DNA from: Eledone cirrhosa | Taxonomy: Eukaryota | Length of the DNA: 64,000 bases | Assembly (NCBI GenBank): GCA_964016885.1 | Contig: OZ024754.1 | Coordinates: 30,318,001-30,382,000 of the forward strand | Direction of reading: 5' to 3' | In this document: positions 1 to 64,000 of the stretch, piece by piece | Position numbering within the stretch: the stretch's first letter is position 1 | How the letters are laid out: every line of letters starts with the position of its first letter | The notes under the pieces: model-generated | What the model was told of the DNA's origin: nothing | The model's input: the letters and a program-made list of their open reading frames with translations, nothing else | The model's database searches: none | Program-made: the position numbers and the translations under genes

Positions 1-3000
1 CTAAGGCCTCTCTCTCATTCCCACTGATGTCAGCTGATTAAGGCCTTTCTCTCATTCCCACTGATGTCAGCTGACTAAGGTCTCTCTCTCATTCCCACTG
101 ATGTCAGCTGACTAAGGTCTCTCTCTCATTCCCACTGATGTCAGCTGACTAAGGCCTTTCTCTCATTCCCACTGAAGTCAGCTGACTAAGGTCTCTCTCT
201 CATTCCCACTGATGTCAGCTGACTAAGGTCTCTCTCTCATTCCCACTGATGTCAGCTGACTAAGATCTCTCTCTCATTCCCACTGATGTCAGCTGACTAA
301 GGTCTCTCTCTCATTCTCACTGATGTTAGCTGACTAAGGCCTCTCTCTCATTCCCACTGATGTCAGCTGACTAAGGTCTCTCTCTCATTCCCACTGATGT
401 CAGCTGACTAAGGTCTCTCTCTCATTCCCACTGATGTCAGCTGACTAAGGTCTCTCTCTCATTCCCACTGATGTCAGCTGACTAAGGTCTCTCTCTCATT
501 CCCACTGATGTCAGCTGACTAAGGTCTCTCTCTCATTCCCACTGAAGTCAGCTGACTAAGGTCTCTCTCTCATTCCCACTGATGTCAGCTGACTAAGGCC
601 TCTCTCTCATTCCCACTGATGTCAGCTGACTAAGGCCTCTCTCTCATTCCCACTGATGTCAGCTGACTAAGGTCTCTCTCTCATTCCCACTGATGTCAGC
701 TGACTAAGGTCTCTCTCTCATTCCCACTGATGTCAGCTGACTAAGATCTCTCTCTCATTCCCACTGATGTCAGCTGACTAAGGTCTCTCTCTCATTCCCA
801 CTGATGTCAGCTGACTAAGGTCTCTCTCTCATTCCCACTGATGTCAGCTGACTAAGGTCTCTCTCTCATTCCCACTGAAGTCAGCTGACTAAGGTCTCTC
901 TCTCATTCCCACTGATGTCAGCTGACTAAGGCCTCTCTCTCATTCCCACTGATGTCAGCTGACTAAGGCCTCTCTCTCATTCCCACTGATGTCAGCTGAC
1001 TAAGGTCTCTCTCTCATTCCCACTGATGTCAGCTGACTAAGGCCTTTCTCTCATTCCCACTGATGTTAGCTGACTAAGGCCTCTCTCTCATTCCCACTGA
1101 TGTCAGCTGACTAAGGTCTCTCTCTCATTCCCACTGATGTCAGCTGACTAAGGCCTTTCTCTCATTCCCACTGATGTTAGCTGACTAAGGTCTCTCTGTC
1201 ATTCCCACTGATGTCAGCTGACTAAGGTCTCTCTCTCATTCCCACTGATGTCAGCTGACTAAGGTCTCTCTCTCATTCCCACTGATGTCAGCTGACTAAG
1301 GTCTCTCTCTCATTCCCACTGATGTCAGCTGACTAAGGTCTCTCTCTCATTCTCACTGATGTTAGCTGACTAAGGCCTCTCTCTCATTCCCACTGATGTG
1401 AGCTGACTAAGGTCTCTCTCTCATTCCCACTGATGTCAGCTGACTAAGGTCTCTCTCTCATTCCCACTGATGTCAGCTGACTAAGGTCTCTCTCTCATTC
1501 CCACTGATGTCAGCTGACTAAGGTCTCTCTCTCATTCCCACTGATGTCAGCTGACTAAGGCCTTTCTCTCATTCCCACTGATGTCAGCTGACTAAGACCT
1601 CTCTCTCATTCCCACTGATGTCAGCTGACTAAGGTCTCTCTCTCATTCCCACTGATGTCAGCTGACTAAGGCCTTTCTCTCATTCCCACTGATGTCAGCT
1701 GACTAAGACCTCTCTGTCATTCCCACTGATGTCAGCTGACTAAGGTCTCTCTGTCATTCCCACTGATGTCAGCTGACTAAGGTCTCTCTCTCATTCCCAC
1801 TGATGTCAGCTGACTAAGATCTCTCTCTCATTCCCACTGATGTCAGCTGACTAAGGTCTCTCTCTCATTCCCACTGATGTCAGCTGACTAAGATCTCTCT
1901 CTCATTCCCACTGATGTCAGCTGACTAAGGTCTCTCTCTCATTCTCACTGATGTTAGCTGACTAAGGCCTCTCTCTCATTCCCACTGATGTCAGCTGACT
2001 AAGGTCTCTCTCTCATTCCCACTGATGTCAGCTGACTAAGGTCTCTCTCTCATTCCCACTGATGTCAGCTGACTAAGGCCTTTCTCTCATTCCCACTGAT
2101 GTCAGCTGACTAAGGTCTCTCTCTCATTCCCACTGATGTCAGCTGACTAAGGCCTCTCTCTCATTCCCACTGATGTCAGCTGACTAAGGCCTTTCTCTCA
2201 TTCCCACTGATGTCAGCTGACTAAGGTCTCTCTCTCATTCCCACTGATGTCAGCTGACTAAGGCCTTTCTCTCATTCCCACTGATGTCAGCTGACTAAGG
2301 TCTCTCTCTCATTCCCACTGATGTCAGCTGACTAAGGCCTTTCTCTCATTCCCACTGATGTCAGCTGACTAAGGTCTCTCTCTCATTCCCACTGATGTCA
2401 GCTGACTAAGGCCTCTCTCTCATTCCCACTGATGTCAGCTGATTAAGGCCTTTCTCTCATTCCCACTGATGTCAGCTGACTAAGGTCTCTCTCTCATTCC
2501 CACTGATGTCAGCTGACTAAGGTCTCTCTCTCATTCCCACTGATGTCAGCTGACTAAGGCCTTTCTCTCATTCCCACTGAAGTCAGCTGACTAAGGTCTC
2601 TCTCTCATTCCCACTGATGTCAGCTGACTAAGGTCTCTCTCTCATTCCCACTGATGTCAGCTGACTAAGGCCTCTCTCTCATTCCCACTGATGTCAGCTG
2701 ACTAAGGCCTCTCTCTCATTCCCACTGATGTCGGCTGACTAAGGCCTCTCTCTCATTCCCACAGATGTCAGCTGACTAAGACCTCTCTCTCATTCCCACT
2801 GATGTCAGCTGACTAAGACCTCTCTCTCATTCCCACTGATGTCAGCTGACTAAGGCCTCTCTCTCATTCCCACTGATGTCAGCTGACTAAGGCCTCTCTC
2901 TCATTCCCACTGATGTCAGCTGACTAAGACCTTTCTCTCATTCCCACTGATGTCAGCTGACTAAGGCCTCTCTCTCATTCCCACTGATGTCAGCTGACTG

Positions 3001-6000
3001 AGGCCTTTCTCTCATTCCCACTGATGTCAGCTGACTAAGGCCCTTCTCTCATTCCCACTGATGTCAGCTGACTAAGGCCTCTCTCTCATTCCCACTGATG
3101 TCAGCTGACTAAGGTCTTTCTCTCATTCCCACTGATGTCATCTGACTAAGACCTCTCTCACATTCCCACTGATGTCAGCTGACTAAGACCTCTCTCTCAT
3201 TCCCACTGATGTCAGCTGACTAAGGCCTCTCTCTCATTCCCACTGATGTCAGCTGACTAAGGCCTTTCTCTCATTCCCACTGATGTCAGCTGACTAAGGC
3301 CTCTCTCTCATTCCCACTGATGTCAGCTGACTAAGGCCTCTCTCTCATTCCCACTGATGTCAGCTGACTAAGGCCTTTCTCTCATTCCCACTGATGTCAG
3401 CTGACTAAGGCCTCTCTCTCATTCCCACTGATGTCGGCTGACTAAGGCCTCTCTCTCATTCCCACTGATGTCAGCTGACTAAGACCTCTCTCTCATTCCC
3501 ACTGATGTCAGCTGACTAAGACCTCTCTCTCATTCCCACTGATGTCAGCTGACTAAGGCCTCTCTCTCATTCCCACTGATGTCAGCTGACTAAGGCCTCT
3601 CTCTCATTCCCACTGATGTCAGCTGACTAAGGCCTTTCTCTCATTCCCACTGATGTCAGCTGACTAAGGTCTCTCTCTCATTCCCACTGATGTCAGCTGA
3701 CTAAGGCCTTTCTCTCATTCCCACTGATGTTAGCTGACTAAGGCCTCTCTCTCATTCCCACTGATGTCAGCTGACTAAGGTCTCTCTCTCATTCCCACTG
3801 ATGTCAGCTGACTAAGGCCTTTCTCTCATTCCCACTGATGTTAGCTGACTAAGGTCTCTCTGTCATTCCCACTGATGTCAGCTGACTAAGGTCTCTCTCT
3901 CATTCCCACTGATGTCAGCTGACTAAGGTCTCTCTCTCATTCCCACTGATGTCAGCTGACTAAGGTCTCTCTCTCATTCCCACTGATGTCAGCTGACTAA
4001 GGTCTCTCTCTCATTCTCACTGATGTTAGCTGACTAAGGCCTCTCTCTCATTCCCACTGATGTCAGCTGACTAAGGTCTCTCTCTCATTCCCACTGATGT
4101 CAGCTGACTAAGGTCTCTCTCTCATTCCCACTGATGTCAGCTGACTAAGGTCTCTCTCTCATTCCCACTGATGTCAGCTGACTAAGGTCTCTCTCTCATT
4201 CCCACTGATGTCAGCTGACTAAGGCCTTTCTCTCATTCCCACTGATGTCAGCTGACTAAGACCTCTCTCTCATTCCCACTGATGTCAGCTGACTAAGGTC
4301 TCTCTCTCATTCCCACTGATGTCAGCTGACTAAGGCCTTTCTCTCATTCCCACTGATGTCAGCTGACTAAGACCTCTCTGTCATTCCCACTGATGTCAGC
4401 TGACTAAGGTCTCTCTGTCATTCCCACTGATGTCAGCTGACTAAGGTCTCTCTCTCATTCCCACTGATGTCAGCTGACTAAGATCTCTCTCTCATTCCCA
4501 CTGATGTCACCTGACTAAGGTCTCTCTCTCATTCTCACTGATGTTAGCTGACTAAGGCCTCTCTCTCATTCCCACTGATGTCAGCTGACTAAGGTCTCTC
4601 TCTCATTCCCACTGATGTCAGCTGACTAACGTCTCTCTCTCATTCCCACTGATGTCACCTGACTAAGGTCTCTCTCTCATTCCCACTGATGTCAGCTGAC
4701 TAAGGTCTCTCTCTCATTCCCACTGATGTCAGCTGACTAAGGCCTTTCTCTCATTCCCACTGATGTCAGCTGACTAAGGTCTCTCTCTCATTCCCACTGA
4801 TGTCAGCTGACTAAGGCCTCTCTCTCATTCCCACTGATGTCAGCTGACTAAGGCCTTTCTCTCATTCCCACTGATGTCAGCTGACTAAGGTCTCTCTCTC
4901 ATTCCCACTGATGTCAGCTGACTAAGGCCTTTCTCTCATTCCCACTGATGTCAGCTGACTAAGGTCTCTCTCTCATTCCCACTGATGTCAGCTGACTAAG
5001 GCCTTTCTCTCATTCCCACTGATGTCAGCTGACTAAGGTCTCTCTCTCATTCCCACTGATGTCAGCTGACTAAGGCCTCTCTCTCATTCCCACTGATGTC
5101 AGCTGATTAAGGCCTTTCTCTCATTCCCACTGATGTCAGCTGACTAAGGTCTCTCTCTCATTCCCACTGATGTCAGCTGACTAAGGTCTCTCTCTCATTC
5201 CCACTGATGTCAGCTGACTAAGGCCTTTCTCTCATTCCCACTGAAGTCAGCTGACTAAGGTCTCTCTCTCATTCCCACTGATGTCAGCTGACTAAGGTCT
5301 CTCTCTCATTCCCACTGATGTCAGCTGACTAAGGCCTCTCTCTCATTCCCACTGATGTCAGCTGACTAAGGCCTCTCTCTCATTCCCACTGATGTCGGCT
5401 GACTAAGGCCTCTCTCTCATTCCCACTGATGTCAGCTGACTAAGACCTCTCTCTCATTCCCACTGATGTCAGCTGACTAAGACCTCTCTCTCATTCCCAC
5501 TGATGTCAGCTGACTAAGGCCTCTCTCTCATTCCCACTGATGTCAGCTGACTAAGGCCTCTCTCTCATTCCCACTGATGTCAGCTGACTAAGACCTTTCT
5601 CTCATTCCCACTGATGTCAGCTGACTAAGGCCTCTCTCTCATTCCCACTGATGTCAGCTGACTAAGGCCTTTCTCTCATTCCCACTGATGTCAGCTGACT
5701 AAGGCCTTTCTCTCATTCCCACTGATGTCAGCTGACTAAGGCCTCTCTCTCATTCCCACTGATGTCAGCTGACTAAGGTCTTTCTCTCATTCCCACTGAT
5801 GTCAGCTGACTAAGACCTCTCTCACATTCCCACTGATGTCAGCTGACTAAGACCTCTCTCTCATTCCCACTGATGTCAGCTGACTAAGGCCTCTCTCTCA
5901 TTCCCACTGATGTCAGCTGACTAAGGCCTTTCTCTCATTCCCACTGATGTCAGCTGACTAAGGCCTCTCTCTCATTCCCACTGATGTCAGCTGACTAAGG

Positions 6001-9000
6001 CCTCTCTCTCATTCCCACTGATGTCAGCTGACTAAGGCCTTTCTCTCATTCCCACTGATGTCAGCTGACTAAGGCCTCTCTCTCATTCCCACTGATGTCA
6101 GCTGACTAAGACCTTTCTCTCATTCCCACTGATGTCAGCTGACTAAGGTCTCTCTCTCATTCCCACTGATGTCAGCTGACTAAGGCCTCTCTCTCATTCC
6201 CACTGATGTCAGCTGACTAAGGCCTTTCTCTCATTCCCACTGATGTCAGCTGACTAAGGCCTTTCTCTCATTCCCACTGATGTCAGCTGACTAAGGCCTC
6301 TCTCTCATTCCCACTGATGTCAGCTGACTAAGGTCTCTCTCTCATTCCCACTGATGTCAGCTGACTAAGGCCTTTCTCTCATTCCCACTGATGTCAGCTT
6401 ACTAAGGTCTCTCTCTCATTCCCACTGATGTCAGCTGACTAAGACCTCTCTCTCATTCCCACTGATGTCAGCTGACTAAGACCTCTCTCTCATTCCCACT
6501 GATGTCAGCTGACTAAGACCTCTCTCTCATTCCCACTGATGTCAGCTGACTAAGACCTCTCTCTCATTCCCACTGATGTCAGCTGACTAAGGCCTCTCTC
6601 TCATTCCCACTGATGTCAGCTGACTAAGGCCTTTCTCTCATTCCCACTGATGTCAGCTGACTAAGGCCTTTCTCTCATTCCCACTGATGTCAGCTGACTA
6701 AGGCCTTTCCCTCATTCCCACTGATGTCAGCTGACTAAGGCCTTTCTCTCATTCCCACTGATGTCAGCTGACTAAGGCCTTTCTCTCATTCCCACTGATG
6801 TCAGCTGACTAAGGCCTTTCTCTCATTCCCACTGATGTCAGCTGACTAAGGCCTTTCTCTCATTCCCACTGATGTCAGCTGACTAAGGCCTTTCTCTCAT
6901 TCCCACTGATGTCAGCTGACTAAGGCCTTTCTCTCATTCCCACTGATGTCAGCTGACTAAGGCCTTTCTCTCATTCCCACTGATGTCAGCTGACTAAGGT
7001 CTCTCTCTCATTCCCACTGATGTCAGCTGACTAAGACCTCTCTCTCATTCCCACTGATGTCAGCTGACTAAGGCCTTTCCCTCATTCCCACTGATGTCAG
7101 CTGACTAAGGCCTTTCTCTCATTCCCACTGATGTCAGCTGACTAAGACCTCTCTCTCATTCCCACTGATGTCAGCTGACTAAGGCCTTTCTCTCATTCCC
7201 ACTGATGTCAGCTGACTAAGGCCTTTCTCTCATTCCCACTGATGTCAGCTGACTAAGGCCTTTCTCTCATTCCCACTGATGTCAGCTGACTAAGGCCTTT
7301 CTCTCATTCCCACTGATGTCAGCTGACTAAGGCCTTTCTCTCATTCCCACTGATGTCAGCTGACTAAGGCCTTTCTCTCATTCCCACTGATGTCAGCTGA
7401 CTAAGGCCTTTCTCTCATTCCCACTGATGTCAGCTTACTAAGGTCTCTCTCTCATTCCCACTGATGTCAGCTGACTAAGACCTCTCTCTCATTCCCACTG
7501 ATGTCAGCTGACTAAGGCCTTTCCCTCATTCCCACTGATGTCAGCTGACTAAGGCCTTTCTCTCATTCCCACTGATGTCAGCTGACTAAGACCTCTCTCT
7601 CATTCCCACTGATGTCAGCTGACTAAGGCCTTTCTCTCATTCCCACTGATGTCAGCTGACTAAGGCCTTTCTCTCATTCCCACTGATGTCAGCTGACTAA
7701 GACCTCTCTCTCATTCCCACTGATGTCAGCTGACTAAGGCATTTCTCTCATTCCCACTGATGTCAGCTGACTAAGGTCTTTCTCTCATTCCCACTGATGT
7801 CAGCTGACTAAGGTCTCTCTCTCAATCCCACTGATGTCAGCTGACTAAGGCCTTTCTCTCATTCCCACTGATGTCAGCTGACTAAGGTCTCTCTCTCATT
7901 CCCACTGATGTCAGCTGACTAAGGCCTTTCTCTCATTCCCACTGATGTCAGCTGACTAAGGCCTCTCTCTCATTCCCACTGATGTCAGCTGACTAAGGTC
8001 TCTCTCTCATTCCCAACTGATGTCAGCTGACTAAGACCTCTCTCTCATTCCCACTGATGTCAGCTGACTAAGGTCTCTCTCTCATTCCCACTGATGTCAG
8101 TTGATTAAGGTCTCTCTCTCATTCCCACTGATGTCAGTTGATTAAGTTCTCTCTCTCATTCCCACTGATGTCAGCTGACTAAGGTCTCTCTCTCATTCCC
8201 ACTGATGTCAGCTGACTAAGGCCTTTCTCTCATTCCCACTGATGTCAGCTGACTAAGGTCTTTCTCTCATTCCCACTGATGTCAGCTGACTAAGGTCTCT
8301 CTCTCATTCCCACTGATGTCAGCTGACTAAGGCCTTTCTCTCATTCCCACTGATGTCAGCTGACTAAGGTCTCTCTCTCATTCCCACTGATGTCAGCTGA
8401 CTAAGGTCTCTCTCTCATTCCCACTGATGTCAGCTGACTAAGGTCTCTCTCTCATTCCCACTGATGTCAGCTGACTAAGGTCTCTCTCTCATTCCCACTG
8501 ATGTCAGCTGACTAAGGTCTTTCTCTCATTCCCACTGATGTCAGCTGACTAAGGTCTCTCTCTCATTCCCACTGATGTCAGCTGACTAAGGTCTCTCTCT
8601 CATTCCCACTGATGTCAGCTGACTAAGGCCTTTCTCTCATTCCCACTGATGTCAGCTGACTAAGGCCTTTCTCTCATTCCCACTGATGTCAGCTGACTAA
8701 GGCCTCTCTCTCATTCCCACTGATGTCAGCTGACTAAGGCCTTTCTCTCATTCCCACTGATGTCAGCTGACTAAGGCCTCTCTCTCATTCCCACTGATGT
8801 CAGCTGACTAAGGCCTTTCTCTCATTCCCACTGATGTCAGCTGACTAAGGCCTTTCTCTCATTCCCACTGATGTCAGCTGACTAAGGCCTCTCTCTCATT
8901 CCCACTGATGTCAGCTGACTAAGGCCTTTCTGTCATTCCCACTGATGTCAGCTGACAAAGGTCTCTCTCTCATTCCCACTGATGTCAGCTGACTAAGGCC

Positions 9001-10385
9001 TTTCTCTCATTCCCACTGATGTCAGCTGACTAAGACCTCTCTCTCATTCCCACTGATGTCAGCTGACTAAGGCCTTTCTCTCATTCCCACTGATGTCAGC
9101 TGACTAAGGCCTTTCTCTCATTCCCACTGATGTCAGCTGACTAAGACCTCTCTCTCATTCCCACTGATGTCAGCTGACTAAGGCCTCTCTCTCATTCCCA
9201 CTGATGTCAGCTGACTAAGGCCTCTCTCTCATTCCCACTGATGTCAGCTGACTAAGGCCTCTCTCTCATTCCCACTGATGTCAGCTGACGAAGGCCTCTC
9301 TCTCATTCCCACTGATGTCAGCTGACTAAGGCCTTTCTCTCATTCCCACTGATGTCAGCTGACTAAGGCCTTTCTCTCATTCCCACTGATGTCAGCTGAC
9401 TAAGGCCTCTCTCTCATTCCCACTGATGTCAGCTGACTAAGGCCTCTCTCTCATTCCCACTGATGTCAGCTGACTAAGGACTTTCTCTCATTCCCACTGA
9501 TGTCAGCTGACTAAGGCCTCTCTCTCATTCCCACTGATGTCAGCTGACTAAGGCCTTTCTGTCATTCCCACTGATGTCAGCTGACTAAGGTCTCTCTCTC
9601 ATTCCCACTGATGTCAGCTGACTAAGGCCTTTCTCTCATTCCCACTGATGTCAGCTGACTAAGACCTCTCTCTCATTCCCACTGATGTCAGCTGACTAAG
9701 GCCTTTCTCTCATTCCCACTGATGTCAGCTGACTAAGGCCTTTCTCTCATTCCCACTGATGTCAGCTGACTAAGACCTCTCTCTCATTCCCACTGATGTC
9801 AACTGACTAAGGCCTCTCTCTCATTCCCACTGATGTCAGCTGACTAAGGCATTTCTCTCATTCCCACTGATGTCAGCTGACTAAGACCTCTCTCTCATTC
9901 CCACTGATGTCAGCTGACTAAGACCTCTCTCTCATTCCCACTGATGTCAGCTGACTAAGGCATTTCTCTCATTCCCACTGATGTCAGCTGACTAAGGCCT
10001 TTCTCTCATTCCCACTGATGTCAGCTGACTAAGGTCTCTCTCTCATTCCCACTGATGTCAGCTGACTAAGGTCTCTCTCTCATTCCCACTGATGTCAGCT
10101 GACTAAGGCCTTTCTCTCATTCCCACTGATGTCAGCTGACTAAGATCTCTCTCTCATTCCCACTGATGTCAGCTGACTAAGGTCTCTCTCTCATTCCCAC
10201 TGATGCCAGCTGACTAAGGCCTTTCTCTCATTCCCACTGATGTCAGCTGACTAAGGCCTCTCTCTCATTCCCACTGATGTCAGCTGACTAAGGTCTCTCT
10301 CTCATCCCTACTGATGTCAGCTGACTAAGGCCTCTCTCTCATTCCCACTGATGTCAGCTGACTAAGGCCTTTCTCTCATTCACAC
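1..10385. repeat. 37-bp tandem satellite, about 280 copies, truncated by window start
   Basis: Unit CTAAGG(C/T)CT(C/T)TCTCTCATTCCCACTGATGTCAGCTGA repeats continuously; it contains the palindrome GTCAGCTGAC. Confidence 0.98.
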
Positions 10386-10459
10386 TCAATTAACTTTGGT
10401 CTTCTTCAACATTTTCAACCTATACATCAATGACCTACTTTACATCATTTTAACAATGA

Positions 10460-11045
10460 CACTCCTAGTGCTCTGTCAAGTAGTAGTGCTGGCATCATGA
10501 TAAAATACATCCATTACACTCTGTGAATTGGTAGTACTGGTGTCTTGTTAAAATACACCCAGCCCACTCTGTACAGTGTTAGTACTGGTGTCATGATAAA
10601 ATACACCCAGTACTCTCTGTAAAGTGTTAGTACTGGTGTCATGATAATATACACCTAGTACTTTCTGTGTAGTGGTAGTACTGGTGCCTTGATAAAATAC
10701 ACCCAGTACACTCTGTAAAATGTAGTACTGGTGTCATGATAATATACACCCAGTACTCTTTATAAAGTGGCAGTTCTGGTGCCTTGATAAAATATACCCA
10801 GTACACTCTGTAAAGTGTAGTACTGGTGCCTTGATAAAATACACCCAGCCCACTCTGTAAAGTGGTTGGCATTAGGAAGGACACCCAGCTGTACAAACCA
10901 TGCCAAAAGACTTGAGAGAGAGCACTTTATCACACCATGGACATGTCAACTTCTCCAGTGCAAGTGCCCTGATAAAATGCAAACAGTACACTCTGAGAGG
11001 AGTTGGTGATAGGAAAGGGCATCAAGTCATAGAAAACTTGCCAAA
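10460..11045 (+). repeat. Diverged ~48-bp tandem repeat derived from a SINE/RTE 3' segment
   Basis: Repeats of GATAAAATACACCCAGTACACTCTGTAAAGTG..GTACTGGTG run into GGTTGGCATTAGGAAGG.CA.CCAGCTGTA, a motif also seen at ~15000 and ~30890. Confidence 0.7.
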
Positions 11046-11157
11046 CAAATGTACTGGGCAGGTGAGAATATACCTGTGTTACTATATATTTCATCAACAA
11101 AAACATAGAATGACAAAATATATGGCTGTTACTGAAGGTAGACATTGAGGTCACAAT

Positions 11158-12700
<1,543 letters not shown>

Positions 12701-13028
12701 CTTTTCCATGCTGGTACAAGTTAGACAGGTCAACACTGACCCTATCACTATTTATTCAGAGTCACTCTCCTTCTAGACTGACTGGAATGAGGCAGTATAT
12801 CTCTCTCTTAAATATATTCTGGTTTCGGCATAGTTTCTACAACTGGATGCCCTTCCTATCACCATCTACATAACAGAGTGTCCTAGATGTATTTTCTCAT
12901 AGCACCATCACTAGAGAGATTTTCATGTCCTTGACACAAGAATACTCAAGGCTCTTTGTTTAGCAGGGTTTTCATGCCCTTCCTAACTTTATCTAATTTA
13001 CAGAGGAAAATCATGCAACATCATCATT

Positions 13029-13297
13029 TTAACCCTTTAGCATTTAAACCAGCTGTATCTGGCCAGAATTCTCTCACCTCTTTCAATTCAAACTGCCCAT
13101 AACTGGCCACTCATGCTGATGTTAAGGTATTGTTCTCAAAATAAAGAATATCAAAATATCATAGCTTTGATATTTTGATATTATTTATTTTGAGAACAAT
13201 ACCTTAACATCAGCATGAGTAATAATTATGTGAGGTAAAGCCTTTACCATGAAGGTATAATAGTAAATATAGAATAATGTAAATACTAAAAGGTTAA
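13029..13297. mobile_element. piggyBac-like MITE with internal foldback
   Basis: Ends read TTAA-CCCTTTAGCATTTA ... TAAATACTAAAAGG-TTAA. Internal hairpin at 13109-13220. Homologous to 33625-34428. Confidence 0.65.
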
Positions 13298-13864
13298 AGG
13301 TTTTATTTTTAATTTAAACTCCTTTCTTGTAATTTTATGCAAGAATACTGTGTTTAATTATTAGAAAAAAAAAGATTATCGAAACATGTGAAGAATGTAT
13401 TTCATGAGAAATATTGTTATTAAAATCTTGAATAAAACAATATCCATGACAGCCAAATTAATATATGGAGATAACACAGATCTCTGGTGTCATGCTGTAC
13501 TGCAGAAGACCTGCCTTCCCATTTACACAAAATGAAATGAAGCCAGCATATAGAGGACACATTAGTCAGGACCAATCTTCTCACCACCCACCTCATTCAA
13601 TCTGCATAGTCTTAATACGCCCACCTTCTTCAGCTAAATATCCCATGCACCTCTCACTGTTGAACTTGCTTACTTGCTCCCTGCCCCAAATCCTCACTTT
13701 GGATACACCTAGCCTGTCTAACCCACACATATAAGCATGAAAACTGGACACACCCTACATCTGATCTCAAACAATGCCCTTGCACTAAAAAAAATACACT
13801 AAGTCCACCCTGTATGCTAATCCAGTACCACAACAACGAAAGTACACAGTCCACCCTGTAAGGT

Positions 13865-14385
13865 GGTCATATATGATACACTTTTGTAAAGGGTTAATAA
13901 TTGTTGGGAGTTGAAATGTTTTTTGGCAGCCCCATTGAAGACAACCAGTCACATATGATACAGTTTTGTAAAGGGTTACTAACTGTAGGCAGTTGAAATA
14001 TTTTCTGGCAGCCCCAAAAAGGACAACCAGCCATATATGACACAGTTTTGTAGTTTAGTAAAGAGTTAATATTTGTTAGCAGTTGAAATATTTTCTGGCA
14101 GCCCCTATGACGACAGCCAGTCATATATAATACAGTTTTGTAGTTTTGCAAAGGGTTAATATTTGTTGGGAGCTGAAATATTTTATGGCAGCCCCAACGA
14201 GGACATCCAGTCATATGATACAGTTTTGTAGTTTTGCAAAGGGTTAATATTTGTTGGGAGCTGAAATATTTTCTGGCAGCCCCCAATGAGGACATCCAGT
14301 CATATGATACAGTTTTGTAAAGGGTTGATAAGTGTTGGCAGTTGAAATATTCTCTGGCAGCCCCCAATGAAGACAGCCAGTCATA
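13865..14385. repeat. ~80-90-bp minisatellite, about 6 copies
   Basis: Recurring ATGATACAGTTTTGTA...GTTGAAATATTTTCTGGCAGCCCC. Confidence 0.9.
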
Positions 14386-14716
14386 TATTTAATATGTTAA
14401 ATCATTTCTCAAAAAAAAAAAAAATACAAACAAAAACAAAAACAAAAACAAAAACAAAAAAAAAAAAAAACTTGTGTTATTTGACATAATTCTATCTGAG
14501 CTAATCTTGGATTAACATATATTTAATGTGTGTTACCATCACTACCGCACCCAGGGTCACTAAAATCTACAGTTCAACCCCACCAATCTCAGCCCCAACC
14601 CTTCCTATACACTGTACTAGCAATCGGATTGTGCCTCTTTGTCCTGCTGTGTGTGTGTATATATATATATATATGTGTGTGTGGGGGTGTGCATATATAT
14701 ATATATATATATATAT

Positions 14717-15110
14717 GGAGGCACATGGCTTAGTGGTTAGAGCATTTGCCTTGCAATCGAAAGGTTGTGAGTTCAATTCTCAGACCGGGTGATGTGTTGT
14801 TTCCTTGAGCAAGACACTTTATTTCCCATTGCTCCAGTTTACTCAGCTGTAGAAATGAGATGATAGGGACTGGGGTCCATATCATTCCACTGCAAAGTGG
14901 TTGTGGAGGTGCCACGGCAATATAAGCACCCAGCCCACACTGTAAAGTGGACGTGTAGGTGCCACGGCAAAAAAGCACCCAGCACTCACTGTAAATGAGG
15001 TTGGTGTTAGGAAGGGCATCCAGCTGTAGAAATCAAGCCAGAATCAGTTCCCGTCCCACCCTTGCAAGCAGGGAAAAAGCGGACGTAAAATGAAATGGAA
15101 TGAAATGGAA
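14717..15110 (+). mobile_element. tRNA-derived SINE with RTE-type 3' tail
   Basis: A-box TGGCTTAGTGG (~14726) and B-box GTTCAATTC (~14771). The 3' end CCCGTCCCACCCTTGCAAGCAGGGAAAAAGCGGACGTAAAATGA matches the RTE end at 38955-39000. Confidence 0.85.
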
Positions 15111-15199
15111 TACATACACCCACACATATATATATCCATACCCACATATATAAAAATGGGCATTAAATGGGGATGATGCTGATATACATATGAATATAT

Positions 15200-15241
<42 letters not shown>

Positions 15242-15254
15242 GCTAAATATTGGG

Positions 15255-15304
15255 TCTTGTTACTCTGGAGTTTCACCTGTTTATCACAGGGTCATCAGAC
15301 AAGA
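15255..15304 (-). ncRNA. Minimal type I hammerhead ribozyme in a small foldback element
   Basis: Minus strand reads TCTTGT-CTGATGA-cCCTGT gataa ACAGGt-GAAA-CTC ca GAG-TA-ACAAGA; all three stems pair. Confidence 0.85.
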
Positions 15305-15610
15305 AACTCCAGAGTTACAAGACATACTATTCAGCCTTAATAAAATGAATATTAAAACTCTATTTTCTCTCAGCTGTCAACCACACACATACACACACAC
15401 ACACACATACATATATATATATATGAGTTACAACAGTGAATATACTGGTTACTAATTTATACTTAACTCATCCTATGGACTGAGTGCTCTTACTCTTGGA
15501 TATTTCTACCAAGCTTTTATTACAGTATACCACCACCCCACTCTCAAGAGCGTGAAATTAATAAACATTCGTTGTACTGCCTCTCTGTTTTGTTCCTGTT
15601 CAAATTTTCC

Positions 15611-15650
<40 letters not shown>

Positions 15651-15857
15651 AATAAATTATCGAGAATCGGAACTTCAGCCCACGAAATAACGAAACACAA
15701 TCTTCGAAATGTGTGGCAAAGTGCTCAATAGTTTGGATAAACCAGAGCTATAACTAACGTTTAATACCAACACACCGAGACGATGTTTAAACAATCATTC
15801 GCACAGCCAAAAATACGACCAAGAAAATTCGGGTCAACAAATAAAAATATATATATA

Positions 15858-15901
<44 letters not shown>

Positions 15902-16219
15902 ACAAGTACAACTGCTACAAGTATGGAGTTAGAGTGACTCTCTCAGTAAATGCTTAAATTCTTAAACCAACAAGTCTAGTCTGGTTCTCCCTTTAGAGAG
16001 AAATGTGGTTACTCATTCGAGTGTAGACTGTTGCTTGGAGTGAAGTATGAGAGTACACTTAAGTATAGTTTATCTGTAGAACCAGCATGAGCGTGGGTGG
16101 GGTGTCCCATAAGGAAAGGATAGGTTATATAATGTAGACCTACATAGAGATATGAAGACAGGAGGGTCATAAAAGGAGGGTCATGACTCGGTGTAATTCT
16201 GCTTTGATCTATAGCTAAG

Positions 16220-16750
16220 CAACCACAACAATTCCAACAAAAAACAATGACAAATTAATAGTTATAGGGAAGAATCTTGAATAAAAATAACAAGAACAAC
16301 AACAGTAATAACACCAACAACAACAACCACAATAATAACAACAATGACAACAATAACCATGACAACCATAACAACCACAATAATAACAACAACAACAACA
16401 ATAACCATGACAACCACAACAACCACAATAATAACAACAACCACAACAATAACCATGACAACCATAACAACAACAACAACGACAACAATAACCATGACAA
16501 CCATAACAACTACAATAATAACAACAACCACAACAATAACCATGACAACCACAACAACAACAACACCAACAACTACAAGAAAAAAAACCACAACAACCAC
16601 AACAACAACAACAACACCAACAACAACTACAAGAATAATAACCACGACACCCACAACAACAATAACAACAACAACACCAACAACAACTACAAGAATAATA
16701 ACCACGACACCCACAACAACAACAGCTCTCAAAGGAACAATAATCACAAT
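16220..16750. repeat. (AAC/AAT)n degenerate trinucleotide repeat
   Basis: Read directly. Confidence 0.95.
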
Positions 16751-16861
16751 AAACTATTCCCTAGGATTGGATGAGGAGAGTAATATATTTAAAATTCTGT
16801 CCACAGAGACAATGTGACAATTTATGTTGTTTTACAAACAACATAAATGGTAGTATTATCA

Positions 16862-17050
16862 ATGGTGGATTGGTAGTATCGGTAGAGGGTCGGACACCAT
16901 GCTTTGCAGCAAAGAGTTACGGCCCTTTACGGTCTGAGTTCAAATCCCGCCGAGGTTAATTTTGCCTTTCATCCTTACAGGGTCGATAAAATAAAGTACC
17001 AGTAATACACTGGGTAATTGCTGGCCTTGTGCCAAAAGTAGAAACAATTA
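16862..17050 (+). mobile_element. tRNA-derived SINE (second family)
   Basis: B-box GAGTTCAAATCC and tail GCTGGCCTTGTGCCAAAAGTAGAAAC. Close copy at 50759-50941. Confidence 0.8.
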
Positions 17051-17744
17051 TCAATTAATGTGTTGTTTTCTTTTATTTTATTATCTGAACATTATTGTTT
17101 TGGATCGGTGGTCAAGTTGTTAGAGTTGTTTGAGCCATGGACATTATTTGTTCAAGGTCACCCTTCTGGTGTTTGGAACATAACTTAACAAAGGTTCTAC
17201 CATAAAATTGTGATGGAAGGCATTTTAATCCTTTCATTGTTGTAGTTCTAATGAGAGACACTGTATTTCATCATCATCATCATTGTCGTTGTCATTTTAA
17301 TGTCCACTTTCCCTGCTAGCAAGAGTTGGACGGGTCAGTACTGAAGCAGAGCCACTGATCTACCAGGCAGGCCAAGGACCTGTGCACTTATGTACAGTCT
17401 CATATTAGTTAATGAAATATTTAGAGAGATTTAATAAAATTATTAATTATTTCAATATTAAGATAATATTTGTAACATAACAACAAATTATGCTGGAAGA
17501 TGTTGGTGGTAAGAAAATCTCAGGAGAGCTGGACAACAGAAGGTCTTCAGAGAAGAAACCCCCCAAAGTTGTGTTTTGACCCTTAGCTTTTCATGACTGC
17601 GTTTTTAATTAAATACACTCTATTTTTATTAATTAATGAAGAATTTTGAGTGATTTACTAACAATATTAATTATTTTATCACTACATTAGTAACTTAATG
17701 TAAGGTTCTTATGTAAAATTATGTTGGAAGATTTTAATTTAAAT

Positions 17745-20735
17745 TAGAAACCTTTAAAATGGGTGGTTTTATTTCATAGAACCAGAGCTGGTATTTGGTT
17801 GGATTGATAAATAATGGATTAACTAATTTTAGTAGAAACCTTTTAGAATGAGTTGTTTTGTATCATAGAACCAGAGTTGGTATTTGGTTGGATTGGTAAC
17901 TAATGGATTAACTAATTTTAGTAGAAACCTTTTAGAATGAGTTGTTTTGTATCATAGAACGAGTGCTGCTTTTGACTGGATTGGTAACTAATGGATTAAC
18001 TAATTTTAGTAGAAACCTTTTAGAATGAGTTGTTTTGTATCATAGAACCAGAGCTGGTTTTGACTGGATTGGTAACTAATGGATTAACTAATTTTAGTAG
18101 AAACCTTTTAGAATGAGTTGTTTTGTATCATAGAACTAGAGATGGTATTTGGTTGGATTGGTAACTAATGGATTAACTAATTTTAGTAGAAACCTTTTAG
18201 AATGAGTTGTTTTGTATCATAGAACCAGAGCTGGTTTTGACTGGATTGGTAACTAATGGATTAACTAATTTTAGTAGAAACCTTTTAGAATGAGTTGTTT
18301 TGTATCATAGAACTAGAGATGGTATTTGGTTGGATTGGTAACTAATGGATTAACTAATTTTAGTAGAAACCTTTTAGAATGAGTTGTTTTGTATCATAGA
18401 ACTAGAGTTGGTATTTGGTTGGATTGGTAACTAATGGATTAACTAATTTTAGTAGAAACCTTTTAGAATGAGTTGTTTTGTATCATAGAACTAGAGCTGG
18501 TATTTGGTTGGATTGGTAACTAATGGATTAACTAATTTTAGTAGAAACCTTTTAGAATGAGTTGTTTTGTATCATAGAACCAGAGCTGGTATTTGGTTGG
18601 ATTGGTAACTAATGGATTAACTAATTTTAGTAGAAACCTTTTAGAATGAGTTGTTTTGTATCATAGAACCAGAGTTGGTATTTGGTTGGATTGGTAACTA
18701 ATGGATTAACTAATTTTAGTAGAAACCTTTTAGAATGAGTTGTTTTGTATCATAGAACGAGTGCTGCTTTTGACTGGATTGGTAACTAATGGATTAACTA
18801 ATTTTAGTAGAAACCTTTTAGAATGAGTTGTTTTGTATCATAGAACTAGAGCTGGTATTTGGTTGGATTGGTAACTAATGGATTAACTAATTTTAGTAGA
18901 AACCTTTTAGAATTAGTTGTTTTGTATCATAGAACCAGAGTTGGTATTTGGTTGGATTGGTAACTAATGGATTAACTAATTTTAGTAGAAACCTTTTAGA
19001 ATTAGTTGTTTTGTATCATAGAACCAGAGTTGGTATTTGGTTGGATTGGTAACTAATGGATTAACTAATTTTAGTAGAAACCTTTTAGAATGAGTTGTTT
19101 TGTATCATAGAACTAGAGCTGGTATTTGGTTGGATTGGTAACTAATGGATTAACTAATTTTAGTAGAAACCTTTTAGAATGAGTTGTTTTGTATCATAGA
19201 ACCAGAGCTGGTTTTGACTGGATTGGTAACTAATGGATTAACTAATTTTAGTAGAAACCTTTTAGAATGAGTTGTTTTGTATCATAGAACTAGAGATGGT
19301 ATTTGGTTGGATTGGTAACTAATGGATTAACTAATTTTAGTAGAAACCTTTTAGAATGAGTTGTTTTGTATCATAGAACTAGAGATGGTATTTGGTTGGA
19401 TTGGTAACTAATGGATTAACTAATTTTAGTAGAAACCTTTTAGAATGAGTTGTTTTGTATCATAGAACCAGAGTTGGTATTTGGTTGGATTGGTAACTAA
19501 TGGATTAACTAATTTTAGTAGAAACCTTTTAGAATGAGTTGTTTTGTATCATAGAACTAGAGTTGGTATTTGGTTGGATTGGTAACTAATGGATTAACTA
19601 ATTTTAGTAGAAACCTTTTAGAATGAGTTGTTTTGTATCATAGAACCAGAGTTGGTATTTGGTTGGATTGGTAACTAATGGATTAACTAATTTTAGTAGA
19701 AACCTTTTAGAATGAGTTGTTTTGTATCATAGAACTAGAGATGGTATTTGGTTGGATTGGTAACTAATGGATTAACTAATTTTAGTAGAAACCTTTTAGA
19801 ATGAGTTGTTTTGTATCATAGAACCAGAGCTGGTATTTGGTTGGATTGGTAACTAATGGATTAACTAATTTTAGTAGAAACCTTTTAGAATGAGTTGTTT
19901 TGTATCATAGAACCAGAGTTGGTATTTGGTTGGATTGGTAACTAATGGATTAACTAATTTTAGTAGAAACCTTTTAGAATGAGTTGTTTTGTATCATAGA
20001 ACGAGTGCTGCTTTTGACTGGATTGGTAACTAATGGATTAACTAATTTTAGTAGAAACCTTTTAGAATGAGTTGTTTTGTATCATAGAACTAGAGTTGGT
20101 ATTTGGTTGGATTGGTAACTAATGGATTAACTAATTTTAGTAGAAACCTTTTAGAATGAGTTGTTTTGTATCATAGAACTAGAGATGGTATTTGGTTGGA
20201 TTGGTAACTAATGGATTAACTAATTTTAGTAGAAACCTTTTAGAATGAGTTGTTTTGTATCATAGAACCAGAGCTGGTTTTGACTGGATTGGTAACTAAT
20301 GGATTAACTAATTTTAGTAGAAACCTTTTAGAATGAGTTGTTTTGTATCATAGAACTAGAGTTGGTATTTGGTTGGATTGGTAACTAATGGATTAACTAA
20401 TTTTAGTAGAAACCTTTTAGAATGAGTTGTTTTGTATCATAGAACTAGAGATGGTATTTGGTTGGATTGGTAACTAATGGATTAACTAATTTTAGTAGAA
20501 ACCTTTTAGAATGAGTTGTTTTGTATCATAGAACTAGAGCTGGTATTTGGTTGGATTGGTAACTAATGGATTAACTAATTTTAGTAGAAACCTTTTAGAA
20601 TGAGTTGTTTTGTATCATAGAACCAGAGTTGGTATTTGGTTGGATTGGTAACTAATGGATTAACTAATTTTAGTAGAAACCTTTTAGAATGAGTTGTTTT
20701 GTATCATAGAACCAGAGTTGGTATTTGGTTGGCTG
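17745..20735. repeat. 88-89-bp tandem array, about 33 copies
   Basis: Unit AACTAATTTTAGTAGAAACCTTTTAGAATGAGTTGTTTTGTATCATAGAAC...GGATTGGTAACTAATGGATT. Confidence 0.97.
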
Positions 20736-20811
20736 ATATAAAAAGTGTTAAAACAGTTTTGTATCATAGAACAAAGGATCAGTTTCAGCTGGTTTGGTAT
20801 CAAAAGGGGGA

Positions 20812-21160
20812 AGTTGCTATTGTTGTTCTTATTGTTGTTGTTGTTGGTGGTGGCAGTATTGTTGTTGGTGGTATTGCTGTTGTTATTGTTGTTATTGCTG
20901 TTGTTGTAGGTGGTGGTGGTATTGTTGTTGTTGTTGGTGTTAGTATTGTTGTTGTTATTGTTGTTGTTGTTGTTGGTTGTAGTAATTGCTGTTGTTGCTG
21001 GTATTGCTGTTTTTATTGTTGTTGTTATTGCTGTTGTTAGTGGTATTGTTGTTGTAGTAATTGATGTTGCTGTTATTGCTGTTATTGTTGGTGGTATTGT
21101 TTTTGTTGCTATTGTTGTTGTTGGTGTTGTAACTGTTCCTGTTTTAATTGTTGTTGTGTT
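20812..21160. repeat. (GTT)n degenerate repeat
   Basis: Read directly. Confidence 0.95.
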
Positions 21161-21704
21161 TCCTTTCATCCTTCAGGGCTGGGAGTGGGGGTGTCAATAA
21201 AACAAGTACCAGTAATATATTGATGAAAAAAAAGGGGAAGGGGATCCAGAGTAATCAACAGCTCCTGCCCTAAAGATAGTGGGTTTTAATATCACCTCAT
21301 GTCAACCCTTATCTCATGAGTGAAATTTGGTAGATGGAAACTATGCTAAAGCCTCTCATATATGTATGTGTGTGAGTGTATGTGTATGAGTGTATGTGTG
21401 TGAATGTGTGTCTGTGTTTATGTTTGTGTCTGTGTTTATGTTTGTGTCTGGGTGTTTATTTATATCCTATAAGTTAGGGGGTTCAACACAAAAGAAATCC
21501 TTAATATAGGCACCCAAAATCTGTGCAGAAGCCCCTAATATATGTATGTCTATGTATGTGTGTGTCTGGGTGTTTATTTATATCCTATAAGTTAGGGCTT
21601 CAAAAAAAAAGATATCCATAATATAAACACCAGACCTGAAAAAAAAAGTATTGACTAACCCTTGAAAGTGGTGCCCCAGCAAGACCACAGTCTAATGACT
21701 GAAA

Positions 21705-23925
21705 CCAGTAGAAAAATAAAATAAAATTGACCAAGTCACACACAGTAGAAATAACAGAAAAAAGGGGGTAGAAATTGACCGGATCACACAAAGTAGGAAT
21801 AAGAGAAAAACGGGTTAGAAATTGACCAGCTCATACATAGTAAAAATAACAGAAAAAAGGGGGTAGAAATTGACCAGGTCACACATAGTAGGGATAACAG
21901 AAAAATGGGGGTAGAAATTGACCAGGTCACACAGTAGGAATAACAGAAAAATGGGGGTAGAAATTGACCAGGTCACACATAGTAGGAATAACAGAAAAAT
22001 GGGGGTAGAAATTGACCAGGTCACACATAGTAGGAATAACAGAAAAATGGGGGTAGAAATTGACCAGGTCACACAGTAGGAATAACAGAAAAACAGGGTA
22101 GAAATTGACCAGGTCACACAGTAGGAATTATGTAGAAAAACGGGGGTAGAAATTGACCAGGTCACACATAGTAGGAATAACAGAAAAATGGGGGTAGAAA
22201 TTGACCAGGTCACACATAGTAGAAATAACAGAAAAATGGGGGTAGAAATTGACCAGGTCATACATAGTAGGAATAACAGAAAAATGGGGGTAGGAATTGA
22301 CCAGCTCATACATAGTAAAACTAACAGAAAAAATGGGGTAGAAATTGACCAGGTCACACACAGTATAAATAACAGAAAAATGGGGAAGAAATTGACCAGG
22401 TCACACATAGTAGAAATAACAGAAAAATGGGGGTAGAAATTGACCAGGTCACACATAGTAGAAATAACAGAAAAATGGGGGTAGAAATTGACCAGGTCAC
22501 ACATAGTAGAAATAACAGAAAAATGGGGGTAGAAATTGACCAGGTCACACATAGTAGGAATAACAGAAAAAAGGGGGTAGAAATTGACCAGGTCACACAC
22601 AGTACAAATAACAGAAAAACAGGGTAGAAATTGACCAGGTTACACATAGTAGGAATAACAGAAAAAAGGGGGTAGAAATTGACCAGGTCACACACAGTAT
22701 AAATAACAGAAAAATGGGGGTAGAAATTGACCAGGTTACACATAGTAGGAATAACAGAAAAAAGGGGGTAGAAATTGACCAGGTCACACACAGTACAAAT
22801 AACAGAAAAACAGGGTAGAAATTGACCAGGTTACACATAGTAGGAATAACAGAAAAAAGGGGGTAGAAATTGACCAGGTCACACATAGTAGGAATAACAG
22901 AAAAATGGGGGTAGGAATTGACCAGCTCACACATAGTAGAAATAACAGAAAAAATGGGGTAGAAATTGACCAGGTCACACATAGTATAAATAACAGAAAA
23001 ATGGGGGTAGAAATTGACCAGGTTACACATAGTAGGAATAACAGAAAAATGGGGGTAGAAATTGACCAGCTCACACATAGTAGAAATAACAGAAAAATGG
23101 GGTAGAAATTGACCAGGTCACACATAGTAGGAATAACAGAAAAATGGGGGTAGAAATTGACCAGGTTACACAGTAGGAATAACAGAAAAATGGGGGTAGA
23201 AATTGACCAGGTTACACATAGTAGGAATAACAGAAAAATGGGGGTAGGAATTGACCAGCTCATACATAGTAAAACTAACAGAAAAAATGGGGTAGAAATT
23301 GACCAGGTCACACATAGTAGGAATAACAGAAAAATGGGGGTAGAAATTGACCAGGTTACACATAGTAGGAATAACAGAAAAATGGGGTAGAAATTGACCA
23401 GGTCACACATAGTAGGAATAACAGAAAAATGGGGGTAGGAATTGACCAGCTCATACATAGTAAAACTAACAGAAAAAATGGGGTAGAAATTGACCAGGTC
23501 ACACATAGTAGGAATAACAGAAAAATGGGGGTAGAAATTGACCAGGTTACACATAGTAGGAATAACAGAAAAATGGGGGTAGGAATTGACCAGGTCACAC
23601 ATAGTAGGAATAACAGAAAAATGGGGGTAGGAATTGACCAGGTTACACATAGTAGGAATAACAGAAAAATGGGGGTAGAAATTGACCAGGTTACACATAG
23701 TAGGAATAACAGAAAAATGGGGGTAGGAATTGACCAGGTCACACATAGTAGGAATAACAGAAAAATGGGGGTAGGAATTGACCAGCTCATACATAGTAAA
23801 ACTAACAGAAAAAATGGGGTAGAAATTGACCAGGTCACACATAGTAGGAATAACAGAAAAATGGGGAAGAAATTGACCAGGTTACACATAGTAGGAATTA
23901 TGTAGAAAAACGGGGTAGAAATGAG
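21705..23925. repeat. 48-bp minisatellite, about 46 copies
   Basis: Unit GAAATTGACCAGGTCACACATAGTAGGAATAACAGAAAAATGGGGGTA with frequent 1-2 nt indels. Confidence 0.97.
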
Positions 23926-23934
23926 TTTACTCAC

Positions 23935-23995
23935 CAGATTTTGATCCCCAGTGAAATCTGATGTTGACTTTTTTCTTTATAAATCCCAGCGACAT
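23935..23995 (-). CDS. Candidate first coding exon, MSLGFIKKKVNIRFHWGSKS plus G (phase 1)
   Basis: AAAAATG start context, 20 open codons and G|GTGAGT donor. Phase-compatible with 12353-12414. Confidence 0.3.
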
Positions 23996-24099
23996 TTTTA
24001 CTGATTGATGTGAAAATGTATATATGGATTGATGGATATAAATATGGATATTAATATAGATCTATATCAATATAGACTTGGGAGGTCAGTAGGTAGGTG

Positions 24100-25407
24100 G
24101 AGAGGTAGATCGATAGATGAGTAGGTAGATAGAGGGCTGGATACCTAGATAGATGGATAGACAGATAACTTTCTATTTAAGATAGATAGATAGATAGATA
24201 GATGGTGGATACCTAGATAGATGGTGGATACCTAGATAGATGGTGGATACCTAGATAGATGGATAGATAGATGGTGGATACCTAGATAGATGGTGGATAC
24301 CTAGATAGATGGATAGATGGGTAGATGGATAGACGGGTAGGTAGGTAGATAGATAGAGAAAGGGATAGATAGATAGATAGAGGGTGGATAGCTAGATAGA
24401 TGGATAGATGGGTATATATATAGATAGATAAATAGATAGATAGATAGAAAGATAGATGGATAGCTAGATAGATAGAAAGATAGATGGATAGCTAGATAGA
24501 TAGAAAGATGGATGGATAGCTAGATAGATAGAAAGATGGATGGATAAATGGATGGGTGAATTGATAAATGGATAGATAGATAAATAGATAGATAGATAGA
24601 TAGATAGATAGATGGATAGATAGATAGATAGATAGATGGTAGGTAAGTTACAAACACAGAGATAGAGAGTAGAATTAACAGAGGATGTTTAACTAAGTCC
24701 AAGGATTAAAAACTGCTGGTAAAAATGAAAAACAAGATGGTGTGGGAAAAATTACAGTAATGATAATAGCAATAACTATAATAATAATGATAATGATAAT
24801 AATTATAAAAATAATTTTAAAAAAATGCTAATTCTAATGATAGTAATAATATTACTGACTTCTTTGTGTGTTTTCTTTTGTTTAAATAAATGATTTCATT
24901 TTGTAAATAATAATAACGATGATGATGATGATGATGATGATGATGACGAGGAAGATAATGGCGATGATGATAATGATGATGATGACAATGATGATAATGA
25001 TGATGATGATGATTAATGATGATGAATAGTTGATGGACAACTATATGTGGTTATTATGTGTACATAACATCGCAGTGTGTATATGTGTGAGCATGTGTGT
25101 GTGTGTGTATGTATTTGTGTATATATGCGTGAGTTTATGTGTGTGTGTGTGTGTGTATTTGTGTGTATATGTGTGTGTGTATATATGTGTGTGTGTGTAT
25201 GTGTGTGTGTGTGTATATATATATGTGTGTATATGTATGTGTGTGTATATACATACACACAATTGGTCGAGCTAGATGTGATGTATACTGTAGTCAAGCT
25301 GTGTATAGCTGGGAGTAAAATAGGTTGGAGAGAGGGAGAGAGGGAGAGAGAGGGAGAGAATGGGTGAAAGAGAGAGGAGAGAGAGAAACTAGAACAGTGA
25401 GATAGGG

Positions 25408-25484
<77 letters not shown>

Positions 25485-25530
25485 TATTACATATATATTA
25501 TATATATACATATATATATAAATATATATA
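24100..25530. repeat. Compound microsatellites (GATA)n, (GAT)n, (GT)n, (GA)n, (TA)n
   Basis: Read directly. Confidence 0.95.
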
Positions 25531-25532
25531 TA

Positions 25533-26418
25533 CGAGGTGTGTCAGAAAAGTTCCAGGACTGATGTCACAAAAGATTTATTTCAAACCCAAACTTCACACT
25601 AAGAGTTTTCTCCTTCAAAGTAATCCCCCTGGAGTATGTAACTGTAAACTTAGCTCTCTGTAGCGATCAAATTTTTTTCTTCATAAATTTATATACATGT
25701 CCTCTGTTTCAGGTCGTCAAGTAATGAGCACAGAGCAACGAACAAACTTGTAGTTTCTGGTACGGTTGGGGAAAACTCCGTCAGAAGCACTGGGATTGCT
25801 GCAGCAAGTGTATGGAGATGAGACGATGTCACGCTCACGTGTTTTTGAGTGGTGCAAGATGACCCCAGGAGCGGAAGGCCCTCAACAACCAGGACTGAGG
25901 TCAATGTTGAGCGCGTCAGGCAGATGGTGCATAGCGATCGTCAGCTGACTGTTCGACTGATGGCAAATGAGCTGGGCATGAATCGGGACAGCGTCTGGAA
26001 GATTCTCACTGAAGATTTGGACATGCGGAAAGTCTGTACAAAGATGGTGCCAAAACTGCTGAACAATGACCAGAAGGGTCGACGCATGCAAGTGTGCCAG
26101 GACATCCTCGAGCATCTTGAAACCGAACCAGACTTGCTATGGACAATCATCACTGGTGATGAGTCATGGCTCTTCAAGTACGACCCGGAGGGGACCCGTT
26201 TTGAAGACGTGGATGACATCAAAAAGGCCATGACGACGGAACTGAGGAGGATCCCAGAAGAATCCTTCCAGGAGTGCATGCAAGCGTGGCAGAAAAGGAT
26301 GGAAAAGTGCATTAGACTCCAGGGGGATTACTTTGAAGGAGAAAACTCTTAGTGTGAAGTTTGGGTTTGAAATAAATCTTTTGTGACATCAGTCCTGGAA
26401 CTTTTCTGACACACCTCG
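25533..26418 (+). mobile_element. Internally deleted Tc1/mariner element with ~100-bp inverted ends and TA target duplication
   Basis: TA-CGAGGTGTGTCAGAAAAGTTCC ... GGAACTTTTCTGACACACCTCG-TA. Transposase remnants DDPRSGRP, WTIITGDESW, YDPE and GDYFEG are present; most of the catalytic domain is missing. Confidence 0.95.
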
Positions 26419-26883
26419 TATGTGTGTATGTCAGTTGACACTGGCCTCAATAGCCTCTGGTAAAATATACTAGACAATCACGGTTAGCTAACTGCTGAGA
26501 TAGTTGGTTGGTTGGTTAATATTCATCAGTTGCCTTCGTTAGTTAACGAGCTGCTTCAGTAATTAATACTCTAGTCATACTAGTTTTACATATTTCTATT
26601 TATTTGTTGTTTTTAACTGTTGTTTATGAACTTTTATTTTTTTGAAATTGTTGTTGTTGTTGTTGTTGTTGTAATTGTTGTGGATATAGATGTAGTTGCT
26701 GTTGTTGTTGTTGTTGTAGATGTAGATGTAGTTGTTGGTGTTGTAGTTGTAGTTGTAGATGTAGTTGTTGGTGTTGTTGTTGTTGTTGTAGATGTTGTAG
26801 TATAATTGTTCTTTAATATGAGGAACTTAAATGAGTTACTTTCCACAATTAATTGCAATCTTTACTTCTTCTTCTTCTTCTTC

Positions 26884-26924
<41 letters not shown>

Positions 26925-27127
26925 TTGCTGGCCTTGTGCCTAAAGTAGAAACAATTATTATTATTATTATTATTATTGTTGTTATTATGATTTCCTTTTT
27001 GTCTTGACATCTTAAGGATTAACTTCCTACTGTGTGTATATATATATGTATGTATGTATACATACACACACATGCATATATATATATATACATATACACA
27101 TATACATATATATACACACACACACAT

Positions 27128-27226
<99 letters not shown>

Positions 27227-27284
27227 TATATATATATATAGATATGTGCTTGTTAAATTATGCCCAAAATACGGGGATCATATT

Positions 27285-30200
27285 TAAACCTTAACCTTCT
27301 CGCTAACTACCCCATATCCCTCCCACCCGCCTCCACGCACCACCATTATTACGTGGGCCAATCATAAGTCAGCAGCCTATGCTATCACTTACCTGGTTGC
27401 CTTTCGATATGATGGATGGACTACGGAATTCTGGAGAGTTTGAAAAGAAAAAATCTGGACACTCGGTGACAATGCCAAAGATAACGACAAATGCTGCCGG
27501 ACGAAAAGACAAGGACTCCTCCTCTTTGTTTCGGCCGCGGATGGCCAACATAACCCCAACCCCATCCCCCTCACCCCTCCCCGCGCCCCACCGCTCCCAC
27601 CCACCAAACACAATCCAAAACTTCAGAGTTGGTACCATGAATGTAGGCACCTTAAAGGGTCGCTCTAACGAGGTTGTAGAAATGCTTGAACGTAAGGAGG
27701 TCGATGTTTGTTGTATTCAAGAGACCAGGTGGAGGGGTGAGTCTGCTAGATTCATTGTGGGTAAAGAACGATGTTATAAGCTTTTCTGGGTGGGAAATGA
27801 CAATGGGCTGGGTGGAGTAGGAATCATGGTAGCAGAAAAGTGGGCAGATAAGATAATAGACGTAAATAGAGTGAACGACAGAATAATTAAAATAAGACTT
27901 GTCCTCAATATAACTACTGTGACAATAATATCTGCATATGCACCACAATCCGGACTGCCTAGCGTTATAAAAGACAGATTCTATGAGACATTAATGCTCA
28001 CTACCTCCCAAATAACTGACAGTGACTACATAGTTATCGCTGGCGACCTAAATGGTCACGTTGGACAACATTGTGACGGCTATGACGGAATCCATGGAGG
28101 CTATGGGTTTGGTACTAGAAATGAGGAAGGCTCCAGAATCCTGGAATTCTGTGACGCAAATAACCTAACTATCTGTAACACTAACTTAAAAAAACGAGAC
28201 AATCACTTCATCACCTATAGATCGGGGGAACACACAAACCAGGTAGATTATATCCTTACCAGGAGACGTGACAGAGTGTCTGTTGTAAACACTAAATCCC
28301 TCCCCATGAAGAATGCACCTCTCAACATAAACTCATAATTAGCGGCCTCATAGTCAGGATGAGACATACTCACCAACAGAAGAGAACTATCCTCAGGAGA
28401 AAAATATCGAAGCTAAAGGACCCCACAGCCAGTAATAAATTTAAAAGCATATTACTTGATGCTTTCGACAGTAAGGAAGAGCAATTAGAGTCATACAATA
28501 TAGAGGAACAGTGGGAATTCCTGAAAGCTAACCTGCTGAAGGCGGCAGATGAAGTCTGTGGCTGGAGCAGGCCTATAGGCAGGAGAAGAGTAACGTGGTG
28601 GTGGAACAGTAAGGTGGAGGAGTCAATTAAGGCCAAAAAGCAGGCTTGGAAAGTATGGCGAGATGGGGGAAGTAGAGAAGACTATCAAGTGGCCAGGAGG
28701 GAAGCTAGGAGACAAGTGTACTTCGCAAGAAGGGAAGCAGAGGAAAGAAAGTTCAAGCATGTTCTACAATGTGAGGACCAAAAACGTGAGGTGTTCAGGA
28801 TTGCTAGGCAATGTGTCAAGGAAAACAGTGATATTGTCGGGGAGAAGTGTGTCCTTAATGATGATGGTGTACTTGCCATCACTGATGCTGATAAGAAGGA
28901 AGCTTGGAAGTGTCACTACAAAAGGCTACTAAATGAGGAGAATAATTGGGAGAAAGACAGTCTCCCCCACAACGACCCAATAGAGGGACCAGCAGTGCAA
29001 GTTGAAGGTAGTATAATAAGTAAGGCGATCAAAGACATGAAGACGGGCAAGGCGGCCGGGCCTTCGGAAATAGTTGCTGAAATGCTGAAAGCATCTGGAA
29101 CGGTGGGACACACTATGGTCACTCGGATAGTAAACCAAGTCATACAGAATGGGGTCGTTCCGAAGGACTGGCACAGCAGCATTATCATTAACTGCTACAA
29201 GGGTAAAGCTGATGCCCTAGATAGGGGAAACTATAGAGGCATTAAATTAATTGACCAGGTCATGAAGGTCACAGAAAAAGTAATAGCGCAACTAATCAGA
29301 GAGCGAATTGATCTAGACGAAATGCAATTCGGGTTTGTGTCAGGTAAAAGTACAACAGACGCTCTCTTCATTGTACGACAACTACATGAGAAGTACCTAG
29401 CTAAAAGTAAACCCCTATACTTAGCCTTTGTTGACTTGGAGAAAGCCTTTGACAGAGTACCCCGCTCGATTATCTGGTTGGCTCTTAGAAAACTAGGTGT
29501 TGATGAATGGCTTGTGAGAGCTATACAAGCCATGTATAAAGAAACAGTCAGCAAGGTTAGAATTAACAACGAATATAGTGAAAAGTTTAGCGTAAAAGTT
29601 GGTGTTCATCAGGGCTCCGTCCTTAGCCCCCTACTATTTATTATTGCCCTTCAGGCTATAACAGAAGAGTTCAAGACCAGCTGCCCATGGGAACTCCTAT
29701 ATGAAGATGATCTAACGCTCATAGCTGAATCAATGGCGGAACTAGAGAAGAAATTCCAAACATGGAAACATGGCCTAGAATCAAAAGGCCTTAAAGTTAA
29801 CTTGTCTAAGACTAAAGTTCTAGTTTGTAGGAAGGAAAATAGGGCACCGGTCCCATCTGGGAAATGGCCATGCTCAGTGTGTAGGAAAGGAATAGGCAGA
29901 AACTCCATTTTATGTCCCAAATGCAAAGTATGGGTGCATAAAAGATGTAGTGGGATCACAGGTAAGCTAACTAAGAATATAGATTTTATATGTGGCCGGT
30001 GCTATGGTACAATAAGTAGCAGCAAGTGCCCACAGTATACTAGCTCATTCCATTGCACAGATGGTTCTATAGAAATAGTGGACAGCTTCCGTTACCTGGG
30101 TGACAAAATCAGCAGTGGGGGAGGGTGCTCTGAAAGTACAGTAGCTAGAGTCAGAACGGGATGGAAAAAGTTCAGAGAGCTTATACCACTATTGGCCGCT

Positions 30201-31030
30201 AAAGGGTTCTCTCTAAAAATGAAAGGCAGGCTGTATGATGCCTGCATACGAACAGCAATGTTACATGGCAGTGAGACCTGGGCATTGTGTGCAGAGGATA
30301 TACGCAGACTGGAGCGAAACGAAGCTTGCATGCTCCGCTGGATGTGTAATAGTAATATACGTGAACGGCAAAGCATAAACGAACTAAGGGAGAAATTAGG
30401 AATAAGAGGAATCAGATGTTGTTTACTCGAGAGAAGACTACGTTGGTACGGTCACGTGATGCGCATGAAAGACGACAGCTGTATAAAAAAGTGCAGGGCG
30501 ATAAAAATAGACGGTAGCCACGGAGTAGGCAGACCCAGAAAAACCTGGGACGACTTGATAAATTCCGACCTGACACACTTACACCTCTCCAAGACAATGT
30601 CACTGGACCGAGATCTTTGGTGCTACACAGTTATACAGAAGACCCGTCTTGCCTAAGTACAAAGCGAAACCTACAGTCAGTAGGCACCTCTAACAAAATA
30701 CACCCCGTCCCACTACCCCCACTCCATCCACACCACCCCTTTCAATGTAAAGTTATGTTGGTACCACAACATCCAGTCCGAAACAAATGAGGTCATGTAG
30801 GTGTCACGACAAAAAAACACACAGTCCACGCTGTAATGTGGCCGTGTAGGTAACACGGTAAAAACCTCCCAGTCCACACTGTAAATGTGGTTGGTGTTAG
30901 GAAGGGCATCCAACCGTAGAAAACCCGCCAGACAGTCCTGAGCAAGACAACCAATCTTGCCTAAAGTGGACAATTCCTGTCCAGACCCATGCTAGCATGG
31001 AAAATGGACGTTAGATGATGATGATAATGA
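27285..31030 (+). mobile_element. Near full-length RTE-clade LINE (subfamily 1)
   Basis: APE and RT coding region, 3' UTR and (GAT)n tail at ~31015. The 5' boundary is approximate. Confidence 0.93.
27379..30656 (+). pseudogene. RTE ORF (AP endonuclease, reverse transcriptase, PHD-like zinc finger), disrupted
   Basis: APE motifs (TMNV, CCIQETRW, SAYAPQ, GDLNGHVG, QVDYIL) and RT motifs (QFGF, FVDLEKAFD, GVHQGSVLSP). Frameshift near 28305; YADD reads YEDD. Confidence 0.92.
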
Positions 31031-31198
31031 TATATATATATATATATATGTATGTATATATATATATATATATATCGGTCACAACTCCAGGAGTTGCGAC
31101 CGAAAGATAGTATTAGCAATTTGAAAGACCAGTGGAAACATTGTTTCATCGGTCCGATTTGACGAAAGTCGATCGATCCTAAAATATATATATATATA

Positions 31199-31807
31199 TG
31201 GTGGCTGCCAACTCGTTTTCGAGTACGGCCACTACTTTATATCCATGTAGGAGAACCCCTACCGATGCACTGAACGAGTGTGACTTTTTAGTCCAGCCAG
31301 CGACTTGAAAACTCTGGTGCAAACACTACACTTGTGACAATTATTGACACATAGTGCTGGGCCCATGGTACCATGTGACGACAAATGCAGAGAGATCTCC
31401 AGATATAAAGCAATGCCTGTGCCATGAAGCTTTTATAGTGAGCAAAGGCACTGCACAAAGCCAGTCCCACTCTCTTAACCAAGACGATATTTACCAAAAA
31501 GAAGAACAAGTCAACATCATTGGATACCATCAGGGTTGCAGGTGTTATATCAGAGTTTTCCTTCTCCTAGAATTCTGCCTTGACAAAGGCTAAGGGGTCA
31601 TCTCTCCCTGTGATTTTGGATGGCCATTGACTCTTAAGAGCTCCTTTGCCCTTTGACAGGTTTTGTTTTTAGTCCTGCAGGATGTTCAAAGTCACCCTCC
31701 TCACCAAGAAACCTTGGTGGGGTTGCCAGTTTAGTTGCCAACGACCCGACCATGAGACAGGTTGTACTGGGATACATGTTACCAGTAGCACCAACTGGTG
31801 ACCTGAC
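31199..31807 (-). mobile_element. ~610-bp non-coding interspersed element (probable non-autonomous retroposon)
   Basis: Close reverse-complement match to 60064-60673 and 59710-60047. Confidence 0.8.
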
Positions 31808-32561
31808 ATATATATATATATACATATATATACACACATATATATATTGAAGACTCCCTTCGGTCACAAATGACCATGTGATTTGCACCTAGAAAGTTTC
31901 CACTTGTGAGGCACAAGTCCGGGCAAGGTTGTTTGAGGAAGACCAGTAGTTGCCCATGCATACCAGCCTCCCCTCTCCACGCCAACATATATATGTATAT
32001 ATACATACATGTATATATACACATATATAAATATATACATGCATATATACATATGCATACACACACACACGTACATACATAATCTAGTGTCACCAGTTGT
32101 ATGTATTTACAGCTAGCTTGGTATTTTACAACTCAAGAAATGTTAAGAGGTGGTGTACTGAGTGACATCTGCAAAAAGTGTTAATTAAATTGAATTTTCC
32201 TCTTAGTTGGAGAGAGAAAACAAAAGTTAGTAGAAATTGTTAGCAACTCCCAAGGAGATGACGAGATAATTTCAGTAAGAATTTATTCCAAAAAATTAAT
32301 TTATATTCTTTGGAGGTAAATCTGAACTTGCCTTTTTTATTCTTTCTTTGTTTTTTTACTGTTTAGTTGGGGAGGAGTGTGCAGTGCCCAAAACTCTTTT
32401 TGGGCCAACTGAGAATGGTGCGAGGGAGCGAAGAAGATATCCTCAAACCTGAAAACCTGGAGTAAATATTTGCAAAGGAATGGACTCCATTAAATGTAGC
32501 CAACAGCAAGGTGTTGGTGTTAAACCAGGCCATGGATTAAGTTCTATGTAAGCACGGAAAG

Positions 32562-32604
32562 AATTAGTGACATGTTTCAGTATTGTTGGATTTCATCAGC
32601 AAAG
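32562..32604 (-). ncRNA. Degenerate hammerhead relic
   Basis: Minus strand CTGATGA-aatccaacaatact-GAAA-CATG-TC. Core and palindromic stem III are intact; stems I and II are eroded. Confidence 0.45.
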
Positions 32605-32620
32605 TTATAGTCTACTGTAC

Positions 32621-32790
32621 TACAAAGGTAGGCTGAAAAGTTCATAAGTTGATTATGAAGGAATGATGCTAGAGCTGTGAAATCTTGCATGCATTAATTT
32701 CAACTCTTCTTATTAATAACTGCATTGCTTCTTTCCAGGGACTATGTTGAAAAATAAACCTCATTTGATAATTCCATGAGAATAGTTTGT
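32621..32790 (+). mobile_element. Mariner-derived MITE fragment
   Basis: TIR-like TACAAAGGTAGGCTGAAAAGTTC and the mariner C-terminal remnant GGGACTATGTTGAAAAATAA (DYVEK-stop). Confidence 0.55.
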
Positions 32791-32969
32791 ACCGTTGTGA
32801 GAGTGTGTGCCTGTGTGTGTGCCTGTGTGTGTGCATGTGTGTACCACAGTGTGCACCTCTGTGTGTGTATGTGTGTGAGTACCTTTGTGTGTGTGTGTGT
32901 TAAATCAATGATATTATTATAAGTGTGTAGATCTTAAATATAGCAAAAGCTCACAGATGTTAATCCTCT

Positions 32970-33550
32970 CACCACCACCACTACTACCACCACCACCACC
33001 ACCATCACCACTATCACCACCACCACAACCACTACTACTAACACCACCACCACCACCACTACCACCACCACCACCACCACCATAACCACCACCACTACAG
33101 CCACCACTACTACTAACACCACCACCACCACTACTACCACCACCAACACCACCATAACCACCACCACTACTACTAACACCACCATCACCATCACCACCAC
33201 TACTACTACCACCACCAACACTACCACTACTACCATCACCACCACTAGCACCACCTCTACCATCACCATCACCACCACCACTACCATCACCACTACTACT
33301 AACACCACTGCCATCACTACCATCACCACCACCACTACCATCACCACCACCACTACCACCACCACCACTACAACTAACACCACTACCACCACTACAACTA
33401 ACACCACTACCACCACTACCATCACCACCACCACCACCACAACCACCCCACCACCACCACCACCACCACCACCACCACCACCACCACCACCACTACTACC
33501 ACCACCACCACTACCACTACCACCAACACTACTACCACCACTACCACCAG
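32970..33550. repeat. (ACC)n degenerate repeat
   Basis: Read directly. Confidence 0.95.
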
Positions 33551-33624
33551 GCATGGTCCTGTAACCCCCGAGGGATTTGTAGGGGCACCATAACGACATA
33601 CAGCATTTCTAGGGCATGTTTTTT

Positions 33625-34428
33625 TAAACCCTTTAGCATTTACATTACTCTGTATATACTATGGTATTTTCGTGGTAAAGGCTTTATATTATACTAGCAG
33701 TGGTACCTGGCGTTGTACAGTATAAGGTATTTTGGAACGTCGGGCCACCAACAGACCTAATCGTGGAAAAACTGCATGCCTGGACAATATGTAAAGAAAA
33801 TAAACCGAATACTCTGATGGCTGGATAATCTTTAAGATTTTCCTCGATGAAGCAGGAAAAATGCAGGTTTTCACCTAATGCGGGCCCTAGGGGATCAAGA
33901 AAATGAATTTTTTTTATGTGCATAATATGCCTTGAAATTTCGGGAAAATCGGCTAGACATAACGCCTCAAAAGAGCCCTAAAAAGCTGAAAAAAAAGGAA
34001 ATCGGTCAATCAGTTTTTCACCTAATGCAGGCCCTAGGGGATCAAAAAGTTGAATTTTTTTATGTGCATTACACCCCCTGAAACATAAGTAATACATATG
34101 TAAAGTTTGAAAAAATCGGTTGGGTACTTCTCGAGTTTTAGGGATTCAAACTCACAGACACACACACACACACACACACAGACATCCTCAGTTTTATATA
34201 TCGAGATAATTATCTCACATAATATCAAATCTACGAGATTTTGATGTTATTTATTTGGAGAACAATACCTTAATGGGAGTATGAGCAGCCAGTTACGGCC
34301 AGTTATGGCTGGTTTGAACAGAAAGAGATGAGAGAATTCTGGCCGGATCAGCCAGTTACGGCCAGTTTGAACAGAAAGAGGTGAGATAATTCTGGCCAGA
34401 TCAGCCGGTTTAAATGCTAAAGGGTTAA
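33625..34428. mobile_element. piggyBac-like MITE interrupted by a Helentron-like element (33690-34208)
   Basis: Ends read AACCCTTTAGCATTTA ... TAAATGCTAAAGGG-TTAA. The insert runs ATACTAG...(CA)n...TTTTATATATCGAGAT; its flanks rejoin to match the 13029 copy. Confidence 0.6.
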
Positions 34429-34699
34429 TCTGGCAGAGCCCATCTTCCAGAGAAGATTAGAAAGTGACAGATCAGAAGTGAGAAAGAGATATAGAAGAAG
34501 AATCGACCCAGTATTTGACTGGTACCTTTTTATTGACCAAGAATGGATAAAAAACAAAGTTGACCTCGAACTGAAGTAGACAATATCAATGAAACTTCAT
34601 GTCACTTTTCAATAACTTAGATACTAATTATCAACATCACACTTCCAGATCAATACCCTCCCCATCTCTGCTCCCTTTCTTTATTTTCCTCCCCAACAC

Positions 34700-34962
34700 C
34701 TAACTATGGGCATGTGGTTAGAATGTCTTAGGAAAGAATCACTGGACAGATTTTACGGGTAAAACCAACTGGCAAGAGACCCAGGGGTAGACCCCGAGCA
34801 AGATGGTTGGATAACATCTACGAGCTTGGCTGGTCTCGCTTGGGGATCCAGCTGGATCAGTTAGAGAGAACTCTCTCTAACTGACAGGACCTGCTGGAGG
34901 GAGTGTTTGAGGACTCTGCCTGCACGACCTCAGGAATAAATGAGTGAAGAAGAAGAAGAAGA
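34700..34962 (+). mobile_element. RTE LINE 3' fragment (third family) with (GAA)n tail
   Basis: Translates as YGHVVRM...KPTGKRPRGRPRARWLDNI. Homologous to 56320-56800. Confidence 0.8.
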
Positions 34963-35594
34963 CCTAATACCTATTACCTATCTAAGAAACTATATATATG
35001 ATGTTATATTTGGGTATGGTCATGTCGCCAGTATTGCCAATAAAAAGAAACACACGCACCATATGATTTTTACTTTATCCTAATCTCTATTGCTTATTAG
35101 TCATTTGTGTGTATATATAATAAACTAGTATACATTCTATAAATTGTTTGGCTATGTTCTATTGGGTAGTTTTCTCAAATTAAATGATGTCACGTTATAT
35201 GTATTTAGTTCAAAGTTTATTGTATCGCCAATCTTGTTTTATTAGTTTATATTATATTTTCGGTGAATAATCTCTTGCTTGTGGGTATTTTATGATTTAC
35301 TAGGACTCACAAAGACAATAACAGTGAGTTGGCAGTTAGGATTGATTGATGAATTAAAAGTACATTGTAAGAACTAATTTCATTCCTCTGTTCTGATTTC
35401 AAGTTCAAACAGGGGCAACGTTTCTTTTTCTCCCTCATGTAGATGAAATGAGACCAGATATAGTTAAATCAAACATTTATTTACTCCTCTTCAGTAAAAT
35501 GTTTTCATATACACTACAAATGTAAAAGAATTATTTTATACTTATTATATCATATCAAACCTCTCTCATTTATAGAAATTGTATTATATATATA

Positions 35595-35810
35595 TCAGGT
35601 CAGACTTCTGCCTGATACTGGTACCATGTAATCCAGTACAACAAAGTTTAGCTGCTGACCACTCAACCATGAAGCAGGTTGTACTGGGTTACATGGTACC
35701 AGTAGCAGACAGAAGTCTGACCTGACCAGACCAGGGTCTTGTGAAGGAGCTAGTTTAGCTTCCGACCACTCAATATGAAGTGGGTTGTACTGGGTTACAT
35801 GATTCCAGTA
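35595..35810. repeat. Foldback (35595-35725) plus partial tandem copy, related to one end of the 610-bp family
   Basis: TCAGGTCAGACTTCTG...CAGAAGTCTGACCTGA. Shares GTTGTACTGGG.TACATG.TACCAGTAGCA with 31760-31790. Confidence 0.75.
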
Positions 35811-36699
35811 TGACCTCTTCAGCCATCACTCATAGATATCATCCAAGTAGGCCACATTGAAATTTGAAATGACAATACAAAACCTGGAACAAATGCTATA
35901 AGGCATCTCATCCAATACCTTAACAATTTGGTTTGAAATGTGTTACCACTTTAAAGACAAGAAAAGAAAATAGAAACAAGATGATACGGTCATGGGACAA
36001 GATGGTGGATTGAACAAGACGATCCTCCATGGAACAGTTTAGGGAGAATGAAGGCAAGGACTTTATAAGGAAAGATGAGTGTCAAACATCATAGAATTGA
36101 CCAGTAAAGACTTCACAACAACCCAAGTCCTAGCTCAGGGCAGAGATAGATGGTGATACATTGCTCCAAACTGCAGTGACCTCTAATAATCCTGGAGGAT
36201 CAAGGGAAAAGTGAAATTAAGTGAAGTGAAGCCTTGTGCCTGTCTATTCTGTCCACCAGAGCTATGTGGTGGCCAGCACATGGGACCCCATTTGTTCATA
36301 ATAGTGAGAGATGGGGAAGGCGAGTGAGACGGAGGTGATGACCATGGGAGTTCGGCTCCTCTTCGTTTGGACCTGGTGTACATGTGTGTGTATTTTTACA
36401 CTATCGACCCTTCCATCTTGTTAAATGTTTGTACATAATTGATAATACTGTTATGATCTCTATTCAGTGTAATTAGAAAAAAAATCTCTGCTTAGTTTCA
36501 ATATTATGAACATGCTTTCATGAGCAAAAAACAAACAAAAAACAAAAAAAAGTTAAACAAATGTATCTGTTAGACACGCAGTGACTAACAACAGAATGTT
36601 TTAAGTCTGCGTGTCTGACATATATGCGTAGCTTGTGAATAAAAAATTCAAGGGGTGTCGCTGGCCATGGTGATCGCCAAACATGTTTTGTAATGTATC

Positions 36700-36868
36700 G
36701 TCTTATTGGCTAATTTCATCGTCTTATTGGCTAATCAACCAACGAGAGTAATTGTTGCACAAAAGCATCCGCCATTTTGTTTGCACGTTTATTTATCGTT
36801 TCGCTTTTGAATCTTCCTCCTGTATTTCATCGTTTATCTTCAAAAAAATGTTCTCGTTTTGGTAAGTT
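36700..36868 (+). promoter_or_regulatory. Promoter-like motif cluster
   Basis: Two ATTGGCTAA (reverse CCAAT) in a short duplication, YY1-like CCGCCATTTT at ~36769, and a G|GTAAGT donor at ~36862. Confidence 0.35.
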
Positions 36869-37310
36869 ATTGTTAATTTATATATGATTTTTTAAATTTA
36901 TGTTAACTATTTTTTTTCACTTCGTTATAACATGCTTATAATATTGGTTGTATCATATTTACTTGTATATTTGTCCATATTATTGTTCGTTTTATGTTAG
37001 ATTATTTTATTATTATTATGTTAGATTATTTTTTTTATTATTATGTTAGACTATTTGTATGTAATATTTAATTTTTATTAATTCAACTATAACAATTATT
37101 ATGTAAAATATATTTATTTAATATTGATTGTTTTTTGTAGTTGGTTATATTAAAAACCTGAAAATATTTTTATACATCTTACAATAATATTTATAAGATC
37201 ATTTATAAAATAACAATTATATAATCTAATTACATTACAGCGATAATTTATTATTAATATATATCATGTTTAACTAGAGTTATTACAAACGTTACCTTAA
37301 AAAATATTAA

Positions 37311-37586
37311 ACTAGACCTGAAAAATGCGCAAGCTCAAAAGAGCCACAGAATGTTATAATAAACCTTCAAAAGTGGAGAACTAGAGTTGTTGCTCAAAAA
37401 TATTGTAATCATTATCTATCGTACATTCTGTGGCATCCTTTATAAAAATATCACAATAAATACATCTAGAGTGTACGATAGATAATGATTACAATATTTT
37501 TGAGCAACAACTCTAGTCCCACACTTTTGAAGGTTTATTATAACATTCTGTGGCTCTTTTGAGCTTGCGCATTTTTCAGGTCTAGT
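37311..37586. repeat. Inverted repeat with ~115-bp arms (MITE-like)
   Basis: ACTAGACCTGAAAAATGCGCAAGCTC ... GAGCTTGCGCATTTTTCAGGTCTAGT. Confidence 0.9.
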
Positions 37587-37994
37587 AAATAAATGTAACT
37601 ATTTTTCATAGCATATTTCATTTTCTTTTTTTTTTCACAACAATACTTAAAAATTCTCTCCCTTCAAAGTTTCCGTTTAACAAAACAAAAAATGTTAAAG
37701 TTGTATCAAAATTCCAACCCTTTGTTGATTTAAGAGTTGAAATAAATATCTATAGTTAAAAAAAATCTATATAAACTTCAACTAGACTGAAAGACCTTAC
37801 GCCCTCCATAACAACAAAACAAAACCAAAATGGAGTAGGTGTGTCTCACATAGTTTTTAGGTATTACTATAGTAAATTTGTATGATGATATAACTGGTAA
37901 AGGAAATTCTTTGTACACATATGCACAAGTGCATGCTTAATAGTGTATACAAAACATACAAACTTACAAACTTACGCACATATATATATGTATG

Positions 37995-38032
<38 letters not shown>

Positions 38033-38039
38033 TAAATAT

Positions 38040-38900
38040 ATATAAGTATGTATACGTACATACATATATGTATACAGACGTACAGTAGTATGCATATATA
38101 TATATACTATATACATACATGCACATATATATATGTACGTATGGATTCACCGAACATTTATTATAATGCTCGGTGTGTTTGTAAACAAACATCCCGAATT
38201 AAGCCGTACAGTGTCTAGCAACCATCGTTGCTCATTTGTTCAACACTGACAAAGGAAAGCTGTACTAGTTTCAAGCTTATTAGCTATCGTCATAGCATAC
38301 GTACACATATATATGTGTGCATGTATGTATATATGTATATATATATATATATATGCATACTACTGTACGTCTGTATACATATATGTATGTATGTATACAT
38401 ACTTATATTTAAGTAACAGCCGTACTAAGAGTGAGAAATGAAATTTCGTTTCATTTTTTCCGTTTATCGTTTTCGGTACCCCGGTCGATTAACTCACTCG
38501 ATATGCAAATTAGGCTGCTCAGCCGTTAATATGCATAAGGAAAGTATATACTTTCAGACGTTCAACCATCTGGCAGGAAGGTATACGTTGCTGACGATAG
38601 CTAATAAGCTTGAAACTAGTACAGCGTTCCTTTGTCAGTGTTGAACAAATGAGCAACGATGGTTGCTAGACACTGTACGGGTTAATCCGGGATGTTTGTT
38701 TACAAACACACCGAGCATTATAAATGTTCGGTGAATCCATACGTACATATTTATATGTGTGCATGTATGTATATATGTATATATATATATGCATACTACT
38801 GTACGTCTGTATACATATATGTATGTACGTATACATGCTTATATTTAAGTAACAGCCGTACTAAGAGTGAGAAATGAAATTTTGTTTCATTTTTTATGTT
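38040..38900 (+). mobile_element. ~440-bp HHR-bearing retrozyme-like element: inverted truncated copy plus ~1.4 tandem units
   Basis: 38040-38292 is the reverse complement of 38592-38845. 38296-38466 repeats directly at 38738-38900. TA-rich tracts lie on both sides. Confidence 0.85.
38585..38627 (+). ncRNA. Minimal type I hammerhead ribozyme
   Basis: ACGTTG-CTGACGA-tAGCT aata AGCTt-GAAA-CTAG-TA-CAGCGT. Confidence 0.85.
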
Positions 38901-38933
<33 letters not shown>

Positions 38934-38935
<2 letters not shown>

Positions 38936-40745
38936 CATCATCATCATCATCATCATCATTTTACGTCCACTTTTCTCTGCTTGCAAGGGTGGGACGGGTC
39001 TTATTCAGCACAGCATCTCTCCACTCGTCACCTTCCCTCGTCATCTCCACCGTCAGCTTTAATGATCTGAGGCCTGTTCTCACCACCTCCGCCCATGTTT
39101 TTCGTGGTCTACCTCTACCACGTCTTCCTTCAACTGGCATTTCCTGGCACTTCTTCACACATCGGTTATCCTCCATGCGCATCACATGTCCATACCATCT
39201 CAGTCTCCTCTCTCGTACACTACATTCTATCCCTCTCAGACACAGTTTCTCTCTCAACACATTTATGCTGGGTCGTTCACGCACATTTACATTGCACATC
39301 CAACGGAGCATGCTTGCCTCATTTCTCTCCAGCCGTCACATATCCTCTGCAGTTGCTGCCCATGTCTCACTACCATGCAGCATCGCGCTCCTCACACAGG
39401 CATCATACAACCGCCCTTTCATACGCAGGGAGAAACCCTTCTTCGTCAACAGAGGAAGCAGCTCCCCAAACTTCTTCCAACCCGTCCTTATTATAGATAC
39501 TATGGCCTCGGAACACCCTCCTCCTATGCTAATCTGATCTCCTAGGTACTGGAAGCTATCCACCACTTCTATAGCGCCCTCCTGCATTTGAAAAATGTGT
39601 CTATCAATGCGACTTCTACTGTCTAATTTCCCTGTACATCTACTGCATACATATTTCTCCCTACCTGTTAGTTTGCCTGCTATCCCGCTACATCTCTTGT
39701 GTACCCAGGATCTGCATTGTGTGCATTTTATAGAATTTATGCCAGTTCCTTTTCTGCATATCGAACATGGCCATTTCCCTGACGGAATCAGGGTTTTGTC
39801 CTCTTTTCTACTCATCAACACTTTTGTCTTAGCTAGATTCACTCTCAGTCCTCTTGCTTCCAACTGCTGTTTCCATAGCCAGAATTTATTCTCTAGCTCC
39901 TCTACTGATTCTGCTATAAGAACCAGATCGTGAGCATAGAGAAGTTCCCATAGACAGCCAGTCTTAAACTCCTCTGTTATGGCTTGGAGGACTAGAATGA
40001 ACAAGAGCGGGCTGACGACCGAACCCTGATGTACTCCTACTTGTATCTGGAATTCCTCACTAAACTCCATTCCTACCCTGACTTTACTGAGAGTACCTCT
40101 GTACAAAGTTTGCACTGTCCTCACAAGCCATTCCTCAACACCTAGCTTCCTTAGGGACCACCAGATGACAGATCGGGGTACCCTATCAAAGGCCTTCTCT
40201 AGGTCAACAAAGGTTAAGTATAGTGGCTTATTCTTCTCTAAGAACCTCTCTTGCAATTGTCTCACCAAGAAGAAGGCATCTGTTGTACTCTTCCCAGGCA
40301 CAAAACCAAACTGCATCTCATCTAGTTTGACCCTTTCTCTAATTAGTTGTGCTAAAATCCTTTCTGCCACTTTCATAACCTGATCTATCAGTTTTATACC
40401 CCTATAATTGCTCCTCTCCAAAGCAAGCATCCCCTTTACCTTTGTAACAATTTATGAGAATACTGCTGCACCAGTCTTTGAGTATGACACCACCATATAT
40501 AGCGTGATTGATGATGCGTGCAACCAGTTTAGTGCCTACGTCCCCTGATGCCTTCAGCATCTCAGCAACTATTCCCAATGGTCCAGCAGCCTTACCATTT
40601 TTCATTTCCTTAATCGCCTCTTGGACCCTATATTGGTCTATCTCAATAGCTGGTCCCTCTGTCGGATCTACCAAGGGTAATTTATCTCTCTCCCATTCGT
40701 TTTCCACATTCATCAGTCTCTCATAATGACATTTCCAGGCCTCCG
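38934..40745 (-). mobile_element. 5'-truncated, frameshifted RTE LINE (subfamily 2)
   Basis: ORF pieces 40402-40812, 39336-40430 and 38961-39311 are homologous to the RT at 28359-30656. YADD reads YAHD; (GAT)n tail. Confidence 0.93.
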
Positions 40746-41117
40746 TTTTCAACTGTGAAAATTGCAAAGTTGATTGTCTGAAGATTGCGAAAGCATGAAA
40801 GTACTTGTTCAATTAACACTTAGAATTTAATATTCTATCATACTATTTCATTATAATACCATTATAAATTTTAAAGGATTGTAAATAAAACGAGTAAATC
40901 AGACAAAGTTGGAATTCCTCTTATTAATATAATCTTCTATACACAATCATACACACCCATGTATATTTATCTATCTATATATATATATACATATATATAT
41001 ACATATATAAATACATATATATACATATATATACATACATATATATACATATCTGTATATGCATACATACACACAAACACTCTCATACGCACACACACCT
41101 ATATGTGTGTGTGTCTG

Positions 41118-41163
<46 letters not shown>

Positions 41164-41248
41164 TATATACATACATATATGTATATGCATACATACACAC
41201 AAACACTCTCATACACAAGCAGACACACACACATATATGTGTGTGTGC

Positions 41249-41297
<49 letters not shown>

Positions 41298-41584
41298 CAA
41301 ATAACGAAACGAAATTAAATTTCGTTTCGTTTGTAACTCACTTTTGTATGACTGACGCTTAAACAATTAAGTTAAAAATGTACATCCACATATGTATACT
41401 GAAATACTAGTATGCATATGAATACACACACGTGTACATATGTAGATGTACCGAGTTTTCACTGGTCACTTTACTGTGAGTGTCCAGCTATTCCGTATGT
41501 AGACACACAGACAAACCGGTTCTTAGAGTCATACTGGTTTTTGAGGAAACACCTTTCCTCTATTCTCCAGAAAGCCAGACAAGG

Positions 41585-41629
41585 AATATTGGACTAGTTT
41601 CGATGTTGTTACATCTCATCAGCAATATT
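41585..41629 (-). ncRNA. Type I hammerhead ribozyme; same motif starts at 42050, 42515, 42980, 43445, 43910
   Basis: Reverse complement of AATATTG-CTGATGA-GATGT aaca ACATC-GAAA-CTAG-TC-CAATATT. Confidence 0.93.
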
Positions 41630-44180
41630 TACCTATCTTCCGGCTTCTCTAGAGAATCGTGAAAGCACATATCGTTATATGCTTTTTCTATGAAAATTAG
41701 TAGTGGGCAGACCAATTTGCATAGAGCGTGAGTACGTACCGGTTCAACGGAGACGATAAAAACAAATAACGAAACGAAATTAAATTTCGTTTCGTTTGTA
41801 ACTCACTTTTGTATGACTGACGCTTAAACAATTAAGTTAAAAATGTACATCCACATATGTATACTGAAATACTAGTATGCATATGAATACACACACGTGT
41901 ACATATGTAGATGTACCGAGTTTTCACTGGTCACTTTACTGTGAGTGTCCAGCTATTCCGTATGTAGACACACAGACAAACCGGTTCTTAGAGTCATACT
42001 GGTTTTTGAGGAAACACCTTTCCTCTATTCTCCAGAAAGCCAGACAAGGAATATTGGACTAGTTTCGATGTTGTTACATCTCATCAGCAATATTTACCTA
42101 TCTTCCGGCTTCTCTAGAGAATCGTGAAAGCACATATCGTTATATGCTTTTTCTATGAAAATTAGTAGTGGGCAGACCAATTTGCATAGAGCGTGAGTAC
42201 GTACCGGTTCAACGGAGACGATAAAAACAAATAACGAAACGAAATTAAATTTCGTTTCGTTTGTAACTCACTTTTGTATGACTGACGCTTAAACAATTAA
42301 GTTAAAAATGTACATCCACATATGTATACTGAAATACTAGTATGCATATGAATACACACACGTGTACATATGTAGATGTACCGAGTTTTCACTGGTCACT
42401 TTACTGTGAGTGTCCAGCTATTCCGTATGTAGACACACAGACAAACCGGTTCTTAGAGTCATACTGGTTTTTGAGGAAACACCTTTCCTCTATTCTCCAG
42501 AAAGCCAGACAAGGAATATTGGACTAGTTTCGATGTTGTTACATCTCATCAGCAATATTTACCTATCTTCCGGCTTCTCTAGAGAATCGTGAAAGCACAT
42601 ATCGTTATATGCTTTTTCTATGAAAATTAGTAGTGGGCAGACCAATTTGCATAGAGCGTGAGTACGTACCGGTTCAACGGAGACGATAAAAACAAATAAC
42701 GAAACGAAATTAAATTTCGTTTCGTTTGTAACTCACTTTTGTATGACTGACGCTTAAACAATTAAGTTAAAAATGTACATCCACATATGTATACTGAAAT
42801 ACTAGTATGCATATGAATACACACACGTGTACATATGTAGATGTACCGAGTTTTCACTGGTCACTTTACTGTGAGTGTCCAGCTATTCCGTATGTAGACA
42901 CACAGACAAACCGGTTCTTAGAGTCATACTGGTTTTTGAGGAAACACCTTTCCTCTATTCTCCAGAAAGCCAGACAAGGAATATTGGACTAGTTTCGATG
43001 TTGTTACATCTCATCAGCAATATTTACCTATCTTCCGGCTTCTCTAGAGAATCGTGAAAGCACATATCGTTATATGCTTTTTCTATGAAAATTAGTAGTG
43101 GGCAGACCAATTTGCATAGAGCGTGAGTACGTACCGGTTCAACGGAGACGATAAAAACAAATAACGAAACGAAATTAAATTTCGTTTCGTTTGTAACTCA
43201 CTTTTGTATGACTGACGCTTAAACAATTAAGTTAAAAATGTACATCCACATATGTATACTGAAATACTAGTATGCATATGAATACACACACGTGTACATA
43301 TGTAGATGTACCGAGTTTTCACTGGTCACTTTACTGTGAGTGTCCAGCTATTCCGTATGTAGACACACAGACAAACCGGTTCTTAGAGTCATACTGGTTT
43401 TTGAGGAAACACCTTTCCTCTATTCTCCAGAAAGCCAGACAAGGAATATTGGACTAGTTTCGATGTTGTTACATCTCATCAGCAATATTTACCTATCTTC
43501 CGGCTTCTCTAGAGAATCGTGAAAGCACATATCGTTATATGCTTTTTCTATGAAAATTAGTAGTGGGCAGACCAATTTGCATAGAGCGTGAGTACGTACC
43601 GGTTCAACGGAGACGATAAAAACAAATAACGAAACGAAATTAAATTTCGTTTCGTTTGTAACTCACTTTTGTATGACTGACGCTTAAACAATTAAGTTAA
43701 AAATGTACATCCACATATGTATACTGAAATACTAGTATGCATATGAATACACACACGTGTACATATGTAGATGTACCGAGTTTTCACTGGTCACTTTACT
43801 GTGAGTGTCCAGCTATTCCGTATGTAGACACACAGACAAACCGGTTCTTAGAGTCATACTGGTTTTTGAGGAAACACCTTTCCTCTATTCTCCAGAAAGC
43901 CAGACAAGGAATATTGGACTAGTTTCGATGTTGTTACATCTCATCAGCAATATTTACCTATCTTCCGGCTTCTCTAGAGAATCGTGAAAGCACGTGAAAG
44001 CAAGTGAGTTACAAACGAAACGAAATTTAATTTCGTTTCGTTATTTGTTTTTATCGTCTCCGTTGAACCGGTACGTACTCACGCTCTATGCAAATTGGTC
44101 TGCCCACTACTAATTTTCATAGAAAAAGCATATAACGATATGTGCTTTCACGATTCTCTAGAGAAGCCGGAAGATAGGTA

Positions 44181-44225
44181 AATATTGCTGATGAGATGTA
44201 ACAACATCGAAACTAGTCCAATATT
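44181..44225 (+). ncRNA. Type I hammerhead ribozyme; same motif starts at 44646 and 45111
   Basis: 7-bp stem I, CUGAUGA, 5-bp stem II, GAAA, palindromic stem III ACUAGU and a GUC triplet (predicted cleavage after 44218). Confidence 0.93.
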
Positions 44226-45514
44226 CCTTGTCTGGCTTTCTGGAGAATAGAGGAAAGGTGTTTCCTCAAAAACCAGTATGACTCTAAGAACCGGTTTGTC
44301 TGTGTGTCTACATACGGAATAGCTGGACACTCACAGTAAAGTGACCAGTGAAAACTCGGTACATCTACATATGTACACGTGTGTGTATTCATATGCATAC
44401 TAGTATTTCAGTATACATATGTGGATGTACATTTTTAACTTAATTGTTTAAGCGTCAGTCATACAAAAGTGAGTTACAAACGAAACGAAATTTAATTTCG
44501 TTTCGTTATTTGTTTTTATCGTCTCCGTTGAACCGGTACGTACTCACGCTCTATGCAAATTGGTCTGCCCACTACTAATTTTCATAGAAAAAGCATATAA
44601 CGATATGTGCTTTCACGATTCTCTAGAGAAGCCGGAAGATAGGTAAATATTGCTGATGAGATGTAACAACATCGAAACTAGTCCAATATTCCTTGTCTGG
44701 CTTTCTGGAGAATAGAGGAAAGGTGTTTCCTCAAAAACCAGTATGACTCTAAGAACCGGTTTGTCTGTGTGTCTACATACGGAATAGCTGGACACTCACA
44801 GTAAAGTGACCAGTGAAAACTCGGTACATCTACATATGTACACGTGTGTGTATTCATATGCATACTAGTATTTCAGTATACATATGTGGATGTACATTTT
44901 TAACTTAATTGTTTAAGCGTCAGTCATACAAAAGTGAGTTACAAACGAAACGAAATTTAATTTCGTTTCGTTATTTGTTTTTATCGTCTCCGTTGAACCG
45001 GTACGTACTCACGCTCTATGCAAATTGGTCTGCCCACTACTAATTTTCATAGAAAAAGCATATAACGATATGTGCTTTCACGATTCTCTAGAGAAGCCGG
45101 AAGATAGGTAAATATTGCTGATGAGATGTAACAACATCGAAACTAGTCCAATATTCCTTGTCTGGCTTTCTGGAGAATAGAGGAAAGGTGTTTCCTCAAA
45201 AACCAGTATGACTCTAAGAACCGGTTTGTCTGTGTGTCTACATACGGAATAGCTGGACACTCACAGTAAAGTGACCAGTGAAAACTCGGTACATCTACAT
45301 ATGTACACGTGTGTGTATTCATATGCATACTAGTATTTCAGTATACATATGTGGATGTACATTTTTAACTTAATTGTTTATATATATATATATATATATC
45401 AAAGGATACATAATCTCTGTAAAATAAAGCATAAAATTCTACCTTGCCTTATTTCTTTTTTCAGTGAGTCATTCACATAGATTATATTCAACAACACCAA
45501 TACAAGCACCAGTG

Positions 45515-48425
45515 CTCCCACCACCACCACAGCCAGCACTACCACCAACACAACCACCACCACCACCACAGCCAGCACTACCACCAACACAACCACCACC
45601 ACCACCACAGCGAGCGCTACCACCAACACAACCACCACCACCACCACCACAGCCAGCACTACCACCAACACAACCACCACCACCACCACAGCCAGCATTA
45701 CCACCAACACAACCACCACCACCACCACAGCCAGCACTACCACCAACACAACCACCACCACCACCACAGCCAGCACTACCACCAACACAACCACCACCAC
45801 CACCACAGCCAGCGCTACCACCAACACAACCACCACCACCACCACCACCACAGCCAGCACTACCACCAACACAACCACCACCACCACCACAGCGAGCGCT
45901 ACCACCAACACAACCACCACCACCACCACCACAGCCAGCACTACCACCAACACAACCACCACCACCACCACAGCCAGCATTACCACCAACACAACCACCA
46001 CCACCACCACAGCCAGCACTACCACCAACACAACTACCACCACCACCACAGCCAGCGCTACCACCAACACAACCACCACCACCACAGCCAGCGCTGCCAC
46101 CACCACAACCACCACCACCACAGCCAGCACTACCACCAACACAACCACCACCACCACCACAGCCAGCGCTACCACCAACACAACCACCACCACCACCACA
46201 GCCAGCGCTACCACCAACACAACCACCACCACCACCACAGCCAGCACTACCACCAACACAACCACCACCACCACCACAGCCAGCGCTACCACCAACACAA
46301 CCACCACCACCACCACAGCCAGCACTACCACCAACACAACCACCACCACCACCACAGCCAGCACTACCACCAACACAACCACCACCACCACCACAGCCAG
46401 CGCTACCACCAACACAACCACCACCACCACCACAGCCAGCACTACCACCAACACAACCACCACCACCACCACAGCCAGCACTACCACCAACACAACCACC
46501 ACCACCACCACAGCCAGCGCTACCACCAACACAACCACCACCACCACCACAGCGAGCGCTACCACCAACACAACCACCACCACCACCACAGCCAGCACTA
46601 CCACCAACACAACCACCACCACCACCACAGCCAGCGCTACCACCAACACAACCACCACCACCACCACAGCCAGCGCTACCACCAACACAACCACCACCAC
46701 CACCACAGCCAGCACTACCACCAACACAACCACCACCACCACCACAGCCAGCGCTACCACCAACACAACCACCACCACCACAGCCAGCGCTACCACCAAC
46801 ACAACCACCACCACCACCACAGCCAGCACTACCACCAACACAACCACCACCACCACCACAGCCAGCACTACCACCAACACAACCACCACCACCACCACAG
46901 CCAGCACTACCACCAACACAACCACCACCACCACCACAGCCAGCACTACCACCAACACAACCACCACCACCACCACAGCCAGCGCTACCACCAACACAAC
47001 CACCACCACCACCACAGCCAGCGCTACCACCAACACAACCACCACCACCACCACAGCCAGCGCTACCACCAACACAACCACCACCACCACCACAGCCAGC
47101 ATTACCACCAACACAACCACCACCACCACCACAGCCAGCGCTACCACCAACACAACCACCACCACCACCACAGCCAGCACTACCACCAACACAACCACCA
47201 CCACCACCACAGCCAGCACTACCACCAACACAACCACCACCACCACCACAGCCAGCGCTACCACCAACACAACCACCACCACCACCACAGCCAGCATTAC
47301 CACCAACACAACCACCACCACCACCACAGCCAGCACTACCACCAACACAACCACCGCCACCACCACAGCCAGCGCTACCACCAACACAACCACCACCACC
47401 ACCACAGCCAGCACTACCACCAACACAACCACCACCACCACCACAGCCAGCACTACCACCAACACAACCACCACCACCACCACAGCCAGCGCTACCACCA
47501 ACACAACCACCACCACCACCACAGCGAGCGCTACCACCAACACAACCACCACCACCACCACCACAGCCAGCGCTGCCACCAACACAACCACCACCACCAC
47601 CACCACAGCCAGCGCTGCCACCACCACAACCACCACCACCACCACCACCACCACAGCCAGCGCTGCCACCAACACAACTACCACCACCACCACAGCCAGC
47701 GCTACCACCAACACAACCACCACCACCACAGCCAGCGCTACCACCAACACAACCACCACCACCACAGCCAGCGCTACCACCAACACAACCACCACCACCA
47801 CCACAGCCAGCATTACCACCAACACAACCACCACCACCACCACAGCCAGCACTACCACCAACACAACCACCACCACCACCACAGCCAGCGCTACCACCAA
47901 CACAACCACCACCACCACCACAGCCAGCACTACCACCAACACAACCACCACCACCACCACAGCCAGCACTACCACCAACACAACCACCACCACCACCACA
48001 GCCAGCGCTACCACCAACACAACCACCACCACCACCACAGCCAGCGCTACCACCAACACAACCACCACCACCACCACAGCGAGCGCTACCACCAACACAA
48101 CCACCACCACCACCACCACAGCCAGCGCTGCCACCAACACAACCACCACCACCACCACCACAGCCAGCGCTGCCACCACCACAACCACCACCACCACCAC
48201 CACCACCACAGCCAGCGCTGCCACCAACACAACTACCACCACCACCACAGCCAGCGCTACCACCAACACAACCACCACCACCACAGCCAGCGCTACCACC
48301 AACACAACCACCACCACCACAGCCAGCGCTACCACCAACACAACCACCACCACCACAGCCAGCGCTGCCACCACCACAACCACCACCACCACTACAGCCA
48401 GCACTACTACCACCACCACCACCAC
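45515..48425. repeat. ~33-bp CCA-rich minisatellite
   Basis: Unit CAGCCAGC(A/G)CTACCACCAACACAACCACCACCACCA with variable CCA count. Confidence 0.95.
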
Positions 48426-48427
48426 TG

Positions 48428-49063
48428 CTTTTTACTTGAGAGAAGACTACGTTGGTATGGCCACGTGATGGGCATGAAAGACGACAGCTGTATAAAAAAG
48501 TGCAGGATGAGCAAAATTGATGGAAGTTACGGAGTAGGTAGACCCAGAAAAACCTGGGACAATCTGATAAATTCTGACCTTACACACTTACACCTCTCTA
48601 AGACAATGTCACTGGACCGAGATCTATGGCGCTGCGCAGTAATACAGAAGACCCGCCTTGCCTATGTACAAAGCGAAACCTACAGTCAGTAGGCACCTCC
48701 TAACCAAATATACACCCCAATCCACTACCCCTACCCTATCCTCCCACTCCCACCAACACCAGCCTCTCTCTGCAAATTTGGTACCACAACATTCAGTCCA
48801 AATAAATGAGATAATGAGATCGAGATCGAGATCGTGTAGGTGTCACGACAAAAAGACACACAGTCCACGCTGTAATGTGGCCGTGTAGGTAACACGGTAA
48901 AAAGTTCCCAGTTAGGAAGGGCATCCAGCCATAGAAAACCTGCCAGATAGTCCTATATGAGCGAGACACGGTCACCCAACCAACTTTGCCTCAAGTGGGA
49001 CAACTCCCGTCTAACCCATGCTAGCATGGAAGATAGACGTTAAACGTTGATGATGATGATGAT
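48428..49063 (+). mobile_element. RTE subfamily 1 3' fragment
   Basis: Matches 30420-31030; (GAT)n tail. Confidence 0.92.
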
Positions 49064-49209
49064 ATATATATAGACCCGGATGTGTTAAATGGAATCATCT
49101 GATTTCAAAATTCATTTTGATACACATATATGCATGTATATATATGTGTATATGTATACGTGAATGTGTACATATGTATATGTGTTTGTATATATATATA
49201 TATATGTGT

Positions 49210-49260
49210 ATGTGTGTGGGTGTATGTGTATTTGTATAAGTATATGTGTCTGTATGTATT

Positions 49261-49293
<33 letters not shown>

Positions 49294-49416
49294 GTGTGTG
49301 GGTATGTGTATTTGTATAAGTATATGTGTCTGTATGTATTTATATATATATATATGTATATATATATATGTGTGTGGGTATGTGTATTTGTATAAGTATA
49401 TGTGTCTGTATGTATT

Positions 49417-49449
<33 letters not shown>

Positions 49450-49496
49450 GTGTGTGGGTATGTGTATTTGTATAAGTATATGTGTCTGTATGTATT

Positions 49497-49527
<31 letters not shown>

Positions 49528-49574
49528 GTGTGTGGGTATGTGTATTTGTATAAGTATATGTGTCTGTATGTATT

Positions 49575-49605
<31 letters not shown>

Positions 49606-49652
49606 GTGTGTGGGTATGTGTATTTGTATAAGTATATGTGTCTGTATGTATT

Positions 49653-49683
<31 letters not shown>

Positions 49684-49726
49684 GTGTGTGGGTATGTGTA
49701 TTTGTATAAGTATATGTGTCTGTATG

Positions 49727-49761
<35 letters not shown>

Positions 49762-49820
49762 GTGTGTGGGTATGTGTATTTGTATAAGTATATGTGTCTG
49801 TATGTATTTATATATATGTG
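49210..49820. repeat. ~68-bp minisatellite built from TA/TG microsatellite
   Basis: Recurring GTGTGGGTATGTGTATTTGTATAAGTATATGTGTCTGTATGTATT, about 9 copies. Confidence 0.9.
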
Positions 49821-49925
49821 TGTAAGTCTCTGAGACATTTTTTAGTTGTTTAGTCAGAATAGGATTGGCTGAAGGGATATCCCTGAGATGTGAGAGAGAA
49901 AGAGAGACAGAGTAAGAGAGAGTGA

Positions 49926-49971
<46 letters not shown>

Positions 49972-50159
49972 AGAAACAGGAGACCTGGTTCACACTCCTG
50001 GAATAGAATAGTTTGCAATAATCAACCTTTTTGTTTGATACCAAACTACCCTGACCCCTGACCTGTTTATATCCCAGGGTCTATATTGATCTAAAAGCCA
50101 TCCATTATAATTTTATCTAAGAACATTTGTCAAGTTACATTGTAAACACTAGCTTGATA

Positions 50160-50475
50160 ATGGTTTCTAATTTAGGCACAAGGCCAGCAATTTTGGGGGA
50201 AGGGAAAGTCGATTGAATTGACCCCAGTGCATGACTGGTACTTTACGTCACCTACATATATAATAGTTTCAACTTTTGGTACAAGGCCAGCAATTTGAAG
50301 AGAAGGGGAAAGTTGATTAACCCTGGTATTTTACTGGTACTTTATTCTATTGACCCTGTAAAGATGCAAGGCAAAGCTTAACCTTGGTGGGATTTGAACT
50401 CAGAATGTAAAGAGCCATAACTCTATGCTGCAAAGCATGGTGTCCAATGCTATTCTACCAATACTGCCAATCCAG
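50160..50475 (-). mobile_element. SINE copy or copies (16862 family)
   Basis: GGATTTGAACTC (reverse B-box) and GGCACAAGGCCAGCAATT tails. Confidence 0.75.
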
Positions 50476-50758
50476 TAACATATATAGTTGGATATAAGCT
50501 AATCCAAATGAATGCTCCCCCTGCCACCACCACTATTTTATGTTAGAGAAATAGGTGAAAATTGAAACCCCATTTTTAAACCAGCTAATCAGCACACAGT
50601 TTAGATGGGGTATATGAGCCAACTTCCTATTGTACTGACTCTTTTGGTTACATATTCCTCAGCTTATATTTGAGTATTTGTCTGATGCTCTACCGATTAC
50701 TGCCAATCCATCTCTAGAATCTGACATACATTTGACATGGTCTCAGCTTGAAATATTT

Positions 50759-50941
50759 GTTGGCAGTATCAGTAAAGAGTCGGATGCCATGCTTTGCAGC
50801 AAAGAGTTACGGCCCTTTATGATCTGAGTTCAAATCCCGCCAAGGTTAACTTTGCCTTTCATCCTTATGGGGTCGATAAAATAAAGTACCAGTAATACAC
50901 TGGCATAATTGCCGGCCTTGTGCCAAAAGTAGAAACAATTA
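50759..50941 (+). mobile_element. SINE copy (16862 family)
   Basis: Close match to 16868-17050. Confidence 0.8.
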
Positions 50942-51017
50942 TATATAAAGAAATTGTATATACCTTCATAAACACTTCTATTATGAATCACAATATGCTA
51001 GTACTAATATATATATA

Positions 51018-51777
51018 TATAATAAGTTGACAGCACTAGCATGGGTTTCACTTCTAGTACCAGTTGCATCTCAGTGTACTCAATAAGTAATGTTATGTAA
51101 ACTCCCAGAGTAGATACATCATTATTTACATGTAAATGGGTACCTTCAAAACTATACCCGTACTCAAGTTTCGGCCACTCTTAATACAGCAATAGAGTGC
51201 ACAGCATCCACTGTCTGCATTTATTATGCACAATCGGCGCATATGGCTTCATAAGCAGGTTTCGCCTAATCAATAACTAATTGATCAACAGAATTCAATT
51301 CCAGTCCATGTTGGCTATGACAGTGAATATGACGGTCAACACAGTAAAACGTTAGCAACTGAAATCCCTATGCGTCATCACAATGTCGTTAACCGATTGG
51401 CTACTGGTTCAGAAATTTACATGACAGTAGGATACGAAATTCAAATAGTTCCACTCCTGCCATAAGCTCTCAGCCAATGTAGCTCAAACACAAATTAAGA
51501 AGTGAGTGAAAAATTGGTTATTAGAAAAAAATCAATCTCCAATCGCTGTACAATAGAATGGTAGCATTCGGCCCCAGTCTTCAAAATTGTTCAACTTACT
51601 CTTATTGTTAATCTCCTAGTTGGGAGAAAATAATAATAAGTTGATGGTACTAGCATGGGTTTCACTGCCAATACCGGTTGCATCTCAGCGTACTCAATAG
51701 GTAATGTTATGTAAACTCCCAGAGTAGATACATGGTTATTCGCTTCAATACAACACATGTAAATGGATACCTTCAAT

Positions 51778-51780
<3 letters not shown>
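51018..51780. mobile_element. TA-flanked partial-tandem element, period ~615 bp
   Basis: 51018-51148 recurs at 51632-51776. Confidence 0.65.
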
Positions 51781-51796
<16 letters not shown>

Positions 51797-51819
<23 letters not shown>

Positions 51820-52007
51820 CAAAGGAAATGTGGTAAGGAACCAGGTGGACCATAACGCACCAAAGTACTCAATACTTAGGGTAGTAGAGTGGGTAATAGG
51901 AACCAGTAAGACCCCGACGGCTGAGCTCAGGCCGTTTCGACGGCTAATTCTAGTCCAGAATTAGCCGTCGAAACGGCCTGAGCTCAGCCGTCGGGGTCTT
52001 ACTGGTT

Positions 52008-52012
<5 letters not shown>
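51797..52012. mobile_element. Foldback element: perfect 56-bp-arm palindrome carrying the 3' half of a hammerhead
   Basis: Arms 51896-51951 and 51957-52012; GAAA-CGGC ctgagctca GCCG-TC-GGGGTC; (TA)n flanks. Confidence 0.8.
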
Positions 52013-52067
<55 letters not shown>

Positions 52068-52356
52068 GTATATATCATCATCATCATCATTTTACGTCCG
52101 CTTTTCCCTGCTTGCAGAGAGAGAGATACTGACGAGTACACACACACATATATATATGTGTGTGTATGTCAGTATCTATCTATACACAGTGTACTCAGTT
52201 TCTGTTAACCATAACTCATTTATAACTTTTATACAATATACCTGATGATATCGCTATATGTATATAGTCTCTGCAAAAATAAAAACTTTAAAGGAATTCC
52301 AACTATCCAGCCTCCTGTCATTTATTCAATAGCTAGGCCAACCATGACCTAACGGG

Positions 52357-53010
52357 ACACGTTCACTTAAAAATATATTTTTTAAATCATGTTCACTTAA
52401 AAATATATTTTAAAAATCATGTTCACTTAAAAATATATTTTTTAAATCATGTTCACTTAAAAATATATTTTAAAAATCATGTTCACTTTAAAATATATTT
52501 TTTAAATCATGTTCACTTAAAAATATATTTTAAAAATCATGTTCACTTTAAAATATATTTTTTAAATCATGTTCACTTTATAAAATATTTTAAAAATCAT
52601 GTTCACCTTAAAATATATTTTAAAAATCATGTTCACTTTAAAATATATTTTTAAAATCATGTTCACTTTAAAATATATTTTTAAAATCATGTTCACTTTA
52701 AAATATATTTTTAAAAATCATGTTCACTTTAAAATATATTTTTTAAATCCTGTTCACTTAAAAATATATTTTAAAAATCATGTTCACTTTAAAATATATT
52801 TTTAAAATCATGTTCACTTTATAAAATATTTTAAAAATCATGTTCACCTTAAAATATATTTTTAAAATCATGTTCACTTTAAAATATATTTTTAAAATCA
52901 TGTTCACTTTAAAATATATTTTAAAAATTATGTTCACTTTAAAATATATTTTTAAAATCATGTTCACTTTAAAATATGTTTTAAAAATCATGTTCACTTA
53001 AAAATAATTT
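52357..53010. repeat. 30-bp AT-rich minisatellite, about 21 copies
   Basis: Unit CATGTTCACTTTAAAATATATTTTTAAAAT. Confidence 0.95.
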
Positions 53011-53111
53011 TTAAATAATTAAAATACACACAGACATGTATATAATGTTAAATAAAACTGGAAGGCCCATATATATACGTGAGTGTATATATATATAAAT
53101 GTGTGTGTTTG

Positions 53112-53149
<38 letters not shown>

Positions 53150-53256
53150 TGTGGGTGTCTGTAATCTATATACATTGGTCATAGTCACACACAAACACAT
53201 ATATATATATTTATACACACACTCACACATATATATATATATACACAACAACACCA

Positions 53257-53308
<52 letters not shown>

Positions 53309-53733
53309 CTCCTTCTCTGTCTCCTCTCCCTCTCTCTATGTCTCTCTTTCTCTCTCTCTCTGTTTATGAAGGTAGCCAGAAAACCTCACATCTCGGGAAC
53401 CCATGCTTCAATTTTCATGAAACTTGTTTTATTCCATTTGTATTCCCATTTCAGGGGCAACTTCCTTTCAAAGTATTTTCCCATTATGTACCCTTTTGGC
53501 TGTATTACATTACAGACACGCAATCAAGCAATTACAGACTCTGAGTAATAAACTAGACCACCCGTGACCCGCGAGGACACATTCATTTCAAAATATTTTT
53601 GAAAAATCATGTTCACTTAAAAATAATTTTTAAATAATTAAAATATACACAGACATGTATTTAATGTGAAAGGAAACTGGAAGGCCCATACATATATGTG
53701 TGTGTAGGTATATATGTATAAATGTGTGTGTGC

Positions 53734-53772
<39 letters not shown>

Positions 53773-54029
53773 GTAGGAGGTGAGTTTTATTGTAGTACAA
53801 TAAAGCAATGCAGATATCGGATAAGAAGCACTCTACAGTTTGTGGGACTGGAGTATGCATAATATAAGATCAAAAGATGGTTAAAGGAGTTCCATATATT
53901 TTATTATGCGCATTTCAAAAACAAACATCATCAAACAATAATATTTGTGTTTTCATCAGATAAAACAGGAGAACATGATATGAAGGCTAAAAAACACTTG
54001 TTGATAGTGCAGTTTTAAATCAACATATG

Positions 54030-54503
54030 TTATCTATAGATAACACTAGATCACTCATTAATAATCTCTCTAATTGCAACTGCCGCATTAAAAATAAATG
54101 TCCTCTCAACAACCATTGCCTCGATAAAAACTTAATTTATGAATGTAAAATTATAACTAGCACCAATTCCTTCACCTATTTTGGCTCCACTTCCACCTCT
54201 TTTAAAGCTCGTCTCTATAATCATCATTCATCTTTCAAATACAAACTTAAAAGAACTAACACTGCTCTCTCAGAACTCATATGGTCCTTAAAAGACAAAA
54301 ACATTAAATATAACATCTTTTGGAAAAAGATTTCTTCTGCATCCTCATACTTGAACAGCTCTCTATCTAAAATCTGTAATCTCTGCCTAAATGAAAAATT
54401 TACCATTATCTCTAACCTAGAATCCATAATAAATAGACGCTCAGATTTGTTTTCTATCTGCCTGCATAAATTCCATCGAACTTTTCACAAAGTATACAGT
54501 TAA
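54030..54503 (+). pseudogene. C-terminal GIY-YIG endonuclease of a Penelope-like element (RT lost by truncation)
   Basis: CNCR..CPL...C linker, LIY-x-YFG, FKAR...H, CNLCLNEK, INRRSDL...CLH. The ATG at 54027 comes from the inverted arm. Confidence 0.88.
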
Positions 54504-55482
54504 TATTCAATTCTTTATCAATTTAGAATCTTTTCTCAAAGGCACATATACATACACCTCTTTAAAATATACCCATCTACCTTACTTTAAAGGGCATTAT
54601 ACACTCTATAATACTCGTTTACTCATTACCCTCATTCTATCTTCTCGTAAAACAATAACATTTGTTTTTGACATTTTGAATATTCATCCGCAATCATTAT
54701 TATTTTTTCTCTCTATCATAAATCTTTTTAATCTGAATTTCATCCTTAATTTATTATTATTTTTTTCTCCCCATCAACGAACTCATTATTAATACATATG
54801 AATTCAATATACAAACTTTAACTTCACATTATTTTTCTCAAATCCTTCTACACATAAACCTTAACATTTTTCTCTTTGCTAATTTTGAAATTGCCACTAT
54901 ACATACATTTTTTCTTTTGACGTTAGAATATTCACCCACAATTATTATTTTTTCTCTCTATCTTCATACATAATTTCCCTTCGTTAATTTTCAAATTCCT
55001 TTAATTTATACATTATCTTCCAACGGTTCCCAACCTCTCTATATTAAAACATTATATCTTTTTCTCAGTTATAAAAACTATCTCTTTCTCTCTATCACCC
55101 ATCTCTCCCTTTCCACCTTCACTCTCATCTCCTCCCCCTTTTTTTTTCATCCTTTCCACCCCACCCCCCCTCCCTAAATAAAATATTTTTTCCTCGCACA
55201 TATCCTCCCTTCGTTAATTTTCAAAATTTTTAATTTATACAGTATCTTCCAACGGTTTTCAACCCCTCTATATAAAATATATCTCCTCTCAGTTATAAAA
55301 ACTATCTCTTTCTCTCTATCACCCATCTCTCCCTCTCATCTCCTTCCCTTTTCATCCTTCCCCCCCCTCTCTAAATAAAATATTTTTCCCAATATCACAC
55401 ATCAATCTAAAACCACTTTCCATATGTTGATTTAAAACTGCACTATCAACAAGTGTTTTTTAGCCTTCATATCATGTTCTCC

Positions 55483-55553
55483 TGTTTTATCTGATGAAAA
55501 CACAAATATTATTGTTTGATGATGTTTGTTTTTGAAATGCGCATAATAAAATA
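55483..55553 (+). ncRNA. Type I hammerhead in the Penelope-like pseudo-LTR (mirror copy 53897-53967, minus strand)
   Basis: TGTTTTAT-CTGATGA-long stem II-GAAA-TGCGCA-TA-ATAAAATA; palindromic stem III ATGCGCAT. Confidence 0.85.
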
Positions 55554-55583
55554 TATGGAACTCCTTTAACCATCTTTTGATCT

Positions 55584-55622
<39 letters not shown>

Positions 55623-55769
55623 GGTGTCTGTGATCTATATACATTGGTCATAGACACACACACATATATACACACACACTCACATATATATATATATACA
55701 CAACAACACTATCCTTCTTTGTCTCCTCTCCTTCACTCTATGTCTCTCTTTCAATCTACTCTCTCACAA

Positions 55770-55843
<74 letters not shown>

Positions 55844-56319
55844 TCTCTCTGTTTATGAAGGTACCCTGAAAACCCCACATCTCGTGAACCTGTGCTCCAA
55901 TTTACACGAAACTTGTTTTATTCCATTTGTATTCGCATTTCAGGGTCAACTTTCTTTCAAAGTACTTTATGCACCCTTTTCGCTGTATTACATTACAGAC
56001 AAGCAAGCAAGCACGAAAGCAATCACAGTTTTAGTAATATATAGATAGATATATAGATACATATAGATAGATACTTAGATATCCATGAGCACACACACAC
56101 ACAGACACACTCATATATATAAATATATATACTTCCTTAATTTCATTACTGTTATAAATAACTAACTACTGTATGTTGGTTGGGGGAATTCTATGACAAA
56201 TCCTCACTGTTAAAAAAGAATGGAGTCATAGGGGTGGGGAGGGTGGGGTAACTAAGGTCAAATACCACAGTCACCCCACACTCTCTCACTACGTCACACA
56301 CACGTACACTTCTTTTTCT

Positions 56320-56800
56320 CCTTCTCCTTCTTCTTCTTCGGCCACTCATTCGTGAGAGAGTCGCGGGGGCAGTGTCCTGAAACACTCACTCCAAGCAGGT
56401 CCTGTCAGAAGTAAGTGTCTCCAACAGATCCGGCTGGTTCCCCAAGCGAGACCAGCCAAGCTCATGGATGTTATCCGAACATCTAGCTCGGGGTCTACTC
56501 CCTGGGTCTCCTGCCGGTTGGTTTTGCCTGTAAAATCTGTCCAACGATTATTTCCTAAGACATTCTAACCACATGCCCATTGTATCGGACCTGTGATCTC
56601 TCAATTCAGAGAAGTACCAGCTTTACCTGGAGTAATTCTCTGCTCTCCGAGCTATGCACTGTATCGAGTAACGATACTCCAAAGACCCTTTGGAGGAACT
56701 CCATTTTGTCTGCTTGTATTTGCGATCATATTTTTTCGATCATATTTTTTCGGTCAAGATTCATGACCATAGGTAAGGGTTGGTATAAATATTGAACTGA
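56320..56800 (-). mobile_element. RTE LINE 3' fragment (third family)
   Basis: Reverse-complement homology to 34700-34962; (GAA)n tail. Confidence 0.8.
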
Positions 56801-57373
56801 AGATACACACATTCAGGAATATTTACCACGGAGAAATACCACTGCTAGTTGGTAGAGGGCGTTGTATGATATATATATATATATGTGTGCGTGTGAGTAT
56901 GTATATGTGTGTGTTGTGTGTGTATATGTGAACGTATATGTGTGTGTGTATGTGTATGTGAATGTATATATGTGTGTGTATGTGAACATATATGTGTGCG
57001 CGTGTGAACAGATATATTGTATGTGCTTGTATATGTGAATGTATATACGTGTGTGTGTGTGTGTGTGCATGTGTATATGTGAATGTATGATATATATATG
57101 TGCGTGTGTCTGTGTGTGTGTATGTGTGAACATATATATAAGTGTGTGTGCGTGTGTATATGTGACTATATATATATATGTGTGTGTGCGTAAGTGTATA
57201 TGTGTGTGTGAGTGAGTGTGTGATGATGATGATAATGATGATGATGGAGATGATGATAATGAAGATATATACATCCAAAATTGAGCTTTTCATATATATG
57301 TATATATATATATAGTAATGGTTGCATTCTTTAAGGGTATGTCAATATTTATTTATAAAACTGATCTATATTA

Positions 57374-57438
57374 TATTTTATCTGATGAAAGCACACCATA
57401 ATTTAACTTGGTGTCCTTGAAATATGTATAATGAAATA
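57374..57438 (+). ncRNA. Type I hammerhead in a solo pseudo-LTR-like fragment (57315-57480)
   Basis: TATTTTAT-CTGATGA-AAGcACACCA..TGGTGTcCTT-GAAA-TATGTA-TA-ATGAAATA; resembles the 55483 HHR and its context. Confidence 0.75.
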
Positions 57439-57771
57439 AATATGGTTTTTTATATATAGTTTCCATTTGTTAATATCGTATATATATATATATATATATA
57501 GTTGTTATATAGTAAGGTGCAATATTGGTTGTGTAAAAAGGTCCAATAACTTTATGTTAGCAATATTAAGTTCTCAACGCTTTTGTATATCTCCAATTCC
57601 ATTCGAGGTAACAGCTAGATGATTTAAAACGGAGTATAAGCATCAAAATGAAAATCCGAAGTATCAAAATGAAAATCAATTGATCGTGGCTTCACAATCG
57701 ATCTATCTCTTATTGAAACATGTGTCCTGATTAAATGATTGGAATTTTACCTTGACTTCGGATTTTCATTT

Positions 57772-57800
<29 letters not shown>

Positions 57801-57807
<7 letters not shown>

Positions 57808-58456
57808 ATACTTGGGGAGGGTCATATTTGTGTAATATTGCCAGAATTAATAACAGAACACACTCACTGTTTGGTTGGTTTTCGCTTCTCGCTTCTGTGT
57901 CTTTTATATCGGTAATCTAACTTACTCGGTCCTCAATGTTGCCATTGACTGACCGACGGTCAAAAATAATACAGATACAATATAGACACAAACACATATA
58001 TATAGTTTATCATAAATCTTTCGTTGGACATTTGCAACATCGTCAGTGGTGCTATATTTTCCTCCTGTTGTATTGTATGTCTACGCTATTTTTATTCTTA
58101 TTTTTATATAGACAGACTGAATAAAAATGGCCTAGACATACAATACAACAGGAGGAAAATATAGCACCACTGACGATGTTGCAGATGTGCAACGAAAGAT
58201 TTATGATAAACTATATATATGTGTTTGTGTCTATATTGTATCTGTATTATTTTTGACCGCCGGTCAGTCAGTGGCAACATTGAGGACCGAGTAAGTTAGA
58301 TTACCGATATAAAAGACACAGAAGCGAGAAGCGAAAACCAACCAAACAGTGAGTGTGTTCTGTTATTAATTCTGGCAATATTACACAAATATGACCCTCC
58401 CCAAGTATAACAATATTTGTTTCGACACACGATTTCATACAAAAAACCTCACAAAA

Positions 58457-58460
<4 letters not shown>
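57801..58460. mobile_element. Foldback element with ~290-bp arms and a hammerhead-like core, in (TA)n
   Basis: 57801-58097 is the reverse complement of 58119-58415. CTGACGA-tGTTGCA gatg TGCAAC-GAAA at 58170-58197. Another copy lies at 63700-64000. Confidence 0.85.
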
Positions 58461-58531
<71 letters not shown>

Positions 58532-59099
58532 GAGAGACGTTGTCTTACTTAAAACATTAATTCGTTTCAGTTTTTAGCACCTGATAAAGTTTATCAAACA
58601 GGAACTACAGACTAACAAGTTTACATCTATTATTATCAAAACACTCACTGATTGGACAGTAGGTGTTTATTTACCTCTTTTGTTAGCATTCATAGATGTG
58701 TCTGTGTGTATTTGTATGTATGTGAGTGTATGTGTGTGTGTGTGTGAGTGTATGTGTATGTCTGTGTGTGTATGTGTGTATGTGTGTATGTGTGTATGTG
58801 TGTATGTATGTATGTGTATGTGTGTATGTGTACATGCATGTATGTGTGTATACATGCAAGTATGTTTGTGTGTGTGTGTAAGTATGTATATATACATGTA
58901 AGTATGTTTGTGTATGTGTGTATGTGTGTATATGTGTATGTATGTATGTATTTATGTATGTATACATGCAAGTATGTTTGTGTGTATGTGTGTGTGTGTA
59001 TGTATGTATATATACATGCAAGTATGTTTGTGTATGTGTGTATATATAATAATAATGATAATAATGAAAATATTGTGTACAGTGCTCAGGTGCACTACA

Positions 59100-59613
59100 A
59101 CTCATCAAAGGTGTATGTATAGTACATAGGGTAATGTACAAACGTCAAGAAAGTGAACAGTGCATGAGTCATGATATACACGTGTGCATGTGTATGGAAG
59201 GGGTACATCAGGTGTAGTGTTGGCGAATTTCGGGAAGCTTGAGGGTTTTAAAGGATGCAGTGTCTCGGCAGCTAACAACTGACGCAGGCAGTTTGTTCCA
59301 TGCTTCAGCAACTCTAAGCATGAAAAAATGTCTCCAAAAGTCATGGGATGTGCTGTTTTCTGATTTTGTAGGCATGTCCGCGTGTGTTAGACACATGGAG
59401 ATCAAAGGTGCCCAGGGTTGTTGTTAGCGAGATGGTTAATAACTTTGTGGGTGTTTACCAAGTCCATTGCCAGACGTCGGAGCTTCAATGAATCCATGCC
59501 CAGGGAAGCAATGCATTCAGAGTATGGTAGGTGTCTGATGGAGGGTATGCGCTTGGTTGTACGTCTCTGAACAGTTTCCAGGAGATCAATGTTCTGAGCA
59601 AGATAGAGGTTCC
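59100..59613 (-). mobile_element. CR1/L2-type LINE 3' fragment
   Basis: Translates as IDLLETVQRRTTKRIP...LKLRRLAMDL and RVAEAWNKLPASVV. Confidence 0.85.
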
Positions 59614-59709
59614 ATGTATGTATGTATTTATGTATGTATACATGGAAGTATGTTTGTGTGTATGTGTGTGTGCATGTATGTACGTATGTGTGTATGTATG
59701 AATGTATGT

Positions 59710-60715
59710 AGGAGAAGGAAAACTCTGATATAACACCTGCAACTCTGATGGTATCCAATGATGTTGACTTGTTATTCTTTTTGGTAAATATCATCTTGGT
59801 TAAGAGAGTGGGACTGGCTTTGTGCAGTGCTTTTGCTCACTATAAAAGCTTCACGGCACAGGCATTGCTTTATATCTGGAGATCTCTCTGCACTTGTGTC
59901 AATAATTGTCACAAGTATAGTGTTTGTACCAGAGTTTTCAAGTCGCTGGCTGGACTAAAAAGTCACACTCATTCAGTGCATTGGTAGGGGTTCTCCTACA
60001 TGGATATAGAGTAGTGGCCGTACTCAAAAACGAGTTGGCAGCCACCATGTATGCATGTATGTATGTCAGGTCACCAGTTGGTGCTACTGGTAACATGTAT
60101 CCCAGTACAACCTGTCCCATGGTTGGGTCGTTGGCGACTAAAATGGCAACCCCACCAAGGTTTCTTGGTGAGGGGGGTGACTTTGGACATCCTGCAGGAC
60201 TAAAAACAAAACCTGTCAAAGGGCAAAGGAGCTCTTAAGAGTCAATGGCCATCCAAAATCACCGGGAGAGATGACCCCTTAGCCTTTGTCAAGGCAGAAT
60301 TCTAGGAGAAGGAAAACTCTGATATAATACCTGCAACCCTGATGGTATCCAATGATGTTGACTTGTTCTTCTTTTTGGTAAATATCATCTTGGTTAAGAG
60401 AGTGGGACTGGCTTTGTGCAGTGCCTTTGCTCACTATAAAAGCTTCATGGCACAGGCATTGCTTTATATCTGGAGATCTCTCTGCACTTGTCGCCACATG
60501 GTACCATGGGCTCAGCACTATGTGTCAATAATTGTCACAAGTGTAGTGTTTGTACCAGAGTTTTCAAGTTGCTGGCTGGACTAAAAAGTCACACTCGTTC
60601 AGCACATCGGTAGGGGCTCTCCTACATGGATATAAAGTAGTGGCCGTACTCGAAAACGAGTTGGCAGCCACCATGTATGTATGTATGTATGTATGTATGT
60701 ATGTATGTATGTATG
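59710..60715 (+). mobile_element. Two tandem copies of the 610-bp family (truncated 59710-60047; full 60064-60673) with (ATGT)n tails
   Basis: Match each other and 31199-31807. Confidence 0.85.
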
Positions 60716-61260
60716 TCAAGGTCACGCTTGGATGAACAACTTTCACACAATATTAGTTTAGCAGAGCAGAATAATTTGAGGCCACGAAAGACAGAAAATT
60801 GTCAGAGAAAATCAAATGTCTATGTACTGCCACATCTACCCTCACCTCACCACACCTCTACACCTCTTCTACACCTCACAACACCTCTTGACCTCAGCAC
60901 ACCACACCACACCGCACCGCCTCACCACATCCCTTCTTCTGCACAATTGAAAACAAAGTAAATAAAGCATCAGATACAGACATGGCTGTGTTGTTAAGGA
61001 GTTCACCTTAGAGGCAACCAAATGGTTTCTGGTCCAGTCCCACTGTGTGGCACCTTAGGTTTCTGTCTTCTAATATAGCCCCAAGTTGACCAATGTCTCA
61101 AGAATGAAATTTGATAGACGGAAAACTGTGGAAGCCTGTTATATGCATATATATGTGTGTATGTGTGTGTACATATATATATACTCACACGCGCACACAT
61201 ATGTATGTATATATATATACATATATATGTTTGTGTGTGTTTATATATATATATATGTAT

Positions 61261-61292
<32 letters not shown>

Positions 61293-61317
61293 GTATGTAT
61301 ATATATGTATGTATTAT

Positions 61318-61680
61318 CGCTTTCTCTTAATTTCGAGTATATTTTTTTGGACCGGCCACCTTCCTGGTGGCAAGGTTGTAAAAGAAAAGAAATTGTCATC
61401 CCTTGAATCGCAAGAATGTTTGGCAAATTTTGAAGGTACCAGCTATCGCAGCCATTTGTAGACTTTTTGTAGACTATTTGTCCGCAAATCCAAGTTCAGG
61501 CATACTTTGGTCCAAGCGGGTTGGTATATAACCCGTAGCTCCAATAATGATGGGTATGAAGCTAAAGGTGTATCTTGGATACTGGATTTGTAAACTCCTC
61601 ATCAATGGTCCGTAGATGTCCTCCTTCTCTTGTATTTTTCTGACAACGTTTACATCAAGTGGGCAGCTGATCCCCACAAC
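61318..61680 (-). mobile_element. 3' fragment of an RLE-type non-LTR retrotransposon (R4/Dong or NeSL-like)
   Basis: [20 protein letters not shown]...[10 protein letters not shown] resembles the C-terminal restriction-like endonuclease region. Embedded in TA/TATG repeats. Confidence 0.7.
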
Positions 61681-61875
61681 ATGTATGTATGTATGTATGT
61701 ATGTATGTATGTATGTATGTATGTATATATATATATGTATGTATGTATATGTATGTATGTATGTATATATATATGTATGTGTATATATATATATATAAGT
61801 ATATCTATGTATGTATATATATATATATATGTATGTATATATATATGTATGTATATATATATGTATATATGTATG

Positions 61876-61944
<69 letters not shown>

Positions 61945-61948
<4 letters not shown>

Positions 61949-63617
61949 CATCATCATCATCATCATCAACGTTTAACGTCCGTGTTCCACGCTTGCATGG
62001 GTTTGGACGGGGGTAGTCCCACTTGAGGCAAGCTCGCATAGGACTGTCTGGCAGGTTTTCTACAGTTGGATGCCCTTCCTAACACCAACCACATTTACAG
62101 TGTGGGTCTGGGAGGTTTTTACCGTGTTGCCTACACGGCCACATTACAGCGTGGACTGTGTGTTTTTTTGTCGTGACACCTACACGATCTCATTTGTTTC
62201 GGCCTGGATGGCACGGCACCAACATAACTTTACATAGAACGGGGTGGTGTGGATGGGGTGGGGGTGGTGGCGGGACGGGGTGTATTTTGTTAGAGATGCC
62301 TACTGGCAAGGCGGGTCTTCTCTGTTACTGAGTACCGCCAAAGGTCTCGGTCCAGTGACATTGTCTTGGAGAGGTGTAAGTGTGTGAGGTCGGAGTTTAT
62401 CAGCTCATCCCATGTTTTTCTAGGTCTGCCTATTCCGTGGCTACCGTCTATCTTTATTGCCCTGCACTTTGTTATACAGCTATCGACTTTCATGCGCATC
62501 ACGTGTCCATACCAACGCAGCCTTCTCTCGAGTAAACAACATCTGATCCCTCTTATCTCTAATTTTTTCCTTAGTTCGTTTATGCTTTGCCGTTCACGTA
62601 TATTACTGTTACACATCCAGCGGAGCATGCAAGCTTCGTTCCTCTCTAGTCTGCGTATATCCTCTGCACACAATGCCCAGGTCTCACTGCCATGCAACAT
62701 TGCTGTTCGTATGCAGGCATCGTACAACCTGCCTTTCTTTTTTAGGGAGAACCCTTTAGCAGCTAATAGTGGTATAAGCTCTCTGAACTTTTTCCAACCA
62801 GTTCTGACTCTAGCTACAGTACTTTCAGAGCACCCTCCCCCACTGCTGATTTTATCGCCCAGGTAACGGAAGCTGTCCACTATTTCTATAGAACCCTCTG
62901 CGCAATTGAAAGAGCTAGTATTTTGTGGGCACTTGCTGCTACTTATTGCACCAGAACACCGGCCACATGTAAAATCTATGTTCTTAGTTAGCTTACCTGT
63001 GATCCCACTACATCTTTTATGCACCCATACTTTGCATTTAGGACATAAAATGGAGTTTCTACCTACGCCTTTCCTACACACCGAGCACGACCATTTCCCA
63101 GAAGGGACCGCCGCCTTGTTTTCTTTCCTACAAACTAGAACTTCGGTCTTAGCCAGGTTAATTTTAAGTCCTTTTGACTCTAGGCCGTGCTTCCATGTTT
63201 GGAATTTCTTCTCTAGCTCGGCCATTGATTCCGCTATGAGTGTCAGGTCGTCTGCGTATAGGAGTTCCCATGGGCAGCCTGTCTTGAACTCCTCTGTTAT
63301 AGCCTGAAGGGCAATAATAAATAGTAGGGGGCTGAGAACAGAGCCCTGATGGACGCCAACTTTTACGCTAAACTCTTCACTATATTCGTTGTTAATTCTA
63401 ACCTTGCTGACTGTTTCTTTATACATGGCTTGTATAGCTCTCACAAGCCATTCGTCAACGCCTAGTTTTCTAAGAGCCCACCAGATAATGGAGCGGGGGA
63501 CTCTGTCGAAGGCTTTCTCCAGGTCGACAAAAGCTAAGTAGAGGGGTCTACCTTTAGCTAGGTACTTCTCCTGTAGTTGTCGTACTATGAAAAGGGCGTC
63601 TGTGGTGCTTTTGCCTG
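61945..63617 (-). mobile_element. 5'-truncated RTE subfamily 1 copy
   Basis: ORF 62290-63444 closely matches the C-terminal half of 28359-30656 and retains YADD; (GAT)n tail. Confidence 0.95.
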
Positions 63618-63699
63618 ATATATATATATATATATATATGTATGTATATATATATGTATGTATATATATATATGTATATATATATATATGTATGTATAT

Positions 63700-64000
63700 A
63701 TATTGTTATATTTGGAGAGGGTCATATTTGCGTAATATTGCCAGAATTAATAACAGAACACACTCACTGTTTGGTTGGTTTTCGCTTCTCGCTGTCTTTT
63801 ATATATATATATCTGCGATCTAACTTACTCGGTCCTCAATGTTGCCATTGACTGACCGGCGGTCAAAAATAATACAGATACAATATAGACAAACACATAT
63901 ATATGTAGTTTACATAATTTACATAAATCTTTCGTTGCACATCTGCAACATCGTCAGTGGTGTTATATTCATTGTTCCTCCTGTTGTGTTGTATGTCTAC
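63700..64000 (-). mobile_element. Second copy of the 57801 hammerhead-like foldback family, cut by window end
   Basis: Matches 57801-58083; core TTTCGTTGCACATCTGCAACATCGTCAG at ~63930-63957. Confidence 0.85.

Follow-up and report, generated by a model that had tools for sequence, protein, structure and literature searches.

In the window analysed here, a stretch of 64,000 nucleotides of Eledone cirrhosa DNA, coding and non-coding hammerhead elements share an insertion signature: two fixed 3' ends per family, only one of them tailed, and foldbacks that join one arm of each kind. The probable overall explanation is that these foldbacks, retrozymes included, were made by doubly primed machinery of the Penelope-like element (PLE) type. 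The ingredients are known; no precedent was found in the published literature for the rule by which ends pair, for its validity in retrozymes as well, or for a tail hairpin common to families.

A descriptor search for type I hammerheads located 14 intact cores in five elements of the 64-kb window, at 15298(-), 38591(+), nine positions within 41622-45118, the pair 53959(-)/55491(+), and 57382(+); 200 block-wise dinucleotide shuffles of the window, taken as background, gave a mean of 0.04 cores per window and a maximum of 1. Hammerhead density exceeds this background. Among the ten sites that the first-pass annotation listed, intact cores lie at these five elements, and four of the others hold half, weak-stem or decayed forms belonging to real families; six are foldbacks, as it supposed of most, and those at 32562, 40778, 57374 and 63930 are single arms. 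All four palindromic stem IIIs that it named are present, a feature already reported for minimal PLE hammerheads in the available text of Cervera and de la Pena 2014 (PMC4209133), which these also resemble in a short stem I, an additional base ahead of stem II and many families per genome, with no essential difference from what is described there. In Rfam, the only hammerhead matches are the nine copies of the R465 array (HH9, 38.9 bits, E 2.5e-6), which fall short of the gathering score of 52. Rfam microRNA matches in the window, all below their gathering scores, were set aside as microsatellite or hairpin noise. The features are as follows, in window coordinates.

15237..15386, unstranded: F15k foldback; left arm (-) with a full hammerhead, core 15298; right arm (+) with half a hammerhead and the tail
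32562..32606, minus strand: decayed hammerhead relic with poor stems, neither TA-bounded nor folded back
38042..38902, unstranded: R38k foldback, unit about 430 bp; tail-less end left, tail end right; intact core 38591(+)
40762..40976, plus strand: F41k single arm; hammerhead core 40778; 5' strand of stem I deleted in this copy
41291..43993, minus strand: left arm of the R465 array; 5.81 units, six hammerheads; tail end (unit 465) on (TA)n
44002..45380, plus strand: right arm of the R465 array; 2.97 units, three hammerheads; tail-less end (unit about 392-396) on (TA)n
51819..52010, unstranded: F52k foldback; junction inside the stem II loop; left arm carries the tail
51861..51894, minus strand: shared tail hairpin, F52k copy
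53771..55590, unstranded: H54k, a 5'-truncated PLE foldback, Hydra-type by its motifs; cores 53959(-) and 55491(+)
53824..53858, minus strand: shared tail hairpin, H54k copy
54024..54503, plus strand: C-terminal GIY-YIG endonuclease fragment of H54k (Pfam GIY-YIG E 0.004, under the cut-off)
57315..57478, plus strand: F57k single arm; hammerhead core 57382; tail-less end on (TA)n
57803..58459, unstranded: foldback of P58k, the second coding PLE, from its 3' end; minimal cores 58046(-) and 58170(+); right arm tailed
63703..64000, minus strand: P58k single arm with tail-less end; its 5' end lies a few dozen bases past the window

Seven families have two fixed 3' ends each, with and without a tail of 60-95 nt, and both are fused to (TA)n. 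Among 133 candidate pairs of arms, 113 could be classed and 20 were unclassable; 109 of the 113 resolved foldbacks have one arm at each end type and four have like ends. Five families were followed with end-neutral queries, and there 71 of 73 foldbacks join opposite ends (binomial p 3e-19 against a half). The loci counted are top-scoring, young copies from about 1 Mb of a 3-Gb genome. Retrozyme arrays obey the same rule as coding PLEs. An arm's partner in its own foldback is the arm nearest to it in 13 of 15 H54k loci; for P58k, the own arm is strictly nearest in none of eight. The position of the inner junction varies, with 0-8 shared or 1-20 inserted bases in H54k, and arm lengths range from tens of bases to 8 kb.

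Across four families, 151 of 156 3' ends are fused directly to TA runs, a criterion that 8.6% of positions in the window satisfy. The adjacency to TA repeats suggested earlier stands as direct fusion; as loose proximity it discriminates poorly, since in the set of TA-rich loci 76 of 90 hammerheads lie within 400 nt of TA, as do 147 of 261 other core heptamers. In flanks that are themselves (TA)n most target duplications cannot be read, and they show a weak excess (24 of 80, against a mean of 13 and a maximum of 20 in mismatched pairings); the few clear ones are 11-16 bases long and variable.

The mechanism we propose is that Penelope-type RT-endonuclease proteins wrote all these elements. The protein, perhaps as a dimer after a published model for another PLE, would bind the tail region of the RNA and nick both strands of a (TA)n tract; from each nick a cDNA would be primed, both on one RNA or at least one source transcript, the first beginning at the far side of the tail and the second at the near side; the two would grow independently, stop at random and be joined head to head by a few bases that match or were added. 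The product would be a foldback in which a single arm bears the tail, or a lone arm where one side failed. If true, double priming explains head-to-head foldbacks and the one-sided tail together. That PLE machinery made the insertions we hold with high confidence; that both target strands were primed in one event is likely, and its two internal start sites and both-strand extension are adopted from published work on another PLE. That element, Poseidon of Anolis carolinensis (PAc; Frangieh et al. 2024, PMC11167929), starts reverse transcription in vitro at two internal sites flanking the tail, uses AT-rich targets, has both strands cut and extended, and leaves ends that are not at the hammerhead cut, features that match those observed or proposed here. 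It differs in belonging to another clade, and the paper neither connects the two sites with inverted insertions nor discusses retrozymes. Its start sites showed no difference between strands in vitro, a result that does not reproduce the pairing rule; the rule makes a sharp prediction for that assay.

A second perspective keeps the PLE machinery and derives the mirror arm from self-priming or snap-back, in which one cDNA, or an antisense template, is copied after folding on itself. For Adineta Penelope elements, palindromes where the inverted copies meet led to such a proposal (available text of PMC3846280). It would account for the haplotypes shared by both arms, and some junctions are near-symmetric or lie in hammerhead stems (F15k, F52k). 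However, a copied arm cannot exceed its template or gain a tail that the template lacks. Of 23 H54k foldbacks, 8 have the tail on the longer arm, 11 on the shorter, and 4 have arms of equal length; of 12 R465 foldbacks, 7 have it on the longer arm and 5 on the shorter. As the tail arm may be the longer or the shorter, neither arm can be a simple copy of the other, and snap-back is improbable. The inverted shorter arm described earlier for most elements is no general rule: the longer arm can be either, as the H54k and R465 foldbacks attest. Gene conversion between inverted arms could be a source of arm identity.

Coding partners are present in the genome. H54k, whose window copy has a short, tail-bearing left arm (-) and a long, tail-less right arm (+), occurs elsewhere with intact 800-aa ORFs and is a very young family: its endonuclease matches are identical in 149 of 150 scored, 24 of them within 821-codon open frames. 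Its unit is 3.9 kb (tandem period 3893) with a tail of about 90 nt, and its hammerhead passes the type I descriptor. By its motifs (DKT, a CxCx5C linker, CxxC and CxH, CCHH absent) H54k is a Hydra-type PLE, and an assignment to Neptune was replaced on these diagnostics; the RWK motif reads RWT in H54k and RWK in the consensus of 18 homologues. The available text of Craig et al. 2021 (PMC8557442) describes Hydra-clade PLEs alike in C-terminal GIY-YIG, DKT, CxCx5C linker, CxxC and CxH around the endonuclease E and N, a hammerhead near the 3' end and (TA)n targets; H54k differs in unit length (mostly under 3 kb there), tail length (30-40 nt there) and its very recent burst. P58k has a 4.08-kb unit (period 4077) with an open frame of over 1000 aa encoding an RT, a Cx4CxxC linker and a CCHH-like endonuclease, a likeness of motif, not of clade placement, to Neptune/Nematis PLEs. 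In its hammerheads at 58170, 58046 and 63957, core and stem II are present and stem I is weak, as in all copies of the family. Both elements have, as EN+ PLEs do, one ORF with RT and C-terminal GIY-YIG motifs, and in both are found tandem copies forming pLTRs, a type I hammerhead within the pLTR (in P58k the weak-stem form), an inverted 5'-truncated copy and a tail at one end. The same paper's available text gives PLEs generally tandem and inverted 5'-truncated copies with the tail often at one end only; it describes the tail as optional and gives neither a pairing count nor a shared tail hairpin. Atlas neighbours of the two proteins carry GIY-YIG or RVT_1; a Pfam scan of the full proteins gave no matches, and a PDB search with P58k no significant one.

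The alternative that the foldbacks are DNA-transposon MITEs or Foldback elements targeting TA repeats, with incidental hammerheads, can draw on the existence of TA-targeting Mutator-like elements (PMC4486113) and on one F52k junction that recurs in most of 20 copies found with a query containing the loop. Yet the two ends are unlike, only one is tailed, coding copies encode RT plus GIY-YIG, and a loop-free query found the window's F52k junction in 0 of 9 readable copies. Fixed arm lengths, named beforehand as the mark of MITEs, are absent: arm lengths are free. This alternative is very improbable overall, and for H54k, P58k, R465 and R38k it is refuted. Hairpins flanked by TA, which would probably be catalogued as MITEs or simple repeats, can arise by retrotransposition.

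The supposition of the first-pass annotation that one Penelope-type mechanism serves autonomous and non-autonomous families needs division. The insertion signature is common to coding PLEs and non-coding retrozyme arrays; the enzyme is not one, because the window's two coding PLE families have barely alignable proteins and its families' tails fall into three unrelated classes. Non-autonomous families exist: R465 (465 bp) and R38k (about 430 bp) are related tandem units with a type I hammerhead in each, and are the only clearly non-coding units in the window. Most of its small elements probably derive from longer PLEs by truncation to the 3' end and do not make up non-autonomous families of their own.

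Retrozyme RNAs would bring their own tail and be copied likewise, on balance from a hammerhead-processed monomer circle, so that each arm would arrive as a ready-made tandem array. Retrozyme arrays reach 18 identical units per arm; in R465 the two arms have the same haplotype at 13 of 13 loci, and four haplotypes are represented among them. The unit assembles as a single contig of 495-496 bases in two runs, which fits tandem DNA or a circle; no run found to contain R465 is listed as RNA. Alternatively, double priming is right and the template is a long uncleaved array transcript, or inserted monomers were expanded in place by unequal crossover, a reading we think unlikely though a serious competitor. 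It gains from PAc, for which the hammerhead is dispensable in vitro and unprocessed RNA is the main substrate (PMC11167929), from Xenopus retrozymes, with 8 of 9 dimers uncleaved and a preprint favouring local amplification (10.64898/2026.07.22.740005), and from one R38k array whose variants alternate with a period of two units. Against it, a variant private to one locus (L026) occupies all 21 units across both arms, three diagnostic sites reveal no mosaic among 21 arrays, and outer ends are fixed in phase with inner ends scattered. Array uniformity could stem from a uniform source array or local expansion. None of 34 R465 5' ends, and no 3' end, lies at the hammerhead cut; clustering of 5' ends within the hammerhead (7 of 34, 3.6 expected, p 0.06) is not established. 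The hammerheads are presumed active. In short-read contigs from three runs a stem II pair is altered on both sides, a sequence covariation.

Inverted arrays might also be assembly or chimeric-read artefacts, given units that are 100% identical and some arrays on short contigs with noisy units. An artefact would not put a tail on exactly one arm, and joints and ends of this kind recur in short-read contigs from an independent run, with head-to-head joints at 12 different places and the tail end fused to TA; we regard this possibility as the most remote of all.

R465 and R38k resemble the animal non-LTR retrozymes of Cervera and de la Pena 2020 (PMC7229834) in non-coding tandem units of a few hundred bases with one type I hammerhead each, in highly structured RNA (predicted here, z -9.8), and in the PLEs proposed as mobilisers (PMC7229834, PMC7761336; Li et al. 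2026, 10.64898/2026.07.22.740005). Their arrays, known here from sequence alone, differ in bearing the PLE end signature: the available portions of these three sources mention neither head-to-head arrays nor TA targeting, and neither a tail nor fixed ends. Retrozymes have been proposed to descend from a coding PLE's pLTR (Li et al. 2026, 10.64898/2026.07.22.740005); among the five coding families encountered in about 1 Mb, none has a pLTR similar to R465 or R38k. The available text of one review states that no motif points to the retrozymes' partner (PMC7761336), and the sole hint of one here is a chimeric junction on a short contig. The findings bear on two questions raised in the literature: by what route PLE insertions become tandem and inverted, and which enzyme mobilises animal retrozymes. 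The arrays record in the genome a PLE-type integration of RNA that is non-coding and may be circular, and one intact PLE and one retrozyme in this genome are almost invariant and have many fresh insertions.

A tail hairpin is common to ten or more families; MAFFT on whole tails gave no alignment. It may be the recognition element of Hydra-type enzymes; the retrozyme tail lacks it and is unlike that of P58k. A wider proposal, held tentatively and at somewhat less than even confidence, combines a two-site priming complex at every PLE insertion, retrozymes as circular-RNA parasites of it written as two-way rolling-circle concatemers, and a hairpin code linking passengers to a Hydra-type mobiliser; if true, the hairpin assigns passengers to their mobiliser.

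Among the small elements, the one at 58170 is the truncated 3' end of a longer PLE; copies of those at 51957 and 57374 run several hundred bases further upstream, which suggests the same. The relic at 32562 is old, with two weak homologues, neither TA-bounded nor foldback. F41k is a real family that keeps stem I in other copies, a small deletion having removed it from the window's, and the F15k junction varies from copy to copy. F52k retains only the 3' half of its hammerhead at 51957, because the junction falls inside the stem II loop; three other copies have the 5' half with a variant core. A fixed F52k geometry and the idea of a loop flip-flop were dropped, as the loop-free query gave variable junctions; a fixed-junction sublineage may have been amplified as a unit. 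A parent with a standard core directly before the hairpin had 0 matches; the F52k parent has a long stem II loop and the variant core.

The elements of this window, which lies in a 3.0-Gb genome and holds many microsatellites and LINE fragments, are real and of known kinds, and their mechanistic signature is unusually clean and testable. Published work on Penelope-like elements (PLEs) already describes hammerheads with a palindromic stem III, a bias to TA, a tail on one side only and copies that are truncated and inverted; retrozymes are proposed as PLE dependants, from co-occurrence and similarity of the pLTRs formed by tandem copies, in a 2026 preprint. Neither the pairing rule below as a count, with its link to two start sites, nor inverted, TA-targeted retrozyme arrays and a shared hairpin were found in the literature searched, although older PLE-structure papers and supplements may hold part of this.

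The first-pass annotation listed ten hammerhead sites, mostly as foldbacks (head-to-head mirror copies, one arm per side). A type I descriptor (core, stem II of at least four pairs, stem III, stem I of at least five pairs) located 14 cores, distributed over five elements of the 64-kb window, against 0.04 per shuffled window (200 shuffles, maximum 1). The other listed sites are also real, though imperfect; six of the ten are foldbacks. At 58170 and 63930 the core and stem II are accompanied by a weak stem I and an additional base ahead of stem II, as in the minimal PLE hammerheads of PMC4209133. Site 51957 is a hammerhead 3' half; site 40778 has lost a stem I strand that is retained in three other copies among the fetched loci (40 of 82 candidates scored); site 32562 is a relic, its motif covered by 2 homologues (18/18 candidates scored). 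When the descriptor was loosened slightly and run on the fetched loci (about 1 Mb in total), it returned 91 distinct sequences, which form 22 clusters; the sample is biased to TA-rich places and gives no genome-wide estimate. In the full hammerhead of F52k, a family of small elements named for its window site in kilobases (as are F15k and F57k), core position 8 is A (L109, L131, L197); in one copy position 3 is U, and the 3-8 pair would be restored.

At 41.3-45.4 kb, copies of a 465-bp non-coding unit (retrozyme R465) form a head-to-head array: 5.81 units lie on the minus strand, 2.97 on the plus. Of 299 listed matches the best 150 are all about 100% identical; 20 array loci were fetched from the list, making 21 arrays with the window: 14 foldbacks, five single arms, one stopping at a gap and one joined to another PLE, with arms of 0.09 to 18 units. 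The monomer has strong predicted folding (z -9.8). Its relative at 38 kb, R38k (unit about 430 bases), has a tail hairpin, end point, octamer-like word and hammerhead position in common with it. The word and its preceding block are conserved between the two retrozymes directly past the tail end (window:44088-44095 and 38505-38512, approximate); it is possibly an internal snRNA-type promoter, and may be comparable to the one that PMC2220036 cites for newt satellite 2.

Among the coding PLEs, H54k (53.8-55.6 kb, unit 3893 bases) contains a GIY-YIG endonuclease end; its 800-aa protein carries the Hydra-clade diagnostics given in PMC8557442. Among the best 150 matches scored of 61,129 candidates, 149 are identical and 24 lie in 821-codon frames. 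A second PLE, P58k (unit 4077 bases, linker Cx4CxxC), is represented by its 3' end at 58 kb; its ORF (L163:2427-5693) has a long asparagine-rich stretch close to the N-terminus, resembling inserts described in Adineta Penelope ORFs. Flanks of fetched loci supplied three more coding families. At one locus an R465 array abuts, head to head and with no spacer, a truncated coding PLE in which the contig stops (L039:6140-6141, G000:C613); this P58k relative (63% protein identity) is the only hint to the retrozyme's partner.

Each family has two 3' ends, one tail-less and another that lies 59-93 bases beyond it; each is joined directly to a TA run. The TA adjacency noted at first pass exceeds background (8.6% of window positions) in the counts below.

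3' ends on TA runs, and divergent pairs joining unlike ends, by family
Family; ends on TA runs; unlike-end pairs
R465; 32/32; 11/11
H54k; 56/57; 23/23
P58k; 45/48; 10/11
R38k; 49/57; 16/16
F57k; 18/19; 11/12
F15k; 44/53; 20/22
F52k; 26/37 (false anchors within the P58k ORF included); 18/18

A script listed 133 divergent pairs, of which 20 were dropped (ends off the locus, mid-tail or unclassed; false anchors; one miscalled R38k pair); 109 of the 113 kept have one end of each kind. Since the F15k and F52k queries contained tail sequence, the cleaner figure is 71/73 (p 3e-19). H54k pairs were picked for fetching by inverted orientation, not end type. In contigs of an independent sequencing run, X1, arms meet head to head at 12 different joints, and the tail end has loose ends of TA; the foldbacks are therefore not peculiar to this assembly. 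One stem II pair is altered on both sides in runs X1, X5 and X6. Beside young insertions, some TA-rich flanks (L075:7550-7950; window:49143-49817) consist of an interrupted TA unit in higher-order repeats, which looks like repeated copying of the target.

The arms of one foldback are independent yet come from a common template. In H54k foldbacks the tail arm exceeds its partner in length 8 times, falls short of it 11 times and equals it 4 times; in R465 the counts are 7 longer and 5 shorter. Both arms carry the same haplotype at 13/13 R465 loci (chance about 1e-6 for independent draws from four haplotypes); for H54k, an arm's closest match is strictly its partner at 13/15 loci, with a median of 3 differences from the partner over 900 bases versus a mean of 26 between loci. 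In P58k the partner was strictly nearest at 0/8 loci, with no haplotype-sharing signal. In a BLAST-based count, 4 of 133 head-to-head junctions join different families, which may reflect insertion together or loss of the DNA separating two neighbours. P58k and F52k arms meet at two independent head-to-head junctions (L159:1826 and L167:5210).

The reading we favor for this geometry starts from an anole PLE protein, predicted to be a dimer: on AT-rich DNA it both cuts and extends the two strands, its reverse transcription has two internal start sites bounding the tail, and in vitro it does not need the hammerhead (PMC11167929). We infer double priming: one cut in the target would be primed from both its sides, which would yield exactly the head-to-head arrangement, and each side would use one of the two start sites, which would give the pairing rule. 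An earlier proposal (PMC3846280) derives the mirror arm from self-priming; this does not easily fit, as a short tailed arm next to a long tail-less one is not easily produced that way.

Double priming in R465 would be combined with rolling reverse transcription on a monomer circle, a cycle already proposed for retrozymes (PMC7229834; PMC7761336). No R465 5' end lies at the hammerhead cut (0/34), arms are multi-unit and arrays are uniform; in one, a variant absent from all others occupies all 21 units of both arms. These features fit a circular template, which we favor; arrays from a uniform linear source transcript or by local expansion are possible alternatives.

The tails of H54k, F57k, F15k and F52k open on a hairpin made of a base stem of four pairs, a bulge on the 3' side and a short upper stem; it is perhaps a protein-binding signal, though this is a guess. 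With only the base stem fixed in the search pattern, 66 distinct instances (17 clusters) were found near TA ends, 45 with a three-pair upper stem, versus 11% of shuffled middles; 7/17 instances away from TA ends also have one, several being the same tails. All three upper pairs vary on both sides (12 cells versus 4.5 shuffled, 0/500) among 13 hand-picked representatives, some without the upper stem having been omitted; the four base pairs, as the search pattern, are uninformative on covariation. A second Hydra-like coding family has the hairpin, and a third has it with G-C where the outer A-U stands; this hairpin is absent from the tails of R465, R38k and P58k. Between TA runs at window:51021-51779 lies an element in which a 140-base segment occurs twice, in diverged copies that each have a long-looped form of this hairpin on the minus strand; the element has one homologue in the fetched loci.

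The window also contains:
15425-15612, 15649-15846, 57501-57774: short elements stacked between TA runs
25534-26419, 27307-30656, 38961-40755, 62290-63618: a mariner-like element and several LINE pieces
1-10386, 17745-20732, 21724-23922, 45518-48425: long minisatellites of 37, 89, 48 and 39 bases

The element at 15425-15612 is a 3' piece of families with the hammerhead upstream in other copies; a small foldback occupies 57501-57774 and may include half a hammerhead. The LINE pieces encode endonuclease, RT and PHD-like domains, one copy being almost full length. The 37-base minisatellite has a core-like heptamer variant, without the remaining hammerhead.

What the first reader, a model, noticed from the sequence alone, without database searches (positions are those of the whole stretch)
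41291..45380. Multimeric 465-bp hammerhead retrozyme array with central inversion, inserted in (TA)n
Seen: about 8.8 units with no differences I could find, each with a fully paired minimal type I HHR (9 in total) and several further hairpins. 5.8 units point left and 3.0 point right, so both 3' ends run into (TA)n. Established: metazoan non-LTR retrozymes are tandem HHR repeats processed to monomeric or circular RNA; minimal HHRs with palindromic stem III can act as dimers; Penelope-like insertions often carry an inverted 5'-truncated copy. Inference: a single recent insertion made by rolling-circle reverse transcription of a 465-nt circular RNA by a Penelope-like RT. The retrozyme concept is known, but this family and its inverted multimer layout may be undescribed.
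Basis: partly seen in the sequence, partly recalled or inferred. Interest (0 to 1): 0.92.

Follow-up and report, generated by a model that had tools for sequence, protein, structure and literature searches.

The report
Hammerhead retrozyme inserted as paired multimers
This is one of roughly two thousand recent copies of a small self-cutting RNA parasite in an animal genome; most copies examined were pasted in as two back-to-back runs of repeats started at two fixed points, a pattern that fits a Penelope-type reverse transcriptase copying a circular RNA round and round, a mechanism proposed in print but not shown in the papers seen.

Summary
Observation confirmed: two head-to-head arms (5.81 and 2.97 identical 465-nt units, 9 type I hammerheads) sit in (TA)n. 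The family is young and genome-wide (1,909 exact 3' junctions in the 3.0-Gb assembly). New here: the two arms end at two different fixed sites 70 nt apart, never at the ribozyme cut. Of 62 insertions, 45 pair site A with site B; none pairs A/A or B/B. An intact Hydra-clade Penelope-like element in the same genome follows the same rule (18 of 18), matching the two start sites reported in vitro for a lizard element. Circle evidence comes from sister loci: one A>G change fills all 21 copies on both arms of one locus and occurs nowhere else; an A>G-rich block repeats in three consecutive units of another. Four of six such variants tested were not unique. Best reading: a non-LTR retrozyme copied by double target-primed, rolling-circle reverse transcription. 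Cleavage, the circle and the partner enzyme are not shown. The class is known; this family and the paired-end rule were not in the papers seen. The scan noted a ribozyme-free analogue in another genome (e1-7881736).

The parts
41252..41290 (.). (TA)n target, left side
41291..43993 (-). Left arm, 5.81 identical units; 3' end at site A (301 nt after the ribozyme cut), 5' end at unit position 389
43994..44001 (.). 8-bp insert at the head-to-head junction, a copy of the adjacent end of the left arm
44002..45380 (+). Right arm, 2.97 identical units; 5' end at unit position 249, 3' end at site B (232 nt after the cut)
45381..45399 (.). (TA)n target, right side
44170..44241 (+). Type I hammerhead, first plus-strand copy: stem I 44181-44187 with 44219-44225, core 44188-44194, stem II 44195-44208, palindromic helix III 44212-44217, predicted cut after 44218. 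Further copies + 44635-44706, 45100-45171; - 41569-41640, 42034-42105, 42499-42570, 42964-43035, 43429-43500, 43894-43965
   Evidence: compensatory pairs against an older relative
44219..44683 (+). One unit from cut to cut, the predicted 465-nt monomer RNA; 37% GC, no reading frame over 64 codons on either strand
44442..44519 (+). Internal copy of the stretch between site B (unit 224-232) and site A (unit 297-301), holding a 13-bp hairpin at about 44479-44507: the equivalent of the Penelope 'tail'

Best explanation
A young non-autonomous, non-LTR retrozyme that borrows the machinery of a Penelope-like element (PLE), most likely a Hydra-clade one. Steps: (1) an array is transcribed on the hammerhead strand (inferred); (2) neighbouring hammerheads cut it to 465-nt monomers, probably as dimers through the palindromic helix III (inferred from structure and conservation); (3) a monomer is ligated to a circle (inferred); (4) the PLE protein cuts both strands of a (TA)n tract, and each freed DNA end primes reverse transcription on the RNA, one at site A and one at site B, on either side of a conserved hairpin (paired end positions shown, chemistry inferred); (5) both polymerases run on through the ribozyme junction for zero to 18 units (shown as arm lengths; rolling-circle copying inferred); (6) the two cDNA ends are joined head to head by end-joining with short overlaps or short inserts (junctions shown, pathway inferred). 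The window's insertion is one such event.
For: End rule: 45 of 62 insertions are two-armed with one end at A and one at B, 0 A/A, 0 B/B, 0 tail-to-tail; 29 of 29 among loci not picked by their ends (chance 4e-9 if each end chose freely). Coordinates alone on the first 93 Mb of C1: 37 outward A/B pairs, 0 A/A, 1 B/B candidate that proved to be two insertions of different subfamilies fused at the hairpin. Forward-strand counts of A and B junctions are alike, 949 and 979. An intact 821-residue open frame with Hydra motifs (DKT, CxCX5C, CxxC, CxH) has 150 of 150 scored matches at 99-100% identity, inserts in (TA)n and shows the same two-site rule in 18 of 18 insertions with both ends seen. PMC11167929 (parts 1-2 of 4) reports that a PLE protein cuts and extends both strands and starts at two internal sites that bound the tail. 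Single-monomer template: A>G at unit position 96 stands in 21 of 21 copies on both arms of C3:205.54 Mb and at no other place in the assembly; a block with 13 of 14 A>G differences from its nearest sampled unit repeats identically in three consecutive units of L171 and is found only there. Variants fixed in all copies of one sampled locus are 16 A>G against 4 T>C on the hammerhead strand (p 0.007), whereas single-unit variants are 10 against 12: the pattern of A-to-I editing of a sense RNA. 5' ends are not at the cut (2 of 90). Hammerhead stems I and II show two-sided changes in 6 of 16 pairs between this family and an older relative, with the core invariant.
Against: No RNA, circle or cleavage was seen. 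Four of six locus-fixed variants checked genome-wide were sub-lineage markers present at 7 or more places, so most 'private' variants in a 74-locus sample prove nothing. The A>G excess leans on one locus: without L171 it is 9 against 4 (p 0.17), and by locus 7 against 4; edited sites are only somewhat more paired than average (0.74 against 0.59). The autonomous element shows no A>G excess (2 A>G, 6 T>C of 17). No sequence link ties the retrozyme to the dominant Hydra family or to 30 other Hydra-type loci. Eight insertions are single-armed and three have one odd end. L078 and L065+66 show repeated unit-level variants, a sign of some DNA-level duplication or assembly mixing. PMC11167929 found that hammerhead cleavage was not needed for insertion in vitro, and the 2026 preprint saw cleavage in 1 of 9 frog dimers.
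Confidence: 0.68

Rival explanations
1. Same PLE-driven double priming, but on long uncleaved linear transcripts of existing arrays; the hammerhead is a passenger or works only occasionally, and no circle is needed.
For: Arms pass the cut site freely, which an uncleaved multimer also allows; arrays of 10-18 units exist as possible sources; PMC11167929 found unprocessed RNA to be the dominant substrate in vitro; four of six tested variants are shared by several loci.
Against: A new change on a linear multimer would sit in one unit, yet one change fills 21 of 21 copies at a single locus and an edited block repeats in three units at another, with no source array in the assembly. Arm length could only shrink from one generation to the next without a separate amplifying step. 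The ribozyme is conserved with compensatory changes.
Confidence: 0.2
2. Short copies are inserted first and then grow in place by unequal crossover or gene conversion, as a minisatellite (the route proposed in preprint 10.64898/2026.07.22.740005).
For: Repeated unit-level variants in L078 and L065+66; many insertions are shorter than two units.
Against: Both arms would have to expand separately at dozens of loci before any mutation arose: this locus and six others have all units identical to each other and to the window unit, and arm-fixed differences are 0 in 9 of 10 loci with at least two full units per arm. Most unit-level variants are singletons.
Confidence: 0.07
3. The reverse transcriptase jumps end to end on a linear cleaved monomer (as R2 enzymes do; recalled), or the inversion arises by self-priming on an antisense transcript (proposed in PMC3846280).
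For: A jump back onto the same molecule would also copy one variant into all units; three junctions fall at the palindromic hairpin (L059, L073, L088).
Against: Junctions across the cut are clean (9 of 9 here) and arms do not stop there. Both outer ends join (TA)n at fixed sites, which self-priming does not explain; the A>G bias is on the hammerhead strand, not the antisense strand.
Confidence: 0.04
4. Assembly artefact: collapsed or mis-joined repeats.
For: Perfect identity of units; no contig laid spans the arm.
Against: The same layout with different arm lengths, junctions and variants at dozens of loci on many contigs; the same rule in an unrelated coding element. Only the exact unit count at this locus stays unverified.
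Confidence: 0.01

Closest known systems
Metazoan non-LTR retrozymes (Cervera and de la Pena 2020, PMC7229834; coral, mussel, axolotl)
   Same: Non-coding tandem unit under 50% GC, one type I hammerhead per unit, highly folded, co-existing with PLEs; helix III like axolotl HHR_Amex1; a circular template copied to tandem cDNA is their proposed model (sections 14, 15, 17 read).
   Different: 465 nt, slightly above their 150-450 bp; inserted as two inverted multimer arms with paired fixed ends in (TA)n. The words 'inverted', 'microsatellite' and 'octopus' do not occur in the main text; its figures and supplements were not seen.
Penelope-like elements, Hydra clade (Craig et al. 2021, PMC8557442) and Poseidon PAc (Frangieh et al. 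2024, PMC11167929)
   Same: Partial tandems, inverted 5'-truncated copy, a tail at one end only, (TA)n targets, hammerhead in the terminal repeat; two internal start sites bounding the tail.
   Different: No coding frame; the tail is about 70 nt rather than 30-40; both arms are often many units long; strict pairing of the two sites is counted here, not in the passages read.
Vertebrate non-LTR retrozymes as PLE derivatives (Li, Clavereau, Pollet, bioRxiv 10.64898/2026.07.22.740005)
   Same: Non-autonomous, hammerhead-bearing tandem repeats tied to PLEs (parts 1-3 of 5 read).
   Different: That study proposes local amplification by unequal crossover and finds homology to PLE terminal repeats; it samples no mollusc and does not treat inversions or tails. 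Here arrays appear to arrive ready-made and no homologous PLE repeat was found.
LINE-1 twin priming (recalled; search listing only)
   Same: Two target-primed starts, head-to-head junction with short overlaps or inserts.
   Different: In L1 the second start is at variable places and the two parts do not overlap; here both starts are fixed, and in the autonomous Hydra element both arms copy the same 3' region.

Membership tests
non-LTR retrozyme | Short non-coding unit in head-to-tail tandem copies, GC under 50% | tested here: met
   465 nt, 37% GC, longest frame 64 codons
non-LTR retrozyme | One type I hammerhead per unit | tested here: met
   9 of 9 cores; Rfam HH9 E 2.2e-7 but below gathering score; compensatory changes
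non-LTR retrozyme | Dispersed, mobile, many loci | tested here: met
   1,630 exact hammerhead words, 1,909 exact site-A junctions, identical units on several contigs
non-LTR retrozyme | No LTR, PBS or PPT | tested here: inconclusive
   Ends are internal unit positions joined to (TA)n, no terminal direct repeat other than the unit; PBS and PPT were not searched
non-LTR retrozyme | Self-cleavage of the transcript | not testable with these tools
   Structure only; dimer fold is only slightly more stable than two monomers (-75.4 against 2 x -36.5 kcal/mol)
non-LTR retrozyme | Accumulates as linear and circular monomer RNA | tested here: inconclusive
   No direct data; indirect support from all-copy variants at 2 of 6 tested loci
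PLE-mobilised element | Inverted 5'-truncated copy at the 5' end; tail at one end only | tested here: met
   45 of 62 insertions A/B, none A/A or B/B
PLE-mobilised element | (TA)n target preference (Hydra, Naiad) | tested here: met
   Both ends in TA-rich tracts in the 45 A/B insertions and in 6 of 8 single-armed ones
PLE-mobilised element | Intact, young autonomous partner in the genome | tested here: met
   821-residue frame, 150 of 150 scored matches near-identical, same end rule 18 of 18
PLE-mobilised element | Sequence shared with the partner's terminal repeat | tested here: not met
   No match to the dominant Hydra element's end or to 30 other Hydra-type loci; many families (18,752 motif matches) remain unexamined
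viroid-like or HDV-like circular RNA | Ribozymes in both polarities, rod-like fold | tested here: not met
   Hammerhead core on one polarity only, branched fold

The most novel reading that the evidence does not exclude
The genome preserves direct fossils of the Penelope replication cycle: one PLE complex engages a single circular ribozyme RNA at two fixed sites, both cut target strands prime, and two polymerases roll round the same circle, so that even A-to-I edits on that one RNA molecule are written into every unit of the new insertion. This would explain PLE pseudo-LTRs, partial tandems, inverted heads and the one-sided tail by one mechanism, give the hammerhead its role, and show RNA edits becoming heritable DNA through a circular intermediate.
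Probability: 0.5. Interest if true: 0.87.

Novelty: new variant of a known kind. Interest (0 to 1): 0.68.

Why it matters
How Penelope-like elements make their tandem and inverted insertions, and what their hammerheads do, is called undefined in the 2021 and 2024 papers read. Three published ideas compete: a circular template (PMC4209133, PMC7229834), antisense self-priming (PMC3846280) and local amplification (2026 preprint). This family gives about two thousand young events with a short unit, so the ideas can be scored from sequence, and it supplies a 465-nt RNA, two mapped start sites, a (TA)n target and an intact candidate enzyme for an in vitro test. A reverse transcriptase that primes both strands of a cut site and copies a circle many times would also be of interest for RNA-templated insertion.

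Tried and rejected
Sequencing runs: no RNA holder listed (6 runs of unrecorded kind, 4 studies); this says nothing on expression. Laying 4 of them: two hold a single contig one unit plus 30 bases long (495 and 496 nt), the shape of a closed loop, which tandem DNA gives as well as a circle; not used as evidence. Rfam microRNA and DUF3800-I matches are low-complexity or chance hits below gathering. Viroid-like origin rejected (one polarity, branched fold). Coding potential rejected. Search for the partner by homology: only chance neighbouring retrozyme copies. Pfam found nothing for the Hydra frame; the ESM Atlas gave unnamed clusters with RT, GIY-YIG and HTH_animal families on part of their members, so the clade call rests on motifs from PMC8557442 section 11. 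'Private' variants as proof of a circle: 4 of 6 failed the genome-wide check. L071 (two copies inside a larger inverted duplication) was left out of the variant count; the 15 stretches were picked from known end pairs and are not in the 62-insertion tally. Empty sites and relatives could not be examined (no related genome is held). Papers: ten searches listed no report of a cephalopod retrozyme, of paired fixed ends in retrozymes, or of editing marks copied into all units; subscription journals, Repbase/Dfam, figures and supplements were not seen and may hold such a report; the paper on dimer cleavage of PLE hammerheads (PMC5785218) is not held.

Full report
Observation. The array is as described. 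The left arm (41291-43993, 5.81 units) and right arm (44002-45380, 2.97 units) are exact substrings of one 465-nt unit, in opposite directions, with an 8-bp copied insert between them and (TA)n outside. Each unit has one type I hammerhead: nine cores, Rfam HH9 at E 2.2e-7 but under the gathering score, predicted cut after 44218. The unit folds far better than shuffles (z = -8.8) into a branched structure, has no frame over 64 codons, and has no hammerhead on the other strand. In an alignment of 14 copies from this family and an older relative, the core is invariant and 6 of 16 named pairs change on both sides; the sequences are related, so this counts few independent events.

The family. The window lies in a 3.0-Gb animal assembly. 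That it looks like an octopus is my recollection from its LINEs and microsatellites and was not tested. A DNA search scored 25 of 554 candidate places and listed 150 of 266 matches. Exact-word counts give 1,630 hammerheads and 1,909 junctions of one fixed unit position with (TA)n; both are lower bounds. Subfamilies differ from the window unit by 0 to 44 substitutions; seven other loci (L031-L037) have no fixed difference from it.

The end rule. Numbering from the ribozyme cut, 3' ends fall at site A (297-301) or site B (224-232), on either side of a 13-bp hairpin. I examined 62 insertions: 21 from the best DNA matches (window included), 21 from the hammerhead list on C1, and 20 picked for having an A end. 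Of these, 45 are two-armed with one A and one B end; 3 are two-armed with one odd end; 8 are single-armed; 2 lie in a larger inverted duplication; 4 were cut by the stretch end or a gap (two of those later showed a B end). None is A/A, B/B or tail to tail. Among loci not picked by their ends the count is 29 of 29; among those picked for an A end, 16 of 16 have B opposite, some with a B arm of only 7-20 bases. Coordinates alone give 37 outward A/B pairs, no A/A pair and one B/B candidate, which is two insertions of different subfamilies fused at the hairpin. The 45 central junctions measured show overlaps in 28, blunt joins in 4 and inserts in 13; overlaps of 20 bases or more reflect hairpins in the unit. 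Only 2 of 90 5' ends lie at the ribozyme cut, against 1.5 expected.

The machinery. A 5'-truncated PLE at 53771-55591 of the window has the same layout. Its endonuclease matches 150 of 150 scored places at 99-100% identity among 61,218 candidates, many in an open 821-residue frame. The frame has DKT, CxCX5C, CxxC and CxH motifs and a hammerhead-like motif in its 3' repeat, as listed for the Hydra clade (PMC8557442 section 11). In 18 of 20 insertions both ends could be seen, and all 18 pair its own site A with its own site B, 90 nt apart. PMC11167929 reports that a purified Poseidon protein cuts and extends both strands of AT-rich DNA and starts at two internal sites that bound the genomic tail. 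The retrozyme's ends are therefore PLE ends. Which PLE family acts on it is open: a Hydra motif pattern has 18,752 matches (control 16) and neither the dominant family nor 30 other loci share sequence with the unit.

Circle or linear multimer. Arms cross the cut site many times, so the template was either a ligated monomer or an uncleaved multimer. A change on one monomer would fill every unit only if that monomer was copied repeatedly. In 74 loci, 29 variants were fixed in all copies of one locus and seen in no other sampled locus: 16 A>G and 4 T>C on the hammerhead strand, against 10 and 12 among 167 single-unit variants (p 0.007 and 0.029). Six were checked across the assembly. Two are unique: position 96 A>G in 21 of 21 copies, 10 on one arm and 11 on the other, at one locus, and the A>G-rich block of L171, identical in three consecutive units. 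Four are sub-lineage markers found at 7 or more places, among them a three-A>G cluster that has spread to seven loci. Without L171 the bias is 9 against 4 and not significant, and the autonomous element shows no such bias, although its two arms share 17 private variants in 11 loci. So the circle rests mainly on two clear cases, on the homogeneity of both arms within loci, and on the conserved ribozyme; a lost or unassembled source array cannot be excluded. That A-to-I editing gives sense-strand A>G after reverse transcription, and is intense in cephalopods, is established knowledge recalled, not taken from a call.

Mechanism and odds. Retrozyme moved by PLE machinery with two priming events: about 0.9. 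Circular monomer as the usual template: about 0.7. Both arms from the same molecule: supported by the 21-copy case, otherwise inferred. Cleavage as a dimer is inferred from the single-pair palindromic helix III, as for axolotl HHR_Amex1.

Comparison with print. Non-LTR retrozymes, their circles and a rolling-circle model are published (PMC7229834 abstract and sections 14, 15, 17; PMC4209133 passages; PMC7761336 passages); the model is offered there as a hypothesis. Inverted heads and one-sided tails are published for PLEs (PMC8557442 and PMC3846280, passages), as are multicopy non-autonomous Chlamys elements. The 2026 preprint ties retrozymes to PLE repeats but proposes local amplification. 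In ten searches and these readings I found no cephalopod retrozyme, no count of paired ends, and no editing marks used to infer the template; repeat databases, figures, supplements and subscription journals were not seen.

Verdict. Real, and a member of a known class on the features that could be tested, with an insertion anatomy not described for that class in what I could read. Its value lies in making the PLE cycle and the role of the hammerhead testable. Interest 0.68.

Noticed in passing
window 53771-55591: 5'-truncated Hydra-clade Penelope-like element with C-terminal GIY-YIG region (53991-54503), inverted head, hammerhead-like motif in both terminal repeats, (TA)n on both sides; belongs to a very abundant young family with intact 821-residue frames and a unit of about 3.7-3.9 kb that also occurs in tandem.
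   Followed up: yes
window 38037-38905: Older relative of the retrozyme (about 67% identical, unit about 440 nt) with an intact hammerhead at 38591, the same inverted layout and B/A-type ends; further copies turned up in the flanks of at least nine fetched loci.
   Followed up: partly
window 57803-58460 and 63704-64000: A third element with inverted arms in (TA)n, a hammerhead-like core (58170, 58046, 63957) and two different 3' ends about 45 nt apart; probably another PLE end or non-autonomous family.
   Followed up: no
G000 genome-wide (L135-L164): 18,752 matches to one spelling of the Hydra CxCX5C linker, from a dozen or more families: Hydra-clade elements appear to be a major part of this genome, whereas PMC8557442 describes the clade from a small number of families.
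   Followed up: partly
L174 (C1:67842031-67845000): Two retrozyme insertions of different subfamilies fused at the palindromic hairpin, with both A ends lost.
   Followed up: yes
L050, L034, L073, L041: Arms with internal jumps (template switches) between unit positions, for example 330 to 445-449 twice in L050.
   Followed up: no
L169 and L170 (C1:55.97 and 55.99 Mb); L071: Retrozyme insertions duplicated together with their flanks, that is, later segmental or inverted duplications.
   Followed up: no
window 27307-30656, 38961-40812, 62290-63705: RTE-like LINE copies with a PHD finger inside the reverse transcriptase frame (Pfam RVT_1 and PHD).
   Followed up: partly
window 1-10386, 17745-20732, 21724-23922, 45518-48425: Long minisatellites of 37, 89, 48 and 39 bp; the 39-bp array begins 120 bp right of the retrozyme.
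   Followed up: no
window 25849-26352 and 14726-14783: Mariner-like transposase remnant (recognised from memory) and a weak tRNA match, probably a SINE head.
   Followed up: no
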